Source of the DNA: Phoronis australis
Lineage: Eukaryota > Animalia > Phoronida
DNA: 64,000 nt
NCBI GenBank assembly: GCA_002633005.1
Contig: NMRA01000065.1
Coordinates: forward strand, 1,140,555 to 1,204,554
Reading direction: 5' to 3'
In this document: one piece after another, positions 1-64,000 of the stretch
How positions within the stretch are numbered: position 1 is the first letter of the stretch
How the letters are laid out: each line of letters starts with the position of its first letter
Program-made: the position numbers and the translations under genes
The notes under the pieces: model-generated
Seen by the model: only the letters and a program-made list of their open reading frames with translations
Databases searched by the model: none
What the model was told of the DNA's origin: nothing

Positions 1-2254
1 ACTCTCAGTCGGTTGAGTGTCGCTGCCAACTGCAATCTTCTTCAGACATATCCCTTGTTATCAACGAGATGTATATGGAACGTATCCAAGAACTTGTGGT
101 TCAAACCATAGACAAACTAACCAAAGAAAGAGGTCCTATCTACATCACTTCCAAGACAGTTACATCCACATCCCCAAAGATGGCGATACTGGTGAGGAGC
201 GGATACAATGGAGTCATACCTGGACGCCTTTCAATCAGATATTTTGGTAAGATGAAATTGCTGATGTCATCGTTTCCGAGATTTTCGTATTTCTCAAAAT
301 TCAAAGGGTTGGCATTTAGCATAGTAGTCAAGCTGTAGGCATCACAAAAGGACTTTTCAAAAAGTTGAGGATGGCGTTTAGTCAAACTGACAATTTTTAG
401 TTAACCAAGCATTGCTATAAGCCACTTCGTAAGCAAATCATGCGCAATATAGACAGTGAGCTTCTCATGAGTCGAAGGTGAGTGAACAGCATGCTGCTGT
501 GTTTGAGGAGCTGGAGTGAGTATTATGATTGTATTGTGCTATAAGTTACCAAAAGCTTTAGATATGTCATGTACTAAAGTGGTTGAGTTAAATGATGCAT
601 GGACATTTCAAAAATAAAATTCAGAAAATTAGATGATGGCCCTTTAGCCAAACGTAAACATTAATCCAAAGAAATACAAGTAATTGATGAACATCTTTTC
701 AGCAAGCTCTCCAGTGACATTGAGGTGTTCTCCCTCAGAGATCTCAGAGACACCAGTGATACTACCAGAGACAACTCCAATGGAACTACGGACATCAGCA
801 CCCTCTGGTGGAGACTGGAGTAAACACACAACTATTCAATCAAATCAACAACCTGGTCAAACCTACATGCCAGGTGAATACGAGAAGTGCGAAACACAAA
901 ACAAGAGGGCTGATGATACTTGACAAAGCTTTTGTAACAATCGACCATTTGCGGTATAACACATACCAGGTCTCAAAACTGTTGCAATTTCAAGTGTTGT
1001 CTAACAATATGCCTTCAGTCAAACCCATGAGTTAAGTATTTAGCTCACTGGTCAAATACTGCCACTCAAAAACAACGATGTTTTTATTATTGTATTATTT
1101 AGTATTTAGCATCTTCTAACAAGCTACTATAGCTATAACAAATAGGCCTTCATTTATGTTTTCAAAAGCTCAAATGGCTCAATATGATGGCAAAGTTTTA
1201 ATTTGATTAGGAGATGAAGCAAGCTTGGAAATGTTATTGAAGAATAATGACAAAAAAAAATGTTGTGCAATCTACCTTATTTTCAAATTTCTTCCCTTCT
1301 AGTGGCCTCTTACTTGGGTGTTCTAATAGGACTGGCCCTCAGCTTGCTCTCAATGGCAATTTTGATAACATTCATCATAATCAAAAAGTAAGTAGCCCAT
1401 GCCAACATTTAGCTCAAACTTCCGCAATATTATCAACATTTACTCACAAGCATTGCTTGCTATAAGGTAGACAATAGTCTGAATAGTTGGACACTGTTGT
1501 GTTAACATTGGAGTTGACTATGTGAATTAAGTGATCATAAATAATATGCACATGACAATATTTACACCAAGGTTCTCATGTCAGCCATTACAAGAACTAT
1601 AGCAGTTATTCAGGAAGCCAATCATGCACTTACTTCCAAATGCATGTAGGAGATAGCTAATATAGAAGTTAGAACAATCAAGCTTAAACTTCCTTCTAAT
1701 TTTATTACAGGAAGCCTACAGGATGCAAATGCAAACGACGAAAAAAGGCACCATCGAAAAAGTTTGTAACACATACGCCACCAACAATATCAAAAGTGGA
1801 CATTGGTGATCCCCAACTCTCCCTTGGCAATGGGCAAATAAGAGGCCAGTCAAACACAGGATATGAAATCAGTGAATATGATGACGACAGTTTTGAGGAG
1901 TATGACTCGGACTTTGATGGCGACTTCAGTGACCGACAGACCAGTGAGACCACAGCCAGCGAGGACTACCTAGTGCCAGTGGGCCACACAACAAAACACA
2001 GTGATGGCCGCCAGCAAGCACAAGTGACAGAACAGTGTTTGGCAGATAGAAAGGCAGATCCAGTAACATACCATGAGTATGGCCATAATGGGGAGGAGCC
2101 AATATATGAAGTCATAGAGGAAGACTGTTCAAGCGACAGTTTACGGAGGCGTCAGAGCGCAGCAGAAGCATACATTAAGTCTAAGGAGGTTACAGCGATG
2201 ACCGTGCGAGAACGTCCTGAGACTATTGACACATATGATGTGACGCAACTGTAG
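1..2254 (+). CDS. Receptor gene 1 (5'-truncated by window): CUB-like domain, stalk, TM, Tyr-rich tail. Exons <1-246, 703-873, 1303-1387, 1711-2254
   Basis: All introns are GT-AG with phases 1,1,2. First exon reads ..ECRCQL..GRLSIRYF, matching the paralog CUB-like exons. Stalk exon starts ASSPVTLRC. TM exon is VASYLGVLIGLALSLLSMAILITFIIIKK. Tail has EDYLVP, EPIYEVI, TYDVTQL*. AATAAA follows at 2258. Confidence 0.85.
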
Positions 2255-2589
2255 TGCAATAAACTATGTGTCTATATAGATATATTGATGACAATACTTG
2301 ACCCACTTTGATATTAAATATAACACAAAATACAATAAAATATAAAACAATATGACAGGAAGCAATTTCATGGATTACAGTAACTGCTGAAGTAAGGTAT
2401 TAAAAAAACTTTAAAAATAGTTGCAGGTTTTCAACAACTGTAACCTTAAAAAGAGCAAACAGTCTGCTGCTTATCAATAAGGGCAGCAGCTAATCAATAT
2501 TTGCACAACACCTGAAATATCTTTAAAATATACCAATTGTACATTCATAATGAATTCTTAAATTCCTTAGACTTCAAATAGGTGAATAA

Positions 2590-2759
2590 AACAACAAGAA
2601 TGGATCAACTGAAATTTTCAGATGTAATAACGTCCTTTGTCAACAGAAACAGAAATAACGCAAAATATATTATTATTATTATATTTTGCGTTATTTCTGT
2701 TTCTGTTGACAAAGGACATTATTACATCCGAAAATTTCAGTTGATCCATTCTTGTTGTT
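2590..2759. repeat. Near-perfect palindrome (about 80-bp arms), foldback/MITE-like
   Basis: AACAACAAGAATGGATCAACTGAAATTTTC...GCAAAATATA, a short TTA loop, then its reverse complement. Confidence 0.9.
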
Positions 2760-4795
2760 ATAAGTACCTATTTGTATTCTACATTTCGTGAAACAATAGC
2801 ATCCTTGGGAGGATCTGGATTGCCTTATTTAGTTTCAGAGTTATTTTCTACGTTATTAGACTTCAAAAAACCTAACACTCACAGAACAGCAAAAACTGCA
2901 AAATTTGGGGCAAAATCATTCACAAAAAGAGGATGATTAGATTGTAGACACTAACCTACTGATTGTAGTCACTGACCTACTGATTTTGTAATTACGCAAT
3001 GCTATCCAAAATATTCAAAAGGAAACATTTTACCCAAGTATAATTAACTTGTAATTTTCTAATAAATCTGCAATAAACACACATTCAGTCAAAGAAACAA
3101 GCTTTTGATGGTCAGTGATTAGCACGGTCTCTTGACACTTGGCATATGCAAAATGTGAGTTAAATTCTCGTCAAAAGCCACAAAAATTGTGCCCTAGGCT
3201 CACTATTCTCATGCTACTTTGTGTTCAGTTTTGTATTCCTTCAAGGATTGTAGTAGCAGATGTTAATTTTTAAAATGAAAATTCAAAAACATAATATATT
3301 TTGCGTTATTTAATGATACTGAATCTGGTGCATCAATTCAAAACAGCGATGCAGTCTCAATTATCTTTCAGCATTCACAGGTCACCTTCATAATCCATCA
3401 TCACCACCAATAAGTTCAGTTACCATTCAATTTCTCAAAGTGTTACTGACTCCTCAGGCATTGTGTAGTTATACTCTGAACCTATCGACTCTTGAGAGAA
3501 ATATTATTTATAGCAAAAGGCAAAGAACAAACTATCAGAGCAACATTTTCAGTTTGAAAATACCACTTAGCTAAAATTGAAAGAAATCTTGATACCTATG
3601 ACTAAGACTATTGAACAAAGATGTTGAATAAATCAAAATTGTTTTCACTGTTATGAACAATGTTGTACTTATTAATGGGATTCTCAATAGTAACTTAGTT
3701 TAAATAAAAAAGCTTACTTTAAAATCATTTTTACAACAACTTTTAATGTAATTTCTTCATGAATCAAGCCGTTTGTTTAAAACTATAAAAACATTTTAAG
3801 AATGCAGAGAACAACAAGCCACCTCAAATCAGACTGATGAGCACTGAGCACCTGAACAGTTGCCATGGCAACCAGCTTGTAGCACATTAACCTGGCAATA
3901 TCAACCAATAGGACACTGTCAAATGTGCTTTGATGCTCACAGCAGATTAGTCATAGTTTCAGCACAAGATATATGACATTACGGAGAAATGGAATCCATT
4001 ATGAGAAGCAGTTCTGGAGTTGCATTGCAGGAACAATAACAAGTTCTTCAGCCATTATTCAGTTCCCTGAGGTGAGTTCATTGCATTGTCAGAACTAAAA
4101 TTTGTACCTATTACAAATTTCACAGTTGAATCTCATATCATTGGATCTTGTTTGTTCCCGGTTCATTGTCAATCCAACATGGCAGACAATGCTTTTAATT
4201 GCCACTTGTGGAACACTACAGCACCACTCTGATTCAGCAGTTTTTACCCACAATACTGTGCATTTGTAGGGCATTAAACCCACACTTCAGCTTGCCTTGA
4301 TGCCAATAAGTTTTTCTGTTGCATGGTGAGTTTCATGGTGAGACATCTTTTCCAACTGATCATAGATGCTAGCATCTAACTTTTGAAAACTACATCAATC
4401 ATAGAATTTATTTTCTACCTTTGGAAAAAGTAGACTTAGATCTGGAAAATAACCTTTGACCTAACAATATCCTCATACGATACAGGATGGACGGCCAGTT
4501 ACTACCTAATCATGGCTGCCTCAAGTGAGCTAATTAGCGGAAATCAGCCACTGCTTGTCGTTTTGAGACCAAAATTTGCAATCAACCAAACTAAAGGTGC
4601 AGTGAATATCTTTTACAGGACATGAGACATAAGCAGTTGGTGGATTAGGAAGAACTACAGGAAACCACACATATCCTCCACTGACACCACTGGCAATATT
4701 TAATTAGACAAAATAACAGATAATTGTCATCTTCACCAAACTGCCCAGAGAGTGGACGAGAAATGGTGGCTTACCAGGATCTTACTACAAAGAAA

Positions 4796-7700
4796 ATGTC
4801 TTGGATATTGATTTTACTGACAGTGTGGACAAGTGTAGACATCACGCACACTAGAGGTAAGATCTTAACATAATGGAGGACCCTAGAAGAATGGCCATAT
4901 TTTTCTAACTTTGGAAATCATAATTCTAGGAAATAGCCGATTGGATTCATAAAAAATTCAGATATTATTCTTTATACACTGCTTAGCACTGTTCTCCAAA
5001 GCGGTGTTAGAAAGGAATTGTTTTAAAGTGTTCCACTTGTACATGAGGGGCTATCAAAAATGGAATTTCATAAATAAAAACAAAATGATATCACAGAAAA
5101 CTGTAACAGCGTTTTTGACATTTCAGATTGAAAAATTAAATTTGGTCAAGAGCGTTAACTTTGTTTTTTGCTACATTTATTCAAAATACATGGTCACATG
5201 ACCCAGTAAATAGAAGATTGAAAATTTCATAAATCAAATTCTACTGGCTTTCTACTTTGAGAAAATATGTACTTTTATGGAGCTAAAATCAAATGACAGC
5301 AGAGTTCAGGTAAAGTAGGGTAAAGTTTTGTTTTAAATTTTATTCTTCAACAATATACACAAATAATTTTTTCAAAGGGTGAAAGGGTGAACAAGGAAAA
5401 GGGGTAAGGACTTTCACTCACACACTCACACACTCATTCACACACTTCATCACTTAATAATAATACCACTGAACAATATATGATACAGATACTACAGATT
5501 CATTGCATGGCAGCACTGAGGCACATTTTAATATTAATGTTGTCTGGTTCCTTTTGTTTTTGAAAATTAAATATTGTAATTTTAATATATTTTGACATGA
5601 ATAACTTAAGGGCAGACCAATCTGGATGCATCTGCTGCTGGCTAAGTAAATAAATAAAATATTGGGCAATAGTGATAACATAATTAATCAACAGGGAGAA
5701 TTCATTCTTGGTTATTCTGATGTCTTCCTCAAAGGAAGATGACAAAATATCCTGAACATTAATCAACAATCTTGGCACTACACCACAATGGAAAAATATG
5801 TTCAGTATTCTGTACTAGATTACAATAGGGGCATTTATCTGAATTAACAATCTTCATCTTATATAACAAAGAGTTAGTATACACTCAGTTATGTAACAAC
5901 ATATACTTAAAAATTTAATGATTTAATGCATGGATCGAGGGGAAGTGTAAAAGGCAAGGAATAAATTTTTCGGATATTTTGTTTGGAATAATGCTGCAAC
6001 AATTTTTCATAATTGTCTGGTTTTTTGCAATATTTTTGTAACAAAATACTCTTGATTATTCTTTTGCAATTTTATTGTTGCAGCCAACCAATCGCTGATG
6101 ACCTTGATCAATTTTTCTAGATAAAATAATACATATTGAATTAAAACTTAGAATTTGAGAATTTAACAATATTTATTTTGCCTTGAGCACCTCACACGAT
6201 AAAAGCTTATTTTCAGCATCAAGAAATTCATTGATGAAACATAGTCCATTCTTAGCAAACTCTTTATAATATAGTGACTTATTATAAAGTGTTATCTCCC
6301 TGTTATACCATATAATCTGATCACAAACAGGTACATCTTTAAAAGCCTTATGATTCAACTGCTCACTCACTGACAAAACCTCTCTATAAAAATCATCATT
6401 TACCGTTCTAAATAGTTTGCTTACTTTAAAATTACATGACCACAACAGTTCACCACCATAATTCTTGAGCATATGTTGTGGATAACACTTCCAACTTCCA
6501 CATTCTGGAGACTGAAGTCTTTTAACCCAGTGGACTAAAAGGCCTTCCTTTATAAGGGTCATGTCAGGAACTTTTAAACCACCATCTTCATGAGAGGTCA
6601 TTGCAATGCTTTTCTTTATTTTAGGTGGTTTCCCTGCCCAAATAAAATCATTCAAAATGTTGTCTATTCGTTTGCACAAATCCCTTGTCAATCCAAGGAC
6701 AGATATAACATGAATCAATTTGGATAACGCAAAAGCTTTAGTTATGATAATTCTTCCCTTAATTGCTAATTTTCTTGTTTTCCAAATACTTAGAACTTTC
6801 CTAAGTTCCGAATTTTTGCCCATTTTTTCTTTTTGATATTTACCGAAGTAAACGCCCAGACATTTAATATTTCTTTTTGGCCATTTTATATCACACATTT
6901 TCTTAAGTTCAGACTGGTGGCCTACTAAAAAACATTCCTTTGCATTTTCGCCTATTTAATTTAAGATCAGACTGTCACCAAATCTTGTGAGAAATTTAAA
7001 GCATTCTGTTCCCGACATTTCATCCTGGGGTTAGTTCTAATGTAATGACTCATGAACTCCACACATAGTATAAACAGTTGACTACTTACGGGGTCCCCTT
7101 GACGAAGGCCTCTCTTAACATTAAAATAACCACATGTAAATCCGTTGTTTTGAACACAAGACATAATATCATTATATATTGTTTTCACACGTTGAATAAA
7201 TTTGGGACCAAATTTAAAGGCCAGAAGGGTTTTCTGAAGAAAGGACCAATTTAAAGTCATACGCTTTCATAAAATCTAAGAGTACAATTTGTCCATTGAG
7301 ATTATTATTTGTATAATACGATATTATGTCCTGTATTAATCTAATATTTTGACCAATAAATCGTTTTGAAACAGACGTTTGGTCTGGATGAATAAGCTTA
7401 TGAATGTACTTATTTAGTCGGTTGGCAATAACCTTTGTAAGTTGTTAGTTGGCACATTTAAATTGAATTCATAATGGTTTATGGAATTGGACTTTTGCAT
7501 TTTCAATACAAAATCTTCTCTGGTTGCTTATAAGTCAGGCGATGTTCGGCCAGCACAAATTGCCAAACAACAATCAAATGGATTTTAAACAAACCTGTTG
7601 CAAATGTCATTATTTTTATTGACATACTTTACACGGGTAGGTATAGCACAGCTCAGACATCAATAAAAAAACTATACCATGAAAACATGGGCAAGGTAAG

Positions 7701-10700
7701 GTCATGAATTTGACAACACAACGAGACTCCATTCCATTTTGTTTAGCTTACAACATTTTGAAGACTTCACCGAACCGCATTCAGTCGGGGTTTAAAAATA
7801 TCTCCGTGCTAATCTGACCTTGAATTACTGCCCTAAGAGCTAGCAATACAGTCAAAGACTGCACCATTTTCTTTTGAATTTGTGATTACAAGGTGGCCAA
7901 ATGCAATAAAGGGTGTGTGTGTACATTGTTGTTCGACTGTATTTGAGTTTGTATAAATATCATTTTTTCAGTGAGGCCTGGAATATGTTGCAAGTAGTTT
8001 ATCACGTTCAATCCACCATCTTTTTGATCACATCACGTGACCTAATGAATATAAGTCCGAAAAGATTTCTGCCCCGGACCGAGACGCCAACCCAGGACCT
8101 TCTGATAACCGTGCAGACGCTCTAGCCACTGAACAATCAGGACCACTGGTAAAATAAAGAAATCCGATCCATAGAGATTATGGGTTAAGATGTCCACTAC
8201 TAAGTCTGTGTTTGACCAGTGGTCCCGATGGCTCAGTGGCTAGAGCATCTGCACTATTAGATGAAGGATGAAGGTCCTGGGTTCGCGTCCTGGTCAGGGG
8301 CAGAAATTTTTTCGGACTTATAGTCATTAGGTCACGTGATGCGATCAAAAAGATGGTGGATTGAACGGGATAAACTACTTGCAATGTAATTGAGTTGATT
8401 GAAACTTTCCATCAAGAAATGTATAGTTGACATAGAACGAGAACTTTCTCCGAGTAAAACATGACGACATTTATTGAACCTGTGGTGTAAATTTGAGGCA
8501 AGACAAATTCAGCATGCAATGTGCCCTGTAAAGAGTGTAGTGTGAATAAGACTCTATGGCTGTTACGTGTTTCAGAGCTGTATGGGTACCAGATCAAAAC
8601 ATCAGAGAGGTGTATACTAGACCCAGACAGACACCTGAAGCTAGAGTGTTCTTATGGGAACATCTTCATTGTGTCTGGCAGCTATGGTCTGGATGATTGT
8701 GATGGTGATCCTACCACAGTCTGGTCTCTAGCCTGCTTGTTGCCCCTCGCGCGACACCAACAGCAGTTGTACCAGAAGATTGTCCAACTGTGCTCTGGGG
8801 AGAGGGACTGTGACGCCATACAAGTGAGCCAGATAGGTCTGCCTAACAGGTGTCGCCAGCCAGGTGACCCAAACACACAGTACAGTAACTACCTGAGACT
8901 GAACTACATTTGTGTGCCAGGTATGGGGTAGTGTTAAAGAATGTAGACCTTTTCGTTGACGCTGTTACTGGTGTTGATTATTTGTCCAGTTTAAAGTCCA
9001 TGCTTGATTACAACCCAACACAAAAAATCCAAATGCTCACCACCCCTGATATTTTAGTTCCCAATTTAAGCACCATGGTTGGTAACCAAGGAAATGTACA
9101 GCAGCTCAAGGTGACAAGCAAGTGAAAAAAATTATTCTACCTTTCGTTTTCTCACAAAATTTAAGTAGCACCAAATAAATACATTATCACTTTGAAGTTC
9201 TATACACTAGTTACCATCAAGCAGACAATGCTTGGATGAATTGTGGGTAATAACAATAATGGTAGGAGGCTTTAAACAGATCAGTTTTGGTAACTATAGT
9301 GGTCCAAACTAGGTGAGATTTTAGTCTATCAAGTTTGCAGTACAAGAAATGCATGCTGAAATGGCTTTAGGTTCCATTTCTGTAACTTTGAAACTAATAT
9401 GGAATAGTGCTTCCTGAAGAAAACCTCAGTCACATAGCACAAATCCTTCTATATTGAACCCTATTCCACTCTGATGGTGTCTGAGATCTAACAACCACTG
9501 ACCTACTTTTCCAGATTCCCAGTACAGAAGAATCACACAGGTGTCAAACTTTACCTTCAAAAAACGTGGGGTCATAACAAGTTACGATTATCCAAAGCCC
9601 TTGCCTGGCATTACCATCACCCACAAGTGGCAATGCACTTTCACACCAGAGCAAAGAATGAAAGCCATTGCACTACGAATATTGGAGATGAAACTCATGG
9701 ACATTGTTAACTGCCAGCAAACAGTCATTGTGGAGTTGTACAGAAGAGTCCAGGACCACTCACCATTTCTAGTCCTGCCATACTATTGCCATTATTTGAC
9801 CAACGGTGAACCAAATGGACTGGCGAGGAAAATTACTGTCAAATTTGAAAACAGACATTCCAAGGCTGAAGGTCGGTTTGCAGTGCTCATAGCCAGTGAT
9901 TCGACTATCACTGGGAACTGCATGCAGGTGGCACCACTTGTTACAACACTGGAACCAACACATAACCCAACAACTACAACAGTGGTAACACCAACCATAG
10001 CCGAGGTAACAACAACAACAACTAGTACTACAGCAAAAACGACAACCGCAAAAAGGACATCATTGGTAACAACATTGGGATACAAAACGAGTCTCGCAAC
10101 AACAACCGAAAGAACATTAACCACAATAGATGACAGATCAACAATACCAAAGCCAACAACCACTGCCACGTCGTCTGTGAGCATGATGACAACAACGGAA
10201 CAACATGAGACCAGAACAGCTGACACTGGTAAACTGTCTACAATATCATCTGCTGTACTCACAACAATGGCACCAACTAAGAACACTGGCGAAAAGGGTA
10301 AAGTGGCAGAAATGTCAGGCAACAGCAGTAAGCAACACTTTGTTACTATTGATTCAGGTGATGGCATGACACCTCTGCCACCATGTCATGTGAGACAAAC
10401 TGTTCCCAATATACAATGTCTCATAGTAGATGAAAGGTTCCGATAAAATAATCCAAAGTGCACTAGGTATCCTATGCAGCACTGGTGTATGAGCGTGGGA
10501 AAGAACACAAGTCATCCTTTATTAAGCCTGGTTTGATGGCACAATTTACAGTCACAAGGCTGACTCGCAAACATTACCATTTGCCTCTGTTATCAACAAA
10601 AATAGAATGCAAATTACTATTTCTTTTGTTAAGAAGTCAATGTTGGCACATAATTGTTTGATGGAGTACTCAAGCTTATCAATAGAGGGCTCAAATTTGG

Positions 10701-12517
10701 AACAAAATTTCAAGTTAAAAATTGAAAAACAGCGGCAGTGGATATTTTGTGCATGTGAGCATCTCTACTTTATCAGAAGGCAACACATCTGAAAGAGACA
10801 TGCTGGACAGCAGATTTTCATGTTGCAAAAAGACTTAAGGTTATTGTGACGAACATTTAGCATTTAACCTATGATAATTTAACTTGTGATATTCATTTAA
10901 CTTGTTATATTCATTTATTGAGATACCATTAGATGCATGTTCACTTTCTTTTAGGAGACTTAATAGGTGGAATAATTGGATCTCTCATCACTGTGGTAGT
11001 CATAGCAACACTAATCACAGCTATTTTCTGGTATAGGTAAGAGATGACAATTTTCAATATCCTTAGGCCTTGTCACTATGGATACTCCTAAAGTAACCAT
11101 GGTAACCCAACAAGGATCCATTTGAAATGTTTCCCTCAAGTTGCATGACTGTGATAAAATACAAGACAAAGCTGAATCAGACGAAGTATCATTTCTCCAT
11201 CATGATGGCTAATTTTGTTAACAGCAAAAATGACTGCAAAATTGTAGTGACAGAATGGCTCAGCCACCTGGCTACCTTTCTTGTTCTCCTTCATGAGGAA
11301 AGACTACTCCGACAATGATTTTGGCACCATGAGGGGGAATTTCGCACCATGTTACATGAATACGTTTTGTGTGTATTCACATGAAAAAGTGAAAACAGTC
11401 CGAAGGTCAAACACAACAAGGGAGACAAAATGAGAAATGTACATCAAAATGTGCACAAAATACGTCAATATGCTGAAGCTGCATTTTCCTTTAATAGAGA
11501 TATAATTACGTCAATCATACTGGACGTCAACATTTCTTGTCATGATGGCATCCACTTTAAAATTCAGTAAGAACAGAGAGATAACTAGTGATTGACTTGA
11601 AGTGGTCAAAATTTGGGAAAGCTGACAAGACTTACGAGTTTCTGAAGCACCATTGACAAAAGAAATAAGAGTTTACCATATTCTATAGGAGTAGTCAGGC
11701 ACCGTTATGAACTCAATAGTTCCAACAGCTAAGCCAGCAGAAATGTATTTTCAGTTGAATTTAGTCATTGTTAGAATACTGTCAAATATCAACAAAATTT
11801 TGAGAAAAGTCAAACGATGTCTCATTATTCAGAATTCAGATTCACAGAAAACTATGTTCAGAAAACTGTTCTTTTAAGAATGTATTCAGTTTCTCAATTT
11901 AAACAATCTTTTGTGTTTCCAGGAGGCACAAAAACAATGACCAGGTGCATAGTAAGTCAGATAGCAATGACTACAATGGAGGGGAGATCTACTGTGAGCC
12001 TCATGAAGAAGACCGCTACGCCAGCTTACAAAGGGGCAAGGTTGGCCATCAATACACAACACTGGACATCCGCAACTACGGACGGCCACGACAGCCAATG
12101 AACGACAACAAATACAGCGAGCCCATAGAAAAGCTGTCTACACCTATGACCGGAGATTCATACGAGAAAGGTGCTCAACACACACAATCTCACCCGTACT
12201 CGACACATAGACACGGTCAGACGGTGAATTACAGTGGAGGCAATGCCAACAAACTCGCTATCATTGAGCCCATATACACTGAACTACCAGCAAACAACAG
12301 GCCGTACAACATGAACCAGCGTCAACTGCCAGCACTGCCAACAGCTTCACAAGCACCAGGAGTATACAGTGCACAGGCAACAACATGTGACAACCATGGA
12401 TCACCATTCGAGCCTTCTTATTTTGAGTTAGAACCGCCTACTAGCATGGTTCAAAACAACCCTACTTACACACATTCTGGGGAAGTCCCAAAACCTGAAG
12501 AAGTGATTTATTTGTGA
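4796..12517 (+). CDS. Receptor gene 2, SUEL-like lectin/CUB-like/mucin stalk/TM/Tyr tail, about 641 aa. Exons 4796-4856, 8576-8920, 9515-10357, 10955-11036, 11923-12517
   Basis: Signal peptide MSWILILLTVWTSVDITHTR (in-frame upstream ATG at 4763). Lectin exon has 8 Cys, L.LEC..I.IVSGSYG and NYLRLNYICVP. Stalk is Thr-rich. TM is LIGGIIGSLITVVVIATLITAIFWY. Joined length 1926 nt is in frame. The exon 3 donor is ambiguous (10297, 10327 or 10357, all phase 1). Confidence 0.85.
5550..7440 (-). mobile_element. Decayed L1/Tx1-clade non-LTR retrotransposon ORF2 fragment in gene 2 intron 1
   Basis: RT motifs IANRLNKYIHKLIHPDQ..RFIGQNIRLIQDII and RGLRQGDPVSSQLFILCVE, then FIWAGKPPKIKK..GGLKVPD and a C-terminal CPYC..EHIF zinc-knuckle remnant. 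Frameshifted and internally deleted. Confidence 0.88.
7987..8385. mobile_element. Inverted pair of tRNA-derived sequences (palindromic SINE pair or MITE)
   Basis: Arms at about 7987-8160 and 8204-8385 are reverse complements. The right arm begins GGTCCCGATGGCTCAGTGGCTAGAGC..GGGTTCGCGTCC, resembling Pol III A and B boxes. Confidence 0.75.
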
Positions 12518-13544
12518 CTCCACTCTCAACTATTAAAATCAGTCACAGAGCCTTTCTTTAAAAAATTTTTATATTCCTATTAGACATACTTAGAATTAAG
12601 GAAGCATAGCTATATCAAATACATGAGACATACTACTCAGAGGAAATTTGTAATTAGTTTTCAGTGTCAAACAATTTCTTGTGCTTAGAGATTGAGAAAA
12701 AGGTAATGATGTTTGCACACGCATTCAAGTGCAGGTCACTAACGTTGCGCCTATCTTAGCTGATTTGAATTTGAATCATCCCAATTTAGTACTGACAAGA
12801 AATCCAAATGTACACGGTATGCAGACATTCTCAATCAGCTGTAAAATGTGTTCCCATTAACCAGATACACTGTATTATATTAAAATCTCTAGTAATAAGT
12901 ACAATAATTTTTAAAATATTTCACACAAAAATAATTGCCAAAATCGCAATTTTCAAAAGGTGATCACCTTGCTGCAAAGAATGTCATACAATTCCCTTTG
13001 ACTATATCATGCCTGAGAAATGGAACTTTTTGAAGACTTACATATTGTTTTCAGCCATTCCTGGAATTTTATTTTCACCCAGGATATTAAACAGAGCATC
13101 TAAAACGGTTAGTGGAATAGAATAAAATTGATTTAAGTTCTAGGGTACATATGCCATGCCTTGAAAGGTGTGAGAGAGTCCAGAGGAGAAGTCACCTACG
13201 TAGGTGTCATCAAAAAACATGAAAAGTTATAGAGGAGCTATTATATGAGGTGTACTAAAATGTTGCCAGAAATAAGAATGCAAGAAAACGAATTTACTGA
13301 GAACTGATGGTATTTTTTGTAAATTATGAATCTCTTTTCTTGAGAAAGGCACAAAAAGTTGGGATAAGTGGCAGTTGATTCAAATTGCTGAGAAACAACG
13401 AACAAATTTTTTCGATTTTGCATACTCCACAGAACAAAATGTATTCTTTGTTTAATTGAAGTTTCCACCACAGAAAACAGAGAAACTGTTCTGTTACTTA
13501 ATATTCACCCTCTCGATACATCCCCTTTGTTAAACACTCCTCTC

Positions 13545-13953
13545 TATATCTGCCCAGCCTACAGGCACACTGTCAAAGGTTGTACTCTATCTGTGCCCAG
13601 CCTACAGGCACACTGTCAAAGGTTGTACTCTATCTGTGCCCAGCCTACAGGCACACTGTCACAGGTTGTACTCTGTGCCCAGCCTATAGGCACACTGTCA
13701 TAGGTTGTACTCTATCTGTGCCCAGCCTACAGGCACACTGCCATAGGTTGTACTCTGTGCCCAGCCTACAGGCACACTGTCACAGGTTGTACTTTGTGCC
13801 CAGCCTACAGGCACACTGTCATAGGTTGTACTCTATCTGTGCCCAGCCTACAGGCACACTGCCATAGGTTGTACTCTGTGCCCAGCCTACAGGCACACTG
13901 TCACAGGTTGTACTTTGTGCCCAGCCTACAGGCACACTGTCATAGGTTGTACT
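13545..13953. repeat. Minisatellite, about 10 copies of a 39/43-bp unit
   Basis: TGTGCCCAGCCTACAGGCACACTGTCAYAGGTTGTACTC(TATC) repeated head to tail without spacers. Confidence 0.95.
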
Positions 13954-15108
13954 CACATACAAAGTAAGGTTGTTCGTCTGTGTGCACATATAGGCAAGTG
14001 CATCACCTACAGTAATAAATTAGCACTTGATGCAATTGGTGGTTATCTTGAATTAAACTTAGTAGTAACAACTGGTTAGCTTCGGAGCTTTACAAATCAA
14101 CAGTTTGTACTGCGCAATTAGATTTAACTGTGGCACCTTTTCTAACTTCTACATATTACAAAATAAATTTTGAAATTTCTAAAATTAGAAGAACACATTT
14201 AATTCCTTGGTAGCGAAGCCATCTTTGACACTAATATTTTTTAAAATAATGTTTTCATTAAATTTGCTTAGTTTGAATAATACTTCAGTGTTGTAATTAT
14301 TTTGTTTTTTGTTAATAGATTTAGTTGTGAACCCTAATATGAAAAACGGATGTTCCTTTGTTAAATATCTTGTTGGAATGCTTGTTGAAAAAATAAACAA
14401 GATCTTACTAAATGCTTACCTAATATCTCATTTTCTCTCAAATATCAGGTACAACCTGGTATGTTCTATACCAATTGCACAGAAACTTATTGCCAAAGAC
14501 AAAACACAACTCACAGTAGGGTGAATCCACAATAACTGAGAAGTCAGTAACATGGCATTTCATTTATGTTCAACACTAAATGTCCCAGAGTGACTTGACT
14601 CTGCTCCATTGATCAAAAGGACTGTGAATTAGGAAACCAAAGGTTACTTATACTTGATCAGGTTACAAATCGCACCAAATCAAATAAAATCACGAACTTT
14701 CAGGTTTTAAGTTTTAAAACACATAAAATGTAATGATTAAGTAATAAAAAAACAGCAACCAATGAAGACAAAACAAAGTGCAACAAGCACATCAACTATA
14801 TTTAGTGAAGAAGTAACAGCCAGTGAGTACACAAACTCAACACTACATTAACTACAAGTGTGTGAGTACATGAAACCACAAGTTGGTGTATCCAAACCAC
14901 TTTTTGAATTGTTTCACACCCTGACGTCAGTCCAACAATGAACTCACCCACCCAGTTCATCTGCTGGTGTTATTTCTCTAACAAACACAGGGCTGACCTA
15001 TTTGCCAAGCTGACTAAGTAAGTGGGACTGTCCAGATTAGCATATGACAAGGATATCATCATAAACCAAGGTTGTTATCAGTCCCAGGCAGTTCATCCTG
15101 TTTGAAGA

Positions 15109-18100
15109 ATGTGGGCTGCCAGCCTGGCAGGTGTGTTTATGTGTTTAGTGTGTTCTGTGATGAGAAGACTAGGAGCTGAAGCAGGTATAACTGAACTGAT
15201 TCATGTCTCATGTAGCATTTAACAAAACTATTCATTTAGTTAGATGGACAGTTTGTCAATAAGATTGAAATCAACACCCTGCAGTCCAAACCAGTGTTGT
15301 TTATCAACACCTACAGCAAGAACAAACAGTACTCTACTGGTTATTAATGCTACACAATCAACGTGGAGAAAGTTATTTCACATTATGTCCAGCAGTCATT
15401 ATTAATAGTTTTTTAATCCGCTATTAAGACATTACTGTGTAACCCATACTTAGTGTGATATTTCAAGGAATCCAGGCAAGGCATCTCGGTTCAGAGCACA
15501 GCTTAAAGCAGCAAAAACGAACAAAAACCAACTTTGCAGATAGGTCACTTACTGGCATAAATGTATGTTAAATCATGGAAGTTTTTTATATGGGTGAATG
15601 TTATTAACCAAGGTTGCCCAGTAAACATTTAGATGAGGCCATGTGAAAAAAATTACTTGGCCTAGCAAGCGAGGTTAATAACATTAACTTAATAAAATGC
15701 ACACAGTTTAACATGTTTACACCATATAATTATTTAAATTTTAATTCACATTTCTGTGGCAACTCCTGTGCAGTAACTGCATCACATGACAGAACATTTA
15801 CAGTGACATGTGACACGATTACTGCACAGAGGCATCAAGACGTATAAGGTATGTCACCAGTTTCAGTTTGCTGCTTATTTAAATTAAAAATGATTACTAG
15901 GTGTGAGAAAAAAGTTGATGTATTTAACACCAGACCATGGTTTATAATAGCTTTAATAGTATTTTATAATTTATCCATGGTGGAAACAGGGTCACACAAC
16001 TGTCTATTGTCAGTGGCAAATTCTTGCCCTAGTAACTTTACAGATGACAAGTAGGGAATTACAGAAGCAGTAGATCCAGGAGTGATCAATAATGTTATCA
16101 TCAAAGCATGTTTTAATCTGATCTTATTATCACTCTGCATAGAATTTACAACTGAACCTTTGTGTTGATCATTCCAGAGTCAATTGGTGGATATGAAGTC
16201 AAGACACAAGCACGCTGTTTCTATAACGCCAATAGGTTCTTTAGCCTCAGTTGTAAAGTAGCGACTAAGATATACATTGTATCAGCCACCTACAGTATAG
16301 AGAACTGTAAACGTGGGCCGGATAAGTACACAGGGCGGTCATGTTCTAGGCCAGTACATGAGGTGAACCCTGTACAGTACCAGCATATGATCACCCAGTG
16401 TACAGCCAGACGACTGTGCTACAACAGAATACAGGCCACACAAGCTGACTTGAGGAATCACTGTAACACCACATTCTACACAGACACAGTGACTATTAAG
16501 TGGATATGTGTTCCAAGTAAGACTGCATGACACACGTTTTTTACTAGTAGTTGCCATACATGAAGCTTTCCAGAACTTTACCCACTTGGGCATCCTACAG
16601 CCCAAAATATCCTGCAGCATTGAAGAAAACGAGTAATTAGCAAGGTGATAGTTGCCACTAAGAATAATGAAACTATACAACCTTCAAGGAGGCAACAGCT
16701 AGGGAACATTTGACATTTAGCTCTTTAACATTGTGCACAAAAGCATCTTGCATGACCTAATCTTTAATTGAGGTGTGCAAAAAGGGCAAGTTGACTGGGG
16801 CAAAATGCAATTTCTTTTAGTTGCATTCACCCCGATATTTGAGACTTATTTGGAGATTTTTGTGTGAATCCCTTGATTATCCCAACACACAAAAGTGACA
16901 AATTGTCAGCATAAAGTGGGACTGCAAACTTAAAAATGCTGTTTACCAAATACTCAATGGCCACCTAGTCACATGGTGTATTTCATTACGGAGCTGCTGT
17001 ATCAGAAGATGGCTTTTCACAAAACACCTTACACAGTATTTGATGCAGACATGCATCCACAACAGTTCTTACAGCATATAGTTAATCCTGGTCTATGACC
17101 TGACTCATTTAAGACCTGCGCTCAAAGAATAAAAAAAAACACCCGTCAAGGACTTTTTCTTTTTGAAGAGCAGCACTATTGAACAATTGAGCAAGGTTTG
17201 AAATGCCATGGTTTGCCAAGCATTGAGTAAAATCAAACTCCGCAAAAAATAACAGAACCACCTACAGTATGCTTTTTTGACTACAAGCATTTCACCAAAA
17301 ATGTTTGTGTACTTACCAACTACATTTATACTTGATGTCAACTTTCAGCATCTGCAGCATTTGACATGTGTCCCAGCATGACAGAGTCAAAAATTGGGAA
17401 GAGGGGAATCTTGCAAAATACACGTTACCCACAATACAGTAGTTTACCACCATCAATGGATTGTCAGTGCAAGCTGTCTGTGATGAAACAGACCACAATA
17501 TCCATATGGATAGTAGAACTACAACTGAACAGTCAGAAGACTGCGTGTTCATCTGAACTGGCACTGACAGCTCCACACCAACCATCAGCCAGGTTTGACT
17601 GTCAGTACCGTGCTCAAACAATGGTAGTAAGGAAGAATCTAGCAAAAAGTGCTCAAGTAAAGGTGTTACTGACATCTGATGGCATCTCACAGAATGGCCG
17701 ATACACACTGCTCTATCAAGGTATGTTCACGCTCAAGTATTGTTAATAGAAAACAAACCAAGTATCAGTTTCAAAATTGTTAAAGCTGTAGGTGACTTTG
17801 CATTCTCAGTTTCACATAGTTACATTTAATGAATTGAATGGAGTTCACTTGATGCCATCTATGGCTAGACTAGATGCCTTTATTGTTGTCTGGAGCTCTA
17901 AGTGCACCTAAGGTTAAACATCCTTTGAGTCTGCTTAACCTGCACTGCTTGAGGTGAAAGCCTGTAATCATGCAATCATGCTCATTCAGGTAACTGTACA
18001 AATGTACAGGCAGTTAGGAACAAGAATGATATCTATCCTGTTATCAAGCTCATACTTTCTAGGAACAATGGCAGTTAATGTCACATGTGGACTCTACCCA

Positions 18101-21100
18101 TTCCAAGTCCGGTCAACGACACAAGCACAATCATCTTCTAGATTGTCATCAATACCTACAGGCCATGGCCTTAACACATCTGTTACACCTTCAATGTAAG
18201 TTTAACAGTGGTTATGGAGATGTAAGGTTATATTAGCACTACAAGAGCTGCCATACCAAAGTATGTACACCATCCATTCTGGAGATCTGACTTGAGCACA
18301 GCATCAACTGTCACACAACCAATGTGAGAACATCACTATCTGATCCTGAGATGGAACATCATCAGGTCATAGAATCAACAGATCTACCACAACATCACTA
18401 TAAGTAGTATGTGTACCAATTTCTCTTGAGATGTAACCTCATCAGGTCATAGCATTGGCAAATCTGCCACACCATCACTATAAGTAGTATGTGCACCAAT
18501 TTTTTATGAGATGTGACATCACTAGGTCACATCACCAACAGAAATGTCACACCACCAACAAGTATACAAACTGTTCATGACCAGCGCTCCCCTATTCAAA
18601 TTTCACTGCATTCTTTGGGGGTATTAAGATAACTGGATAAGAGCTGGTGTAGAGGAGTCCTAATAGCTCTGGCGTTGCTCACGGTGGTAATCACAGACAC
18701 GCATCTTTGTTCCCTAATCCCAAAACAAAAGAAGTCATCAAAGTTCAGGTACTGTGGTAAGTGTCAACAGAAATCACAACCACGATAAGAAGCATTCAAG
18801 GTTCCCAGTTAGGAAACAGGTGCCGGTAGTGCCTAATGTCTTGAGGTCTGACATCACCAAGTCACAGTATCAACCGAAGTGTTACACCATCAATGTATGA
18901 GTACCGACAATTTCTTGAGATGTACTATCACACAGCTGTCATAGCAACACTTGGAAAGCCACCACATTACCTGCTATACCAGCTATGCACAGCTAGCTTT
19001 AAAAAAAAACAAGTTATTTACAATATACCAAGTCTTTGTGGGACCCCAGTGCAAGTAGTAGATAAAACAATTAAACAAACTTCAGTGTAAACAATCTGGT
19101 CAATGGCCAGGCTCATGTAAGCTCTCTATTCCCGGTTTTGAAAATGACAGAATTAAAAATGAAAATTAGCCAAAATTGTTGTATTAGGCTTCAGTTCTCT
19201 GATACCCATTTACGGATGCTTTCGAATCCTGGCACCAGACACTGAAAGAGCATATAAGAACGTTTAATGGACTAGATTGATATCTGAACAAACCTCAACT
19301 TAGCAACCACTGCCGCTTGTAGTTGAAACCTAACAAGAGGTTTTTGTAATATCTTCTATATAGTTGCCATCTTCTTCCAGAAACAAGCCTGAGCCAACTG
19401 TTACGCCAGCTTCCATCTCAAAAGGTATTTATTGTAAATTTTCAATGTTATATTTAGAATACGTAAAAGTCGCAAAAGTCACCAACCTTAACTTAAAATG
19501 GCAAAAAGGACCAAGTATTGTTAGTCTCCATGCAAGTATATCAATAGACCACTTGCATGTTTCCTAATTTAACAGGGGATTAGTGGAATCAAATTAGGCT
19601 GTTAGTTTTGCTGTGGAAATCCAGTATGAGGTCTGTGCAATAACAATTTTAGCATTATGAGGAAGGGTGGGACAAAATCAGCATTGTTTCTCATCTCGAA
19701 AAAGACGTGTTAGCATGGTAAATATTAGTAAAACGTTAATCGATCATCCGTTTGATGTGCAGAGGCTGTAGCTGGTGGAGTGAGCGGTGCTGTTGTGGTT
19801 CTTTTGGTGCTGACAGCAGTCATAGTCTTCTTGTATATCAGGTGGGTTATTATGCAGTTGTCACTTACAGGGGTCTCTACACTTTGAGAACCAGTTCCAT
19901 GCTTGTTGTTCAGTGAGGAATACTGGGTCTCAAAATGCAAGACTGTAAGTCGTGACAATTGCCAATCATATTCACATTGGATTATTTCTGTGCTAGTCAC
20001 CATAAATCTAGGGCTCTTCATGAATTCATAACCATTAGAAATTTCAAATAATAAAATTTGAAGAAACTATTGCGGCATTCTTAGTCTTTTTAATGGAGAA
20101 GTGGTTTTAGTCAGGCCCATTAGCACTTCAAAATCTCAACTTTTGAAAACTAAGGAAATTCAACATATCAACATTAAAACTTAAGAGAATTGTAGCACTT
20201 CTTCAGTTTTCCAAGGAGTCACGAGTGTTATGATTTTACTAAACTGGAGTTTTCAGAATATTATTTTGAATGTAACCAACATCTGAGTGTTCTCCACAAC
20301 TTAAAACCGGACTGTTGAAGTGTGTGACCAACAACGAACATGATATATTGCCCACCCCCTACTTTTGAACATTTCTGAATAAAGTGCCGACTGTTCAGCT
20401 AAGTGCGTACCCTCTACTTTTGACAACTTTCAATTAAGCACTCACTCCCAGGATTGGCACCCAACTGTAACTTGTATCACACAACTAATTCTCAAAACAA
20501 GAAGGCATCCTTTCAAATGAGGAAATCTGATGAAATGCAATTTCAAAGCTGATACAAACCCATATCCTGAGGCTGCGAAAACAAATTTTAATATAGATGA
20601 GTTGCTGTTATAAAATTGGTCTCAAGCTGTCCCTCACATTCGAAGCAGTTGATGGACAGACCTGGGGTTCAGGTAGTGAATTCCCAGCCAATTTATTTCA
20701 TCAGTTAAACAAGATCTTAAGGTTATGTAGGGCTTTGGAAAATCCAAATTGGAACATCTTATCTAACAAATGGTAGGTCGGATTTGTCCACATTGCTGTG
20801 CAGAATTGTTTTGAAAATGCTCCACTTTTGCATATGGGTTTCTCAAAAAGTTACCTCAAAGGAAAACAAAATGATAATTTATCAAATTGTGACAGCGTTT
20901 TTGAAATTTCAACTTGAACATTGTAACAACTGAAATTTGTTCAGTAAAAAATTGTCACATAACCCAATTAATGGAAGATTGCAATAAGTTAATAATCAAA
21001 TTAAACAGGCTTCCTACTTTCAGAAAACACAAACTTTTACACAATTAAACTCTCTAGTTTTCTACAAAATTGTCAATAAGGTCCTACATATCTTTAAGCA

Positions 21101-21821
21101 ATATTGAACTTTTAGCTCTTCACAAGTATAGAAATAATTTCAATTTTGAATGAGAAACAAGTTAGACGGATCAGTTTTATATAACAGCAAGTGGTCTAAA
21201 TCCTAAGTAAGTCTTTATGGCAGATGGTTGGTCATCAGCAGGTTCGCTATAGTTCACCTCTCTTCCTACAGAAGGCATCCGGAGAAATCATGTCTCCAGA
21301 CCAAGGCAGTGGCAGAGGGAGGTACATCACCAACACCTGGTAGAGCTGATGATGAGGGAAACAGACTATCACATTTACAAATATCAGAGCCAGTACTGAC
21401 ATCAGCCACTAACCAACAGGTGGTGGCAGACAAGGGCTGTAAAAACATAGCTGAAAACGTGTACGCTCAACCTGGACAAGCAATCGATAGTAGTCTGGAA
21501 AATGTGTACCAAGACCCATGCAATCCCTTAGACAAAGGTGGTGGCTACACATCACTGTCTACTGGAGGGGCAGCTGGAACAATATATGATACACACTACA
21601 CAGTTTTGGACCACAGGGACAACAACTACACTTCCTTGAATGCTGGCAATGCAGGGCTACTGGACAGTTCAGAGTACACACCTCTAGAGGGAGCTGTAGA
21701 GGAAGGAGGTGTTGATAATAACATATATTACAGTATAGAAGCACGTGGTATGGAACACAGCAAGGAAGAGCCACCATACTATGAACTAGAGACCCAACCA
21801 GACAATGAAGCAATAGCATAA
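15109..21821 (+). CDS. Receptor gene 3, about 530 aa. Exons 15109-15184, 16178-16516, 17349-17720, 18063-18195, 19381-19424, 19763-19841, 21272-21821
   Basis: Signal MWAASLAGVFMCLVCSVMRRLGAEA. Lectin exon ends WICVP. CUB-like exon has RYP..DCQCKL..GRYTLLYQ. TM is AVAGGVSGAVVVLLVLTAVIVFLYI. Tail has many YxxL. Joined length 1593 nt is in frame. The two short stalk exons (phase-2 join) are the least certain part. Confidence 0.8.
20717..21097. mobile_element. TTAA-flanked TIR element (MITE, possibly Kolobok-like); relatives at about 4865-5300, 21873 onward, 39973 onward and ending 45963
   Basis: Left end TTAAGGTTATGTAGGGC, right end GGTCCTACATATCTTTAA. Internal ACAGCGTTTTTGA.ATTTCA is shared with 5105-5130. 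Confidence 0.65.
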
Positions 21822-22289
21822 GGGAGACATCTAGTGACACTTCAGAAACAAGTTATCCCCTTATTTTCTAAATAAAGGTTATGTAGGACCTCATCGACAA
21901 GTATGTGTATTTAGTCAACTTTAGATTTTAACACAGTAAAAATATAGATTTTTGAAAGTAGAAAGCTTGTACAATTAGATTTTTGACCTTATGCCAAAAA
22001 CAGAAGCTCATTAATTAGAAAACAAAGGTAATAATGGCATGTATAAATTTGATTTTTACATCAATGTTCAAGATGAAATCTCACAAAAAAACTGTCATGG
22101 ATTATTTTTGTTTTATTCATCTTTGAGTCTTTCATAAAAATAATAAGTAACAAATTTGAAAGCTCCTCATGCAAAAGTGTAACATTTTAGAAACAAGCCA
22201 TTTAACAAAAATAGTGGAGGTGGTCTGATACATTGTACCAAACACCTGAAACCATTTTATTTATTAAAACATTAAGACATATACACACA

Positions 22290-22410
22290 TTCAGACCAAG
22301 CTGAAGAGCTAAAGATCGGACTCCTGGGTGTAGCAGTGGGATCCAATGGTATTTGAACGTACAATCTGAACATGAGGCAGACACTCAACCCACTTAGATA
22401 CACGGCCTCC
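22290..22410 (-). mobile_element. tRNA-derived SINE-like fragment next to an assembly gap
   Basis: Reverse strand reads GGAGGCCGTGTATCTAAGTGGGTTGAGTGTCTGCC..GTTCAAATACC (degenerate A/B boxes); no intact cloverleaf. Confidence 0.45.
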
Positions 22411-25050
22411 TAAATNNNNNNNNNNNNNNNNNNNNNNNNNNNNNNNNNNNNNNNNNNNNNNNNNNNNNNNNNNNNNNNNNNNNNNNNNNNNNNNNNNNNN
22501 NNNNNNNNNNNNNNNNNNNNNNNNNNNNNNNNNNNNNNNNNNNNNNNNNNNNNNNNNNNNNNNNNNNNNNNNNNNNNNNNNNNNNNNNNNNNNNNNNNNN
22601 NNNNNNNNNNNNNNNNNNNNNNNNNNNNNNNNNNNNNTAGAGATTCTAGAATATTCTGAGAACAAATTGTAACAGCCAATAATATGAGTGGATATGATCA
22701 TGTGGTTTTTATTAGCCAATCACTAAATAAGTAGAATGTTATATTATGGGCTGAAATCAGCAAGATAATCAGATGCGCTAAAGTAGTTGAAGCATAAATA
22801 CTTGCTACAGTGTACAGAAGCAGTTGTACGACAGAGCCATCTCGTGGAAGATTCTAGAAAGGATCTTGGCAAGGGCAAGGGTTAACAAACCGGAAGTTAA
22901 CTAAGAGCTTGTCACTTGCATTGTGGGTAGTGAGATACTACCTGAAGTGTTGCGTCATCAGCCAGAGACTGTGACCAGCAAGAAGATTCGCGGGCAGAAG
23001 AAATTGCTTGCAAGTGTTGCATCACCAGAGACGGTGACCAGCAAGTACACTGTCGCTATACAGTGTGTGTAGTTTGAAGATTCGCCAACAGGACAGACAT
23101 CCAACAAGTGGAGAGTCCTAGCTTGGATAGCAGATAAGACATTTGATCGTTTGATTAAAGTAATCTTTAAAGAGGGCGCTAGCGTAGTTTCTCTTTGTAG
23201 TTGATTACTTAATTAACGATAGGTTTCATTTGTCTAATTAGGGGTTATCATATAATAAATTAATTACTGGATTTGATTATTCACTCTCCATCTACGCACA
23301 ACTTCAAAGCATAGCTACCTTTTAAACAAACCCACACAGACAATCGTCTGACAATGCAGTTTCGAGGATAGGGAGTAATGGGCGACAAGGAACACACAGA
23401 AAAAAGAAAAAGACACTAGGGGCAGAAATGCCGTCGGTCAAACCGTCTTGAGACAGGACTTACATGCTGTCGTCTATGTGATAGTAACTTATTCACCAAA
23501 TTTCATGAACATCCATCGAGGAACTTGATAGACATCAAGACAAATGCAAAGAAAAACAAAACTAGGAAACTACAGTAGTCTGATATGATCAAAATCCACA
23601 CTAGCAGTATTCTACCTATAAAAACACATGGAAAAACACCACTAATTAGAAAGCACTGCAGCAATTGGACCTGCCAGAAAATCACTGTCAGCTATGGGTT
23701 TCCCTGACGAAACATACATGACTCTTACACTCGTTTGGTTGATTAGAGAGGTGGACACCTAAACCAGAATCAAAAATAATGATATCAATTTTCATAATGA
23801 TCCTCACAGAGGTTTGTCCAATAGAGACTATAAAAGTGGCCACTAGGTGGCACAGAGTATGTTTGGCTTATGAAAAACAACTTCAGAACAAACACATGCA
23901 ACAAAGGTTTTACATGGCATGATAATTTTCCAAGTCAGCCAATATCTCCTTTCTGATAAGCCTAGTGTCCCAAATTAAATGATACCCTCACCACATTCAA
24001 ATTTCACTGAGTTTTTAGGGCCGGCATAAGATCACTTAACTAAACCACGAGATCACTTAGCTAAGCACATGAAGAGTCGATCAGTCGAACAAGGTGAAAT
24101 GCAATTTTACTAAAAGTTTGGATCAATTTCATTGTGATTTTACAAGCACCTCAAGAGGAACCTACATATCCAGGAGTCACAAGGAAGTTTCTGTTATTTA
24201 CTTGAAACAGGAAATGACAGAAACACGATCACCAACAATGGTTAAGAGTGGGATATCTTTAAGTCATATCTAAGATCTCCAGATGGGAACAAGGAACGTA
24301 CCAATCAGAAGGGTGTCACCACAAGTTTCCCAACAAAAGTCATCATGGAAAAGGTGTGTTTCCAACAAAATTTCATTCAAAAGGATAACTTTGGGAGTGC
24401 AAACAACTTCAAAAGCTTTATAAGTTTTCCAAGCAAAAAATAAGGATTGTCAGTATGTTCTACATATATTTAAAAATGTTGCAAATGATGCACTCATTTT
24501 TCACAACGCATCTCTTCTTACACTTGTGTAATTTGTTTTGGGCTTAACGTGTTGAAAGTTCAAATGTCCAGGAATAGATCCTTCTGAAAGGCTTTGGTTT
24601 CATGGAATTAACTTCTTTCAAAGACCGGAATCATCGGAAGAAAATACTGAAAAAATATGACTTTTTCAGGAATATGCCCTACAAACTAGCTCTCCCTCCT
24701 ACTCAAATCCACTCACTAAATATGGGTATAGTCTGATTTTCCCCCTCCCATTAGACCTTCCTCAGTAGCAATAAACATGAAAAGAAGGTCATGCCCACCA
24801 GGTGGAGATCATATAGACCAGCATCAAAACACAAAAGGTTTATTGATATTCCAAACATTATACAATCAATAGAAACCAGCTCAGCACAGACAGGTCAAAC
24901 ACACAGTACCACAGGATAATAGGCACACACTGGTTCAGTCTGTGGATATGAAACAGGAAGTTATCATTGATAGATCTGATACTGAGTATTTTCATAAGTT
25001 GAAATCCTTAACAAGAAAGAAGGGATTACCTGACAGCATTTGCAGCTAAC

Positions 25051-28000
25051 ATGACACGATTCTATATCTCATGCCTGTCAATGATAGGTGTGCTGTACTT
25101 TGTGACACCTACAGAAACGGCAGGTAAGTTATAACAAATTTAAGGCAGTAAGCAAGTCCTAGGTGTGGCTGGAAATTGTACAGTGATAAAGTTTGTCCAC
25201 TGACGCTGTGATTCTGTAACCAATAACATTTTGCATAGTCAACAAGCTTATAGCTGATGGAATATTTTAACAACCTTGTACTTCATCAAACATTTTTATG
25301 AAAACTGCTGCCATCAAGAAGCCTGTTTATGAGAAGTCACTTTGTGTGGAGCAGTGGAATTATGGGTCGAAACCACAATGATATGTGTAGCTTGCCTACC
25401 ATCTTTGCTAGTAAGTGAGTTAGCATTGGAAGATATTGGTAGGTTTATTACTAACTTAAAAATCCTTCAAGAATCAGGTCTTTGAACAAAACAAATAAAC
25501 CCACTATTAGTATTGTTACAGTGACCAGTTCAACTTGACCTTACTATTCAAGTAGGTATTATGTAGATGGTGCAGGTATGATGTGTAGTTTATCCAACAA
25601 AAACCAATCAGCAAATAACAAAGAACATTTATGATAATATTTTTTAATTGTCATGTTCTTCAACTGAGAATTATTTTGTTTATGGCGCACTGAATGAATG
25701 GTGAGTAGTCAGAGCCAAAAGCCACTTTGTTCATGGTAAATTATGTAGTACCATAGTTACAGAGAAAAGTCAACTCCAGAAATACTTCCTTGCATAAACC
25801 TAACCCTTTCGTAGGGAATTCTAGACAACTCACAAATGATATCATTTATACCAAAGGATTTTAAAACCAGGAAAATATTGCATACCTTTCTACAGGTATG
25901 TATAGTTGGGAAAGGGAAATTGCAGTATTGAATTTCCAAAGTGAACCCTTTTCAAGGAATTTTGTGGGAAAAGATCTGTCTTTCATGAGGAATTTGCTGG
26001 AAAAGGCACTCTTTTAAATGGATACTGGTCGTGAAAGTGTTTTTTGAGCAGCATTTCCTGGTAAATGTTCTCATCAGAGTACCAAGGTACCTTGAGTACC
26101 AAGGGTTGAAATGCTCGACTGATTTTAATTAGCTGCCTTTGCATCAAATTCATGCATAATGTAAACAGGCAAGTTGTGCAGAGTACGATGAACGTGTTTT
26201 AGCTACATGAAAGATTAGAATTTTTAAACATAATTTTCAGATCTTGGAGGTTTCTACATACACGAAGCAAAATTTTGCAAGCAAAACACGATCTCCCTGA
26301 CATGTGCAGCAGAAGATGAAATTCTCATGATTCTTGGCGTTACGTTTGCAAGAACAAATAACAGATGTAGCAAAGAAAAGTGCTCAAGAAACCTGGTGTC
26401 AGTGAACGAAACTCTGTACAAGAGTGTTGTGCACCGATGTTCTGGGAGAAGAGTCTGTGAAGTTGATAAACGCCTTCTTCAAAGTTTGTCCTGTGATGAC
26501 AAAGGACATGCAACACAGTTTAGAACTAGTCATATATGTGTACCAAGTAAGTATCTCGAGGTAAATGAGACCGGGATATAGCTCTTAAAACTGTGAGAAA
26601 ATACAGGTTCTTTAAAAGATTTTTGCTGTAAGGCAAAATGAGATAAGGGTGTGGCTGATTAGTTAGTCTCCGTAACTGTCAATTTCCACAATGCCACTGC
26701 AGAAGACGGTGACAATTACAATATGATGTTCACAACGATGATTGTGACAAGTGTAACTACACTGTGACTCAAACTTGACCTGCTATGAAGATAAAAGCGA
26801 GCTTTATTGTTTGAAACTCAATTTGAAGCAAATTACAAGTGGACTTTGCTTTATTTAATTGGAAACACTCAAAAGTAGATAGTGGGTGCTTAGCCAAGCA
26901 GTAGGCACTTCATCCAACATTTTCAAAAGTTGGTTTTGGGCGCTTACATGAGCTGGGACATTAAACCTGAATGTTCATTGTATAGAAATGCCATGATAGC
27001 CAAAATTCTGAGGCCTTCAGTTTTGAATGGACGCAGCATGACCTCAAAGCAATGCTCAGCAACACCAGGGCCCGGTCTCTATAAACTTTTTACTCAAAAT
27101 GGAATTCGAAATTATGTTTGGCATTTTCTACTCTACTTTTGTGGGAACTCAAAATAAGTGTCTATAATTCTATGCTCAAGTACATAATGACTTACGTAGA
27201 TAATTTTTTAATCCACACTGGCAGTTGATAAACCCAACATTAAGGCTAAAAGTTCGAGTTTTTTGAGATTGAAGTCGAAATTTTGAGTTTTTACTCGTGT
27301 TTATAGTATGAAAATAAGGGTCTTCCAGAGCAAACTTGGACTGGAAACTCATATGCATAAACTATAATGTATTCGAGCACAGTCTGATAACTACTTATCT
27401 TGAGTTCGCACAAAAGGAGCAGACGAATTGTCAAAAATAATTTTGGGTTTGTTTCGAATATAAAGATTAGAGACCAGGCTCAGGTGCATACTATTTCTTG
27501 AAGGCAGTGCCTTCTAAAAACTAAAAGCAAAGCACAGGTTTTCAAGAAATAATCATGGTAACAATCAAATTTCAATGATGACCGCCAAAACACAAAGGGT
27601 TCTATTAAAATTTTGGGAGTTGACAAGAGTCCAGGTTGTGCTGAGTGTTAGGAGATCAAAGTGACCTAAGTACAGGATAACCCGGTCCCATACTTGGTTA
27701 ACAGCCACCCCAAAATTTTGTTTTTCAACAACAACGTTTAGCTTAGTGCCAAACGACTTTCTTAAAAGGGCTAGGGCCTCAGGTTTTCTGAGGATTTTGA
27801 TGAATGGACAGTTTTTGTGACATTCTGTCATATTTGAGAGGAAAATAGCCACTTTTTTACTGAAGGGGATGTGAAATAATTATTGTTTGAACTTGAAACA
27901 GGGATTGCAAAGTCAAATATTATAAATTTTGGAAATGTTTTTATTAAATACCATACTGATGTAATCAATCCTTTTTGGAACGAAGTTCTAAGTAACTGGT

Positions 28001-31000
28001 CTTTTTTCATTAGTAAACAGCCCCATAAAGATGCGAACGATTTACTCTCAACAAGTTTATGGCATAACGATGAAATACTAATAGACAGAAAATCTATCTT
28101 CTTTAGCAAGTATGCTAGTGGTGGTGTTCTTTTTATTAATGACCTACTTGATGAAAATAATAGATTTTACTCATTTACTGAATTCAAAAAGATCTCGAAC
28201 ATATCTACAAACTTTTTGGAATATTGTTCTCTGATTGAGTCTGTTAGGTCGTTTCTGAGGAGAACACCATTACAAATGCAGTTAATTAAGATATATGGAC
28301 CAATAATACCTTTTAATATCCGTAATTTTTTAAACTGCACATCAATATGTAAAATGATATATGAAAGTGTCTGCCACAACAACATTTTGCCTATTGCCCA
28401 AAAAAAATTTCAAAAGGAAGGTTATAACTTTCGAAGTGATGACTGGAAAAAATTATATTCAATGTCTTTTAAAACTACCTATGATTTCAAGTTATGTACA
28501 CTGCAGTTTAAACTATTACATAGAATACTTGTAACCAACTCTTTTCTTAGAAAAATTAACCTGGTGGACTCTGATGTATGTACTTTCTGTCATTCACAAA
28601 GTGAAACAGTGGATCACATCTTTTTCGAATGCAATAATGTAAAAACATTGATAGGAGAATTACGCATTTGGGTGTTGTTGGTAAAAGGTATAAATATGGT
28701 TATTGACAAAAAAACAATGTTTTTTGGGATGCCCATAAGTAATGAAAATAAAGTTTTAAATTGGATACTTTTGCAATTAAAACATTTTATTTACCTATCC
28801 AGGTGTAAAAAAGTAATCCCCAGTTTCTGTCAGTTCCTTAAGATATTAGAAAGAGAATTTTATATTCAAAGAAGGATTTTATTAAATAATGGTAATTTAG
28901 ATGAATACCATGCAACCTGGAGAAACTGGTTAACCATAACTTTTGCCTGACAACATCCTACTGAGAGNNNNNNAAAAAAAAAAAAAAAAAAAAAAAAAAA
29001 TAATTATTTTGGATCATGCCTATTATAACTGAGCGTAAAAATGGTGAATGCGTTTACATTAGTGTTTGGGTAAACAGTCACCCCTGACTGATATCTAAAG
29101 ACAAGAACATGCATTGTATTATTTTAATTACCAGAAAGAAAAGTAATGATTCTATTATACAGCAAAACTGAAAGAATAATTAAAACTGGAAGATGTTTTA
29201 AAATATCACAATTATTCTGGATCATATCCACCCTCTTCTGGTTTTCTGTAGCATGAATTCTAAGTTCAAGCAAGAAAACAAATGTCTCATTCAGTAACTC
29301 ATCACCGATCTACCATAGGCACCATTGAGAGATTACCCCTTGGAACTCCATACTGCCTTACATGAATACTTTTGCTACCCCGTGACTGATTTGCAATCAG
29401 CTATCATGATACAAACTTATACCATTGTACTGGAGCTTCTTGAAAGCTTGCTAAATTCAAAATTTGTTGATATGAATTTGCATTTGCAATAATTTCAGAC
29501 ACATCCGTCATTCCTATGTGTGCAAACAAGACAATGACAGTTAATAAGGGAATGGTGTGGACCAACAATTATCCCAGATTGGCTTATAATTGGCATCAGT
29601 TAAGTAGTGGAAGTCTACAACCACTGTCTGTGTTAGCTGAACATAAATGTCAGTGTGAAATGAAGGTGGAAGATGACAAGATACGGCTGCAGATGGTTGA
29701 AATGGACTTGACAGGCTCCTGCTCTCAGGAACTAGCAATTCAGAGTATGGATGATGGCCAACATAGACGCCAGTATAACTGTACAGCCAAGTATCAGACT
29801 AAGACAGACTTTATGAAAAAAGAAGCCGCAAGCTTCCTCCTAAACCTCAAGAGTGGCCATGAGGGTAGAGGGCGCTTTGCACTGGTGTTTAGAAAAGGTA
29901 AGGTGTTAGAAAAGGGACATTGTTCAAGAAACTTTAGATTAATTTTGACTAATATCTAAAACCAAAAGATGAAGCACACGTTTAACTTTTGCCAAGTCCA
30001 AAAATGACACCTTGAACTATGCGAAACACCTAAGGGATTTTTGCTGACTTAAATTTCCCTTGGAGGTGAACAAGACGTGCAGACTTCAGTCACATGGTAA
30101 GCCATGTGGTAATGACTTCAGTCACATGGTAAGCCATGTGTCAGTGACTTCAGTCACATGGTATGCCATGTGCCAGTGACTTCAGTCACATGGTATGCCA
30201 TCTGGCAGTGATTTCCAAATGAAAAATGATAGGTTTCATCATTGAACTTCGCATATGTGAAGGTAACGTTCACATCGAAATTCAAATTTGAGACTACTAA
30301 AATACCTGAGGTTTGAATGACCTTCACCATGTCCTTATCAACTTTTTTTCATGTATGGAACATTGTTTTCTTCACCATAATTACTCAAAAGTACTTTTAC
30401 TATGAAAAACCACTTTAACATACCATAAGTTGCATCAAAACACTAACACACTATAGACAAGGTAACTTTGCTCCACTCATTTCTTCACAGTGTCTGCCAG
30501 TCTTAACCTTCTCTTGCAGTGTCAAGTGTAGCTGTCTCTTCTAACCCAAAAGTAAAAGTGAAATGTAGGCACTATTCATCACGGCCACCACCACAAATAA
30601 CCCAGACACCAGATGTCACCCAGAATGCTGAAACACAGACATCGTTGTCACCACCATCATCACCACCATTGTCGTCACCATCATCACCACCATTGTCGTC
30701 ACCATCACCATTGCCACCACTACCACCATCATCATCACTACAGCCTTCTACCATCTCCATGATACCAACATCACAACAGTCACAAAGCAATACACTGAGG
30801 ACACCATTACCAACTTCAGCTGTTCCAACAATGGGTGACACAGCACAGCCACAGCAACAGAGTAACTTGGGTAAGTAGAAAGTCTCAAAACAGTTTTCTG
30901 ATCGACAGTATGATGCTTTATATTACATGACTTCAATTTACGTGTTCGCAATAGCACTGACAGAAGTTTTCACATAATTTTGCTGAAAATTTTATTGCAA

Positions 31001-32515
31001 AAATTGCAATTTTTCAAAAAATGGTGTTGAATTTTGCTGTATATAGAAACTACCAAATGTTGTTTTATGACATCTAGACAACATAGCCAAAATATCACAG
31101 ACTAGCTTTTTCTTAACATATATTTTTTAGCAAAATTTTACAAAATCAAATTTCATTTGTCAGACATACTGCCAACTAAATAAATAGGTGAACAAATAAC
31201 CAAATTGCACCAAAATAAAGAATGCTAATAAAACTGATTACCAAAATGTTCAATTTACAATTGCAAGTACTGTGGACAATTATTCAACTACTCTTCATTG
31301 TCTTCTTGTTTCAGTGGTTATTGGTGGAAGTATAGGTGGCGCTGTTGTCGCCATTATCTTGGTTTGTGTGGGAGTATTTATTGTTCTTAGGTAAGAGCCA
31401 ATAAATTAAATTCCACGCTTAAAAACACCCCAACATTTGATATCAGTGACCTTAAAGGAACTTTTAAACAAATAATAGGTCGTAAAAGCTAAGTATTTTT
31501 TGTCGAAATGCTATCAAAAAATGTTTAAGTTAATGACGTTCTATATATTGTTTGAGAATAGCAAACTGGTATCCAATCAAAACATGGCGTTTGCAGGTTA
31601 ATCTGACAGGTGGAGAATTTGAAAAAACAGCGAACATTTCATGAATATGAACCTACTGTACATTAAAATTCCTGTGAGTTGTGATTAAGCACATAGAAAA
31701 ATAAGTGAAGATTTATCATCCACTAGTTGTTAATTAGGAATGACACGTTTTACCTTCATGTATATTCCAAAATCAATAAACTATTTAAACTTCAAAAATA
31801 GAAGATTTTTTGACATTGATCTATATCCTTAATAGACTGAAGACGTTAATCGTATATATCATGCTTAAAATCTCTACGTTGTCCGTTCAGGTGGAGAAAA
31901 TCGTCAAAAGAAAACAGTTTGTTTGACAACATCCCTCCCTCCTACAACAATAAAGGCTATGAGACAGACTTCAGTGAAAACATGTATCAGGATCCGCAAC
32001 TGTCACATGACTACCAGGATCCAAAACTGACACATGACTACCAGGATCCACAACTGACACATGGCTATCAGGATCCACAACTGACACATGACTACCAGGA
32101 TCCACAACTGTCACATGACTACCAGGATCCCACTGTTGGCAGTGATACAGCTACTTATGAAGCTGCGGCTCACAATCACAAAAAAGACAATGTCTATGAT
32201 GAACTGAACAATGGCATGGCGTTTGATAATGCCATCTACCGCGGAGATGAGGCGGGGAGAAAAGAAAACATTTACGACAGCTTGGAAGAGCGGCATGTTT
32301 TGTACGAAAGTCAGCCAAACAATCAGATGGAGTCAAATCCAACCTATCATGAGCTTAATACAGCACAATATGAATCGCACGCAGTCAATAACAATGAACC
32401 GTGTTATTTTGAGTTGCAATCTGATAAGCAAGCAGTTGAACCATCAGCGCCATCTATGGATACAATCAACAGAACTGACCAAGAACCAACATATCTGGAT
32501 TTGGAAAACATTTAA
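25051..32515 (+). CDS. Receptor gene 4, about 609 aa. Exons 25051-25123, 26241-26546, 29499-29897, 30520-30870, 31315-31390, 31891-32515
   Basis: Signal MTRFYISCLSMIGVLYFVTPTETA. 8-Cys lectin exon ends HICVP. CUB-like exon has NYP..KCQCEM..GRFALVFRK. Stalk is Ser/Pro-rich. TM is VVIGGSIGGAVVAIILVCVGVFIVL. Tail has 6x YQDP. Joined length 1830 nt is in frame with canonical splice sites. Confidence 0.88.
27068..27481. mobile_element. Probable PIF/Harbinger-like MITE
   Basis: Imperfect TIRs GGGCCCGGTCTCTA / TAGAGACCAGGCTC with CAG at both ends. Confidence 0.5.
27883..29000 (+). mobile_element. 5'-truncated L1/Tx1-clade LINE: open 3' part of ORF2 with zf-RVT-like motif, followed by an A-run
   Basis: 355-aa ORF with LWHNDEI, GVLFINDLLD, LQFKLLHRILVTN and CTFC..ETVDHIFFEC. 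A-run at about 28973-29000 after a short gap. Lies in gene 4 intron 2. Confidence 0.9.
30082..30212. repeat. Minisatellite, about 4 x 32 bp with internal hairpin
   Basis: GACTTCAGTCACATGGTAWGCCATGTG repeated. Confidence 0.85.
31985..32131 (+). repeat. Coding 27-bp tandem repeat encoding six YQDP motifs (unit YQDPQL[ST]HD)
   Basis: TACCAGGATCCACAACTGWCACATGAC units, in frame within the gene 4 tail. Confidence 0.95.
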
Positions 32516-32624
32516 TCATTGTCTTCGCAGTGTTTTGAGGTTAATACGATATAACAATGACATATTCAAAACTGGATTACTCATTACAGTGTATTTTTAT
32601 ACGTTGGTAATTTTTGGAAACCTG

Positions 32625-32872
32625 GGGCCTGTTTCAATAAAACTGACTTCGCTAAAATCAATCTAAAGTATTAGTAAACTTCAAAATAAAAGTTAAATTG
32701 GTCTCGCGACCGCTCCAAGAAAGAGATCTTAGGTTTGAATTAAGAGTTCGATATAAGTTTTGTATTAATTTTGACAAACTTACCGGAAGTGGAAGTTTCA
32801 AGGTATGGAAGTTAAGCCAAATGTTAGACTTAAATAAAAAATGAACTTAAGTCAGTTTCGTGGAAGGGGCCC
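32625..32872. mobile_element. PIF/Harbinger-like MITE
   Basis: TIRs GGGCCTGTTTCAATAAAACTGACTT / AAGTCAGTTTCGTGGAAGGGGCCC, flanked by CTG and CAG (CWG-type target). Confidence 0.7.
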
Positions 32873-34050
32873 CAGAACTATAAATGTTAGATATCATATG
32901 GTTGCATCAAATTATCTGTAGCAAATATGCATTATTTCATCGTATGAACATTTCTTTCTCATTTCACCTTATGACATCATAAAACGGAGCAAAATAAGCA
33001 CACTACACCACAATTCCTCACTACAAGAAAACTAAATCTGTCAACATCAACATAGATTATTACACAGCATGGTAGTTATGTCCCATACCTAGACCTCTGG
33101 TGAGATTTGGATATTAATAATTTCGTTAAGTTCCATGAGGGAAATATCCACCAAGGGTACGTTAATAATGTATTTATTGCCTCTTTTGAACAAATAAACT
33201 CTACAAAACTCACAAAACAAAAAGAAGACATTCAACCTTTGTGTAGTAGAATAGTAGAATAACTCGACTTAGTAGCAGCGTTTTGTTGTGTTGTGGATTG
33301 TCTCGGTCCGTCAGTAACTAAGTGTGGAACACTCAATTACACTAGTAAAAGCAATTAGCAGTAGCAAGATGAGGACTGTCTTAGACAAGTGAACGGATTT
33401 ATAAACAAGTTACAAATAATAAGTGGGTTGCATGCACTAAACTTTATGATTCAATATTCTACATGAAATAACAGGAAGCAACTCTAAGAATTTCACAACA
33501 ATCATCTGAACTATTCTGTTTTGTTTGCCATATATGGTAATGGTCAGCTGTCCTAAGGCAATGATTCTGCGAATGACCATTACGCAATCTTGTTTACTAC
33601 AGATGGGTCGGTTGCTGACTCAGCTGACAGCCAAAACAAGTTTCTATAAACACAAACAATTTGCTGAGAAAGAAATAATATCAATAATACTATCAAACTA
33701 ACAAACCAAGTAATATTATCATGAATGTCAGGGATTTCATGACACTTTGTTGTGCTTGTGTCAGTCATCTCTATATTACACTGGATCGAAACACACGCGT
33801 GAAACATTTTCTACAGAACATCCTGCCCATCACATTATCCTGCCAAATTATCCGTAATTGTATGTATTGCAAGGGAAGTTATTTACTGTTCAGGTGCTTT
33901 TTTCATTATAAAACATTGTTAAGATAAACAATAGGTGACCTAAATTTATTCAAGAGTCCCTGGCCTTTCATATCTCATAAAGGTGATATCATAAGATAGC
34001 ATGAGAGGCTAATAGCACAGGATCCATAGAGCAGGAAGCAGCCTGCAGAC

Positions 34051-37000
34051 ATGGTCACTATAAACCACCCACTATGGGCAAGTGTAGTTGGGATGATGAT
34101 GATGGATGTCTTCAATACCTGTGCAGGTATCTAACTTTCTGGAGCATTTGTAATATGGCGGACGAGTTAATTTTGTTCTTAACGGAGTTATAAAGCTGCA
34201 TTCCAAGCTGTCCAACTCACAAAAAACAAATTCTTGATTTTGGGCTCTTGCTGCTATACAATTGGCCTTACGTCATTCCCTTTTAAAGAAGAATTAATTT
34301 CTGGGTTTACAAAGACCTGACAATCCATTATTACCTGTGACTATACTCCATGATGTCACATGCCAGCTTGTAGTGTTTTATAGTCTCAATAATGATTCAC
34401 AAACTCTTTCAAAGAACTGAAAGCACCTCTAATTTGTCTAAGGAGTAGTTTGAGACCAATTTCATATCAGTAAGTGGCTAAATCAAAAGTTATTTTTTGA
34501 GATAAAAGGTGAGCTTTACCCACTTTAAGCTAAACACAACCACAGAATTATTGAGGATCACAAATTGCGTAACCATTGTAGTCAAGTGACTTTATTCTAA
34601 CAGAATATTTCAGAAGCACTTTACATATAACCCAGCTTTCACTACAGTACACAGTTGGTAGACACTTGGCAGACTTAATTTTTCATTTTATCTACTGTTA
34701 TGTGCAACGTCAACATTTAAAGCTTACATACTTCATACTAATCATGGTGGACTTTGACAAAGCATTAGTAGCTGATCACCCAGGGGACCAAATAGCCTGT
34801 CTGCTCTCTATCTAACTAATCATAAATTTAACTTTAGAGACAAACACCCTTATTTTTTAAACCATTTATTATTCAAACATTACAGCATTGCAAATTAAAA
34901 ATATCAGCCAGTACATAAACCATAATCACACACCATTTGCCCACATACACTTGACCGTGGTTACAGTGACATGAAATTATACAGTATGTTGAGAAGTGCA
35001 TTCCACATTTTGGTAAGAGAATTTTGATGGAATGGCAAAGTATCTCTCTCTGCGCAGCCCAGGTGGCAGCACCCAGTTCATTTCACCTGACCACTCGCCA
35101 AAAGTTTGCAGAAGTCTATAATTATTGCCAGAACTGTAACCTCATACCAGACTGTGTCCCATAACCAAGTGATCAAATGCCCGTTGACACAATTACAACG
35201 GGACACCTGCACTGCATTCGGTAATGAGCGATTTATTTGTGATATAAAGCTAGTGAGATCACTCCATGTTTCATTTGAATTGTGTGTCGTTACCTCATGA
35301 AACGTGCATAGCAATGGTAAGTTTCAATTGTGAAATAAAATCAAAATAGTTACAGTTAACATTCTCCTTGTAACAACCAATGAACTCGATTCTATCCTCA
35401 ATGTTATCAAGTGAACCCTCCCTAACACCCAATCAAACAAGCAAAACGAAATGTAGGTTTCCCCAGTCCAAAACCTAAGGCCTCTCTGAGAGAACTGTCT
35501 TTTTCTCGCAGCTTAATAAGTTCTGCTTGAACTCAATGGCCTGCAACTTTGGGCCGCTAACTGACACACTTTAGGTTTTAAGAATAATTAATTTCGTCTG
35601 TATAAAAATCAAGTAGAAATACATTTGAGAGTAAGTAAAATATTCTAAATCCATCAATCCCAAAACTGCTTTATAAATTTGCTACTGTCAAAAAGTTAAC
35701 TTTGATTTAGAGCATTTACCATGACTTTAAAACCTGCCATGGCCTAAACTTATTACATAGGTTAGATGGATTTCTGGGCTTGAGAAGAACTGACAAGTCA
35801 ATCAGCGCATAAGGCAATACGCAGCACATGAACTGACAGGTCAATCAGTGCTTGAGGCAATACTCAGCACATGAACTGGCAGGTAAATCAGTGCTTGAGG
35901 CAATACTCAGCACATGAAGACCCACCTGGTCAAGCAACTTGCTGAGCGAGCAGTCCTTTCAAGCAATAATGATATTGTCAGTTCTTCTAGAAATCACTTC
36001 TAATGTAATGTGACAACTTTTTCACAGTAAATTGTTACATACAACATTGTTACAAATAAAACATTCACTTCTAAGTGTCTTTGATACTTCTTTATTTAGA
36101 ATCATTTGAAGGCATGGTAGTGAAGAAAGCAATGACATGCTCCAGTGGAAGGATGACTCTACAGTGTTATAGTGAAGAGATTTATGTGTTGTCGTCAGAG
36201 CTTGCATATCAACAGATGCAGGGCACTAGCTGTGCTCCATGGTCCAGTCAGACACAATGCACAATGCCTGCAGGACAGTATCACCAGGAGATAGTATCCA
36301 ACTGTACAACACACCACCAGTGTACAGTCACAGTGGATATACCACAACAGCAGTGTGAAACACACACAATCAACTCAATGATTGTCAACTATAGTTGTTT
36401 TATAGGTATGACTTTCAAGCCTTGTTTATTGTAAGAAGAGGAAAATATCTTTTAATCCAAAATGGATGAACAAAGACCCTTGGTCAACTCAATGATTATC
36501 AACTGAGTCTACTTTCCAGCTACGAATTAAAAACTTTGTAAAGATTAAACCCATTAAAACACCAAATTGGAAAAGGAAGAACATGGAGTTTGATTGGAGA
36601 ACACACCCTGCAAACTAAAAAGAGTGCACATGGCCTGTTCTCTTTCACTGTGCATCAGATATGAGCAGTCCACATGGACAGACTTTAAAGCAATATAATA
36701 CCCATTGTATTAGTAGAAAATTTGAGCTTGTTTATGATTCCTAATCGTATATGGTTTTCATTTCACCGTGGTTTTTAATGAATTTCCACTTCATTTCCAT
36801 GAGTTATTTCACCCCTAATATGAGAAAAGTGATCAAAGCAAAGAGATAGTTCATTAGGTGCTACATCACATTTCTTAACCACCAACTATGAATACTTCTT
36901 ACTGGTTTGGACAGCACCTAGATTTTGGTGGCGACTTGCTAATTTTTTTTTGGAGGCTGCAGGGAACAGAGATGGGAATCAGCTGAGTGATAACCGCTGC

Positions 37001-39937
37001 TAATCATGGCAAAATTCTTTACTGAGAATTTTAGACATTATGTACTACAAAAACTAAATCCGTCTTTGAAAAGTTAATTTTTTATTGTCATTGACTACAG
37101 CAGAAGAAAGGAGAAAAACAAGCATTAGAACTGCTATTCCTCCGTTGATATGTCTCAAACTTTAGTTTGTACCCTGTCTGAGCAGCGTAATGGAGCGATT
37201 TGACTTTGGTATACCCTTTATCAGAAAATACGGATTTTAAATGGGGGAGCTATCTTTTATTACCTGATGAATGATTTTACTGCAAACTGACTCCTTGAAT
37301 GATAATTTTTTTATGTTTTATAGTCCACTCTTTTTTCATGCATGGAAATATTTTCGACATTTTCTAGGCAATTATTGAAACATTAATTGTGGACATAAAG
37401 ATCATATTTCTATATGATGCAAGTCATTTAATACACCATCACAGCCAAACTTAAAAGAACCAAATGTTGCTTTCCAGGGCCACGTCAAAAGTCATTATGC
37501 AATAATGAAGAAAAAGAAATTCTGAAAGAAATATTATTCAGCAGCAACTTCCCATCATATCTGGCCAGCCAGTCATCAGGCTACACATGTCAATGTACAC
37601 TGACTGCCAACAGGGACATCATCAGTTTGTCTGCCATTGAGCATGAGATACAAGTAAATACACTGTAATAATAATCCAAAAAACGTACACTCAATCATGA
37701 ACCACGGACCATAAATCGTCATAAATATTTTAGTGGTAAATTCAAAATTGAAGTAAATACACTGCTGTAGCTTTAAAACAGTCATGTTCAATACTTAGTT
37801 TGAAACTTCATTACCGGAACTGTATAACTAAATTTTGTATTACAGGGAGCCGTCAAAAGCCATTATGCAATGATGAAGAAAAGAAAACTACACGAGAAGT
37901 ATTAGTCAGCAGCAACTACCCATCACATCTGGCCAGCCAGTCATCAGGCTACACATGTCAATGTACACTGAGTGCCAACAGGGGCATCATCAGTTTGTCT
38001 GCCATTGAGATACAGCTGACAGATGGTCAAACACTACAAGTAGCAACACACAGTGGTCAACAGGTGTATGACAGCTCCAACATCACACTCAAACATAACA
38101 TTGTACAACAACAATCACAAGTCAACATCACTTTCACAACTACTGGCGATCATAGTGGTGGAAGATTTGCTCTGGCATTTAGTGGTAAGATTGAATGATA
38201 AATTTCTGGATTACTACGTAGACCCGGCGATGCCTAAAATCTTCGTTTATTGTCTTTACTTAATAAAATTCATGAACTTTAACAAAGTAGGGTACTGTCA
38301 AGATCACTTACGGTATGTGCCATCAAGTTCATTTCTATAAAGTGGGTACACTGAAATTAAAAAGTTTGAAGATTCTGAAAGACAGCGGTGAGTTTATGGA
38401 CCAAATCGGAGTACTGAATAAGTAGGGAGAATTAACGGGGTGGATTTGACACACAACTGTTGCTATAGGGTAACTATTCCTACCAAAATGGAATTTTAGT
38501 CTGCTGTTCAAGTGTTGTAAGAAACTATTTTCCAACAGCCTCACAGGTTATCACTAGACGGTGCCAAGTGACGACAGTGCCATCCCCAACACAAGTGAAA
38601 AAAACACAGCACAGGTTAACATCTACACCAAAATATGAAACAGAAACAAGTCTGTCAACCAGAACCATTGTGGAGATATTACCAACAAAGAAAGCAACAG
38701 ATGAAAGCCAACCACCAACAGTGGACACATCAACATCTAAACAACAAGGGAAGACAATGAGCAGTGCCTTACAACCAACACCAACTGAAGTGAATGGCGT
38801 CACTAGAGACACCTGTAGTGGAAACAGGAAGAATGAAGAGTCCGGACTACCATGTATGGTCACATAAATATAAAAGTCATGCAGAACTATAAAATTCAGC
38901 AACAAATGACAGTACTCAGTGTGGTATACCAGAATCACTAGAATAATTTTTTTCAAAACCAGTACCACCACACAACCCTGAATTCAGATCTTACTGAAGC
39001 ATATTATGCAAAAAAATCAAAAATAAAGCCATTATTCATACAACGTTTTCTCCAGAAATACTTTAACACAGCAATATGCCTGCTTTCCAGATATCATCCA
39101 TGGCTGCATTTCCTTAGGTCTGGCCATCTTTATTGTGGTGTTTGTGATGGTGCTGCTGAGAAGGTAAGCCCTCTATTAATGTACCATGCATTTGAACATT
39201 ATAAAACTTAACAAAGCTTCACCCTATGTGTGTTTTTGCGCTATGTAATGATGTTATGTACCATGTCAGTCTCTGATAGCCTCAATACTTTTTCAAGACA
39301 GTGTTTGTGCTCGTGATGCTGAGAAGGTAAACCCCCATGTATGTGCCATGCAAGTGAACATTATAGAACTTGACAAAGCTTCGGCATCTGTGTGTTTTTG
39401 CTGTATGTTATGCAACATGTCAATCTGTACTAGCCTCAATACTTTTCCAGGAGAAGAACTGGATGCTGTAGCACAAACCCATCATTCGATCACCAAGGTA
39501 CTCGTACATCAGACGTTGTGCTACCACAGTTGAACCACGAGACCAGTCATGAGTTATGTTATGTCAACACAAAAGGTCTTCAAGATCATAATGCCCACAC
39601 GCAGGAAAGGCGTACAAATGAAAACGGACATGTGTATGAGGAAATGTGTGCAGGCGAATACCACACTAGATCAGATACAGCAACAGCAAACATTCTGGAA
39701 CAAAAAATAGTCGGCAGCTTTGTTGGTCCTAAACAATCTACCAAACTTGAAAGCAAAGAATCACTGGAACTGCATGATATCTATTCCCAATACATTGACA
39801 TGAAAGTCGAAGACTGTGCTAATGGTGAAAAAAGTATGTATCAAAATGGATACCATGGTTCAGAAACTGACATTGGAGGTTATATCCACCCTCACTGTGC
39901 TAATGACAGCAGTGGGCCTGAATATAAAGGCCTATAG
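34051..39937 (+). CDS. Receptor gene 5, about 531 aa. Exons 34051-34126, 36100-36405, 37846-38184, 38539-38853, 39091-39163, 39451-39937
   Basis: Weakly hydrophobic signal MVTINHPLWASVVGMMMMDVFNTCA. 8-Cys lectin-like exon. CUB-like exon has NYP..TCQCTL..GRFALAFS. TM is IIHGCISLGLAIFIVVFVMVLL. Tail has YVNT, YEEM, YIDM, YKGL*. Joined length 1596 nt is in frame. Confidence 0.82.
35788..35917. repeat. Minisatellite, 3 x about 43 bp
   Basis: AACTGACAGGTCAATCAGTGCTTGAGGCAATACTCAGCACATG repeated. Confidence 0.85.
37478..37651 (+). pseudogene. Truncated duplicate of the gene 5 CUB-like exon (5' half)
   Basis: Has its own acceptor tttccag, then GPRQKSLCNNEEKEILKEILFSSNFPSYLASQSSGYTCQCTLTANRDIISLSAIE, a close copy of 37846-38010. 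It breaks off with no phase-1 donor. Confidence 0.75.
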
Positions 39938-40496
39938 AAACAAGTTGACAGAGCAACTGGAACTGAAATAATTTAAGGTTATATAGGACCTTAGAAAAAT
40001 GTCCAAATCAAAGAAAATTTGGAACTTCATATCTCAGAAATGGCGGATTGTTATGAAGCATTCGGATACCATGCTATATGCACTGTTGTCCAAAACTGTG
40101 TTAGGAATCATTTCTAATCCAAGTTAGCATCAAGGGCTATCAAACATTAAAATTTCTAAGAAAAATTCAGATGTTGCATCAACTAAAAACGAAATAACAC
40201 TTTAGAGAACCTGCAACATTGTTTTTGAGATTCCATCGTCATAGTCATAGCTGTCCCTCCTTTTAGTCACTCCCATGTATATACCATAAAAAAGTTTATT
40301 CATTTATTTATTTATTTTTAATTCATTCTGTAAATCCAATTTGAAGATACTGTTTAGTTTATTGTATCTTAATTTAATCTGGTTATCTATCTTAATTTTT
40401 TTAATTTAATTTTTGCTGCAGAGGACCATGCTGTATATTAGCCTTTGGCTAAAGCATGTTTTATATCTATTGTATTTTATCCTCTATAAATAAAGT

Positions 40497-41749
40497 TTAT
40501 TATTACTCTGCGCGTGTAAGCGCAGAGTACTGTTGTTCCTGGGTTTTCTTCAATTTTATTCTTATTCTTCTTCTTATTCTTCTTCTGACCAACTTTGAGG
40601 CTTAATAACTCCAAATTGGGTGCAGGTACGGTCTTTAAATTCAGCATATGACTTTTGACAGTATATAAATTTTGATTGCTTGTATAATCATATTCCATAT
40701 TGCACCGGAAAAGGTCGTTTGGTGCAAAGGTCATATAATTTTCAAAATGCTACTCCTCCTTCAGTTTTAAAGCTATCTTTTTCAAATTCGGTGCACAGGT
40801 AAAAGTCAATATGACAAATTAAAAAATTACTTTTCTAAGTAATCGGGTCATCCAATCAGGTGAAACAGGTCAAAGGTCATTAGGTGCAAACTAAAATTTT
40901 GAGCTAGACACTTCAAATTGACAGGTCTGATTGCCACAGGTAAATCAAATCGGAATCCAAAGTTTCAGGTCATTTAGTGCAAACATGGGGTCATTAGGTG
41001 CATTTTTCTTCTGAAAATTTGACCTTTTCAATGAGCAAGTATTCTGATGTGTCAACCGTTAGACAACTGTGATTCTCAGCGTTAAACACATTTTCCATGG
41101 GCTTTGCAATAATTCTCCCAAAGATGCTTAAAATGCACCGGATAAGGTCAATTAGTGCAAAGGTCGTGTAACGTTCAAAATGTTATATCTCTTACGTTTT
41201 TCAAGGATTTCTTTTCAATGTCAGCACACTGGTGTAAGTCAACATGCCAATTGAATACCCTACTTCACTTCACAATAGGCCTAACCAATCAGAAAAATTA
41301 GGTCAAAGGTCATTGAGTGCAAACTAAAATTTTGAGCTAGAGACTTCAAAATTACAGATCTTTTTACTAAGTGCGATTGAGTTTGAATTCTAAATTTTTA
41401 GGTCATTTGGTGCACACATGGGGTCATTAGGTGCATTTTTCTTCTGAAAGTGACCACTTCATTCATCTTGTATTCTGAAGTGCTTAAAGTAAAACATCTG
41501 TGATTATTAACATTAACCACACTTTTAATTGAGTTAACAATTACTCCCTCATCGGGGCTCATAATGCACCGGAAGAGGTCATTTAGTGGAAAGGTCATCA
41601 AAAATTAATATGTAATTTCTCCTACAATTTTAAAGAATTCCTTTTCATATTGGTAAACGGGTTGCTGTCAGTAACTTCCCATAATAATTCCAGTAATACG
41701 CACGCGCAGAGTCCGTTATTGTCACGCCGTGACAATAATCTTTCTAGTT
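40497..41749 (+). mobile_element. Non-autonomous Helentron/HINE (DINE-1-like) element carrying a ~432-bp internal tandem repeat
   Basis: 5' subterminal repeat ACTCTGCGCGTG (40505) with local hairpin, then a TTC/TTA microsatellite. Repeat units start TGCACCGGA at about 40701, 41134 and 41565. 3' inverted copy CACGCGCAGAGT (41701), hairpin TTATTGTCAC-GCC-GTGACAATAA, then CTAGTT. Confidence 0.75.
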
Positions 41750-43012
41750 ATATTATTATCTTGAATATTTAAATCAGTTTGGGTTTGGAGAGTAACTATT
41801 CCGCATGGGGGTTGTAAATTATGAGTGTTTTTCACAAACAATATACCTTTTGGAAGCAGTTCTTTGTGAACCCTGCTTTTAGTAATAACTGTTCCAGTTG
41901 GACTGTGTTAAAGCTGCTTTTGCATTAGTGCAGACTAGTTTGCGGTCGGTCGGAGCATAATTCTAAGATCAGTGTGATAACCTACCAAACTGTTACCTTC
42001 GTCACTAGACCTGACTAAAATTCCACCGTCCTAATTTTAAAACTACGTCATACCAAACACAGGATGTCGCAACGCTGAACTGCAATAGAGATCCGACAAC
42101 TAATTGCCACTTTTTATTTTGAGACATGATAAACTTTAAAATTGTACAGTGAACAGTGAGTAGACGAAACAGCAACAACGTCTAAAGTGTGCGAAATGGC
42201 TGGAAGTAGAGTATTAGCCAGCTGCCTGCGTGCCCGCCGAGTGCGTGGGCAGATGTTGAATCTGGCGGGCACAAAAATTTGCAACTGCGGGTGCAATGGC
42301 AGGCCATTTACATCCCAACATTACGCATTATCTTTGGAGACTCGTTTTGAAAGTAATGTTTCATTTGTTTCGCACTTACATTTCTCAGCACCAGACAACC
42401 CTCATTTGCTTGCAATATTTCTGCCATTTCATGCTGAAATTACCCACATCCACAAAGACAACTATATCTTCAAAACTATTTGAGGTAAGTCCTTCAAATT
42501 TTCAGCACACACTCAAGAGGGTTCACTTTATATGAATATCTGCCTACGGGGTCCCAATAATTGTAGAAATACAGGTAAATTACAGGTAAATTGTGTGAAC
42601 TTGATGTTTTTGAACTGTTTTCTGAAGTGACTGAAATAAAAAAAATATTAGAAAACCAAAACCTTGGTTGTTTTGTGTTGACAAGTGTCCATAACAATAA
42701 GCAAGCACTGGAGTATCACAAAATGAGAAAAAATATCAGAAACTTGTTATAATTTATAGGTACAAAAACGTGAAGACAAATGAATTTTCCTCAGGTGGTT
42801 GTTCCTTCATTTCTATTTTGACTTCAGTGCTTCTTACTTCTGTTTGAACATGGACTCCATACATCAATGGAGCAAACTATAATTTCAAAATAAATTCAGT
42901 AATTATGTTTATTTCTTACCTTTACCAGGTAAAAGTTAATATAAAGGTGTAACCAGGTACATAATTATGAACGATTATTTAACACCAGTCATTTGATAGT
43001 TTCTAATTTTAG

Positions 43013-44967
43013 TCAGTTTGCCAAGTTCCTGTCATGAAATATTGTAAAGCAATTCACTCTGCACAGGGGCACCTCACAAAAAGAGCACATAAATGAAGTC
43101 TCGATGGGGTAACCCTTTGGTGTTTTGCAATTGCTCATTACACATTGGCGACAATTTTTTTCCTCCCTTGAACTTTTACAATTTTATGATGTCCAATGGC
43201 TGCCTGGTTAACAAGAACATCTGCGCAGTCCTTAGATCGCCTTCCTGCTTTACGTTGCCGACACGCAAACTCGTTTACTTAGCTGTTCAATTACTTCCAT
43301 GCGGAACCGCACCGAGTCGTAGTACTTTGGCAAAGGTGACACATGATGACTCTTCGTACTAAGAATGAATGCATTTACAAGAGACAAATTCACGCAAAAC
43401 CATACAAAATAGCGCCACCATTTTTTGCATGCTCTGCCTACAGGGTAGTAAGATCGCATCTGGTCTGACTTATCCACCCCACCCATGAAATCATTATAAC
43501 GTAGATCGACTTCAGGCTTTCCCTCACCCGTGAATGGTTTGAGGATAGTCGAGAGAAAAGCGAGAGTCCGCTTGTCTTTGTACAGTAGTAGCTACCATTT
43601 CCCCTTTTTGTTTTGAATAAGATCACCAGTATTCTTCAGCTTGGCTCTCTTGAAATAGGCTGGTAAACCTTTGCGGTTATTCATTATTGTCCCACAGGTG
43701 TAAGTGTTTTCCAATTTGAGGTGTTCTGCCAGTGTCACTGAGGAAAAAAATCGGTCATAGTAGAGATGATGGTGATGGCCACGATATGGTTCGGACAGTG
43801 TCCACACCACATCATAGCCGAGGCCGTGTTGCCTCTCTCCATTTTGTTTTTTACCTGTGTTAACGTCAAAATCGCAGCAGTATCCAAACTTTGACTCACA
43901 CAGCTCCCAGACCTTTATCCCCCACTTGGTAGGTTTAGCTGGCATATATTGACGAAAATGGACTCGCCCTTTGAAGCCGACCATTGCCTCATCCACAGAC
44001 AGTTCACATTCAGGATAGTAATTATTTTTGAAATTCTCAGTAACTGTATCTAATAATGGTCTTACTTTATAAAGAGGATCGTAACCATCTTCTCCTCGGC
44101 ACGGCTGTCCTGAAGTGTCCCTCACATGAAAGTACTGGGTCAACTTTTCAAAACGGGGGCGGGGCATGATTGAGCTCACGTATGCATCTCCATATTTTGG
44201 GTCAGCACTCCAATAAAACCACATTGGTGGCAATTGTTTTATTCCCATGATAATATTAATGGCCAGAAATGCACGAATTTCCTGAGCTGTTGTCGGCGTC
44301 CAATTTGTATCAGGCTGTCCTCGACTTGCAGCTACCTGGTCGGCATATCGATTCATTTCCTCAGCCCACGACTCCAAGCAATCAGAAGTTATAAACAATT
44401 CAAAATAGTCCAAAGCCGTTGCTTCCACAGGTAAGTTGCGCAACGGACCCAAATTCTCTGAAAACGGGGGCAAATTGAAGTCCGTGAGCGTTGGGCTCCA
44501 CGCGGCATTTAAAAATGTCAGATTTTCATCCTCATTTTCCTAGCCGCTTTCGCCTTCAGATTCTGCCACTGCTCGAAACATCCGAGACGTCGACGTCTGA
44601 CTCATTCACAGGTAAATTCCTAGCTAAATGCTCAGCTTTTCGTATAGATTCCTCCACTTCTGAATCGGAAAATCCATCAAAATCAGACTCGTCCTTGCTG
44701 GACTCCATATTGTCAACAGTAAGTCGTAAACTAACTTTAAAGTTTGCAAAAAGGCAGTAAATTTACAGTGAAGCAGAAGTCACAAACAAACATGGCTGTC
44801 TGATCTATTAATAGACCTATAGTAACAATTCTCGCGATATTTGGACCAGATTTCTTGTTACCATGGATTCAAAGACCCGGAAGGTGAGTACAGCCGGTTA
44901 CGGCCGGCGTGGACCAGGGAAGCAGCTGTTTTGTCAGCCGGTTGCAGCCGGCACTGAGTTTAAAGGG
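43013..44967 (-). mobile_element. Decayed piggyBac-superfamily transposon (PGBD4-like transposase pseudogene, about 44708 to 43013)
   Basis: Motifs LSVDEAMVGFKGR..QYMPAKPTKWGIKVW, YYDRFFSS, MGGVDKSDQMRSYY..KKWW and a C-terminal Cys-rich domain CSFCEVPLCRVNCFTIFH. Several frameshifts. One terminus GGG|TTAA at 44965-44971; the opposite TTAA-CCC end was not found. Confidence 0.92.
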
Positions 44968-46869
44968 TTAAATTAAGCAGTAGAAGTTCAGTTGGGGAGT
45001 GCAATGTAATTAATCACAAAGACGGAGATTTGTCACATGATATTCACGGGGAGTGTTCCGTAACTCGCAGCGAGAAATTCATCCAAAATCACATGGTCCT
45101 GTCAAAAATAAGCTGCGACATAACTTGCAAAATCTTGTTTTTTAGGAAGGCACTAAGGTTACTGCACGCTCCTGAGAATTATCGTCTGCGCCTCAGCAGA
45201 CTTTGTCGGACACCCCATGAACGAGTAAGTCTGTCGGTGTCATGAAACGAAACACCCCAGCAAAGGCATAACTCACCAATGTACGTGCATCGCAAACAGA
45301 CATAAATGTTTTTTTGACGGGCAATATCAGTATTGTAGCTAATACCATGGCAGGAAGAACTCAGCACTCGCGTAAAAAGGCGAGAAAAGGTGCTACAGTC
45401 AAGCAAAATAGTCTGAACCAAACTTTTCGCATTGTGCTTACATAATGGAGCCAACTTTGGTATGCTCGCTATTACGGTCTTTTTGAGTGTACTAACTTTA
45501 CAACCGTACCAAATTTAGACTGTTCTAAATCACTGTTTGCATTGGGACTAAAATTTGTGTGGTCGAGAAAGCATGTAAGTCCACCGTACTAACTCCGTAC
45601 TGCAAAAACCCCTTAAGTTAACGCAGTTTAACAAAAGGTTTGCAGTCTTGGCCGAGAACATACTTTTTCTATTACCCTCACCCCGTTGATCACTAAAGTG
45701 CCAAGCCCAAAATGTCAAAAGAAGTTTGGTCACGTTATTGAAACCAATGTTTTGCAATAAATGAAAGTTTCCTTGTTACTAACTTTTACTAAAAGGACAT
45801 GGTCACATGTTCCAATCAATAGCAGACTGGTATAAAGACGAAATCAAATTCCACAAGGTTCTAGTTTCAGAAAACATGTACTTTTACAAAGTTCAAATCT
45901 ATAATTTTTTAGATATTTGCCTAAATACACATACATGTCAATAAAGGTCCTGTGTAACCTTAAGGTGACCTTAATCAAATAGATAAATGTACGACAAGCA
46001 ACTCAAATTTCGAAGAAAAGAAAATTAACTGTATTTGTGCCGAGACGAGTACACAATGAATCCAAATATAAGTGCCACTATTATAAGAACATGATTTTTG
46101 TTCAGTCAAGTAATCATTGTTACTGCTTGCCTATTAATGGCAGATATGGGCATGGTGTGACAAAGATGATGAAATAACAAATTCAACTGTTCATCAATTA
46201 ACGTGTTTCAGCTCAACATACTGTACTTGTTCATAAGTTAATGCCAAGGACATTGAAACTGTTTAGTCCAAAATCAGGGTGTGGGCCGAGCATAGGCACT
46301 AAAATGGATTTTTTGAAAATTTAGGAATGATTGTTTACCCAAGGATTCTATTCAGTCATTCAATTGCTTTCATCACTTTTGCACACACTGAAACGATAAT
46401 ATTAGAATAAGTATTAATTTCTCCAAAAGATAATTTCGCAGATCCTTCAATGAAAAAGCAGCCCTCAAAAGACAAGGTGAAACTGAAACTGATTGTACGG
46501 TACTCAAAGATAAATGAAATCTGTACCTTTTTAGACCTTAAATTCTCAAGACAGGCATTATCAAAGACAGTTGTATTTTTAAGCTAGCTTTGGTTGTATA
46601 AATTAAAGGTGGGCTCTATGTTGTGCAATTATCTGGAAGTCTTTATTCAAACCCACAAATCCAGCCTGGAAAAGTATATCTTTGACCTGTGGTGTTTGAT
46701 GAGGAAGTCACAAGGATATCATAAGGGGGTATCTATGGAATGTGAAACCAGGCTAAGTGTCAAATTATCCGTATGGCCAAGTTTTATTGTGACAACAAGG
46801 AAACGTTTAGATAAGCAGTAAAGAACAGACACAGGTATATGAGCCAGCTTAGCATAATAGAGAGCAGCC

Positions 46870-49800
46870 ATGTTGTTAACAGGCTGTGCACCTGTAGCTG
46901 TGTTACTTCTTCAGTATGCCTGCCAAGTATACACAGGTATATTATAGTTCTATAGTTATTTTACATTTCTAAACATAAGCAGGTTAAAGCTATCATGTCC
47001 ATTGTGTCCAACTTGGACTAAAAATTGGGACAGTAGTAGGTAACTATTATTTAAAATCTAAATTAGCAAATATTGCTTTGTAAAAATGTTTAATAGTAAA
47101 AATGTAACATCATTTAAAAACTTAGCTGCCACTCGACACATTTCTGTTAAATCACACTTATAGCTGTTACCTGTGCTTCCATACGGGTAGCAACTAGTGT
47201 ATGGGAAATGATGAGGGGAAATAGCTATTACACCTTAGTGAACTTAGGTGTTCATTGCAAGAGACACAGGAATACTTCTTGAAGAGACCGTTTTATTTTA
47301 AAGCTTCAATCTGAATTTCTGCCAGATTTAGGCAGGGTATGCGGCAGCAGAATTCCTTCCCCACTGCTGTAAAAATATGTTTCCCTTCCAGAACATTTGA
47401 CCGTGCCATAACATCAATTATTTAAAGTGAAAACTAACAAAAAAAGTGAAGACTTACAGCTAACTAGATGTGTGTTGAGCTCCGTTAGACACCTAAATTT
47501 CACACAGGGTGGCTCAGCTCGTCACCTCCTTGCAAAGCTAAAGACCGGCGGGGGTGCATGCACTGGAATCTGAGAATCAAACGACACTCACCTTGCCCGT
47601 TGCAACCGTTAAAGTGAAATAAAAAAAACAATATAACAAACTTCACTCTTGTGTAATTTTTCGCATTTTGTATCAGAGAAAAATCTGTTGTCGTTTAGAA
47701 AACAGTGCGCACATGCCAATTCTTAAAATTATATATCTCTCGGGAGATGATGACAGCTTCGCAGCAGAAAAATTTGTTACGCGAAACTGGGTTTGCTGGT
47801 GTTAAAATACTAAAAACAGAACAAAACCAGGTCCAATAATTTGTTATGACATGTACAAACTTGTGGATGAGAAGACCAGTTGATTGAAGAATCAGGGAAA
47901 TTGGCCAATAGGTGATGCAATATTTCATGGCGCTGAAAGCCGATGCAAAAGATCACATCACAAGGTCAGTAACAGAATAATGGTAGAAAGCCAATTTTTC
48001 CAACACCAGTAAATTATTTAGTTCACTCAAGGAAGAATGAAATTTTTAATGATATTAATTTTGGCAACGACAGGCCCGAAGAAGTATACACGGGACGGAA
48101 GCCGTAAAGAGTGAAATTAAGCCAACGGACTGACATCAGCCAGGCCGCTAAGCAGAGGGACATATGTCTTGGCCAGTACAAAATTGACCAGCCTCCCTCC
48201 GTGTCTTAATAAAACAATGGCCCGTGATAAAAAAATAGAACAATTCAAATCTAAACAGAGGTCTGGTGCACTACCTGGGATTAAGGTAGTGCCGAAATGA
48301 GCGCAGCGACAGTCTGTAGTGGAGCAGGGGAGACGGAGTTCCTGCGAACTTTTCCATTTTATACAATAGATTCTAAATCATTAATTACAATATGACCAGT
48401 TCTCCAAATAATCACTCCAAATACTTTTTTGTTAGATAAATGACATATTTTGTCTTATTTAGAATCATTTGAACGCATGACAGTGAAGAAAGCAGCAACA
48501 TGTTCTAGTGGAAGGATAACTCTACAGTGCAACTCAGAAAAGGTGTATGTGTTGTCATCAGAGTTTGCCTATATGCAGGGCACTAGCTGTGCTCCATGGT
48601 CCAGTCAGACACAATGCACAATGCCTGCAGGACAGTATCACGAGGAGATAGTATCCAACTGTTCAACATGCCACCGGTGTGCAGTCACAGTGGATATACC
48701 ACAACAGCAGTGTGAAACACACACAATCAACTCAATGATTGTCACGTATGGTTGTTCTGCAGGTATGACTAACAGGCTTTATTGTTAATTGAATGAAGAG
48801 CAAATGTCTTTGAATCAAAAATGAAGCACAACCAACCTGCCCTCAAACACAAATAAAGTCTGAATAATGCAAAAAACGTACACTCAATCATGAACCACGG
48901 ACCGTAAATTGCCATAAATATTTTAGTGGTAAATTCAAAATTGAAGTAAAAACACTGCTGTAGCTTTAAGACAGCCGTTCAATACTTAGTTTGAAACTTC
49001 ATTAGCGGAACTGTATAACTAAATTTTGTATTACAGGGGAACGTCAAAAGCCATTATGCAATGATGAAGAAAAAACTGAACGAGAAGTATTAGTCAGCAG
49101 CAACTACCCATCATATCTAGACAGTTCATCAGGCTACACTTGTCAATGTACACTGACTGCCAACAGTGACATCATCAGTTTGTCTGCTATAGAGATACAG
49201 CTGACAGATGGTCAAACACTACATGTAGTGACACACAGTGGTCAACAGGTGTATGACAGCTCCAACATCACACTCAAACACAAAATTGTACAACAACAAT
49301 CACAAGTCAACATCACATTCACAACTACTGGCGATCGTAATGGAGGAAGATTTGCTCTGGCATTTAGTGGTAAGTTCAGAGATCTTGTCAGAGATCTCTT
49401 GTTTCTTAGTTGCCAACTGTCCCACTTTTGGAAGGGCCATCTAATTCATTGATGCTTCATCCTTCAATTGTTAATTAACAGAAACACTGCTTTCTGACAT
49501 ACCAAACAATGTTTACATACTCATGCTGTTGTGTTCACAGACACTTTGTTTATTCATTTTGGATATTGGCAACCATGCAGTTTAAATACACATATCGGTC
49601 AGCCTGTTCAGCTCTGCTATAGGGGATCATTATCTCTTATCTGATTTTGTATACCTTACCCTATTGTGCCTGCATTGACTTCCATAATAAAGGGCTATTG
49701 TGGAGATGTTTAAACTGTAGGCTTGGGTAACAATAGGCATTCCTCTGCCTGTTACTAAAGACCAAGCTACACCACAAGGGAAAGCACTACTTTCAGCCTT

Positions 49801-52800
49801 TAGCTGGCCAAGCTTAGATATTTATGTCCATTTCAGTTGGCAGTGTTTTCGAAGAACTTCGGCCCAAGTATAAATATTACACTTCATTTCCCTCTGATAG
49901 CATGAAGCGCGCTTATCCCGAGTAAGAGATGATGGCTGTTGGAAGTTTAAACATTTGAAATGTTCGTTGTAAAAGGATGTTTCACGAATACCATAATCAT
50001 AGCTAGGGCCAAAACAGAGCAGTATTTTTAAAGTCATAAGTTTTTTACTATTCAAAGGCCACCTATTCTGATAGTGTTTTTGAATTCCAAGTTCGTACGC
50101 CACATGATGCATCGTCTGAGCAGTCTCAAAACTCCCCAGAAATAAGTAACTGGTGTCAAATTCACGCTACTCTTGATTTAAAATACGTAGGACATTTGTG
50201 CACTGAGATAGTACAATTCTCTGATCCCATTAGAAGACTAACCAATCGCGAGCATGCGCGCGCCCAGCCTTGAAAATGGGGGGGGCGAATTTCTGTCCAT
50301 GTGGACAAAAAAATCGAGAGGACTAAAAGAACGGGGTATGACCTATCAGAACTGTGCGTATGCATCTTTTTTAGTGGACTTCTGTCTCCTTTTCTCGGAC
50401 TTTTCGTTTAGTCTAGTCTGAGTGACGACAAGGTTTGTTTCTCGGCAAGTTGGGCATCAATTTTCGCCGTTCAACGACTGTATGTACCGTATTCGCCGTA
50501 ATAACCGCCCATGCCCCTATATAAGCGCCCCCCACGCGTTTTCAGACTTTGCTGAAATAAGCGCCCAGTCCATGAACGTGTACACGGGAACAATGACGTA
50601 CCTACAGTCCTAAAACTCGGCTACAGTAACGTCTTCAATTTATCAAAAAAGTTTTGCACGGGTCTTCTAGACCAACAGCGGCACTGCTACGTTTGTATTT
50701 AGCCGTGACTTTACACTTCAAAGTAACGCAGCGCTTCAAAAAGAACGCAACAGCGTTGCTACTCTCTCGCGACGACCGTGTCCCACTCTATGGTCTGACC
50801 TTTCGGTAGACACATCGACTGTCTCATGAATAAAAATAACTCGGTGTTAAACGCACGTGGCCAGGAAGCGCGCGCGCTACATACATGAACCTGTCATCAA
50901 AGACCTTAGTCGGGAATTTTCCATTCATGAAACGGGTAGCATAGCATCGATAAGAAATGAATATTGGCACTAATTTCCGACAATTTCTAATACTATAAAA
51001 CATGTTTGCGTTATTTTTGAGATGTATTGTTTGATTAACCATAATTGGTGTTTTTAAGCCGAACATCCGATAAAGTGACAACTGACAGTGAATGCTTACA
51101 CACCCTTACACCGAAAAATAACTGTCAGATAGTTACGTACGCATCCAGCTACACGGCGACTAATATGGGCCTTACCGAGACAAATGTCGAAAGTTTTTAG
51201 CACGAGACCGGCGAGTGCTGAATGAAACACGCTCTGGTTTAGGCCTACTGCCTGTGCAAATTTCTTTAGACACATCTAGCTAGTTAGAGTGCGTGCCTCT
51301 GGCCAAAAGACGGTCTCTGCTTTGGCAAATGAACTCTGGTGACACGCACGCGCTCGCTTATTCGCAGACGAACTTCAAAACAAACGTCACGTGACAACAT
51401 GTTTGTTCGTCCAGACATTTTTCTCGCCGTGTTGCCGATCATACATGTAGATGCACAGATTTGTATTTAAACCTGCCGTTAATCCAGACTCCACGGGAAC
51501 TTAAAAAATCTTAGAGATGCTACTTATAAAACTTAATGAGGATTTTAGGTAATTTGCTTGAGTCAAAACCATTTTTATTCAATCATTGAAATCGCCATAT
51601 CGAAGACGGCGATTTCGAGGCAGTCAGTCGGCGAGTTTTCGCCCTGGAATTTCAGCACAATTTTCTGTAAAATGGTCGTAATTTAGCTGCAAAGTTTGAT
51701 AGCAATGCACCACAGTTTTGTTGAAAGTCTTTCATAGATTACATATACGTCACAGAGCGTAAATTTTATGAATCTTAGCTTCCGATTTCACCCGTTTCGG
51801 AGACCGGGTTTCAACCGCCTTGGGTTACAATATCTGAAACTTCTATTCTGGTGTCTGCTCAAGGCCTAGTTAATGCTTACGTAATACTGCACAAGCGATT
51901 TGTGTGGTTGGCTGGCTCACTATAGGGCTATTGTTAGGACGGCTTTGTCATGAGCGACAGCGGGCAACTGGGATAGCGAAGCGGTTGCTCGCTGAGAGGG
52001 CTGACCCTCATGCACCAGAAAGTAGCAAAAATATCAAAAATAACACAACCTAGAGTAAATATTTGTTAATCAGATAGTGAAAATTTTATACATTTTTGTG
52101 GTTTTTAATGATTTGGAAAGAAGTAAGCCTAAGAATATTTGGTCATTGTTATAAATGCTTCTCAAGTTTCTGAAATGGATTCATAGCATTAGATAAATTT
52201 TCTTAAAAGATCGGAGAATTCACCATTGCAAACTGAAGAGGCCTCTTTAAACTAGCTTTCAATGGACCTCTAACATTAAGTGAACCAGTGATGTCCATGA
52301 CAATGAAAGATATCAACTCACACTTCAAAATTCTTTCAGCATCCCAGACCATAACCAAATGGTGCCAGATGACAACAACAAGACCTACCAGTGTACCCCA
52401 GATAACAACACAAGAACAGTCATCAACTGCCATCACCCAAAAGAATCATGCCACAGAAGCACCTCCAAGTACAGCAACAGCAACAACAACAATACCTGTG
52501 GAACACACATCACCTGCACACAAAGAAACATCATCTATATCCCCAGCAGGTTGCCTACAACCATCAATACCACCAGCAGCAACCAGCTGGGATTACACAA
52601 CCTACACCACTCTGGCATCAGAACCATCTTCAACTTTGACCACCAATGGGACCAACACTGCAGTCATGGCTGAAGAGACAAGTGATGGAGACAATACTAC
52701 TTTATGTAAGTTCCTTCAAGCTGACCAGATTATCTGAGGTACACCTCCGGACCTTTTGATGTGAACAATCGGTAACAAAACAAATTAACTCACAATGAAC

Positions 52801-54240
52801 CACTTTAATCAAAAAACAGATTCAACCATGTTTTCCTTAAACTGACACATAGGTGTTTCTATGAAAATCAGACTTCAAATACCACCAAAATCTTTTTATT
52901 TGAGAAACATGAACTATGTTAAACAATAACACACAAAGACCCTACTTATCAATATGTTTTTCTATTCTACTTTACAGACATCATCATTGGCAGTGTTTCA
53001 GGTGCAGTGGTCACAATCATTGTCATAGCTTTAGTGATACTGAAGATAAAAAGGTAACACTTCCATACATTACGAAAGTTTATAGTCTTAAGCAAACAAG
53101 TGGACACGTGAAACATGTCAAATTTCTCATTTAACATAAATACTAATAATTCTTTTATCTATAAGTAGGATTGTAGAATATACATTTCATAACACAATAT
53201 TTGTCAAAGTTTCCACAATTTGCAGCAAGGTTAATAATTCTTTGAAAAATGAAAATTTACACAGTTATTTTTGTGCAAAATAACAGAAGAATTACAGTAA
53301 ACTCATAGAGCAATTGAATAAATTTTCTCAGAACACTCTAAATGATGATGATTTACTAAATGATGGGCCCATGACCAATTTACTGGAGACCAACTGAAAA
53401 TCAACAGTATAGTCCCATCAAGTAAACATTCAAATTTTACACAATGTAATTAGGTAATTTTTAGTTGAATCTCAGGTGAAGTTTTGTGGTCATACGTCCT
53501 AGTAGGGAGATGTCAATTGACAGAAGTTTCCCAGTTGTTCAATGTTATCCTTCAGGAAACGCTTCAAAAGTGTAGAGAAACGACCATCTAGGGCAGGAAT
53601 TCTCCAAGAGGACCACACCCTAGATGAGCTTACAAGCATACCATCGACAAATGGGCACCCCAGAGACCAAGCAGTTCTGGACAAAGAAAATGGTGGCCAA
53701 AACTTGACCTTCAGACAAGCGATGAATGACAGACTAGCAAAGAAGCTCAAGCCTGAAACTAACCTTCCTTATGTTGAATTAGAACCTGAAATCGGCAAAT
53801 ATCAAGACCAAGGACAGATTAACAACAAGAATAGATCTCAGGGATTGGATGATGGTGATGAGAAAAGGGGTGACCAGAACAGAACTGTTGAAAATAGTCA
53901 AGAAGGAAAAGGAGGGGTGCCGCACTACATGGAACTGGAAGCAGAGCACAAACACACCTACGATAAAGATGACAAAGTTTCTAATCATAACGAAACTTTT
54001 AAGATTGAGTTTGATGAAAACAAGTATGAAGATCCACTGGATTTTAACACCAGCAATGACTATGATTATGACTATGCACGTTTTTACCAGCCAGATGAGC
54101 AACCATCTCATGAGCTGAACAATGATGAAGATATAAGAAACGAGGCTGTCTACCATACTATAGAAAGTGCAAGTGACACTGCTGATGAAGACCCATTCAA
54201 AGCATGTGACAGTGTGGTAGACAACTTAATATATGGTTGA
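46870..54240 (+). CDS. Receptor gene 6, about 608 aa. Exons 46870-46936, 48463-48762, 49037-49369, 52340-52705, 52978-53053, 53556-54240
   Basis: Signal MLLTGCAPVAVLLLQYACQVYT. Lectin and CUB-like exons are nearly identical to gene 5. Stalk is Thr-rich. TM is IIIGSVSGAVVTIIVIALVIL. Acidic tail has LPYVEL, PHYMEL, YEDP, YDYDY. Joined length 1827 nt is in frame. Confidence 0.87.
49593..50410 (+). repeat. Dispersed ~820-bp repeat, copy 1 (left part of a probable TIR element in gene 6 intron 3, possibly extending to 52006)
   Basis: High identity to 59370-60234. The start GGTCAGCCTGTTCAGC is an imperfect inverted match to GCTGAGAGGGCTGACC at 51991-52006. Confidence 0.8.
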
Positions 54241-55804
54241 AGAGGCACTGCGCCTGCCACATGTTCTCAATATGGTTCCCACAGCTTCTGATCACAGTAA
54301 TGTTTTACTGTCTGGACTATCATTTTTGTATTCAGACTATCAGTGTTTACAATTCTGGCTCTTTATTTTAAGTCCCAATTGTACGATTATTCCAAACAAT
54401 GTCAGTCAGTTTTGGTATGACATGATCATATACAAATAGTATGCAACAGAAATGCAGCGCAAACCCTATTTTGGATTTTGGTGATCCTGTGTCAGACTTA
54501 GAAGCAATGTGGATAATCGCATCTCCCATTCATTTCATTCAAAATCATTTTAAATCTTCAGGTTTGTACACTTCAAAAATCCATAGAAGTCTAATGCTCA
54601 ATCTCTTATTGCCTAATTTATGAGCAGTGCTAGAACTGAAATGACACTTGTTCTCCAGATTAGGTATGTGTCAACAAGGAACCAAATGGCCACTTGACCA
54701 ACATAGAGCTAAGTAAGGATAAATAAAGTAGAGGGCTGCTTTCAAATGACCGAATGGCCAACTGAAATGCAATCTAATATGAAACCAGCTTGATCCAGCA
54801 CTGCTCTGTACTTAAATTTTTTTATAGGGTGTGTTTGACAGAATATGCAGCCACGTGATCAATGTGAGTGTCAGAGCTGGGAAAACATTATGTGCTACAT
54901 CTCATTTCCCAACCAGCAATTATTAATTATAAATGCATCTTACCTGAGTTGGGATTACACTAGCAACTTACTACAGTGCCTGGACTACTGTAACCAGCTT
55001 CTTTTGTTTGAGGACTGGCGAACTGAGATGGGCATCAGTGTAAACAGCTGCCTATTCATGGCAACATTCTTCTCGCCCATTTTAGACACTGTGGACTATA
55101 AAAACTAAAACTGCAAAAATTTATAACCTGAAGAATAGAAAAATAAGGCTTATTACAACTGCTGTTCCTTTGTTGATATGCCCCCATGTTGCAATGAGTC
55201 AGAGGTCATGGCCACATGCATTTTGAGCATGGTTGTTAAAAACTAGGGAAGGATAATAAAACATTTTCTTATAAACCATGACCATAAAGCTGTGTTTATT
55301 TAAACAGGGGTCAAATAAATGGCAGTTACCTTGGTAATCACAATAAACACCAAGAATCAATTTCAAAACATTGCAAACCTGAAACCCCCATGAGAGGCCT
55401 ACTACACATTTGGTGTCCATACATGAGGTGATAACATGAATGTTAGTGCGTTGTCCTGAACAATCAGGCCAAACACAATGACTCCAGATTCGTACTACAT
55501 GAAAAGATCTAACCTGTTGTTGAGCATTGCCAGTAAAAAAATAACCACCTAGCATTGGAAGATGCTGTCAGATATGTTAATAGTATGAAGAATTATTAAA
55601 GAACGGCTTTCAAATAAAAAAATCTACAACCAATTAGTATTTTTATTATATTGATGTGAGGACCTCTATGGAATGCAGTGAGAACTGATGGGGCTATCCT
55701 CACTGTAATAAATAAGTTCAGCATGCACTAAAACAAGTCATATGACACCTGGCCTTAAATGATGTTGTTCATGTTGGATTTATGTATGAAAATGACCCTG
55801 TATA

Positions 55805-56297
55805 CAGGGCTTGGAATGACCAATGACAAAAAACCCGGAAACTTTGAAACTTTTACGGCCCAAATCATGCCCGATAACCAGCCTTGAAATGGTCAATGTG
55901 AACCTTTCCCCGACAAAAATCGGAAGGACTAAAAAAAAAAAAAAAATGTTACCACCATCAGTAGCATGCGTCTGCGTCCTTTTAGCTCGCCCGTCCACTC
56001 CCAACCCACACATTTTTGGCTGCAGAGCGGTAGTATTTGTCGCCGCGCTTAACAATAACACGAGACGCCATTGAAAATCCCACCACGCTGTCCCAGATGC
56101 CCCGGCAATGTTGACAATTTACGTTCCTCCGAAACATAAAGAGCAACTTCCGCTTTTCGAGGTGAACGTCGTCTGCAACGCCGCGGTAAGAAAGGAATTT
56201 GCCGCGGAAATTTTATATCAAATCCGATTTTTTTACGCGGAATTATTATAAAAAAAGCGGAAAGCACATTTGAAAAAAGCGGAAATTCCAAGCCCTG
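55805..56297. mobile_element. MITE with CAGGG termini (hAT-like)
   Basis: Perfect 13-bp TIR CAGGGCTTGGAAT / ATTCCAAGCCCTG, flanked on both sides by TGTATA. Confidence 0.8.
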
Positions 56298-57295
56298 TGT
56301 ATATCAGATTTCTCTCTCGTGAGCATCCTACTATAGGACTGATTGTCTCTGATGACAGTACATGGATTTACAACTGTTCCAAAAAATTGAACGACATTTT
56401 GCAGAGCACTTAGCCCCTTAAGACCCAAAAGGTATAGGTAAAAAATCAATGTTCAATGCTATAGTCTGCATGGTTTATGCTCACAAAAAATATTTCTAGC
56501 GCCATTAAATTCAGATTTAATGGAAGGAAATTTGTGGCACAAGCTGGCATTATTTTATGTAGTAATTAATGCGCACGGTAAGGTCACACTTAAATTGATG
56601 GGAATGATACCAAATGTAGTTGGTCATGTGAATGATATATTGAGAGTATTATGTAGTAGTCAAAACTGTATAACCTAATAAAGTATAGGAATGTATCCAT
56701 ACTGAAGTGTAGGTTCAATGTGTAACTCCTTACATGAAAATAGTGCGATAATCCAAATGCAATGTTTTCAAAATGCACGTCTCTGTAGTTATTCAACAAT
56801 TGAAAAATGTGTTCATGGGCTATAAATAGATATTTAGAAAGACCTTAAAGAAATTATATGACAAAAATATGCAACAACATCAAAAATACATCAACCACCA
56901 CAGCGCATAAGAAGTGTCGCCAAAATGTATACAATTAAAACAAGTAATAACCATACTCATAAAACAATACATATGTATTGCTATCATAGCTGTTACACCT
57001 CCCCATACACACACTTAATGAATGGTTCTCAATGTTGCTCCATGCCAGAAACATACGATCATTTGCATTGTTTCTGAACTGACAAAAACACCATAGCTAC
57101 AAATGGCCATATAAAACATAAAACATGACGTATCACTTGAGGACAAACCTTAACATGCATTGTTTCCTAGGATTCCACAGTATCTCAAACCCATTACAGA
57201 AAAAAAACATGATAAAACGAATGCACGACATTGGACTCTTTTTTTGCTGTCCAATATCACCGAGGATGGTTGATATCCCAGACACGAACGGTAGG

Positions 57296-57350
57296 ATGGA
57301 TATACTGAAGGTACTTCTCATTGTGTTCTTCATCAACAAGGCCAAACAAG
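57296..57350 (+). CDS. Probable signal-peptide exon of a seventh gene; remaining exons not seen in this window
   Basis: ATG exon MDILKVLLIVFFINKAKQ (in-frame ATG also at 57266) ends in a strong phase-1 donor AAG|GTAAGT. Size, phase, strand and spacing from the previous stop codon match the other first exons. Confidence 0.55.
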
Positions 57351-59369
57351 GTAAGTCAAATTGAAAAATACTGCAATTTTGAGAAAATGCTATCAAGTGA
57401 GCAACAAAACATTTTCTTGCTTAGCCTTTACATAATTCCCACATTTCCCAAGATCCATCATGTTTACCACAATATTCTTGAGGAGCTGTAAGAAAAACAC
57501 GAGTATAGCTAATTATTCACGTGTAATCCGAGTCAAGAATCATGGAACATCAATTCTCAATNGCTTGATCCCAGACCGCCCCGAGATGCTCCAGCAGCCA
57601 ACTCGGGGCGGTCTCTCACGAGGGTTTAGCGTTATGTCTCTAGACTTCTGGTCTAGTGCTCTTCCTACTGAGCTACTGAGAACTGCGACCCGGTATCTTT
57701 GCAGTTACTGTTTGCAGACATTCCAGGAGCGGCATTTCGAAATTTGAACAATTATGTAATCAGCGCCCATGAAAAGAATCCGTCAGTTCGCTGACACCCT
57801 CACCGGTCGAGATTGTACTACTCTCGACCGGTTTGCATACCTCTGTCGCATTGATCAAAGACATTGTGGTTTTGGGGTTAATTACATCGCCTCAGGCTGC
57901 TGATGTTATTGTTCTCCAGATAATCAGACCCATCATAAACACTCTGATTGCGACAACAATTCTTAAATTAGCACTATGTTTGAATAGTTCGTGAAAAGCC
58001 AGTACGTCACGTGATTAGGTTTTTGAATTTTGAAAGTGGGAAACTGAGAAATGCGACTTTTACAACCTAACGTTTGAAAAATGTTGCCATCTTATTTTTC
58101 TCATTAATTATGCTGAGTGTGCAACATAATTGGGCCAATTAACGGGTGAATTCTTGACTTGCCAAATCTACGGAAAACTCTCCACTGACGATCGAAGGCT
58201 CATTCGCGCGTAACTGCGCAAGTAATTTGATTGAACAACCAAAGGAGACAAACCGAGGTATGCCCTAGAATTTGAACATTCAGAAGCCAACGCTCGTATC
58301 ATTAGCGTTTTTATCTCCGAGTCGACTCCTTCACGGTACTTTGTGGCTAACCGCAGTTTCGAGGGAAAACTCCCGCGTGGGCTGTAAAATCTAAATGTTG
58401 ACTTTTTGATTTTGACCCTATCCAGCCAATACTCCCCCCCCCACTCACATGAATCCACCATACGTCAATTTTCTTCAGTTTGTTATCTGTGCAACTAAAG
58501 CGTGTAGGGAAATCCTCTGAGAGTGAGGTAGCAAACAGAAAATGTCAACTCCCCAAAAACTGGGACAGTTTTAGTGGACCAATTCTAACACGTAACTGAT
58601 TATAACTTTTTGTGATCAAGTATTCGAGTCTGGCATTTTCTTGTAAATGTGTAGGTGCGTTTAACTCAATGCTTGTCTGCGAAAAAATGGATGAATTTAG
58701 CTCTGACCAGCAATTCGTAAACTAGGTCATCCGCCAGGTTCTCTGCGTAAACTAGGTCATCGCTTATGGACCAGTTAGCGCTTCACCTCTCCGCGTGTCT
58801 ACTGGAGAGAAGCACCAGGAAGGTTGTTCTACATTTTGTAGCCCAAAATTACCAAAGTTCAAATATATTCCGTTAAAAAGGAAAGACAAAATATATCGTT
58901 AAAGATGTCTGGCCAATATCATGAGTCACCACTCGTAAGCAAATCAAAGCTGTCCTTACTCGTTGTCTTATCTCGCACTACCTCAATCGACTAGTTTTCT
59001 GAGTTCGCAATGCAACGATACAATTCTCATGAATTCAACTTGTAATGACCCCTTTCAATTTTAAACCATGCCCGAAGTACTCGGAAAAAATTATTGTTAG
59101 GTACAACGAGATTTTTTTCTCTGAAGTGGATCGTAAACACCTCAGGTGAGTCAGTAGTCCGCACATAGATACTTTGGTTTAGAGCTGAATTTTAGCTCCC
59201 ATACTCATGGGCCGGGCCGGTCAAGGGCCAATCCCTGTTGTACGCACTACTTAGAACATTGGAATCAAACAGTTATATAGTAGAGAAAACGTTTATTAGT
59301 ATACTGGTGTGAATATTATCAGTGATTTAACCAAAAACTTCGAATTAACTAGACCCACTAATGATAGTC

Positions 59370-60234
59370 TATCGGTCAGCCGGTTCAGAACTGCAAAAGG
59401 GGATTATTATCTCTTATCTGATTTTGTATATCTTACCCTGCATTGACTTTCATAATAAAGGGCTATTGTGGAGATGTTTAAATTGTAGACTGTGTAACAA
59501 TAGGCATTCCTCTGCCTGTTACTAAAGACCAAGCTACACCACAAGGGAAAGCACTACTTTCAGCCTTTAGCTGGCCAAGCTTAGATATATATGTCCATTT
59601 CAGTTGGCAGTGTTTTCGAAGAACTTCGGCCCAAGTATAAATAATACACTTCATTTCCCTCTGATAGCATGAAGCGCGCTTATCCCGAGTAAGAGATGAT
59701 GGCTGTTGGCACTATGAGTTTAAACATTTGAAATATTCGTTGTAAAAGGATGTTAAATTACGAATACCATAATCATAGCTAGGGCCAAAACAGAACAGTA
59801 TTTTTAAAGTCATAAGTTTTTTACTATTCAAAGGCCACCTATTCTGATAGTGTTTTTGAATTCCAAGTTCGTACGCCACATGATGCATCGTCTGAGCAGA
59901 GTCTCAAAACTCCCGAGAAATAAGTAACTGGTGTCAAATTCACGCTACTCTTGATTTAAAATACGTAGGACCTTTGTGCACTGAGATAGTACAATTCTCT
60001 GATCNTACGTAGGACCTTTGTGCACTGAGATAGTACAATTCTCTGATCCCATTAGAAGACTAATCAATCGCGAGCATGCGCCGCGCGGCCAGCCTTGAAA
60101 ATGGGGGGCTCGAATTTCTGTCCATGTGGACAAGAAAATCGAGAGGACTAAAAAAACGGGGTACCACCTTTCAGAACTGTGCGTATGCATCTTTTTTAGT
60201 GGACATCTGTCTCCTTTTCTCGGACTTTTCGTTT
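59370..60234 (+). repeat. Dispersed ~860-bp repeat, copy 2
   Basis: Collinear near-identity with 49593-50410. Confidence 0.85.
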
Positions 60235-61414
60235 CTCTGAGATGGACCATTTTGCCCACTTCGCCAAATGGGGACGGGAGCTCACTCCGAGCCCCCGAAT
60301 CCCCCTGAGTGCGCGCATGGCGAGTACCGGCGTAGGCAAAACAGTACATTCGACTTTACTTGGTAACATTTACAGAAAAAAGTATTTTGCTTCTCCAAAC
60401 GAGAAACTGGAATATCTTTAAATGATTAAAAATGAGGTATTCAAAGAGATGGAGTTGAGAAATAATCAATACAATCAGTTTCCTCATCTCAGCTTCGAAT
60501 GAAGTATACATGTACAGGCAAACATTCTTTTTTATCATATTCGTATTTGGATGAATTCTCAACTCTTGTAACTGTTTTTCTATAAATAATCTCGTAGAAA
60601 ACAAAAATGACTTTAAATCTTACATGTACTGTGACTCAAAACCTGACAAATCTAAAACAGTTTTAATACATGTTATGCAAAAATGGACCTAGCATATGAG
60701 CAATATATATAACAGAATGAAAGAGAGCAATGACACCGTACGCAAACAATNNNNNNNNNNNNNNNNNNNNNNNNNNNNNNNNNNNNNNNNNNNNNNNNNN
60801 NNNNNNNNNNNNNNNNNNNNNNNNNNNNNNNNNNNNNNNNNNNNNNNNNNNNNNNNNNNNNNNNNNNNNNNNNNNNNNNNNNNNNNNNNNNNNNNNNNNN
60901 NNNNNNNNNNNNNNNNNNNNNNNNNNNNNNNNNNNNNNNNNNNNNNNNNNNNNNNNNNNNNNNNNNNNNNNNNNNNNNNNNNNNNNNNNNNNNNNNNNNN
61001 NNNNNNNNNNNNNNNNNNNNNNNNNNNNNNNNNNNNNNNNNNNNNNNNNNNNNNNNNNNNNNNNNNNNNNNNNNNNNNNNNNNNNNNNNNNNNNNNNNNN
61101 NNNNNNNNNNNNNNNNNNNNNNNNNNNNNNNATACAACAGCAAATGCCAACACTAACAATGTTGGCTACATGGTAGTAATCGTGTGATTGAGGATGCTAT
61201 TGCTAGAGACATTTGATCATTCCCACACAATGTATGACTAGTGTGTGTGACAAAATAGAACTTCTGGGTATCTCCAATGCTATGGAGTTGGTAAACTACT
61301 AAATCAGACATACACCTAAAATAGTAAACAATGACTATTATATAGGGGCTTGCAAAAATAATTATAATCATATATAATAGACAGTCAGCAACAAAAAATA
61401 ATATCAGAAATGAC

Positions 61415-62205
61415 TGTGGCAGAAAACTGAAAATGACTTGCCGTTGGATCTAAACAAGTTTTTTCACTCAATACATGCCATTTTTAGCTATTAAGTGTTT
61501 TACGTTGGTATCAAACAATGAAACAATCCTTGTTAATGTAATATAGCATCTTCAAAAATACACAACAAAATGGCAACGTTCAATGGAAACGAGGCAATGT
61601 AAAAAGCAAGCACCATCCATACATATATACATCAGCAAGCACCAACACAAATTGTGTCACACAAGTGATCAATTACAATGGCCACATGGTTTCAATCATA
61701 TGATTGAGACATCCGCAATGTTTTCAAAAAATATGCAACTAGTGTGTGTAAAAATGAAACACCTTGGTAGCACCAAAATGGAGTTGGTAATAAAAAAACT
61801 TTGAATGAAAAATTATACGAAGTGCTTGGTCGGATACGCACCAACAAAATAGTAACCCGTACATATCTATCACACACGGTTTTTCAAAAATGGTTTTGGT
61901 TATGTGTATAACACTCAGTGAGCAAGAACAATACAATATTTTAGATCATGGCAGTAAAACTGAAAAGGACTTGCCGTTAGATCGAAACAAGTTTTTTCAC
62001 TTAACACATACCATTACTTGCTACTAAGAGTTTTGCGTTGGTATCAAACAATGAAATAATCCTTATTAATGCAATATAACATCTTCAAAAATACACAACA
62101 AAATACACAACTAGTGTGTGTAAAAATGGAACACCTTGGGTATCAGCAATGTCATGGAGTTTGTAGAATTTTTTATTCAAAATTTTTTATTGCCAAGCAC
62201 CAACC
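61415..62205. repeat. Diverged tandem duplication (period about 530 bp) between two gaps
   Basis: TGGCAG.AAAACTGAAAA.GACTTGCCGTT.GATC.AAACAAG occurs at about 61417 and 61949 with collinear downstream sequence. Confidence 0.7.
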
Positions 62206-64000
62206 NNNNNNNNNNNNNNNNNNNNNNNNNNNNNNNNNNNNNNNNNNNNNNNNNNNNNNNNNNNNNNNNNNNNNNNNNNNNNNNNNNNNNNNNNNNNNNN
62301 NNNNNNNNNNNNNNNNNNNNNNNNNNNNNNNNNNNNNNNNNNNNNNNNNNNNNNNNNNNNNNNNNNNNNNNNNNNNNNNNNNNNNNNNNNNNNNNNNNNN
62401 NNNNNNNNNNNNNNNNNNNNNNNNNNNNNNNNNNNNNNNNNNNNNNNNNNNNNNNNNNNNNNNNNNNNNNNNNNNNNNNNNNNNNNNNNNNNNNNNNNNN
62501 NNNNNNNNNNNNNNNNNNNNNNNNNNNNNNNNNNNNNNNNNNNNNNNNNNNNNNNNNNNNNNNNNNCGTTACTGTCCAGCTTAATTGCCACTTCCTCTAG
62601 AAAGCGGTCCACCAGCCACACAGTGCCACTTTGGTTGTCGTCAAAGTGGATCACATCATCTCTAATCAGTTGCTTTAATAAGTGTCTCTGACCTGAAATT
62701 AAGGCATTTAAGTAAAATTTTATGTCCAAAGTCTAAAGAAATACAAGATGCAGTATATAGAAGATATCAAAAAGTGCCTCCCAATTGGCACAAGTTTTAA
62801 CTTTAAAAGGACACTACCCCTCCTTCAGTATTAACAGACACAAGAACTTATCTAAACCACCATAACATGTAAGAAGTATTGAAAAATAACCATGTCATGT
62901 AATCTTTACGCATCAATGCTGGAACGTCAATGCAAAAACACAAAATTTCTTCAAATGGGTGGTATGAAATGGCTTATACGGCATTGCTTATGGGTGTCAC
63001 CGATTTGGACTCGGCATTAATCAGCACACAGAACAGTAAACAAGAGGCAAAAAATAAATAATATACTTCATAATGATAACTATTTTGAATACATGAATTC
63101 TAAAAACAAGGAGTGTGACCAAAGCGCAAAAAAATAATCAAATGTTTTAATGAAACTCTTGGTTTACAAATTGGCTGATTTATAAACTAAAGACCCTTTC
63201 ATATTGACTTAACTCCGGTCTGAGCGGAGTGTCGACGTAACCAGCGCAGTTAACTGGACCGTTCATACTGGCTTTGGTAGTTAATGAACATCAAAGTAAG
63301 CGGTTGTGTGCCGCTGTCGTCATCGACGTTATCGCAAGGTAGCATTGCACACTAAGATTTTCTTCAATGTTTCAATTTGGAAATATCTACATGTGCAAAC
63401 CATTTCTGCCTCCCGTTCAATAATTAAAGCAAGGACCCCGCTAAAAAGCAAGACTTCGCGAGATTACGCGGTATGTTGCCGTGTATGTTAAATGAAAACA
63501 CGTGACTTTAGCTAGGTCCTACCATAGGTCCTAGCGTTACTGAACGCACCCCTGGTCCAAGGAGGGCAGAACAGCAGGCATATTTTCAAGGCCCAGTGAC
63601 ATATATTATGTTGTGAATATTAAAAAACATTCAAATAAAACATTCACTATTTTGTCACAGAGTACCAGTTGGGGATCATGCCACTGCTGCTTAACAGTTC
63701 CAGCAAGAAACAGTTCACGCATAGGCCTACACTATCTTGAGCTTAAGCAGACAGACTGCAAGTTGAAAGCCATGTTGTGTGACATGTGTTAAATACACAC
63801 TACAAAATCCCGGGAAAATAGCAGAGCTTCAAATTCAAATATTCGACCGATCTGCCATACACCGTGAAAGATGAGCTACTGATCGCTGCAAAAAAACAGA
63901 ATATAGTGTTCTTAGAAATACAGTAAATGTACGTCATTTTTAACAAACTTACCCCTTGAAAGCGTCGAGTTTGCCAGAGTCCGATAGGGCACTGCTCGCT

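Follow-up and report, generated by a model that had tools for sequence, protein, structure and literature searches.

A 64,000-nucleotide stretch of the Phoronis australis genome, here called the window, contains six genes, five of them whole and one partial, lying head-to-tail on the + strand, for which in-silico splicing predicts a single order of parts: signal peptide, SUEL/RBL-fold domain, variant CUB domain, Ser/Thr stalk, one transmembrane (TM) helix, and Tyr-rich tail. We lean toward regarding these genes as tandem non-catalytic single-pass receptors, likely recognizing rapidly changing ligands, protein or surface, of microbial, parasite, or non-self origin through a SUEL plus CUB-like head predicted to be blind to rhamnose and galactose, and likely signaling through tail tyrosines; an immune or self/non-self function is what we infer for the cluster.

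The five complete genes and the sixth, incomplete one on the same strand that a first-pass annotation had proposed are borne out by open-frame exon models with GT..AG introns. G0, which enters from the window edge (3..2254; 347 aa), consists of the end of a CUB exon (3-246), stalk (703-873), TM (1303-1387), and tail (1711-2254). The other predicted models are G1 (4796..12517; 631 aa), with signal peptide 4796-4856, SUEL 8576-8920, CUB plus stalk 9515-10327, TM 10955-11036, and tail 11923-12517; G2 (15109..21821; 530 aa), with signal peptide 15109-15184, SUEL 16178-16516, CUB 17349-17720, stalk 18063-18195 and 19381-19424, TM 19763-19841, and tail 21272-21821; G3 (25051..32515; 609 aa), with signal peptide 25051-25123, SUEL 26241-26546, CUB 29499-29897, stalk 30520-30870, TM 31315-31390, and tail 31891-32515; G4 (34051..39937; 531 aa), with a weak signal-peptide exon 34051-34126, SUEL 36100-36405, CUB 37846-38184, stalk 38539-38853, TM 39091-39163, and tail 39451-39937; and G5 (46870..54240; 608 aa), with signal peptide 46870-46936, SUEL 48463-48762, CUB 49037-49369, stalk 52340-52705, TM 52978-53053, and tail 53556-54240. 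Exon 1 and the stalk acceptor of G4 were picked by phase and likeness to paralogues. For G5, the stalk acceptor 52340 was preferred for its pyrimidine tract and because it gives the same exon start as in G4, and a weaker upstream one at 52241 (641 aa) was set aside; both are predicted. With this choice all five whole genes still splice into open frames without internal stops, and the earlier range of 530-641 aa contracts to 530-631 aa.

Each protein has one TM segment outside the signal peptide, and each gene one SUEL exon and one CUB-like exon. The common exon plan and intron phases that had been claimed hold for the core, where G3, G4, and G5 are identical (phases 1,1,1,1,2), and not to the letter, since G1 lacks the CUB/stalk intron (1,1,1,2) and G2 has one additional stalk intron (1,1,1,2,1,2). 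A count of six to seven genes had also been given; six are modeled, and the seventh amounts to a lone signal-peptide-like stretch at 57209..57350 (+ strand) ending in a phase-1 GT donor, a candidate first exon with no SUEL or CUB exon found downstream of 57350 in the remaining window, which has two gaps (381 and 361 N).

RNA evidence was surveyed at 1950-21900 of the window in four runs chosen mostly by species label, with 15 of 24 joints listed. Splicing is supported there for all six introns of G2 and, among the joints listed, for the first of the four introns of G1 (four reads, run X1); the G1 exons are covered in X1 and X4. A candidate G1 exon 1 near 7680 was ruled out, as RNA places this exon at 4796-4856. 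Nearly all reads at the introns of both genes are first mates mapping to the - strand, an orientation that points to + strand RNA in most stranded libraries. Among the raw-read runs, G1 was covered in one of three and G2 in all three.

The assignment of exon 2 to the SUEL fold, also made in the first-pass annotation, is well supported. All eight RBL cysteines can be read from the sequence in each of the five SUEL domains. A structure model of the G2 domain (pLDDT 89.6) scores Z 8.4-8.8 against five RBL-fold chains, with 4.4 for the best unrelated fold; the model leans toward the SUEL fold because its alignment was built with 31 SUEL-type relatives. The top scores include the soluble rhamnose-binding lectins CSL3 and SUL-I (Z 8.8; rmsd 3.0 and 2.6 A over 91 and 86 residues), which share the eight cysteines. 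A SUEL profile searched against solved structures found latrophilin lectin domains as its best sequence matches (latrophilin-3, E 2e-6), and the SUEL domain has an Atlas score of 0.95. Pfam PF02140 matches one of the five exons (G3, E 8.9e-4) at 20 bits against a cut-off of 31.4, and Foldseek with the SUEL model returned nothing at E <= 0.001, the best match being the LAT-1 lectin at 1.5e-3. Excepting G4/G5, the paralogues share 14-32% identity in SUEL and 20-29% in CUB, as expected from the earlier description of divergent ectodomains that keep their cysteines.

The fold appears to have been kept without its usual sugar chemistry. YGR, DPC, and KYL, the motifs of rhamnose-binding lectins (PMC10817417), are complete in none of the five domains, the Tyr of YGR occurring only in G1 and G2; CSL3 and SUL-I keep all three motifs as well as the Glu at Cys1+1. 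This Glu (Glu42 of latrophilin-1) and the loop-2 Lys (Lys120 of latrophilin-1) are each absent from all five domains. In latrophilin-1, replacement of Glu42 or Lys120, even as E42D, E42Q, or K120R, abolishes or cripples monosaccharide binding, and the RBL domains of receptors are argued to bind non-carbohydrate ligands (PMC2430599). We predict from these residues that the SUEL heads do not bind rhamnose or galactose, and the functional "lectin" of the earlier annotation is not upheld. Could these be true glycan-sensing lectin receptors of altered sugar specificity? The intact fold with its eight cysteines would allow it, as would the site of the lost Lys, which is conserved in its own way, being Asn, Asp, or Thr in all 21 rows on the window side of a quick tree; against this, the loss of all three motifs and the latrophilin-1 replacements make such receptors very unlikely.

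The same tree, made from 69 of the 137 + 5 domains without P0001 and without the further repeats of most proteins, divides the window SUEL rows into four groups and places the window domains apart from the EVA1 rows and from the canonical RBL rows, with long branches and an unstarred SH-aLRT of 87; on the canonical side the loop-2 Lys is kept in 45 of 48 rows. Placement bears on whether the genes encode developmental or neural adhesion or guidance co-receptors, resembling EVA-1 or the latrophilin lectin and multiplied as cell-type labels. Latrophilin and EVA-1/EVA1C use a membrane-borne RBL fold for protein binding, as proposed for the array; the latrophilin lectin domains matched by the SUEL profile bind proteins (teneurin and TOL-1 complexes), EVA-1 is a single-pass RBL co-receptor, and the uneven RNA coverage of G1 and G2 would fit tissue-specific use. 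However, latrophilins (ADGRL) are 7TM adhesion GPCRs with a GAIN domain, whereas the array proteins have one TM helix, and EVA-1 has two RBL domains, no CUB, and a FAM176 region, whereas the array genes pair a single SUEL with a CUB-like exon and none of the six tail exons has a Pfam match to FAM176. Latrophilin and EVA-1 keep the Lys in most rows and form no divergent arrays; the opposite is true of the window genes. To our knowledge, guidance receptors usually lack extreme paralogue divergence and homogenization confined to the ectodomain, both of which occur here. Together with the tree, this leads us to consider a guidance role unlikely. Against a receptor-immunity reading, membrane RBL proteins such as latrophilin and EVA-1 act in neural wiring rather than immunity.

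Exon 3, previously called CUB, is supported by sequence profiles as a predicted variant CUB domain. Pfam CUB matches occur in four of the six exons, all below the cut-off (E 9.7e-4 in G2 to 0.081); ESM Atlas gives 0.94 for the G1 domain, with the ten best family matches all in one clan; and a profile (A3) of six window and two Lingula rows finds cubilin as its best match (E 2.5e-4), 16 of its 20 matches being what we take to be CUB-bearing proteins. The G0 exon matches this profile at E 7e-19, being itself one of its rows. An extra disulphide is predicted for the domain. Structural comparison does not carry the assignment further: the model from six rows reaches a pLDDT of only 36.6, and a profile from window rows only matched no solved structure.

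Judged by sequence, the nearest named relative is an uncharacterized Lingula anatina protein with the same SUEL-CUB module. LOC106167120 (XP_013401280.1, P0057) and LOC106180142 (XP_013419491.2, P0001) have the same SUEL type, lacking Glu and Lys, and the same variant form of CUB, marked by a C-x-C motif and by a cysteine in the next strand (hhalign 93.7%, E 2e-7); in P0057 a stalk rich in Thr and a single TM helix are present as well. Unlike the array proteins, the relative contains three SUEL-SUEL-CUB repeats in 1489 aa. The tail of P0057 is short with few tyrosines, an observation that counts against receptor immunity. Word-index protein searches, which carry little weight, yielded no match for the SUEL alignment among 3011 candidates or for the CUB alignment among 7997, and the Lingula SUEL-CUB region as query recovered only itself among 294. 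No description of the SUEL-CUB-stalk-TM-tail architecture was found in open-licence PMC and bioRxiv texts, in agreement with the initial view that this is not a described family.

The tails were said to be unalignable and yet Tyr-dense, and they are. Compared with shuffles, z stays below 3 for all but one of the 15 tail pairs (the exception being G2/G3, z 5.2), and Tyr makes up 72 of 1154 residues (6.2%); reading the tails in the other two frames gives 18 and 31 Tyr per 1148 residues, and the stalks have 7 Tyr in 596. YxxL/I occurs 20 times where 6.5 are expected, a number reached in 0 of 5000 shuffles, and YxEL, a pattern chosen post hoc, eight times where 0.36 are expected. The ITAM consensus (PMC9546547) is present in two of six tails (0.13 expected, p 0.01), as YxxL-x8-YxxL in G1 (12017..12064, + strand) and YxxL-x6-YxxL in G2 (21597..21638, + strand), while ITIMs are at chance (2 against 1.9 expected), as is YxxM (2 against 1.0) in the six tails. 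The remaining whole genes differ: the G3 tail has six YQDP repeats and five YxxL/I, the G4 tail two YxxM and one YxxL with no ITAM, and the G5 tail three YxxL/I and one ITIM-like motif with no ITAM. As read from the sequence, five of the six TM helices start with a GxxxG-type motif, and none of the TM cores contains a charged residue, which activating vertebrate paired receptors often have.

A plausible mechanism is that an O-glycosylated stalk would lift the head, ligand binding would cluster the receptors with the help of the GxxxG-type motifs, and Src-type kinases would phosphorylate the tail tyrosines. ITAMs are preferred by Syk/Shark, YxxP by Crk/Nck, and YxxM by PI3K. Each tail could accordingly recruit a different SH2 set: Syk/Shark type at the ITAMs of G1 and G2, Crk/Nck type at the YxxP repeats of G3, and PI3K type at the YxxM of G4.

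G4 and G5 have nearly the same predicted head on unrelated tails, a pattern newly noted here. By blastn and region scores the shared tract covers 36092..38189 in G4 (SUEL exon, both intron-2 flanks, and CUB exon) and 48455..49374 in G5 (both + strand), with 85.6% identity over 376 columns and 92.3% over 520; at the protein level the SUEL domains are 83% and the CUB domains 89% identical. Region scores are 423 for the SUEL exon, 534 for the CUB exon, and 301 and 48 for the intron-2 flanks, against shuffle maxima of 22-29. In ten of the 11 remaining regions the score stays within the shuffle maximum, and the tail exon is barely above it (31 against 29). Such a tract could derive from gene conversion or from an exchange of exon cassettes; either would connect a single specificity to two outputs, as happens in paired receptors. 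Paired opposing leukocyte receptors show the same pattern, with homogenization limited to the ligand-binding exons (PMC3210942); KLRC/NKG2, Ly49, PIR, and Siglec-11/16 likewise combine homogenized ligand-binding exons with unlike signaling parts (PMC3210942, PMC5701461), on C-type lectin or Ig folds instead of SUEL and CUB-like domains. By analogy, the near-identical outer part on unrelated tails suggests that the cluster probably operates in the manner of the paired immune receptors of vertebrates; with ITIM and YxxM at chance, G4/G5 as an activating/inhibitory pair lacks support. The shared ectodomain also speaks indirectly for the putative self/non-self, pathogen, or gamete recognition role proposed in the first-pass annotation.

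The two copies differ at dS 0.13-0.14, and dN/dS, suggested earlier as a check, does not indicate clear positive selection (0.82 for SUEL and 0.47 for CUB, neither significantly different from 1). Ratios under 1 count against the favored reading of recognition receptors. A dN/dS that does not exceed 1 in G4/G5 also argues against receptors of gamete recognition or of the egg surface whose divergence is driven by reproductive selection, as do the several unrelated, ITAM-bearing signaling tails, which are better suited to graded responses of a cell than to a lock that is specific to the species. CUB domains do occur in fertilization proteins, and rapid divergence fits. SUEL domains, moreover, were first known from egg lectins (PMC8878817). 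We nevertheless give a gamete role little credence.

The SUEL-exon ratio near 1 would also fit an array in birth-and-death decay, with pseudogenes among its members and the G4/G5 likeness left behind by a chance unequal crossover, as would the weak G4 signal peptide, the transposon remnants within and between genes, a duplicated TM-exon end in G4, and an extra partial CUB exon copy (5' half only) in G4 intron 2 (37458..37641, + strand; 87% identical to the G4 CUB exon and 84% to that of G5). One of G4 and G5, both predicted models, may be a pseudogene. Decay of the array as a whole is nonetheless extremely improbable, given that all six frames are open over four to seven exons, that motif enrichment is kept in tails without alignable sequence, and that G1 and G2 are transcribed.

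If the genes are instead recognition receptors, as we favor, a close parallel in design is the Hydractinia Alr complex, whose clustered genes are single-pass, give each domain its own exon, diverge more in the tails than in the ectodomains, and in some cases have an ITAM in the tail; the array also matches it in low paralogue identity, kept cysteines, and unalignable tails (PMC9546547). The Alr ectodomains are Ig-like and Fn3-like, the function of Alr1 and Alr2 is shown genetically, and homology to the array was neither found nor expected. Among lophotrochozoans, the Biomphalaria GRC, PTC2, and LG5R clusters contain divergent single-pass genes linked to parasite resistance; unlike the array proteins, PTC2 is reported to have no known domain and LG5R is scavenger-class-F-like (PMC7494358, PMC13712769). 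Neither "SUEL" nor "ITAM" appears in the main text of PMC13712769. A bolder proposal, rather unlikely in our estimate, is that the array belongs to an undescribed lophotrochozoan immunoreceptor complex that has a sugar-blind SUEL and variant CUB head, signals through ITAMs, and forms paired receptors through gene conversion of the ectodomain. The KIR/Alr design would then have been invented independently for a third time, and the locus would be a candidate for self/non-self or parasite recognition in molluscs, brachiopods, and kin.

Which receptors feed Syk/Shark-type and other tyrosine signaling in lophotrochozoan defence is largely open, and in snails, resistance has been mapped to clusters of single-pass genes with mostly unknown domains (PMC7494358). 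Because both domains fall below Pfam cut-offs, ordinary immune-gene surveys would miss this family. The array offers defined ectodomains, defined tail motifs, and in G4/G5 a natural experiment of one head with two tails; if the paired reading is true, the ectodomain-only homogenization known from leukocyte receptors of vertebrates has evolved independently here, on a fold unrelated to theirs. A hint of polymorphism in G2 comes from one RNA contig, which, among the rows listed and with synonymous and other changes counted together, differs from the gene at 9 of 342 bases in the SUEL exon and 1 of 369 in the CUB exon (Fisher p 0.009).

Six-frame self-comparison of the window, which is AT-rich (GC mostly 0.30-0.45) and contains introns, assembly gaps and transposon remnants, identified two exon types that recur on the + strand. 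In silico exon models with GT..AG ends join these into open frames for five whole genes (530-631 aa) and one partial gene, in agreement with the first-pass annotation: G0 (3-2254; partial, 347 aa), G1 (4796-12517; 631 aa), G2 (15109-21821; 530 aa), G3 (25051-32515; 609 aa), G4 (34051-39937; 531 aa) and G5 (46870-54240; 608 aa), all on the + strand. The putative seventh gene is a single signal-peptide-like stretch (57209-57350), and no SUEL or CUB exon was found 3' of it in the remainder of the window. The genes encode a signal-peptide exon, a Cys-rich exon, a second domain exon, a Ser/Thr-rich stalk (30-42% S+T), a single transmembrane (TM) helix and a one-exon tail. The common exon plan and intron phases ascribed to the array hold in full for G3-G5 (1,1,1,1,2) but not for G1, which has lost an intron, or G2, which has an additional one. 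The end of the G4 TM exon is duplicated, with its donor site, in the next intron (39138-39452; 79.5%), which could allow an alternative splice.

Three raw RNA runs (X1, X2 and X3) and one contig set were compared with positions 1950-21900. Within this region, 15 of the 24 joints were listed, and these include all six G2 introns and the first intron of G1 (4856 -> 8576). G2 is covered by reads in all three runs; the CUB, stalk and tail bins of G1 (9276-12605) have a depth of 2.9-4.0 in X1 against zero in either X2 or X3, a difference that tissue, treatment, allelic divergence or absence may account for. Compared with G2, one RNA contig carries 9 mismatches over 342 bases of the SUEL exon (16178-16516) but 1 over 369 bases of the CUB exon; a second shows a frame-preserving gap of three bases in the G2 tail (21715). 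We consider it very improbable that the array is decaying.

Pfam SUEL matched only one of five Cys-rich exons, below cut-off. Built from all five exons, a profile hits the lectin domain of latrophilin-3 (E 2e-6) and, at E <= 0.001, retrieves 56 out of 1.84 billion representatives; of the 29 scanned for families, 25 contain PF02140, four have no family and none has CUB. The Atlas places the domain in SUEL clusters (0.95); the recognition value, 2012, is below its mark of 2300. The G2 domain model (pLDDT 89.6, built from 36 rows) matches CSL3, SUL-I and latrophilin chains with Z 8.4-8.8 (rmsd 2.6-3.2 A, 86-91 residues), whereas unrelated folds reach Z 4.4 at most; the top Foldseek rank is the same family, but at an E of only 1.5e-3. 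The profile, Atlas and structure matches therefore establish the SUEL/RBL fold expected for this exon.

PMC2430599 places the rhamnose contacts of latrophilin-1 at Glu42 (first Cys + 1), Tyr63, Gly117 and Lys120, and reports that E42D, E42Q or K120R cripples or abolishes binding. In the five window domains the Glu is replaced by I, F, K, S, S and the Lys by N, D, T, N, N. These replacements, present in 5/5 domains, undercut the earlier "lectin" label, and identity with rhamnose-binding lectins is not supported; the latrophilin-1 type of site is not kept. A lectin of new specificity is improbable. We built a quick tree of 69 SUEL domains; its branches are long and its sample is biased, as the window's own profile selected the hits. 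One side of a branch (SH-aLRT 87, unstarred) holds the five window domains, six from Lingula, nine single-exon environmental rows and one other. The loop Lys is absent from 21/21 rows on this side and kept in 45/48 on the EVA1/canonical-lectin side. Identity with EVA-1 or with latrophilin was rejected.

For the second domain, Pfam CUB matched four of six exons, all below cut-off, and the Atlas assigns CUB at 0.94. Once two Lingula rows are added, the profile matches cubilin (E 2.5e-4), C1s, MASP, TSG-6, PCPE-1 and neuropilin chains; the window-only profile retrieved none of these. The proposed CUB assignment is supported by sequence profiles. The usual CUB motif is C-x-W; the window domains have C-x-C in its place, and in every gene the stalk opens with a short strand-like stretch followed by an extra Cys. 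These features make it a variant CUB, in which we infer that the first Cys pairs with the first Cys of C-x-C, and the second with the stalk-start Cys. The G1 domain lacks both the first Cys and the first Cys of C-x-C.

The tails are Tyr-dense, as first described (6.2% of residues, vs 1.6% and 2.7% in the other two frames). Against 5000 shuffles, they are enriched in YxxL/I (20 observed, 6.5 expected) and YxxP (14 vs 4.5, six of them forming one tandem repeat in G3), as well as in two patterns chosen after looking, YxEL (8 vs 0.36) and (D/E)N(V/I/M)Y (5 vs 0.07). ITAMs are also above expectation, with one each in G1 and G2 (2 vs 0.13; consensus from PMC9546547), but ITIMs are at chance (2 vs 1.9); YxxM is likewise not enriched (2 vs 1.0). 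Because the tails are unalignable, this enrichment indicates that motifs are kept where sequence alignment is lost; every tail carries its own mix. Cysteines just inside the membrane in the G0 (1711-1745) and G4 (39451-39475) tails are possible palmitoylation sites.

G4 and G5 share 83% identity in SUEL and 89% in CUB, while their signal peptides, stalks, TM helices and tails are no closer than in other paralogue pairs. At the DNA level, the likeness runs from 8 bases 5' of the SUEL exon to 5 bases 3' of the CUB exon, including 174 intron bases at 95%. Exon 1, introns 1, 3, 4 and 5, stalk, TM and 3' flank give shuffle-level scores, and the tail exon scores 31 (shuffle maximum 29). dS is 0.13-0.14; dN/dS is 0.82 (SUEL) and 0.47 (CUB), no clear sign of positive selection. 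Selection on the protein could not have preserved likeness at intron and synonymous sites, and had the whole gene been duplicated recently, the remaining regions would be similar as well; with both rejected, conversion or exchange of an ectodomain cassette is the simplest reading. PMC3210942 reports the same restricted homogenisation in paired opposing leukocyte receptors. The tail motifs of G4 and G5 do not point to opposite signalling: neither tail has an ITAM, and the single ITIM-like match, in G5, is within chance.

The best match of the family is LOC106180142 of the brachiopod Lingula anatina (XP_013419491.2; E 1e-25). This protein and its cluster mate LOC106167120 (XP_013401280.1), both annotated "uncharacterized", share the window's SUEL type and variant CUB; of 58 proteins retrieved, these two alone match the window CUB profile. 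In the cluster mate, a signal peptide precedes three repeats of SUEL-SUEL-CUB, which are followed by a Thr-rich stalk, a TM helix and a short tail. Word-index protein searches, a weak test, found no further members. No description of the SUEL-CUB-stalk-Tyr-tail architecture was found in openly licensed PMC and bioRxiv papers, consistent with the earlier view that it is not a named family; the array is a real, apparently undescribed receptor family. PMC8878817 describes the role of lophotrochozoan SUEL proteins as still elusive. We lean towards non-catalytic recognition receptors, whose heads would recognise changing protein or surface ligands and whose tails, phosphorylated by Src-type kinases, would recruit SH2 proteins. 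By analogy, the array may work like the Hydractinia Alr complex, vertebrate paired receptors and snail resistance clusters, but is a member of none. Roles in neural or developmental adhesion are unlikely, and gamete recognition is more doubtful still.

Several repeats lie within or beside these genes. An approximately 820-base repeat (89%) in G5 intron 3 (49593-50409) recurs downstream of the array (59370-60234), with no Pfam match in the one frame tested. G1 intron 1 contains a non-LTR retrotransposon remnant (6176-7266, -; RVT_1 piece, E 1.5e-5), on which RNA reads from diverged copies fall. The 3' part of another, ending in a poly(A) run, lies in G3 intron 2 (27880-29001, +); its 356-aa open stretch matches zf-RVT (E 5e-9), and it is related to the element at 6176-6955. 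Long palindromic (MITE-like) repeats at 2568-2781 and 7988-8384 have heavy read cover from other copies, and a tandem repeat (13542-13954) lies between G1 and G2. Between G4 and G5, a DDE_Tnp_1_7 transposase, which we take to be piggyBac-like, is present in two frames (43253-44539, -; E 8e-67 and 9e-8).

What the first reader, a model, noticed from the sequence alone, without database searches (positions are those of the whole stretch)
31985..32131. Coding minisatellite that multiplies a phosphotyrosine docking site (6 x YQDP)
Seen: a 27-bp tandem repeat yields six YQDP motifs 9 aa apart; a single ENVYQDP also occurs in gene 3. Established: YxxP arrays form the Crk/Nck SH2-binding substrate domain of p130Cas. 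Inference: repeat copy number could tune signalling valency as a VNTR.
Basis: partly seen in the sequence, partly recalled or inferred. Interest (0 to 1): 0.7.

Follow-up and report, generated by a model that had tools for sequence, protein, structure and literature searches.

The report
Variable tyrosine-motif repeat in receptor tail
A 27-base coding repeat puts six copies of a tyrosine motif (YQDP) into the spliced, transcribed tail exon of a predicted cell-surface receptor from an invertebrate gene cluster; its copy number likely runs from four to seven between samples, which would change how many signalling adaptors the receptor can likely recruit.

Summary
In detail: six YQDP motifs, nine residues apart, come from a 27-bp minisatellite at 31985-32131. 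It sits in the last exon of a 610-aa predicted single-pass protein (signal peptide, SUEL-like, CUB-like, mucin stalk, transmembrane helix, Tyr-rich tail), fourth of six tandem paralogues. RNA reads show the last two introns spliced and the array transcribed. The repeat is not monomorphic: contig pieces of one other sample match a simulated 7-unit haplotype and, less securely, a 4-unit haplotype with two broken motifs; reads of two more samples show units displaced by one period. The array grew from one ENxYQDP motif shared with gene 3. This is not p130Cas (no SH3, membrane-bound); it is built like DCBLD1/2 and choanoflagellate YxxP membrane proteins, and varies like CagA EPIYA-C. pYQxP peptides bind Crk SH2 in print; the Nck consensus is not met. 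Binding and phosphorylation are untested, the tail shows pN/pS near 1, and no paralogue or the Lingula relative has an array, so neutral slippage is a strong rival. Verdict: real coding VNTR, likely tunable Crk-type docking; new variant of a known kind; interest 0.42.

The parts
31985..32131 (+). 27-bp coding minisatellite: five full units plus the start of a sixth, encoding 6 x YQDP with linkers QLSHD, KLTHD, QLTHG, QLTHD, QLSHD
   Evidence: covered by RNA reads in X6 (3.8-12x), X7 (2-4x), X8 (0-3.4x)
31891..32515 (+). Gene 4 last exon: 207-aa cytoplasmic tail, 17 Tyr (6 YxxP, 5 Yxx[LIV], 1 NPxY, no canonical ITIM or ITAM)
   Evidence: upstream intron spliced in reads
31315..31390 (+). Gene 4 transmembrane exon
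   Evidence: both flanking introns spliced in reads
30520..30870 (+). Gene 4 Ser/Thr/Pro-rich mucin-like stalk exon
   Evidence: its donor site is supported by spliced reads (X6 3, X7 2, X8 1)
29499..29897 (+). Gene 4 CUB-like exon (predicted; not read-checked)
   Evidence: Atlas nearest clusters CUB, score 0.93; profile of 5 window exons hits the Pfam-CUB stretch of Lingula P0057, domain E 7e-13
26241..26546 (+). Gene 4 SUEL/rhamnose-binding-lectin-fold exon (predicted; not read-checked); usual sugar-binding motifs absent
   Evidence: Pfam SUEL E 0.004, below cut-off; profile hits latrophilin-3 lectin domain E 2e-6
25051..25123 (+). Gene 4 signal-peptide exon (predicted)
21272..21821 (+). Gene 3 tail exon, homologous to the gene 4 tail, with single ENVYAQP and ENVYQDP motifs and no array: shows the likely ancestral single motif
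   Evidence: blastp against a one-unit gene 4 tail 30% over 119 aa, E 1e-6
46..2254 (+). Gene 1 (3' part in window): CUB-like exon, transmembrane exon 1303-1387, Tyr-rich tail 1711-2254 (predicted)
4763..12517 (+). Gene 2: same plan; tail with 15 Tyr, 3 YxxP and one ITAM-like pair (predicted)
15109..21821 (+). Gene 3: same plan, no clear stalk exon found (predicted)
36100..39937 (+). Gene 5: same plan, no convincing signal-peptide exon found (predicted)
46870..54240 (+). Gene 6: same plan; ectodomain exons 83-88% identical in protein to gene 5, tail not alignable (predicted)

Best explanation
A 27-bp coding minisatellite in the spliced, transcribed last exon of a predicted single-pass SUEL-CUB-mucin receptor encodes six YQDP motifs, differs in unit order between samples and likely in number (four to seven units), and likely serves as a variable-length phosphotyrosine docking strip for a Crk-type SH2 adaptor. 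Shown: the array, its frame, its splicing to the transmembrane exon, its transcription, and unit-level differences in other samples. Inferred from sequence: slippage or unequal crossing-over multiplied one ancestral ENxYQDP motif that gene 3 still carries singly. Inferred from analogues, untested: ligand binding to the SUEL-CUB ectodomain would cluster the receptor, Src- or Abl-family kinases would phosphorylate the tyrosines, Crk SH2 (and perhaps Abl SH2, feeding forward) would bind pYQDP, and Crk SH3 partners would link the receptor to small GTPases and adhesion or motility. Haplotypes would offer 2 to 7 intact YQDP sites; the effect is expected to be graded and modest, since Crk has one SH2 domain.
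For: Cytoplasmic position and expression. A simulated 7-unit haplotype reproduces 6 of the 8 shown X5 contig pieces exactly, including a 47+40-nt loop of 27 k-mers with depths 42:20:18 (2:1:1 expected); the 6-unit order gives 3 of 8, and SNP-only models give 4 or 5 of 8 plus pieces that were not seen. Adding a 4-unit divergent haplotype gives all 9 lengths. In X6/X7, 7 of 7 listed changes inside the array are letters of neighbouring units (p 3e-9) and 5 of the 6 changes predicted for a one-period shift over units 3-5 appear. Among the window's own units, both variable columns in YQDP codons are silent and all three in the linker change residues (five columns only). The motif is shared with gene 3 despite 30% tail identity. 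Only 3.9% of 9-residue stretches of a one-unit tail hold a YxxP. In print: pYQVP and pYQTP peptides bind Crk SH2 at 223 and 248 nM against 69 nM for pYDVP (PMC13151057); Crk SH2 specificity predates animals (PMC5043372); DCBLD1/2 recruit CRKL through 7-8 tail YxxP (PMC6029619).
Against: No phosphorylation or binding data for this protein. Outside the array the tail has 19 non-synonymous to 6 synonymous listed changes, pN/pS 0.75-1.05, not different from neutral, and one Tyr is lost in X6 and X7. The divergent X5 haplotype breaks two motifs (YQET, YQDL). None of the five other tails has an array (1-3 YxxP each), nor has the Lingula relative (2 YxxP). 66% of 9-residue stretches of this tail hold some Tyr, and the 3.9% figure is after the fact. 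The window holds many other tandem repeats (18 TRF rows). In CagA most of the gain comes from one to two copies and depends on tandem SH2 domains (PMC5408210). Read depth is low (2-14x) and no 27-bp joint or gap was listed in raw reads, so counts in X6/X7 are not fixed. The 4-unit model uses two assumed substitutions and one that is not listed, and its 34-nt piece has depth 12 where about 38 is expected.
Confidence: 0.45

Rival explanations
1. The VNTR is real but nearly neutral: a slippage-prone in-frame repeat in a loosely constrained disordered tail happened to catch one tyrosine motif, and extra copies add little or nothing to signalling.
For: pN/pS 0.75-1.05 in the flanking tail; broken motifs in one haplotype and a lost Tyr in two runs; no array in 5 of 5 paralogues or in the Lingula relative; tandem repeats are common in the window, also in mucin exons; 66% of 9-mers hold a Tyr.
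Against: The unit caught the one YxxP of the tail (3.9% of placements); within-array changes in YQDP codons are silent; the single motif is kept in gene 3. A ratio near 1 also fits a mix of purifying and diversifying selection.
Confidence: 0.35
2. The array is functional but read by another partner: Abl SH2 for processive phosphorylation of the C-terminal Yxx[LIV] and NPxY sites, a tandem-SH2 kinase or phosphatase reading adjacent pY at 9-residue spacing, or a lineage-specific SH2 protein; or it acts as a spacer.
For: Abl SH2 binds DCBLD2 pYxxP (PMC6029619); the tail has 11 further Tyr, 5 of them Yxx[LIV]; invertebrate receptor clusters tune output through tail tyrosine motifs (Botryllus FcoR, PMC12582321); motif position can matter more than number (PMC9333988 abstract and section headings).
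Against: YQDP lacks the +3 Leu/Ile of ITAM and ITIM motifs; gene 4 has no canonical ITAM or ITIM; the Nck consensus pYDxV is not met.
Confidence: 0.13
3. The variants are not alleles: the 7- and 4-unit pieces come from a second, recent copy of gene 4 or from assembly behaviour in the repeat, and the locus itself is fixed.
For: The family duplicates readily (genes 5 and 6); the X5 divergent piece is only 90-95% alike; no whole genome was available to count copies; contigs are not reads.
Against: X5 has one 776-nt contig for the right flank at depth 48, about the sum of the two left haplotypes (20+32); raw reads of X6 and X7 show unit shifts independently of any assembly; X8 reads match the window (16 of 21 at 99% or more).
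Confidence: 0.07

Closest known systems
DCBLD1 / DCBLD2 (ESDN) scaffold receptors
   Same: Single-pass protein with an extracellular CUB domain, no catalytic domain, and 7-8 tail YxxP motifs that bind CRK/CRKL SH2 after Src-family or Abl phosphorylation (PMC6029619, passages).
   Different: DCBLDs have LCCL and FV/FVIII domains and no SUEL domain; their motifs are dispersed and conserved across vertebrates, not a young polymorphic tandem repeat.
Choanoflagellate YxxP-repeat membrane proteins (PTSG_05573 and others)
   Same: Membrane proteins with several cytosolic YxxP motifs; pYDVP peptides from one bind a choanoflagellate Crk SH2 (PMC5043372).
   Different: Other ectodomains, some with SH2-like domains; the passages read report no copy-number variation.
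p130Cas/BCAR1 substrate domain
   Same: Disordered array of YxxP motifs, Gln the second commonest +1 residue (PMC13151057); multi-site phosphorylation matters (PMC5043372).
   Different: Cytosolic, with SH3 and FAT-like domains; 15 motifs; not a membrane protein.
Helicobacter pylori CagA EPIYA-C repeats
   Same: Tandem DNA repeat changes the number of phosphotyrosine docking sites, and binding rises with copy number (PMC5408210, passages).
   Different: Bacterial effector, 34-residue unit, read by the tandem SH2 of SHP2; here an animal's own receptor with a 9-residue unit.
Lingula anatina LOC106167120 (XP_013401280.1) and LOC106180142
   Same: Nearest sequence relatives (profile E 1e-25; 26-32% identity): divergent SUEL and CUB domains, mucin stalk, transmembrane helix.
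   Different: Three SUEL-SUEL-CUB blocks, 111-aa tail with 5 Tyr and no array; uncharacterised.
Invertebrate polymorphic receptor clusters (Botryllus FF/FcoR, Hydractinia Alr)
   Same: Tandem, fast-diverging single-pass genes with allelic differences in tail tyrosine motifs (PMC12582321 abstract and section 13; Alr from a search listing).
   Different: Immunoglobulin-type ectodomains with ITIM/hemITAM motifs; no homology tested or seen; no link of this cluster to allorecognition.

Membership tests
Coding minisatellite / VNTR | Head-to-tail in-frame units in an expressed exon | tested here: met
Coding minisatellite / VNTR | Unit number differs between individuals | tested here: met
   Inferred from X5 contig pieces (7 units firm, 4 units weaker) and shifted units in X6/X7 reads; no single read spanning a changed count was seen directly
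p130Cas/BCAR1 | N-terminal SH3 and C-terminal FAT-like domain (PMC5043372) | tested here: not met
   610-aa model has signal peptide, SUEL-like, CUB-like, stalk, helix and tail; Pfam on the SUEL, CUB and tail frames gave neither domain
p130Cas/BCAR1 | Array of YxxP motifs | tested here: met
   6 YxxP
DCBLD1/2 | CUB domain plus one transmembrane helix and many tail YxxP | tested here: met
   CUB assignment is by remote similarity
DCBLD1/2 | LCCL and FV/FVIII (discoidin) domains | tested here: not met
   No exon for them in the model; no such Pfam hit among 19 frames scanned
DCBLD1/2 | Phosphorylation-dependent CRK/CRKL SH2 binding | not testable with these tools
   needs bench work
Crk SH2 ligand | pY-x-x-P consensus | tested here: met
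   sequence only; pYQxP peptides bind in PMC13151057; pYQDP itself was not in the passages read
Nck SH2 ligand | pYDxV consensus (PMC2661883) | tested here: not met
   YQDP has Gln at +1 and Pro at +3
Rhamnose-binding (SUEL) lectin | Cysteine framework of the SUEL fold | tested here: met
   8-9 Cys in 5 of 5 exons, aligned; latrophilin-3 hit; Atlas 0.95 with recognition below its threshold
Rhamnose-binding (SUEL) lectin | YGR, DPC and KYL motifs (their role in sugar binding is recalled, not from a call) | tested here: not met
   Absent in 5 of 5 window exons; all three present in 3 of 4 domains of the named rhamnose-binding lectin P0002
ITAM/ITIM immunoreceptor | Canonical ITAM or ITIM in the tail | tested here: not met
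   None in gene 4; ITAM-like pairs in genes 2 and 3, ITIM-like motifs in genes 3 and 6 by pattern only

The most novel reading that the evidence does not exclude
An undescribed invertebrate family of SUEL-CUB recognition receptors diversifies its output side as fast as its input side: gene 4 alleles set Crk-docking valency from two to seven sites by a coding VNTR kept variable by selection, an animal's own counterpart of CagA EPIYA-C, while genes 5 and 6 pair near-identical ectodomains with unrelated tails like paired immune receptors.
Probability: 0.2. Interest if true: 0.7.

Novelty: new variant of a known kind. Interest (0 to 1): 0.42.

Why it matters
Multi-YxxP membrane scaffolds and repeat-tuned phosphotyrosine docking are both known, the second from a bacterial effector. 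If this array is functional, it is a natural allelic series in an animal's own receptor that changes only the number of identical docking sites, a clean test of how valency sets SH2 signalling, and a case of a signalling module being built by slippage from a single motif whose ancestral state survives in the neighbouring gene. It also points to an uncharacterised, fast-evolving receptor cluster. If neutral, it is an ordinary coding minisatellite.

Tried and rejected
No whole genome is held, so copy number of gene 4 and the animal's Crk/Src/Abl genes could not be checked. The 5' exons of gene 4 were not checked against reads. Homologue searches with the tail (0 of 371 candidates) and the CUB alignment (0 of 7998) found nothing; the Lingula query found only its own paralogue (1 of 2391); the CUB profile had no hit among solved structures. 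The structure prediction of the CUB alignment had not finished, so no fold comparison was made. No complex prediction was sent: phosphotyrosine cannot be modelled and no Crk sequence was held. Earlier scan findings: none. SNP-only explanations of the X5 pieces were rejected because they predict pieces that were not seen. An exact unit count for X6/X7 could not be fixed: X6's pattern fits five units or six with one gain and one loss, and no single model fits all X7 counts. p130Cas membership and Nck docking were rejected as above. Literature searches for this family or for an allelic YxxP repeat in an invertebrate receptor gave 0 papers or none on point by title and abstract start; one search gave 0. 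The library lacks most subscription journals, and no supplements were read.

Full report
Observation. The window holds six YQDP motifs at 31985, 32012, 32039, 32066, 32093 and 32120, produced by a 27-bp tandem repeat of 5.3 copies with 92% matches and no indels. One further YQDP lies in gene 3 as ENVYQDP, next to ENVYAQP. The regular spacing follows from the DNA repeat and is one event series.

The gene. The array lies in the last exon of a six-exon model: signal peptide 25051-25123, SUEL-like 26241-26546, CUB-like 29499-29897, mucin stalk 30520-30870, transmembrane 31315-31390, tail 31891-32515. All five introns are GT-AG and the joined frame is open for 610 residues. About 18-19% of three raw RNA runs and one contig set were laid on 30800-32700. 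The stalk-to-helix intron is skipped in 3, 2 and 1 reads and the helix-to-tail intron in 2, 0 and 3 reads of X6, X7 and X8, and exon reads come almost wholly from the orientation expected for a plus-strand RNA. The array is therefore transcribed and lies after the membrane helix. The 5' exons were not checked against reads. The SUEL assignment rests on a profile of five window exons hitting the latrophilin-3 lectin domain (E 2e-6) and on the Atlas; Pfam alone is below cut-off. The YGR, DPC and KYL motifs are missing in 5 of 5 exons, so sugar binding is doubtful (their role is recalled). The CUB assignment rests.

The cluster. Six genes with this plan lie head to tail on the plus strand; the five others are predictions only. 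Their tails are 161-227 residues with 9-17 Tyr; only gene 4 has an array. The tails of genes 3 and 4 are homologous once the array is cut to one unit (30% over 119 residues, E 1e-6), with ENVYQDP facing ENMYQDP, so the array likely grew from one old motif. Among 1.84 billion representatives the SUEL profile found 56 proteins; the best (E 1e-25) is an uncharacterised Lingula anatina protein, whose cluster mate has three SUEL-SUEL-CUB blocks, a stalk, a helix and a 111-residue tail without an array. Of the 10 hits looked up, 8 carried names; apart from Lingula they were rhamnose-binding-lectin-like, EVA1C or other SUEL-repeat proteins. The family appears undescribed in the library searched.

Is it a VNTR? 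X5 (another sample and study than the DNA runs) gave nine contig pieces, eight shown. I simulated k=31 unitigs for candidate haplotypes. Seven units with the Lys-type unit doubled give six of the eight pieces exactly, among them a 47-nt and a 40-nt piece that close a loop of 27 k-mers; the observed depths 42, 20 and 18 fit the expected 2:1:1, not the 3:2:1 of eight units or the 3:1:2 of a 6+7 mix. The six-unit order gives three of eight; SNP-only models give four or five and predict pieces not seen. A second, divergent X5 haplotype reads YQET and YQDL in its first two units. Modelled as four Tyr units joined to the same right flank, it completes the fit: all nine lengths are reproduced, the ninth length being deduced from bin depth. 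This part is weaker: two substitutions were assumed, a third is not among the listed rows, and the 34-nt piece has depth 12 against about 38 expected. In raw reads of X6 and X7, all 7 listed changes within the array are letters found at the same column of other units (chance 3e-9), and five of the six changes predicted for a one-period shift over units 3-5 are present (3 of 4 reads in X7; 1 to 4 of 9-12 in X6). The cleanest X6 pattern fits one unit fewer at the 3' end; whether a gain upstream offsets it is unresolved. No 27-bp joint was listed, depth is low, four table rows were hidden, and X8 shows no change but has depth 0-1.6 over most of the array. Unit gain, loss and shuffling are thus well supported; exact counts are firm only for 6 and 7.

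Is it under selection? For: both variable columns in YQDP codons are silent and the three linker columns change residues; only 3.9% of 9-residue placements in a one-unit tail would catch a YxxP. Against: 25 listed changes outside the array split 19 non-synonymous to 6 synonymous, pN/pS 0.75-1.05, p 0.6-1.0 against neutrality; one Tyr is lost in X6 (7 of 7 reads) and X7 (2 of 3); one haplotype breaks two motifs; 66% of placements would catch some Tyr; tandem repeats are common here. The data do not separate neutrality from diversifying selection.

Mechanism. The most likely working model (0.45) is a DCBLD-like scaffold receptor: clustering, Src/Abl phosphorylation, Crk-type SH2 binding to pYQDP, with haplotypes offering two to seven intact sites. 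Every step after transcription is inferred. Support in print: CRKL binds DCBLD1/2 through 7-8 YxxP after Fyn or Abl phosphorylation (PMC6029619; 12 passages seen); Crk SH2 specificity is pre-metazoan and choanoflagellates have YxxP-rich membrane proteins (PMC5043372; passages, section 7 and figure legends); pYQVP and pYQTP bind Crk SH2 at 223 and 248 nM against 69 nM for pYDVP (PMC13151057; passages with Table 3). Nck prefers pYDxV (PMC2661883; one passage). CagA shows that repeat number can tune docking, with dissociation constants of 24.1 uM, 208, 123, 77.8 and 40.1 nM for 1, 2, 3, 5 and 8 copies, so most of the gain lies between one and two copies and comes from tandem SH2 avidity (PMC5408210; passages). 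With a single-SH2 adaptor (general knowledge) the step from five to seven sites may matter little; the two-site haplotype would matter more. Rivals: neutral slippage (0.35), another reader or a spacer role (0.13), paralogue or assembly artefact (0.07).

Comparison and verdict. It is not a p130Cas or a DCBLD member: defining domains are absent. It likely works like a DCBLD tail and varies like EPIYA-C. Clustered invertebrate receptors with allelic differences in tyrosine motifs are known (PMC12582321; abstract and section 13). PMC8878817 (passages) says lophotrochozoan SUEL roles remain elusive; PMC9333988 was seen as abstract and headings only. No supplements were read; gene tables of genome papers could hold this family unseen. 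An animal's own receptor with a polymorphic tandem array of identical YxxP sites was not found in the searches named. It rates as a new variant of a known kind, interest 0.42.

Noticed in passing
window 36092-38189 and 48455-49374: Genes 5 and 6 share 86% (SUEL exon) and 92% (CUB exon) DNA identity, but their stalks are 29% identical in protein and their helices and tails do not align (best tail E 0.2): a paired-receptor-like pattern, by ectodomain conversion or tail swap.
   Followed up: partly
window 37458-37641: A partial extra copy of gene 5's CUB exon (87% identical) lies just upstream of the exon itself.
   Followed up: no
window 32142-32162: X5's right-flank contig has 8 differences within 21 bases just after the array, changing four residues while keeping the Tyr: a dense divergent patch.
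   Followed up: partly
window 11923-12517, 21272-21821, 53556-54240: Pattern matches for ITAM-like pairs in the tails of genes 2 and 3 and ITIM-like motifs in genes 3 and 6; genes 2, 3 and 4 share an EP-x-Y-F/Y-E-L motif near the C-terminus.
   Followed up: partly
window 30520-30870 and 9968-10022: The mucin-like stalks of genes 4 and 2 hold their own in-frame tandem repeats (periods 12/18/24 and 21); they may vary in length too.
   Followed up: no
window 27880-28950 and 6173-6955: Retroelement remnants in introns: a 356-codon frame with a zf-RVT hit (E 5e-9) ending near a poly-A run in gene 4, and a similar-looking 260-codon minus-strand frame without a Pfam hit in gene 2.
   Followed up: no
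window 43592-44539: Minus-strand transposase-like frame (DDE_Tnp_1_7, E 8e-67) between genes 5 and 6.
   Followed up: no
window 2568-2781 and 7988-8384: Long palindromic elements (91% over 214 bp, 80% over 407 bp), MITE-like.
   Followed up: no
window 13542-13954: Non-coding composite minisatellite with periods 39, 82 and 121 between genes 2 and 3.
   Followed up: no
window 17720-19763 and 32600-36100: No clear stalk exon was found for gene 3 and no convincing signal-peptide exon for gene 5; either may be atypical or broken.
   Followed up: partly
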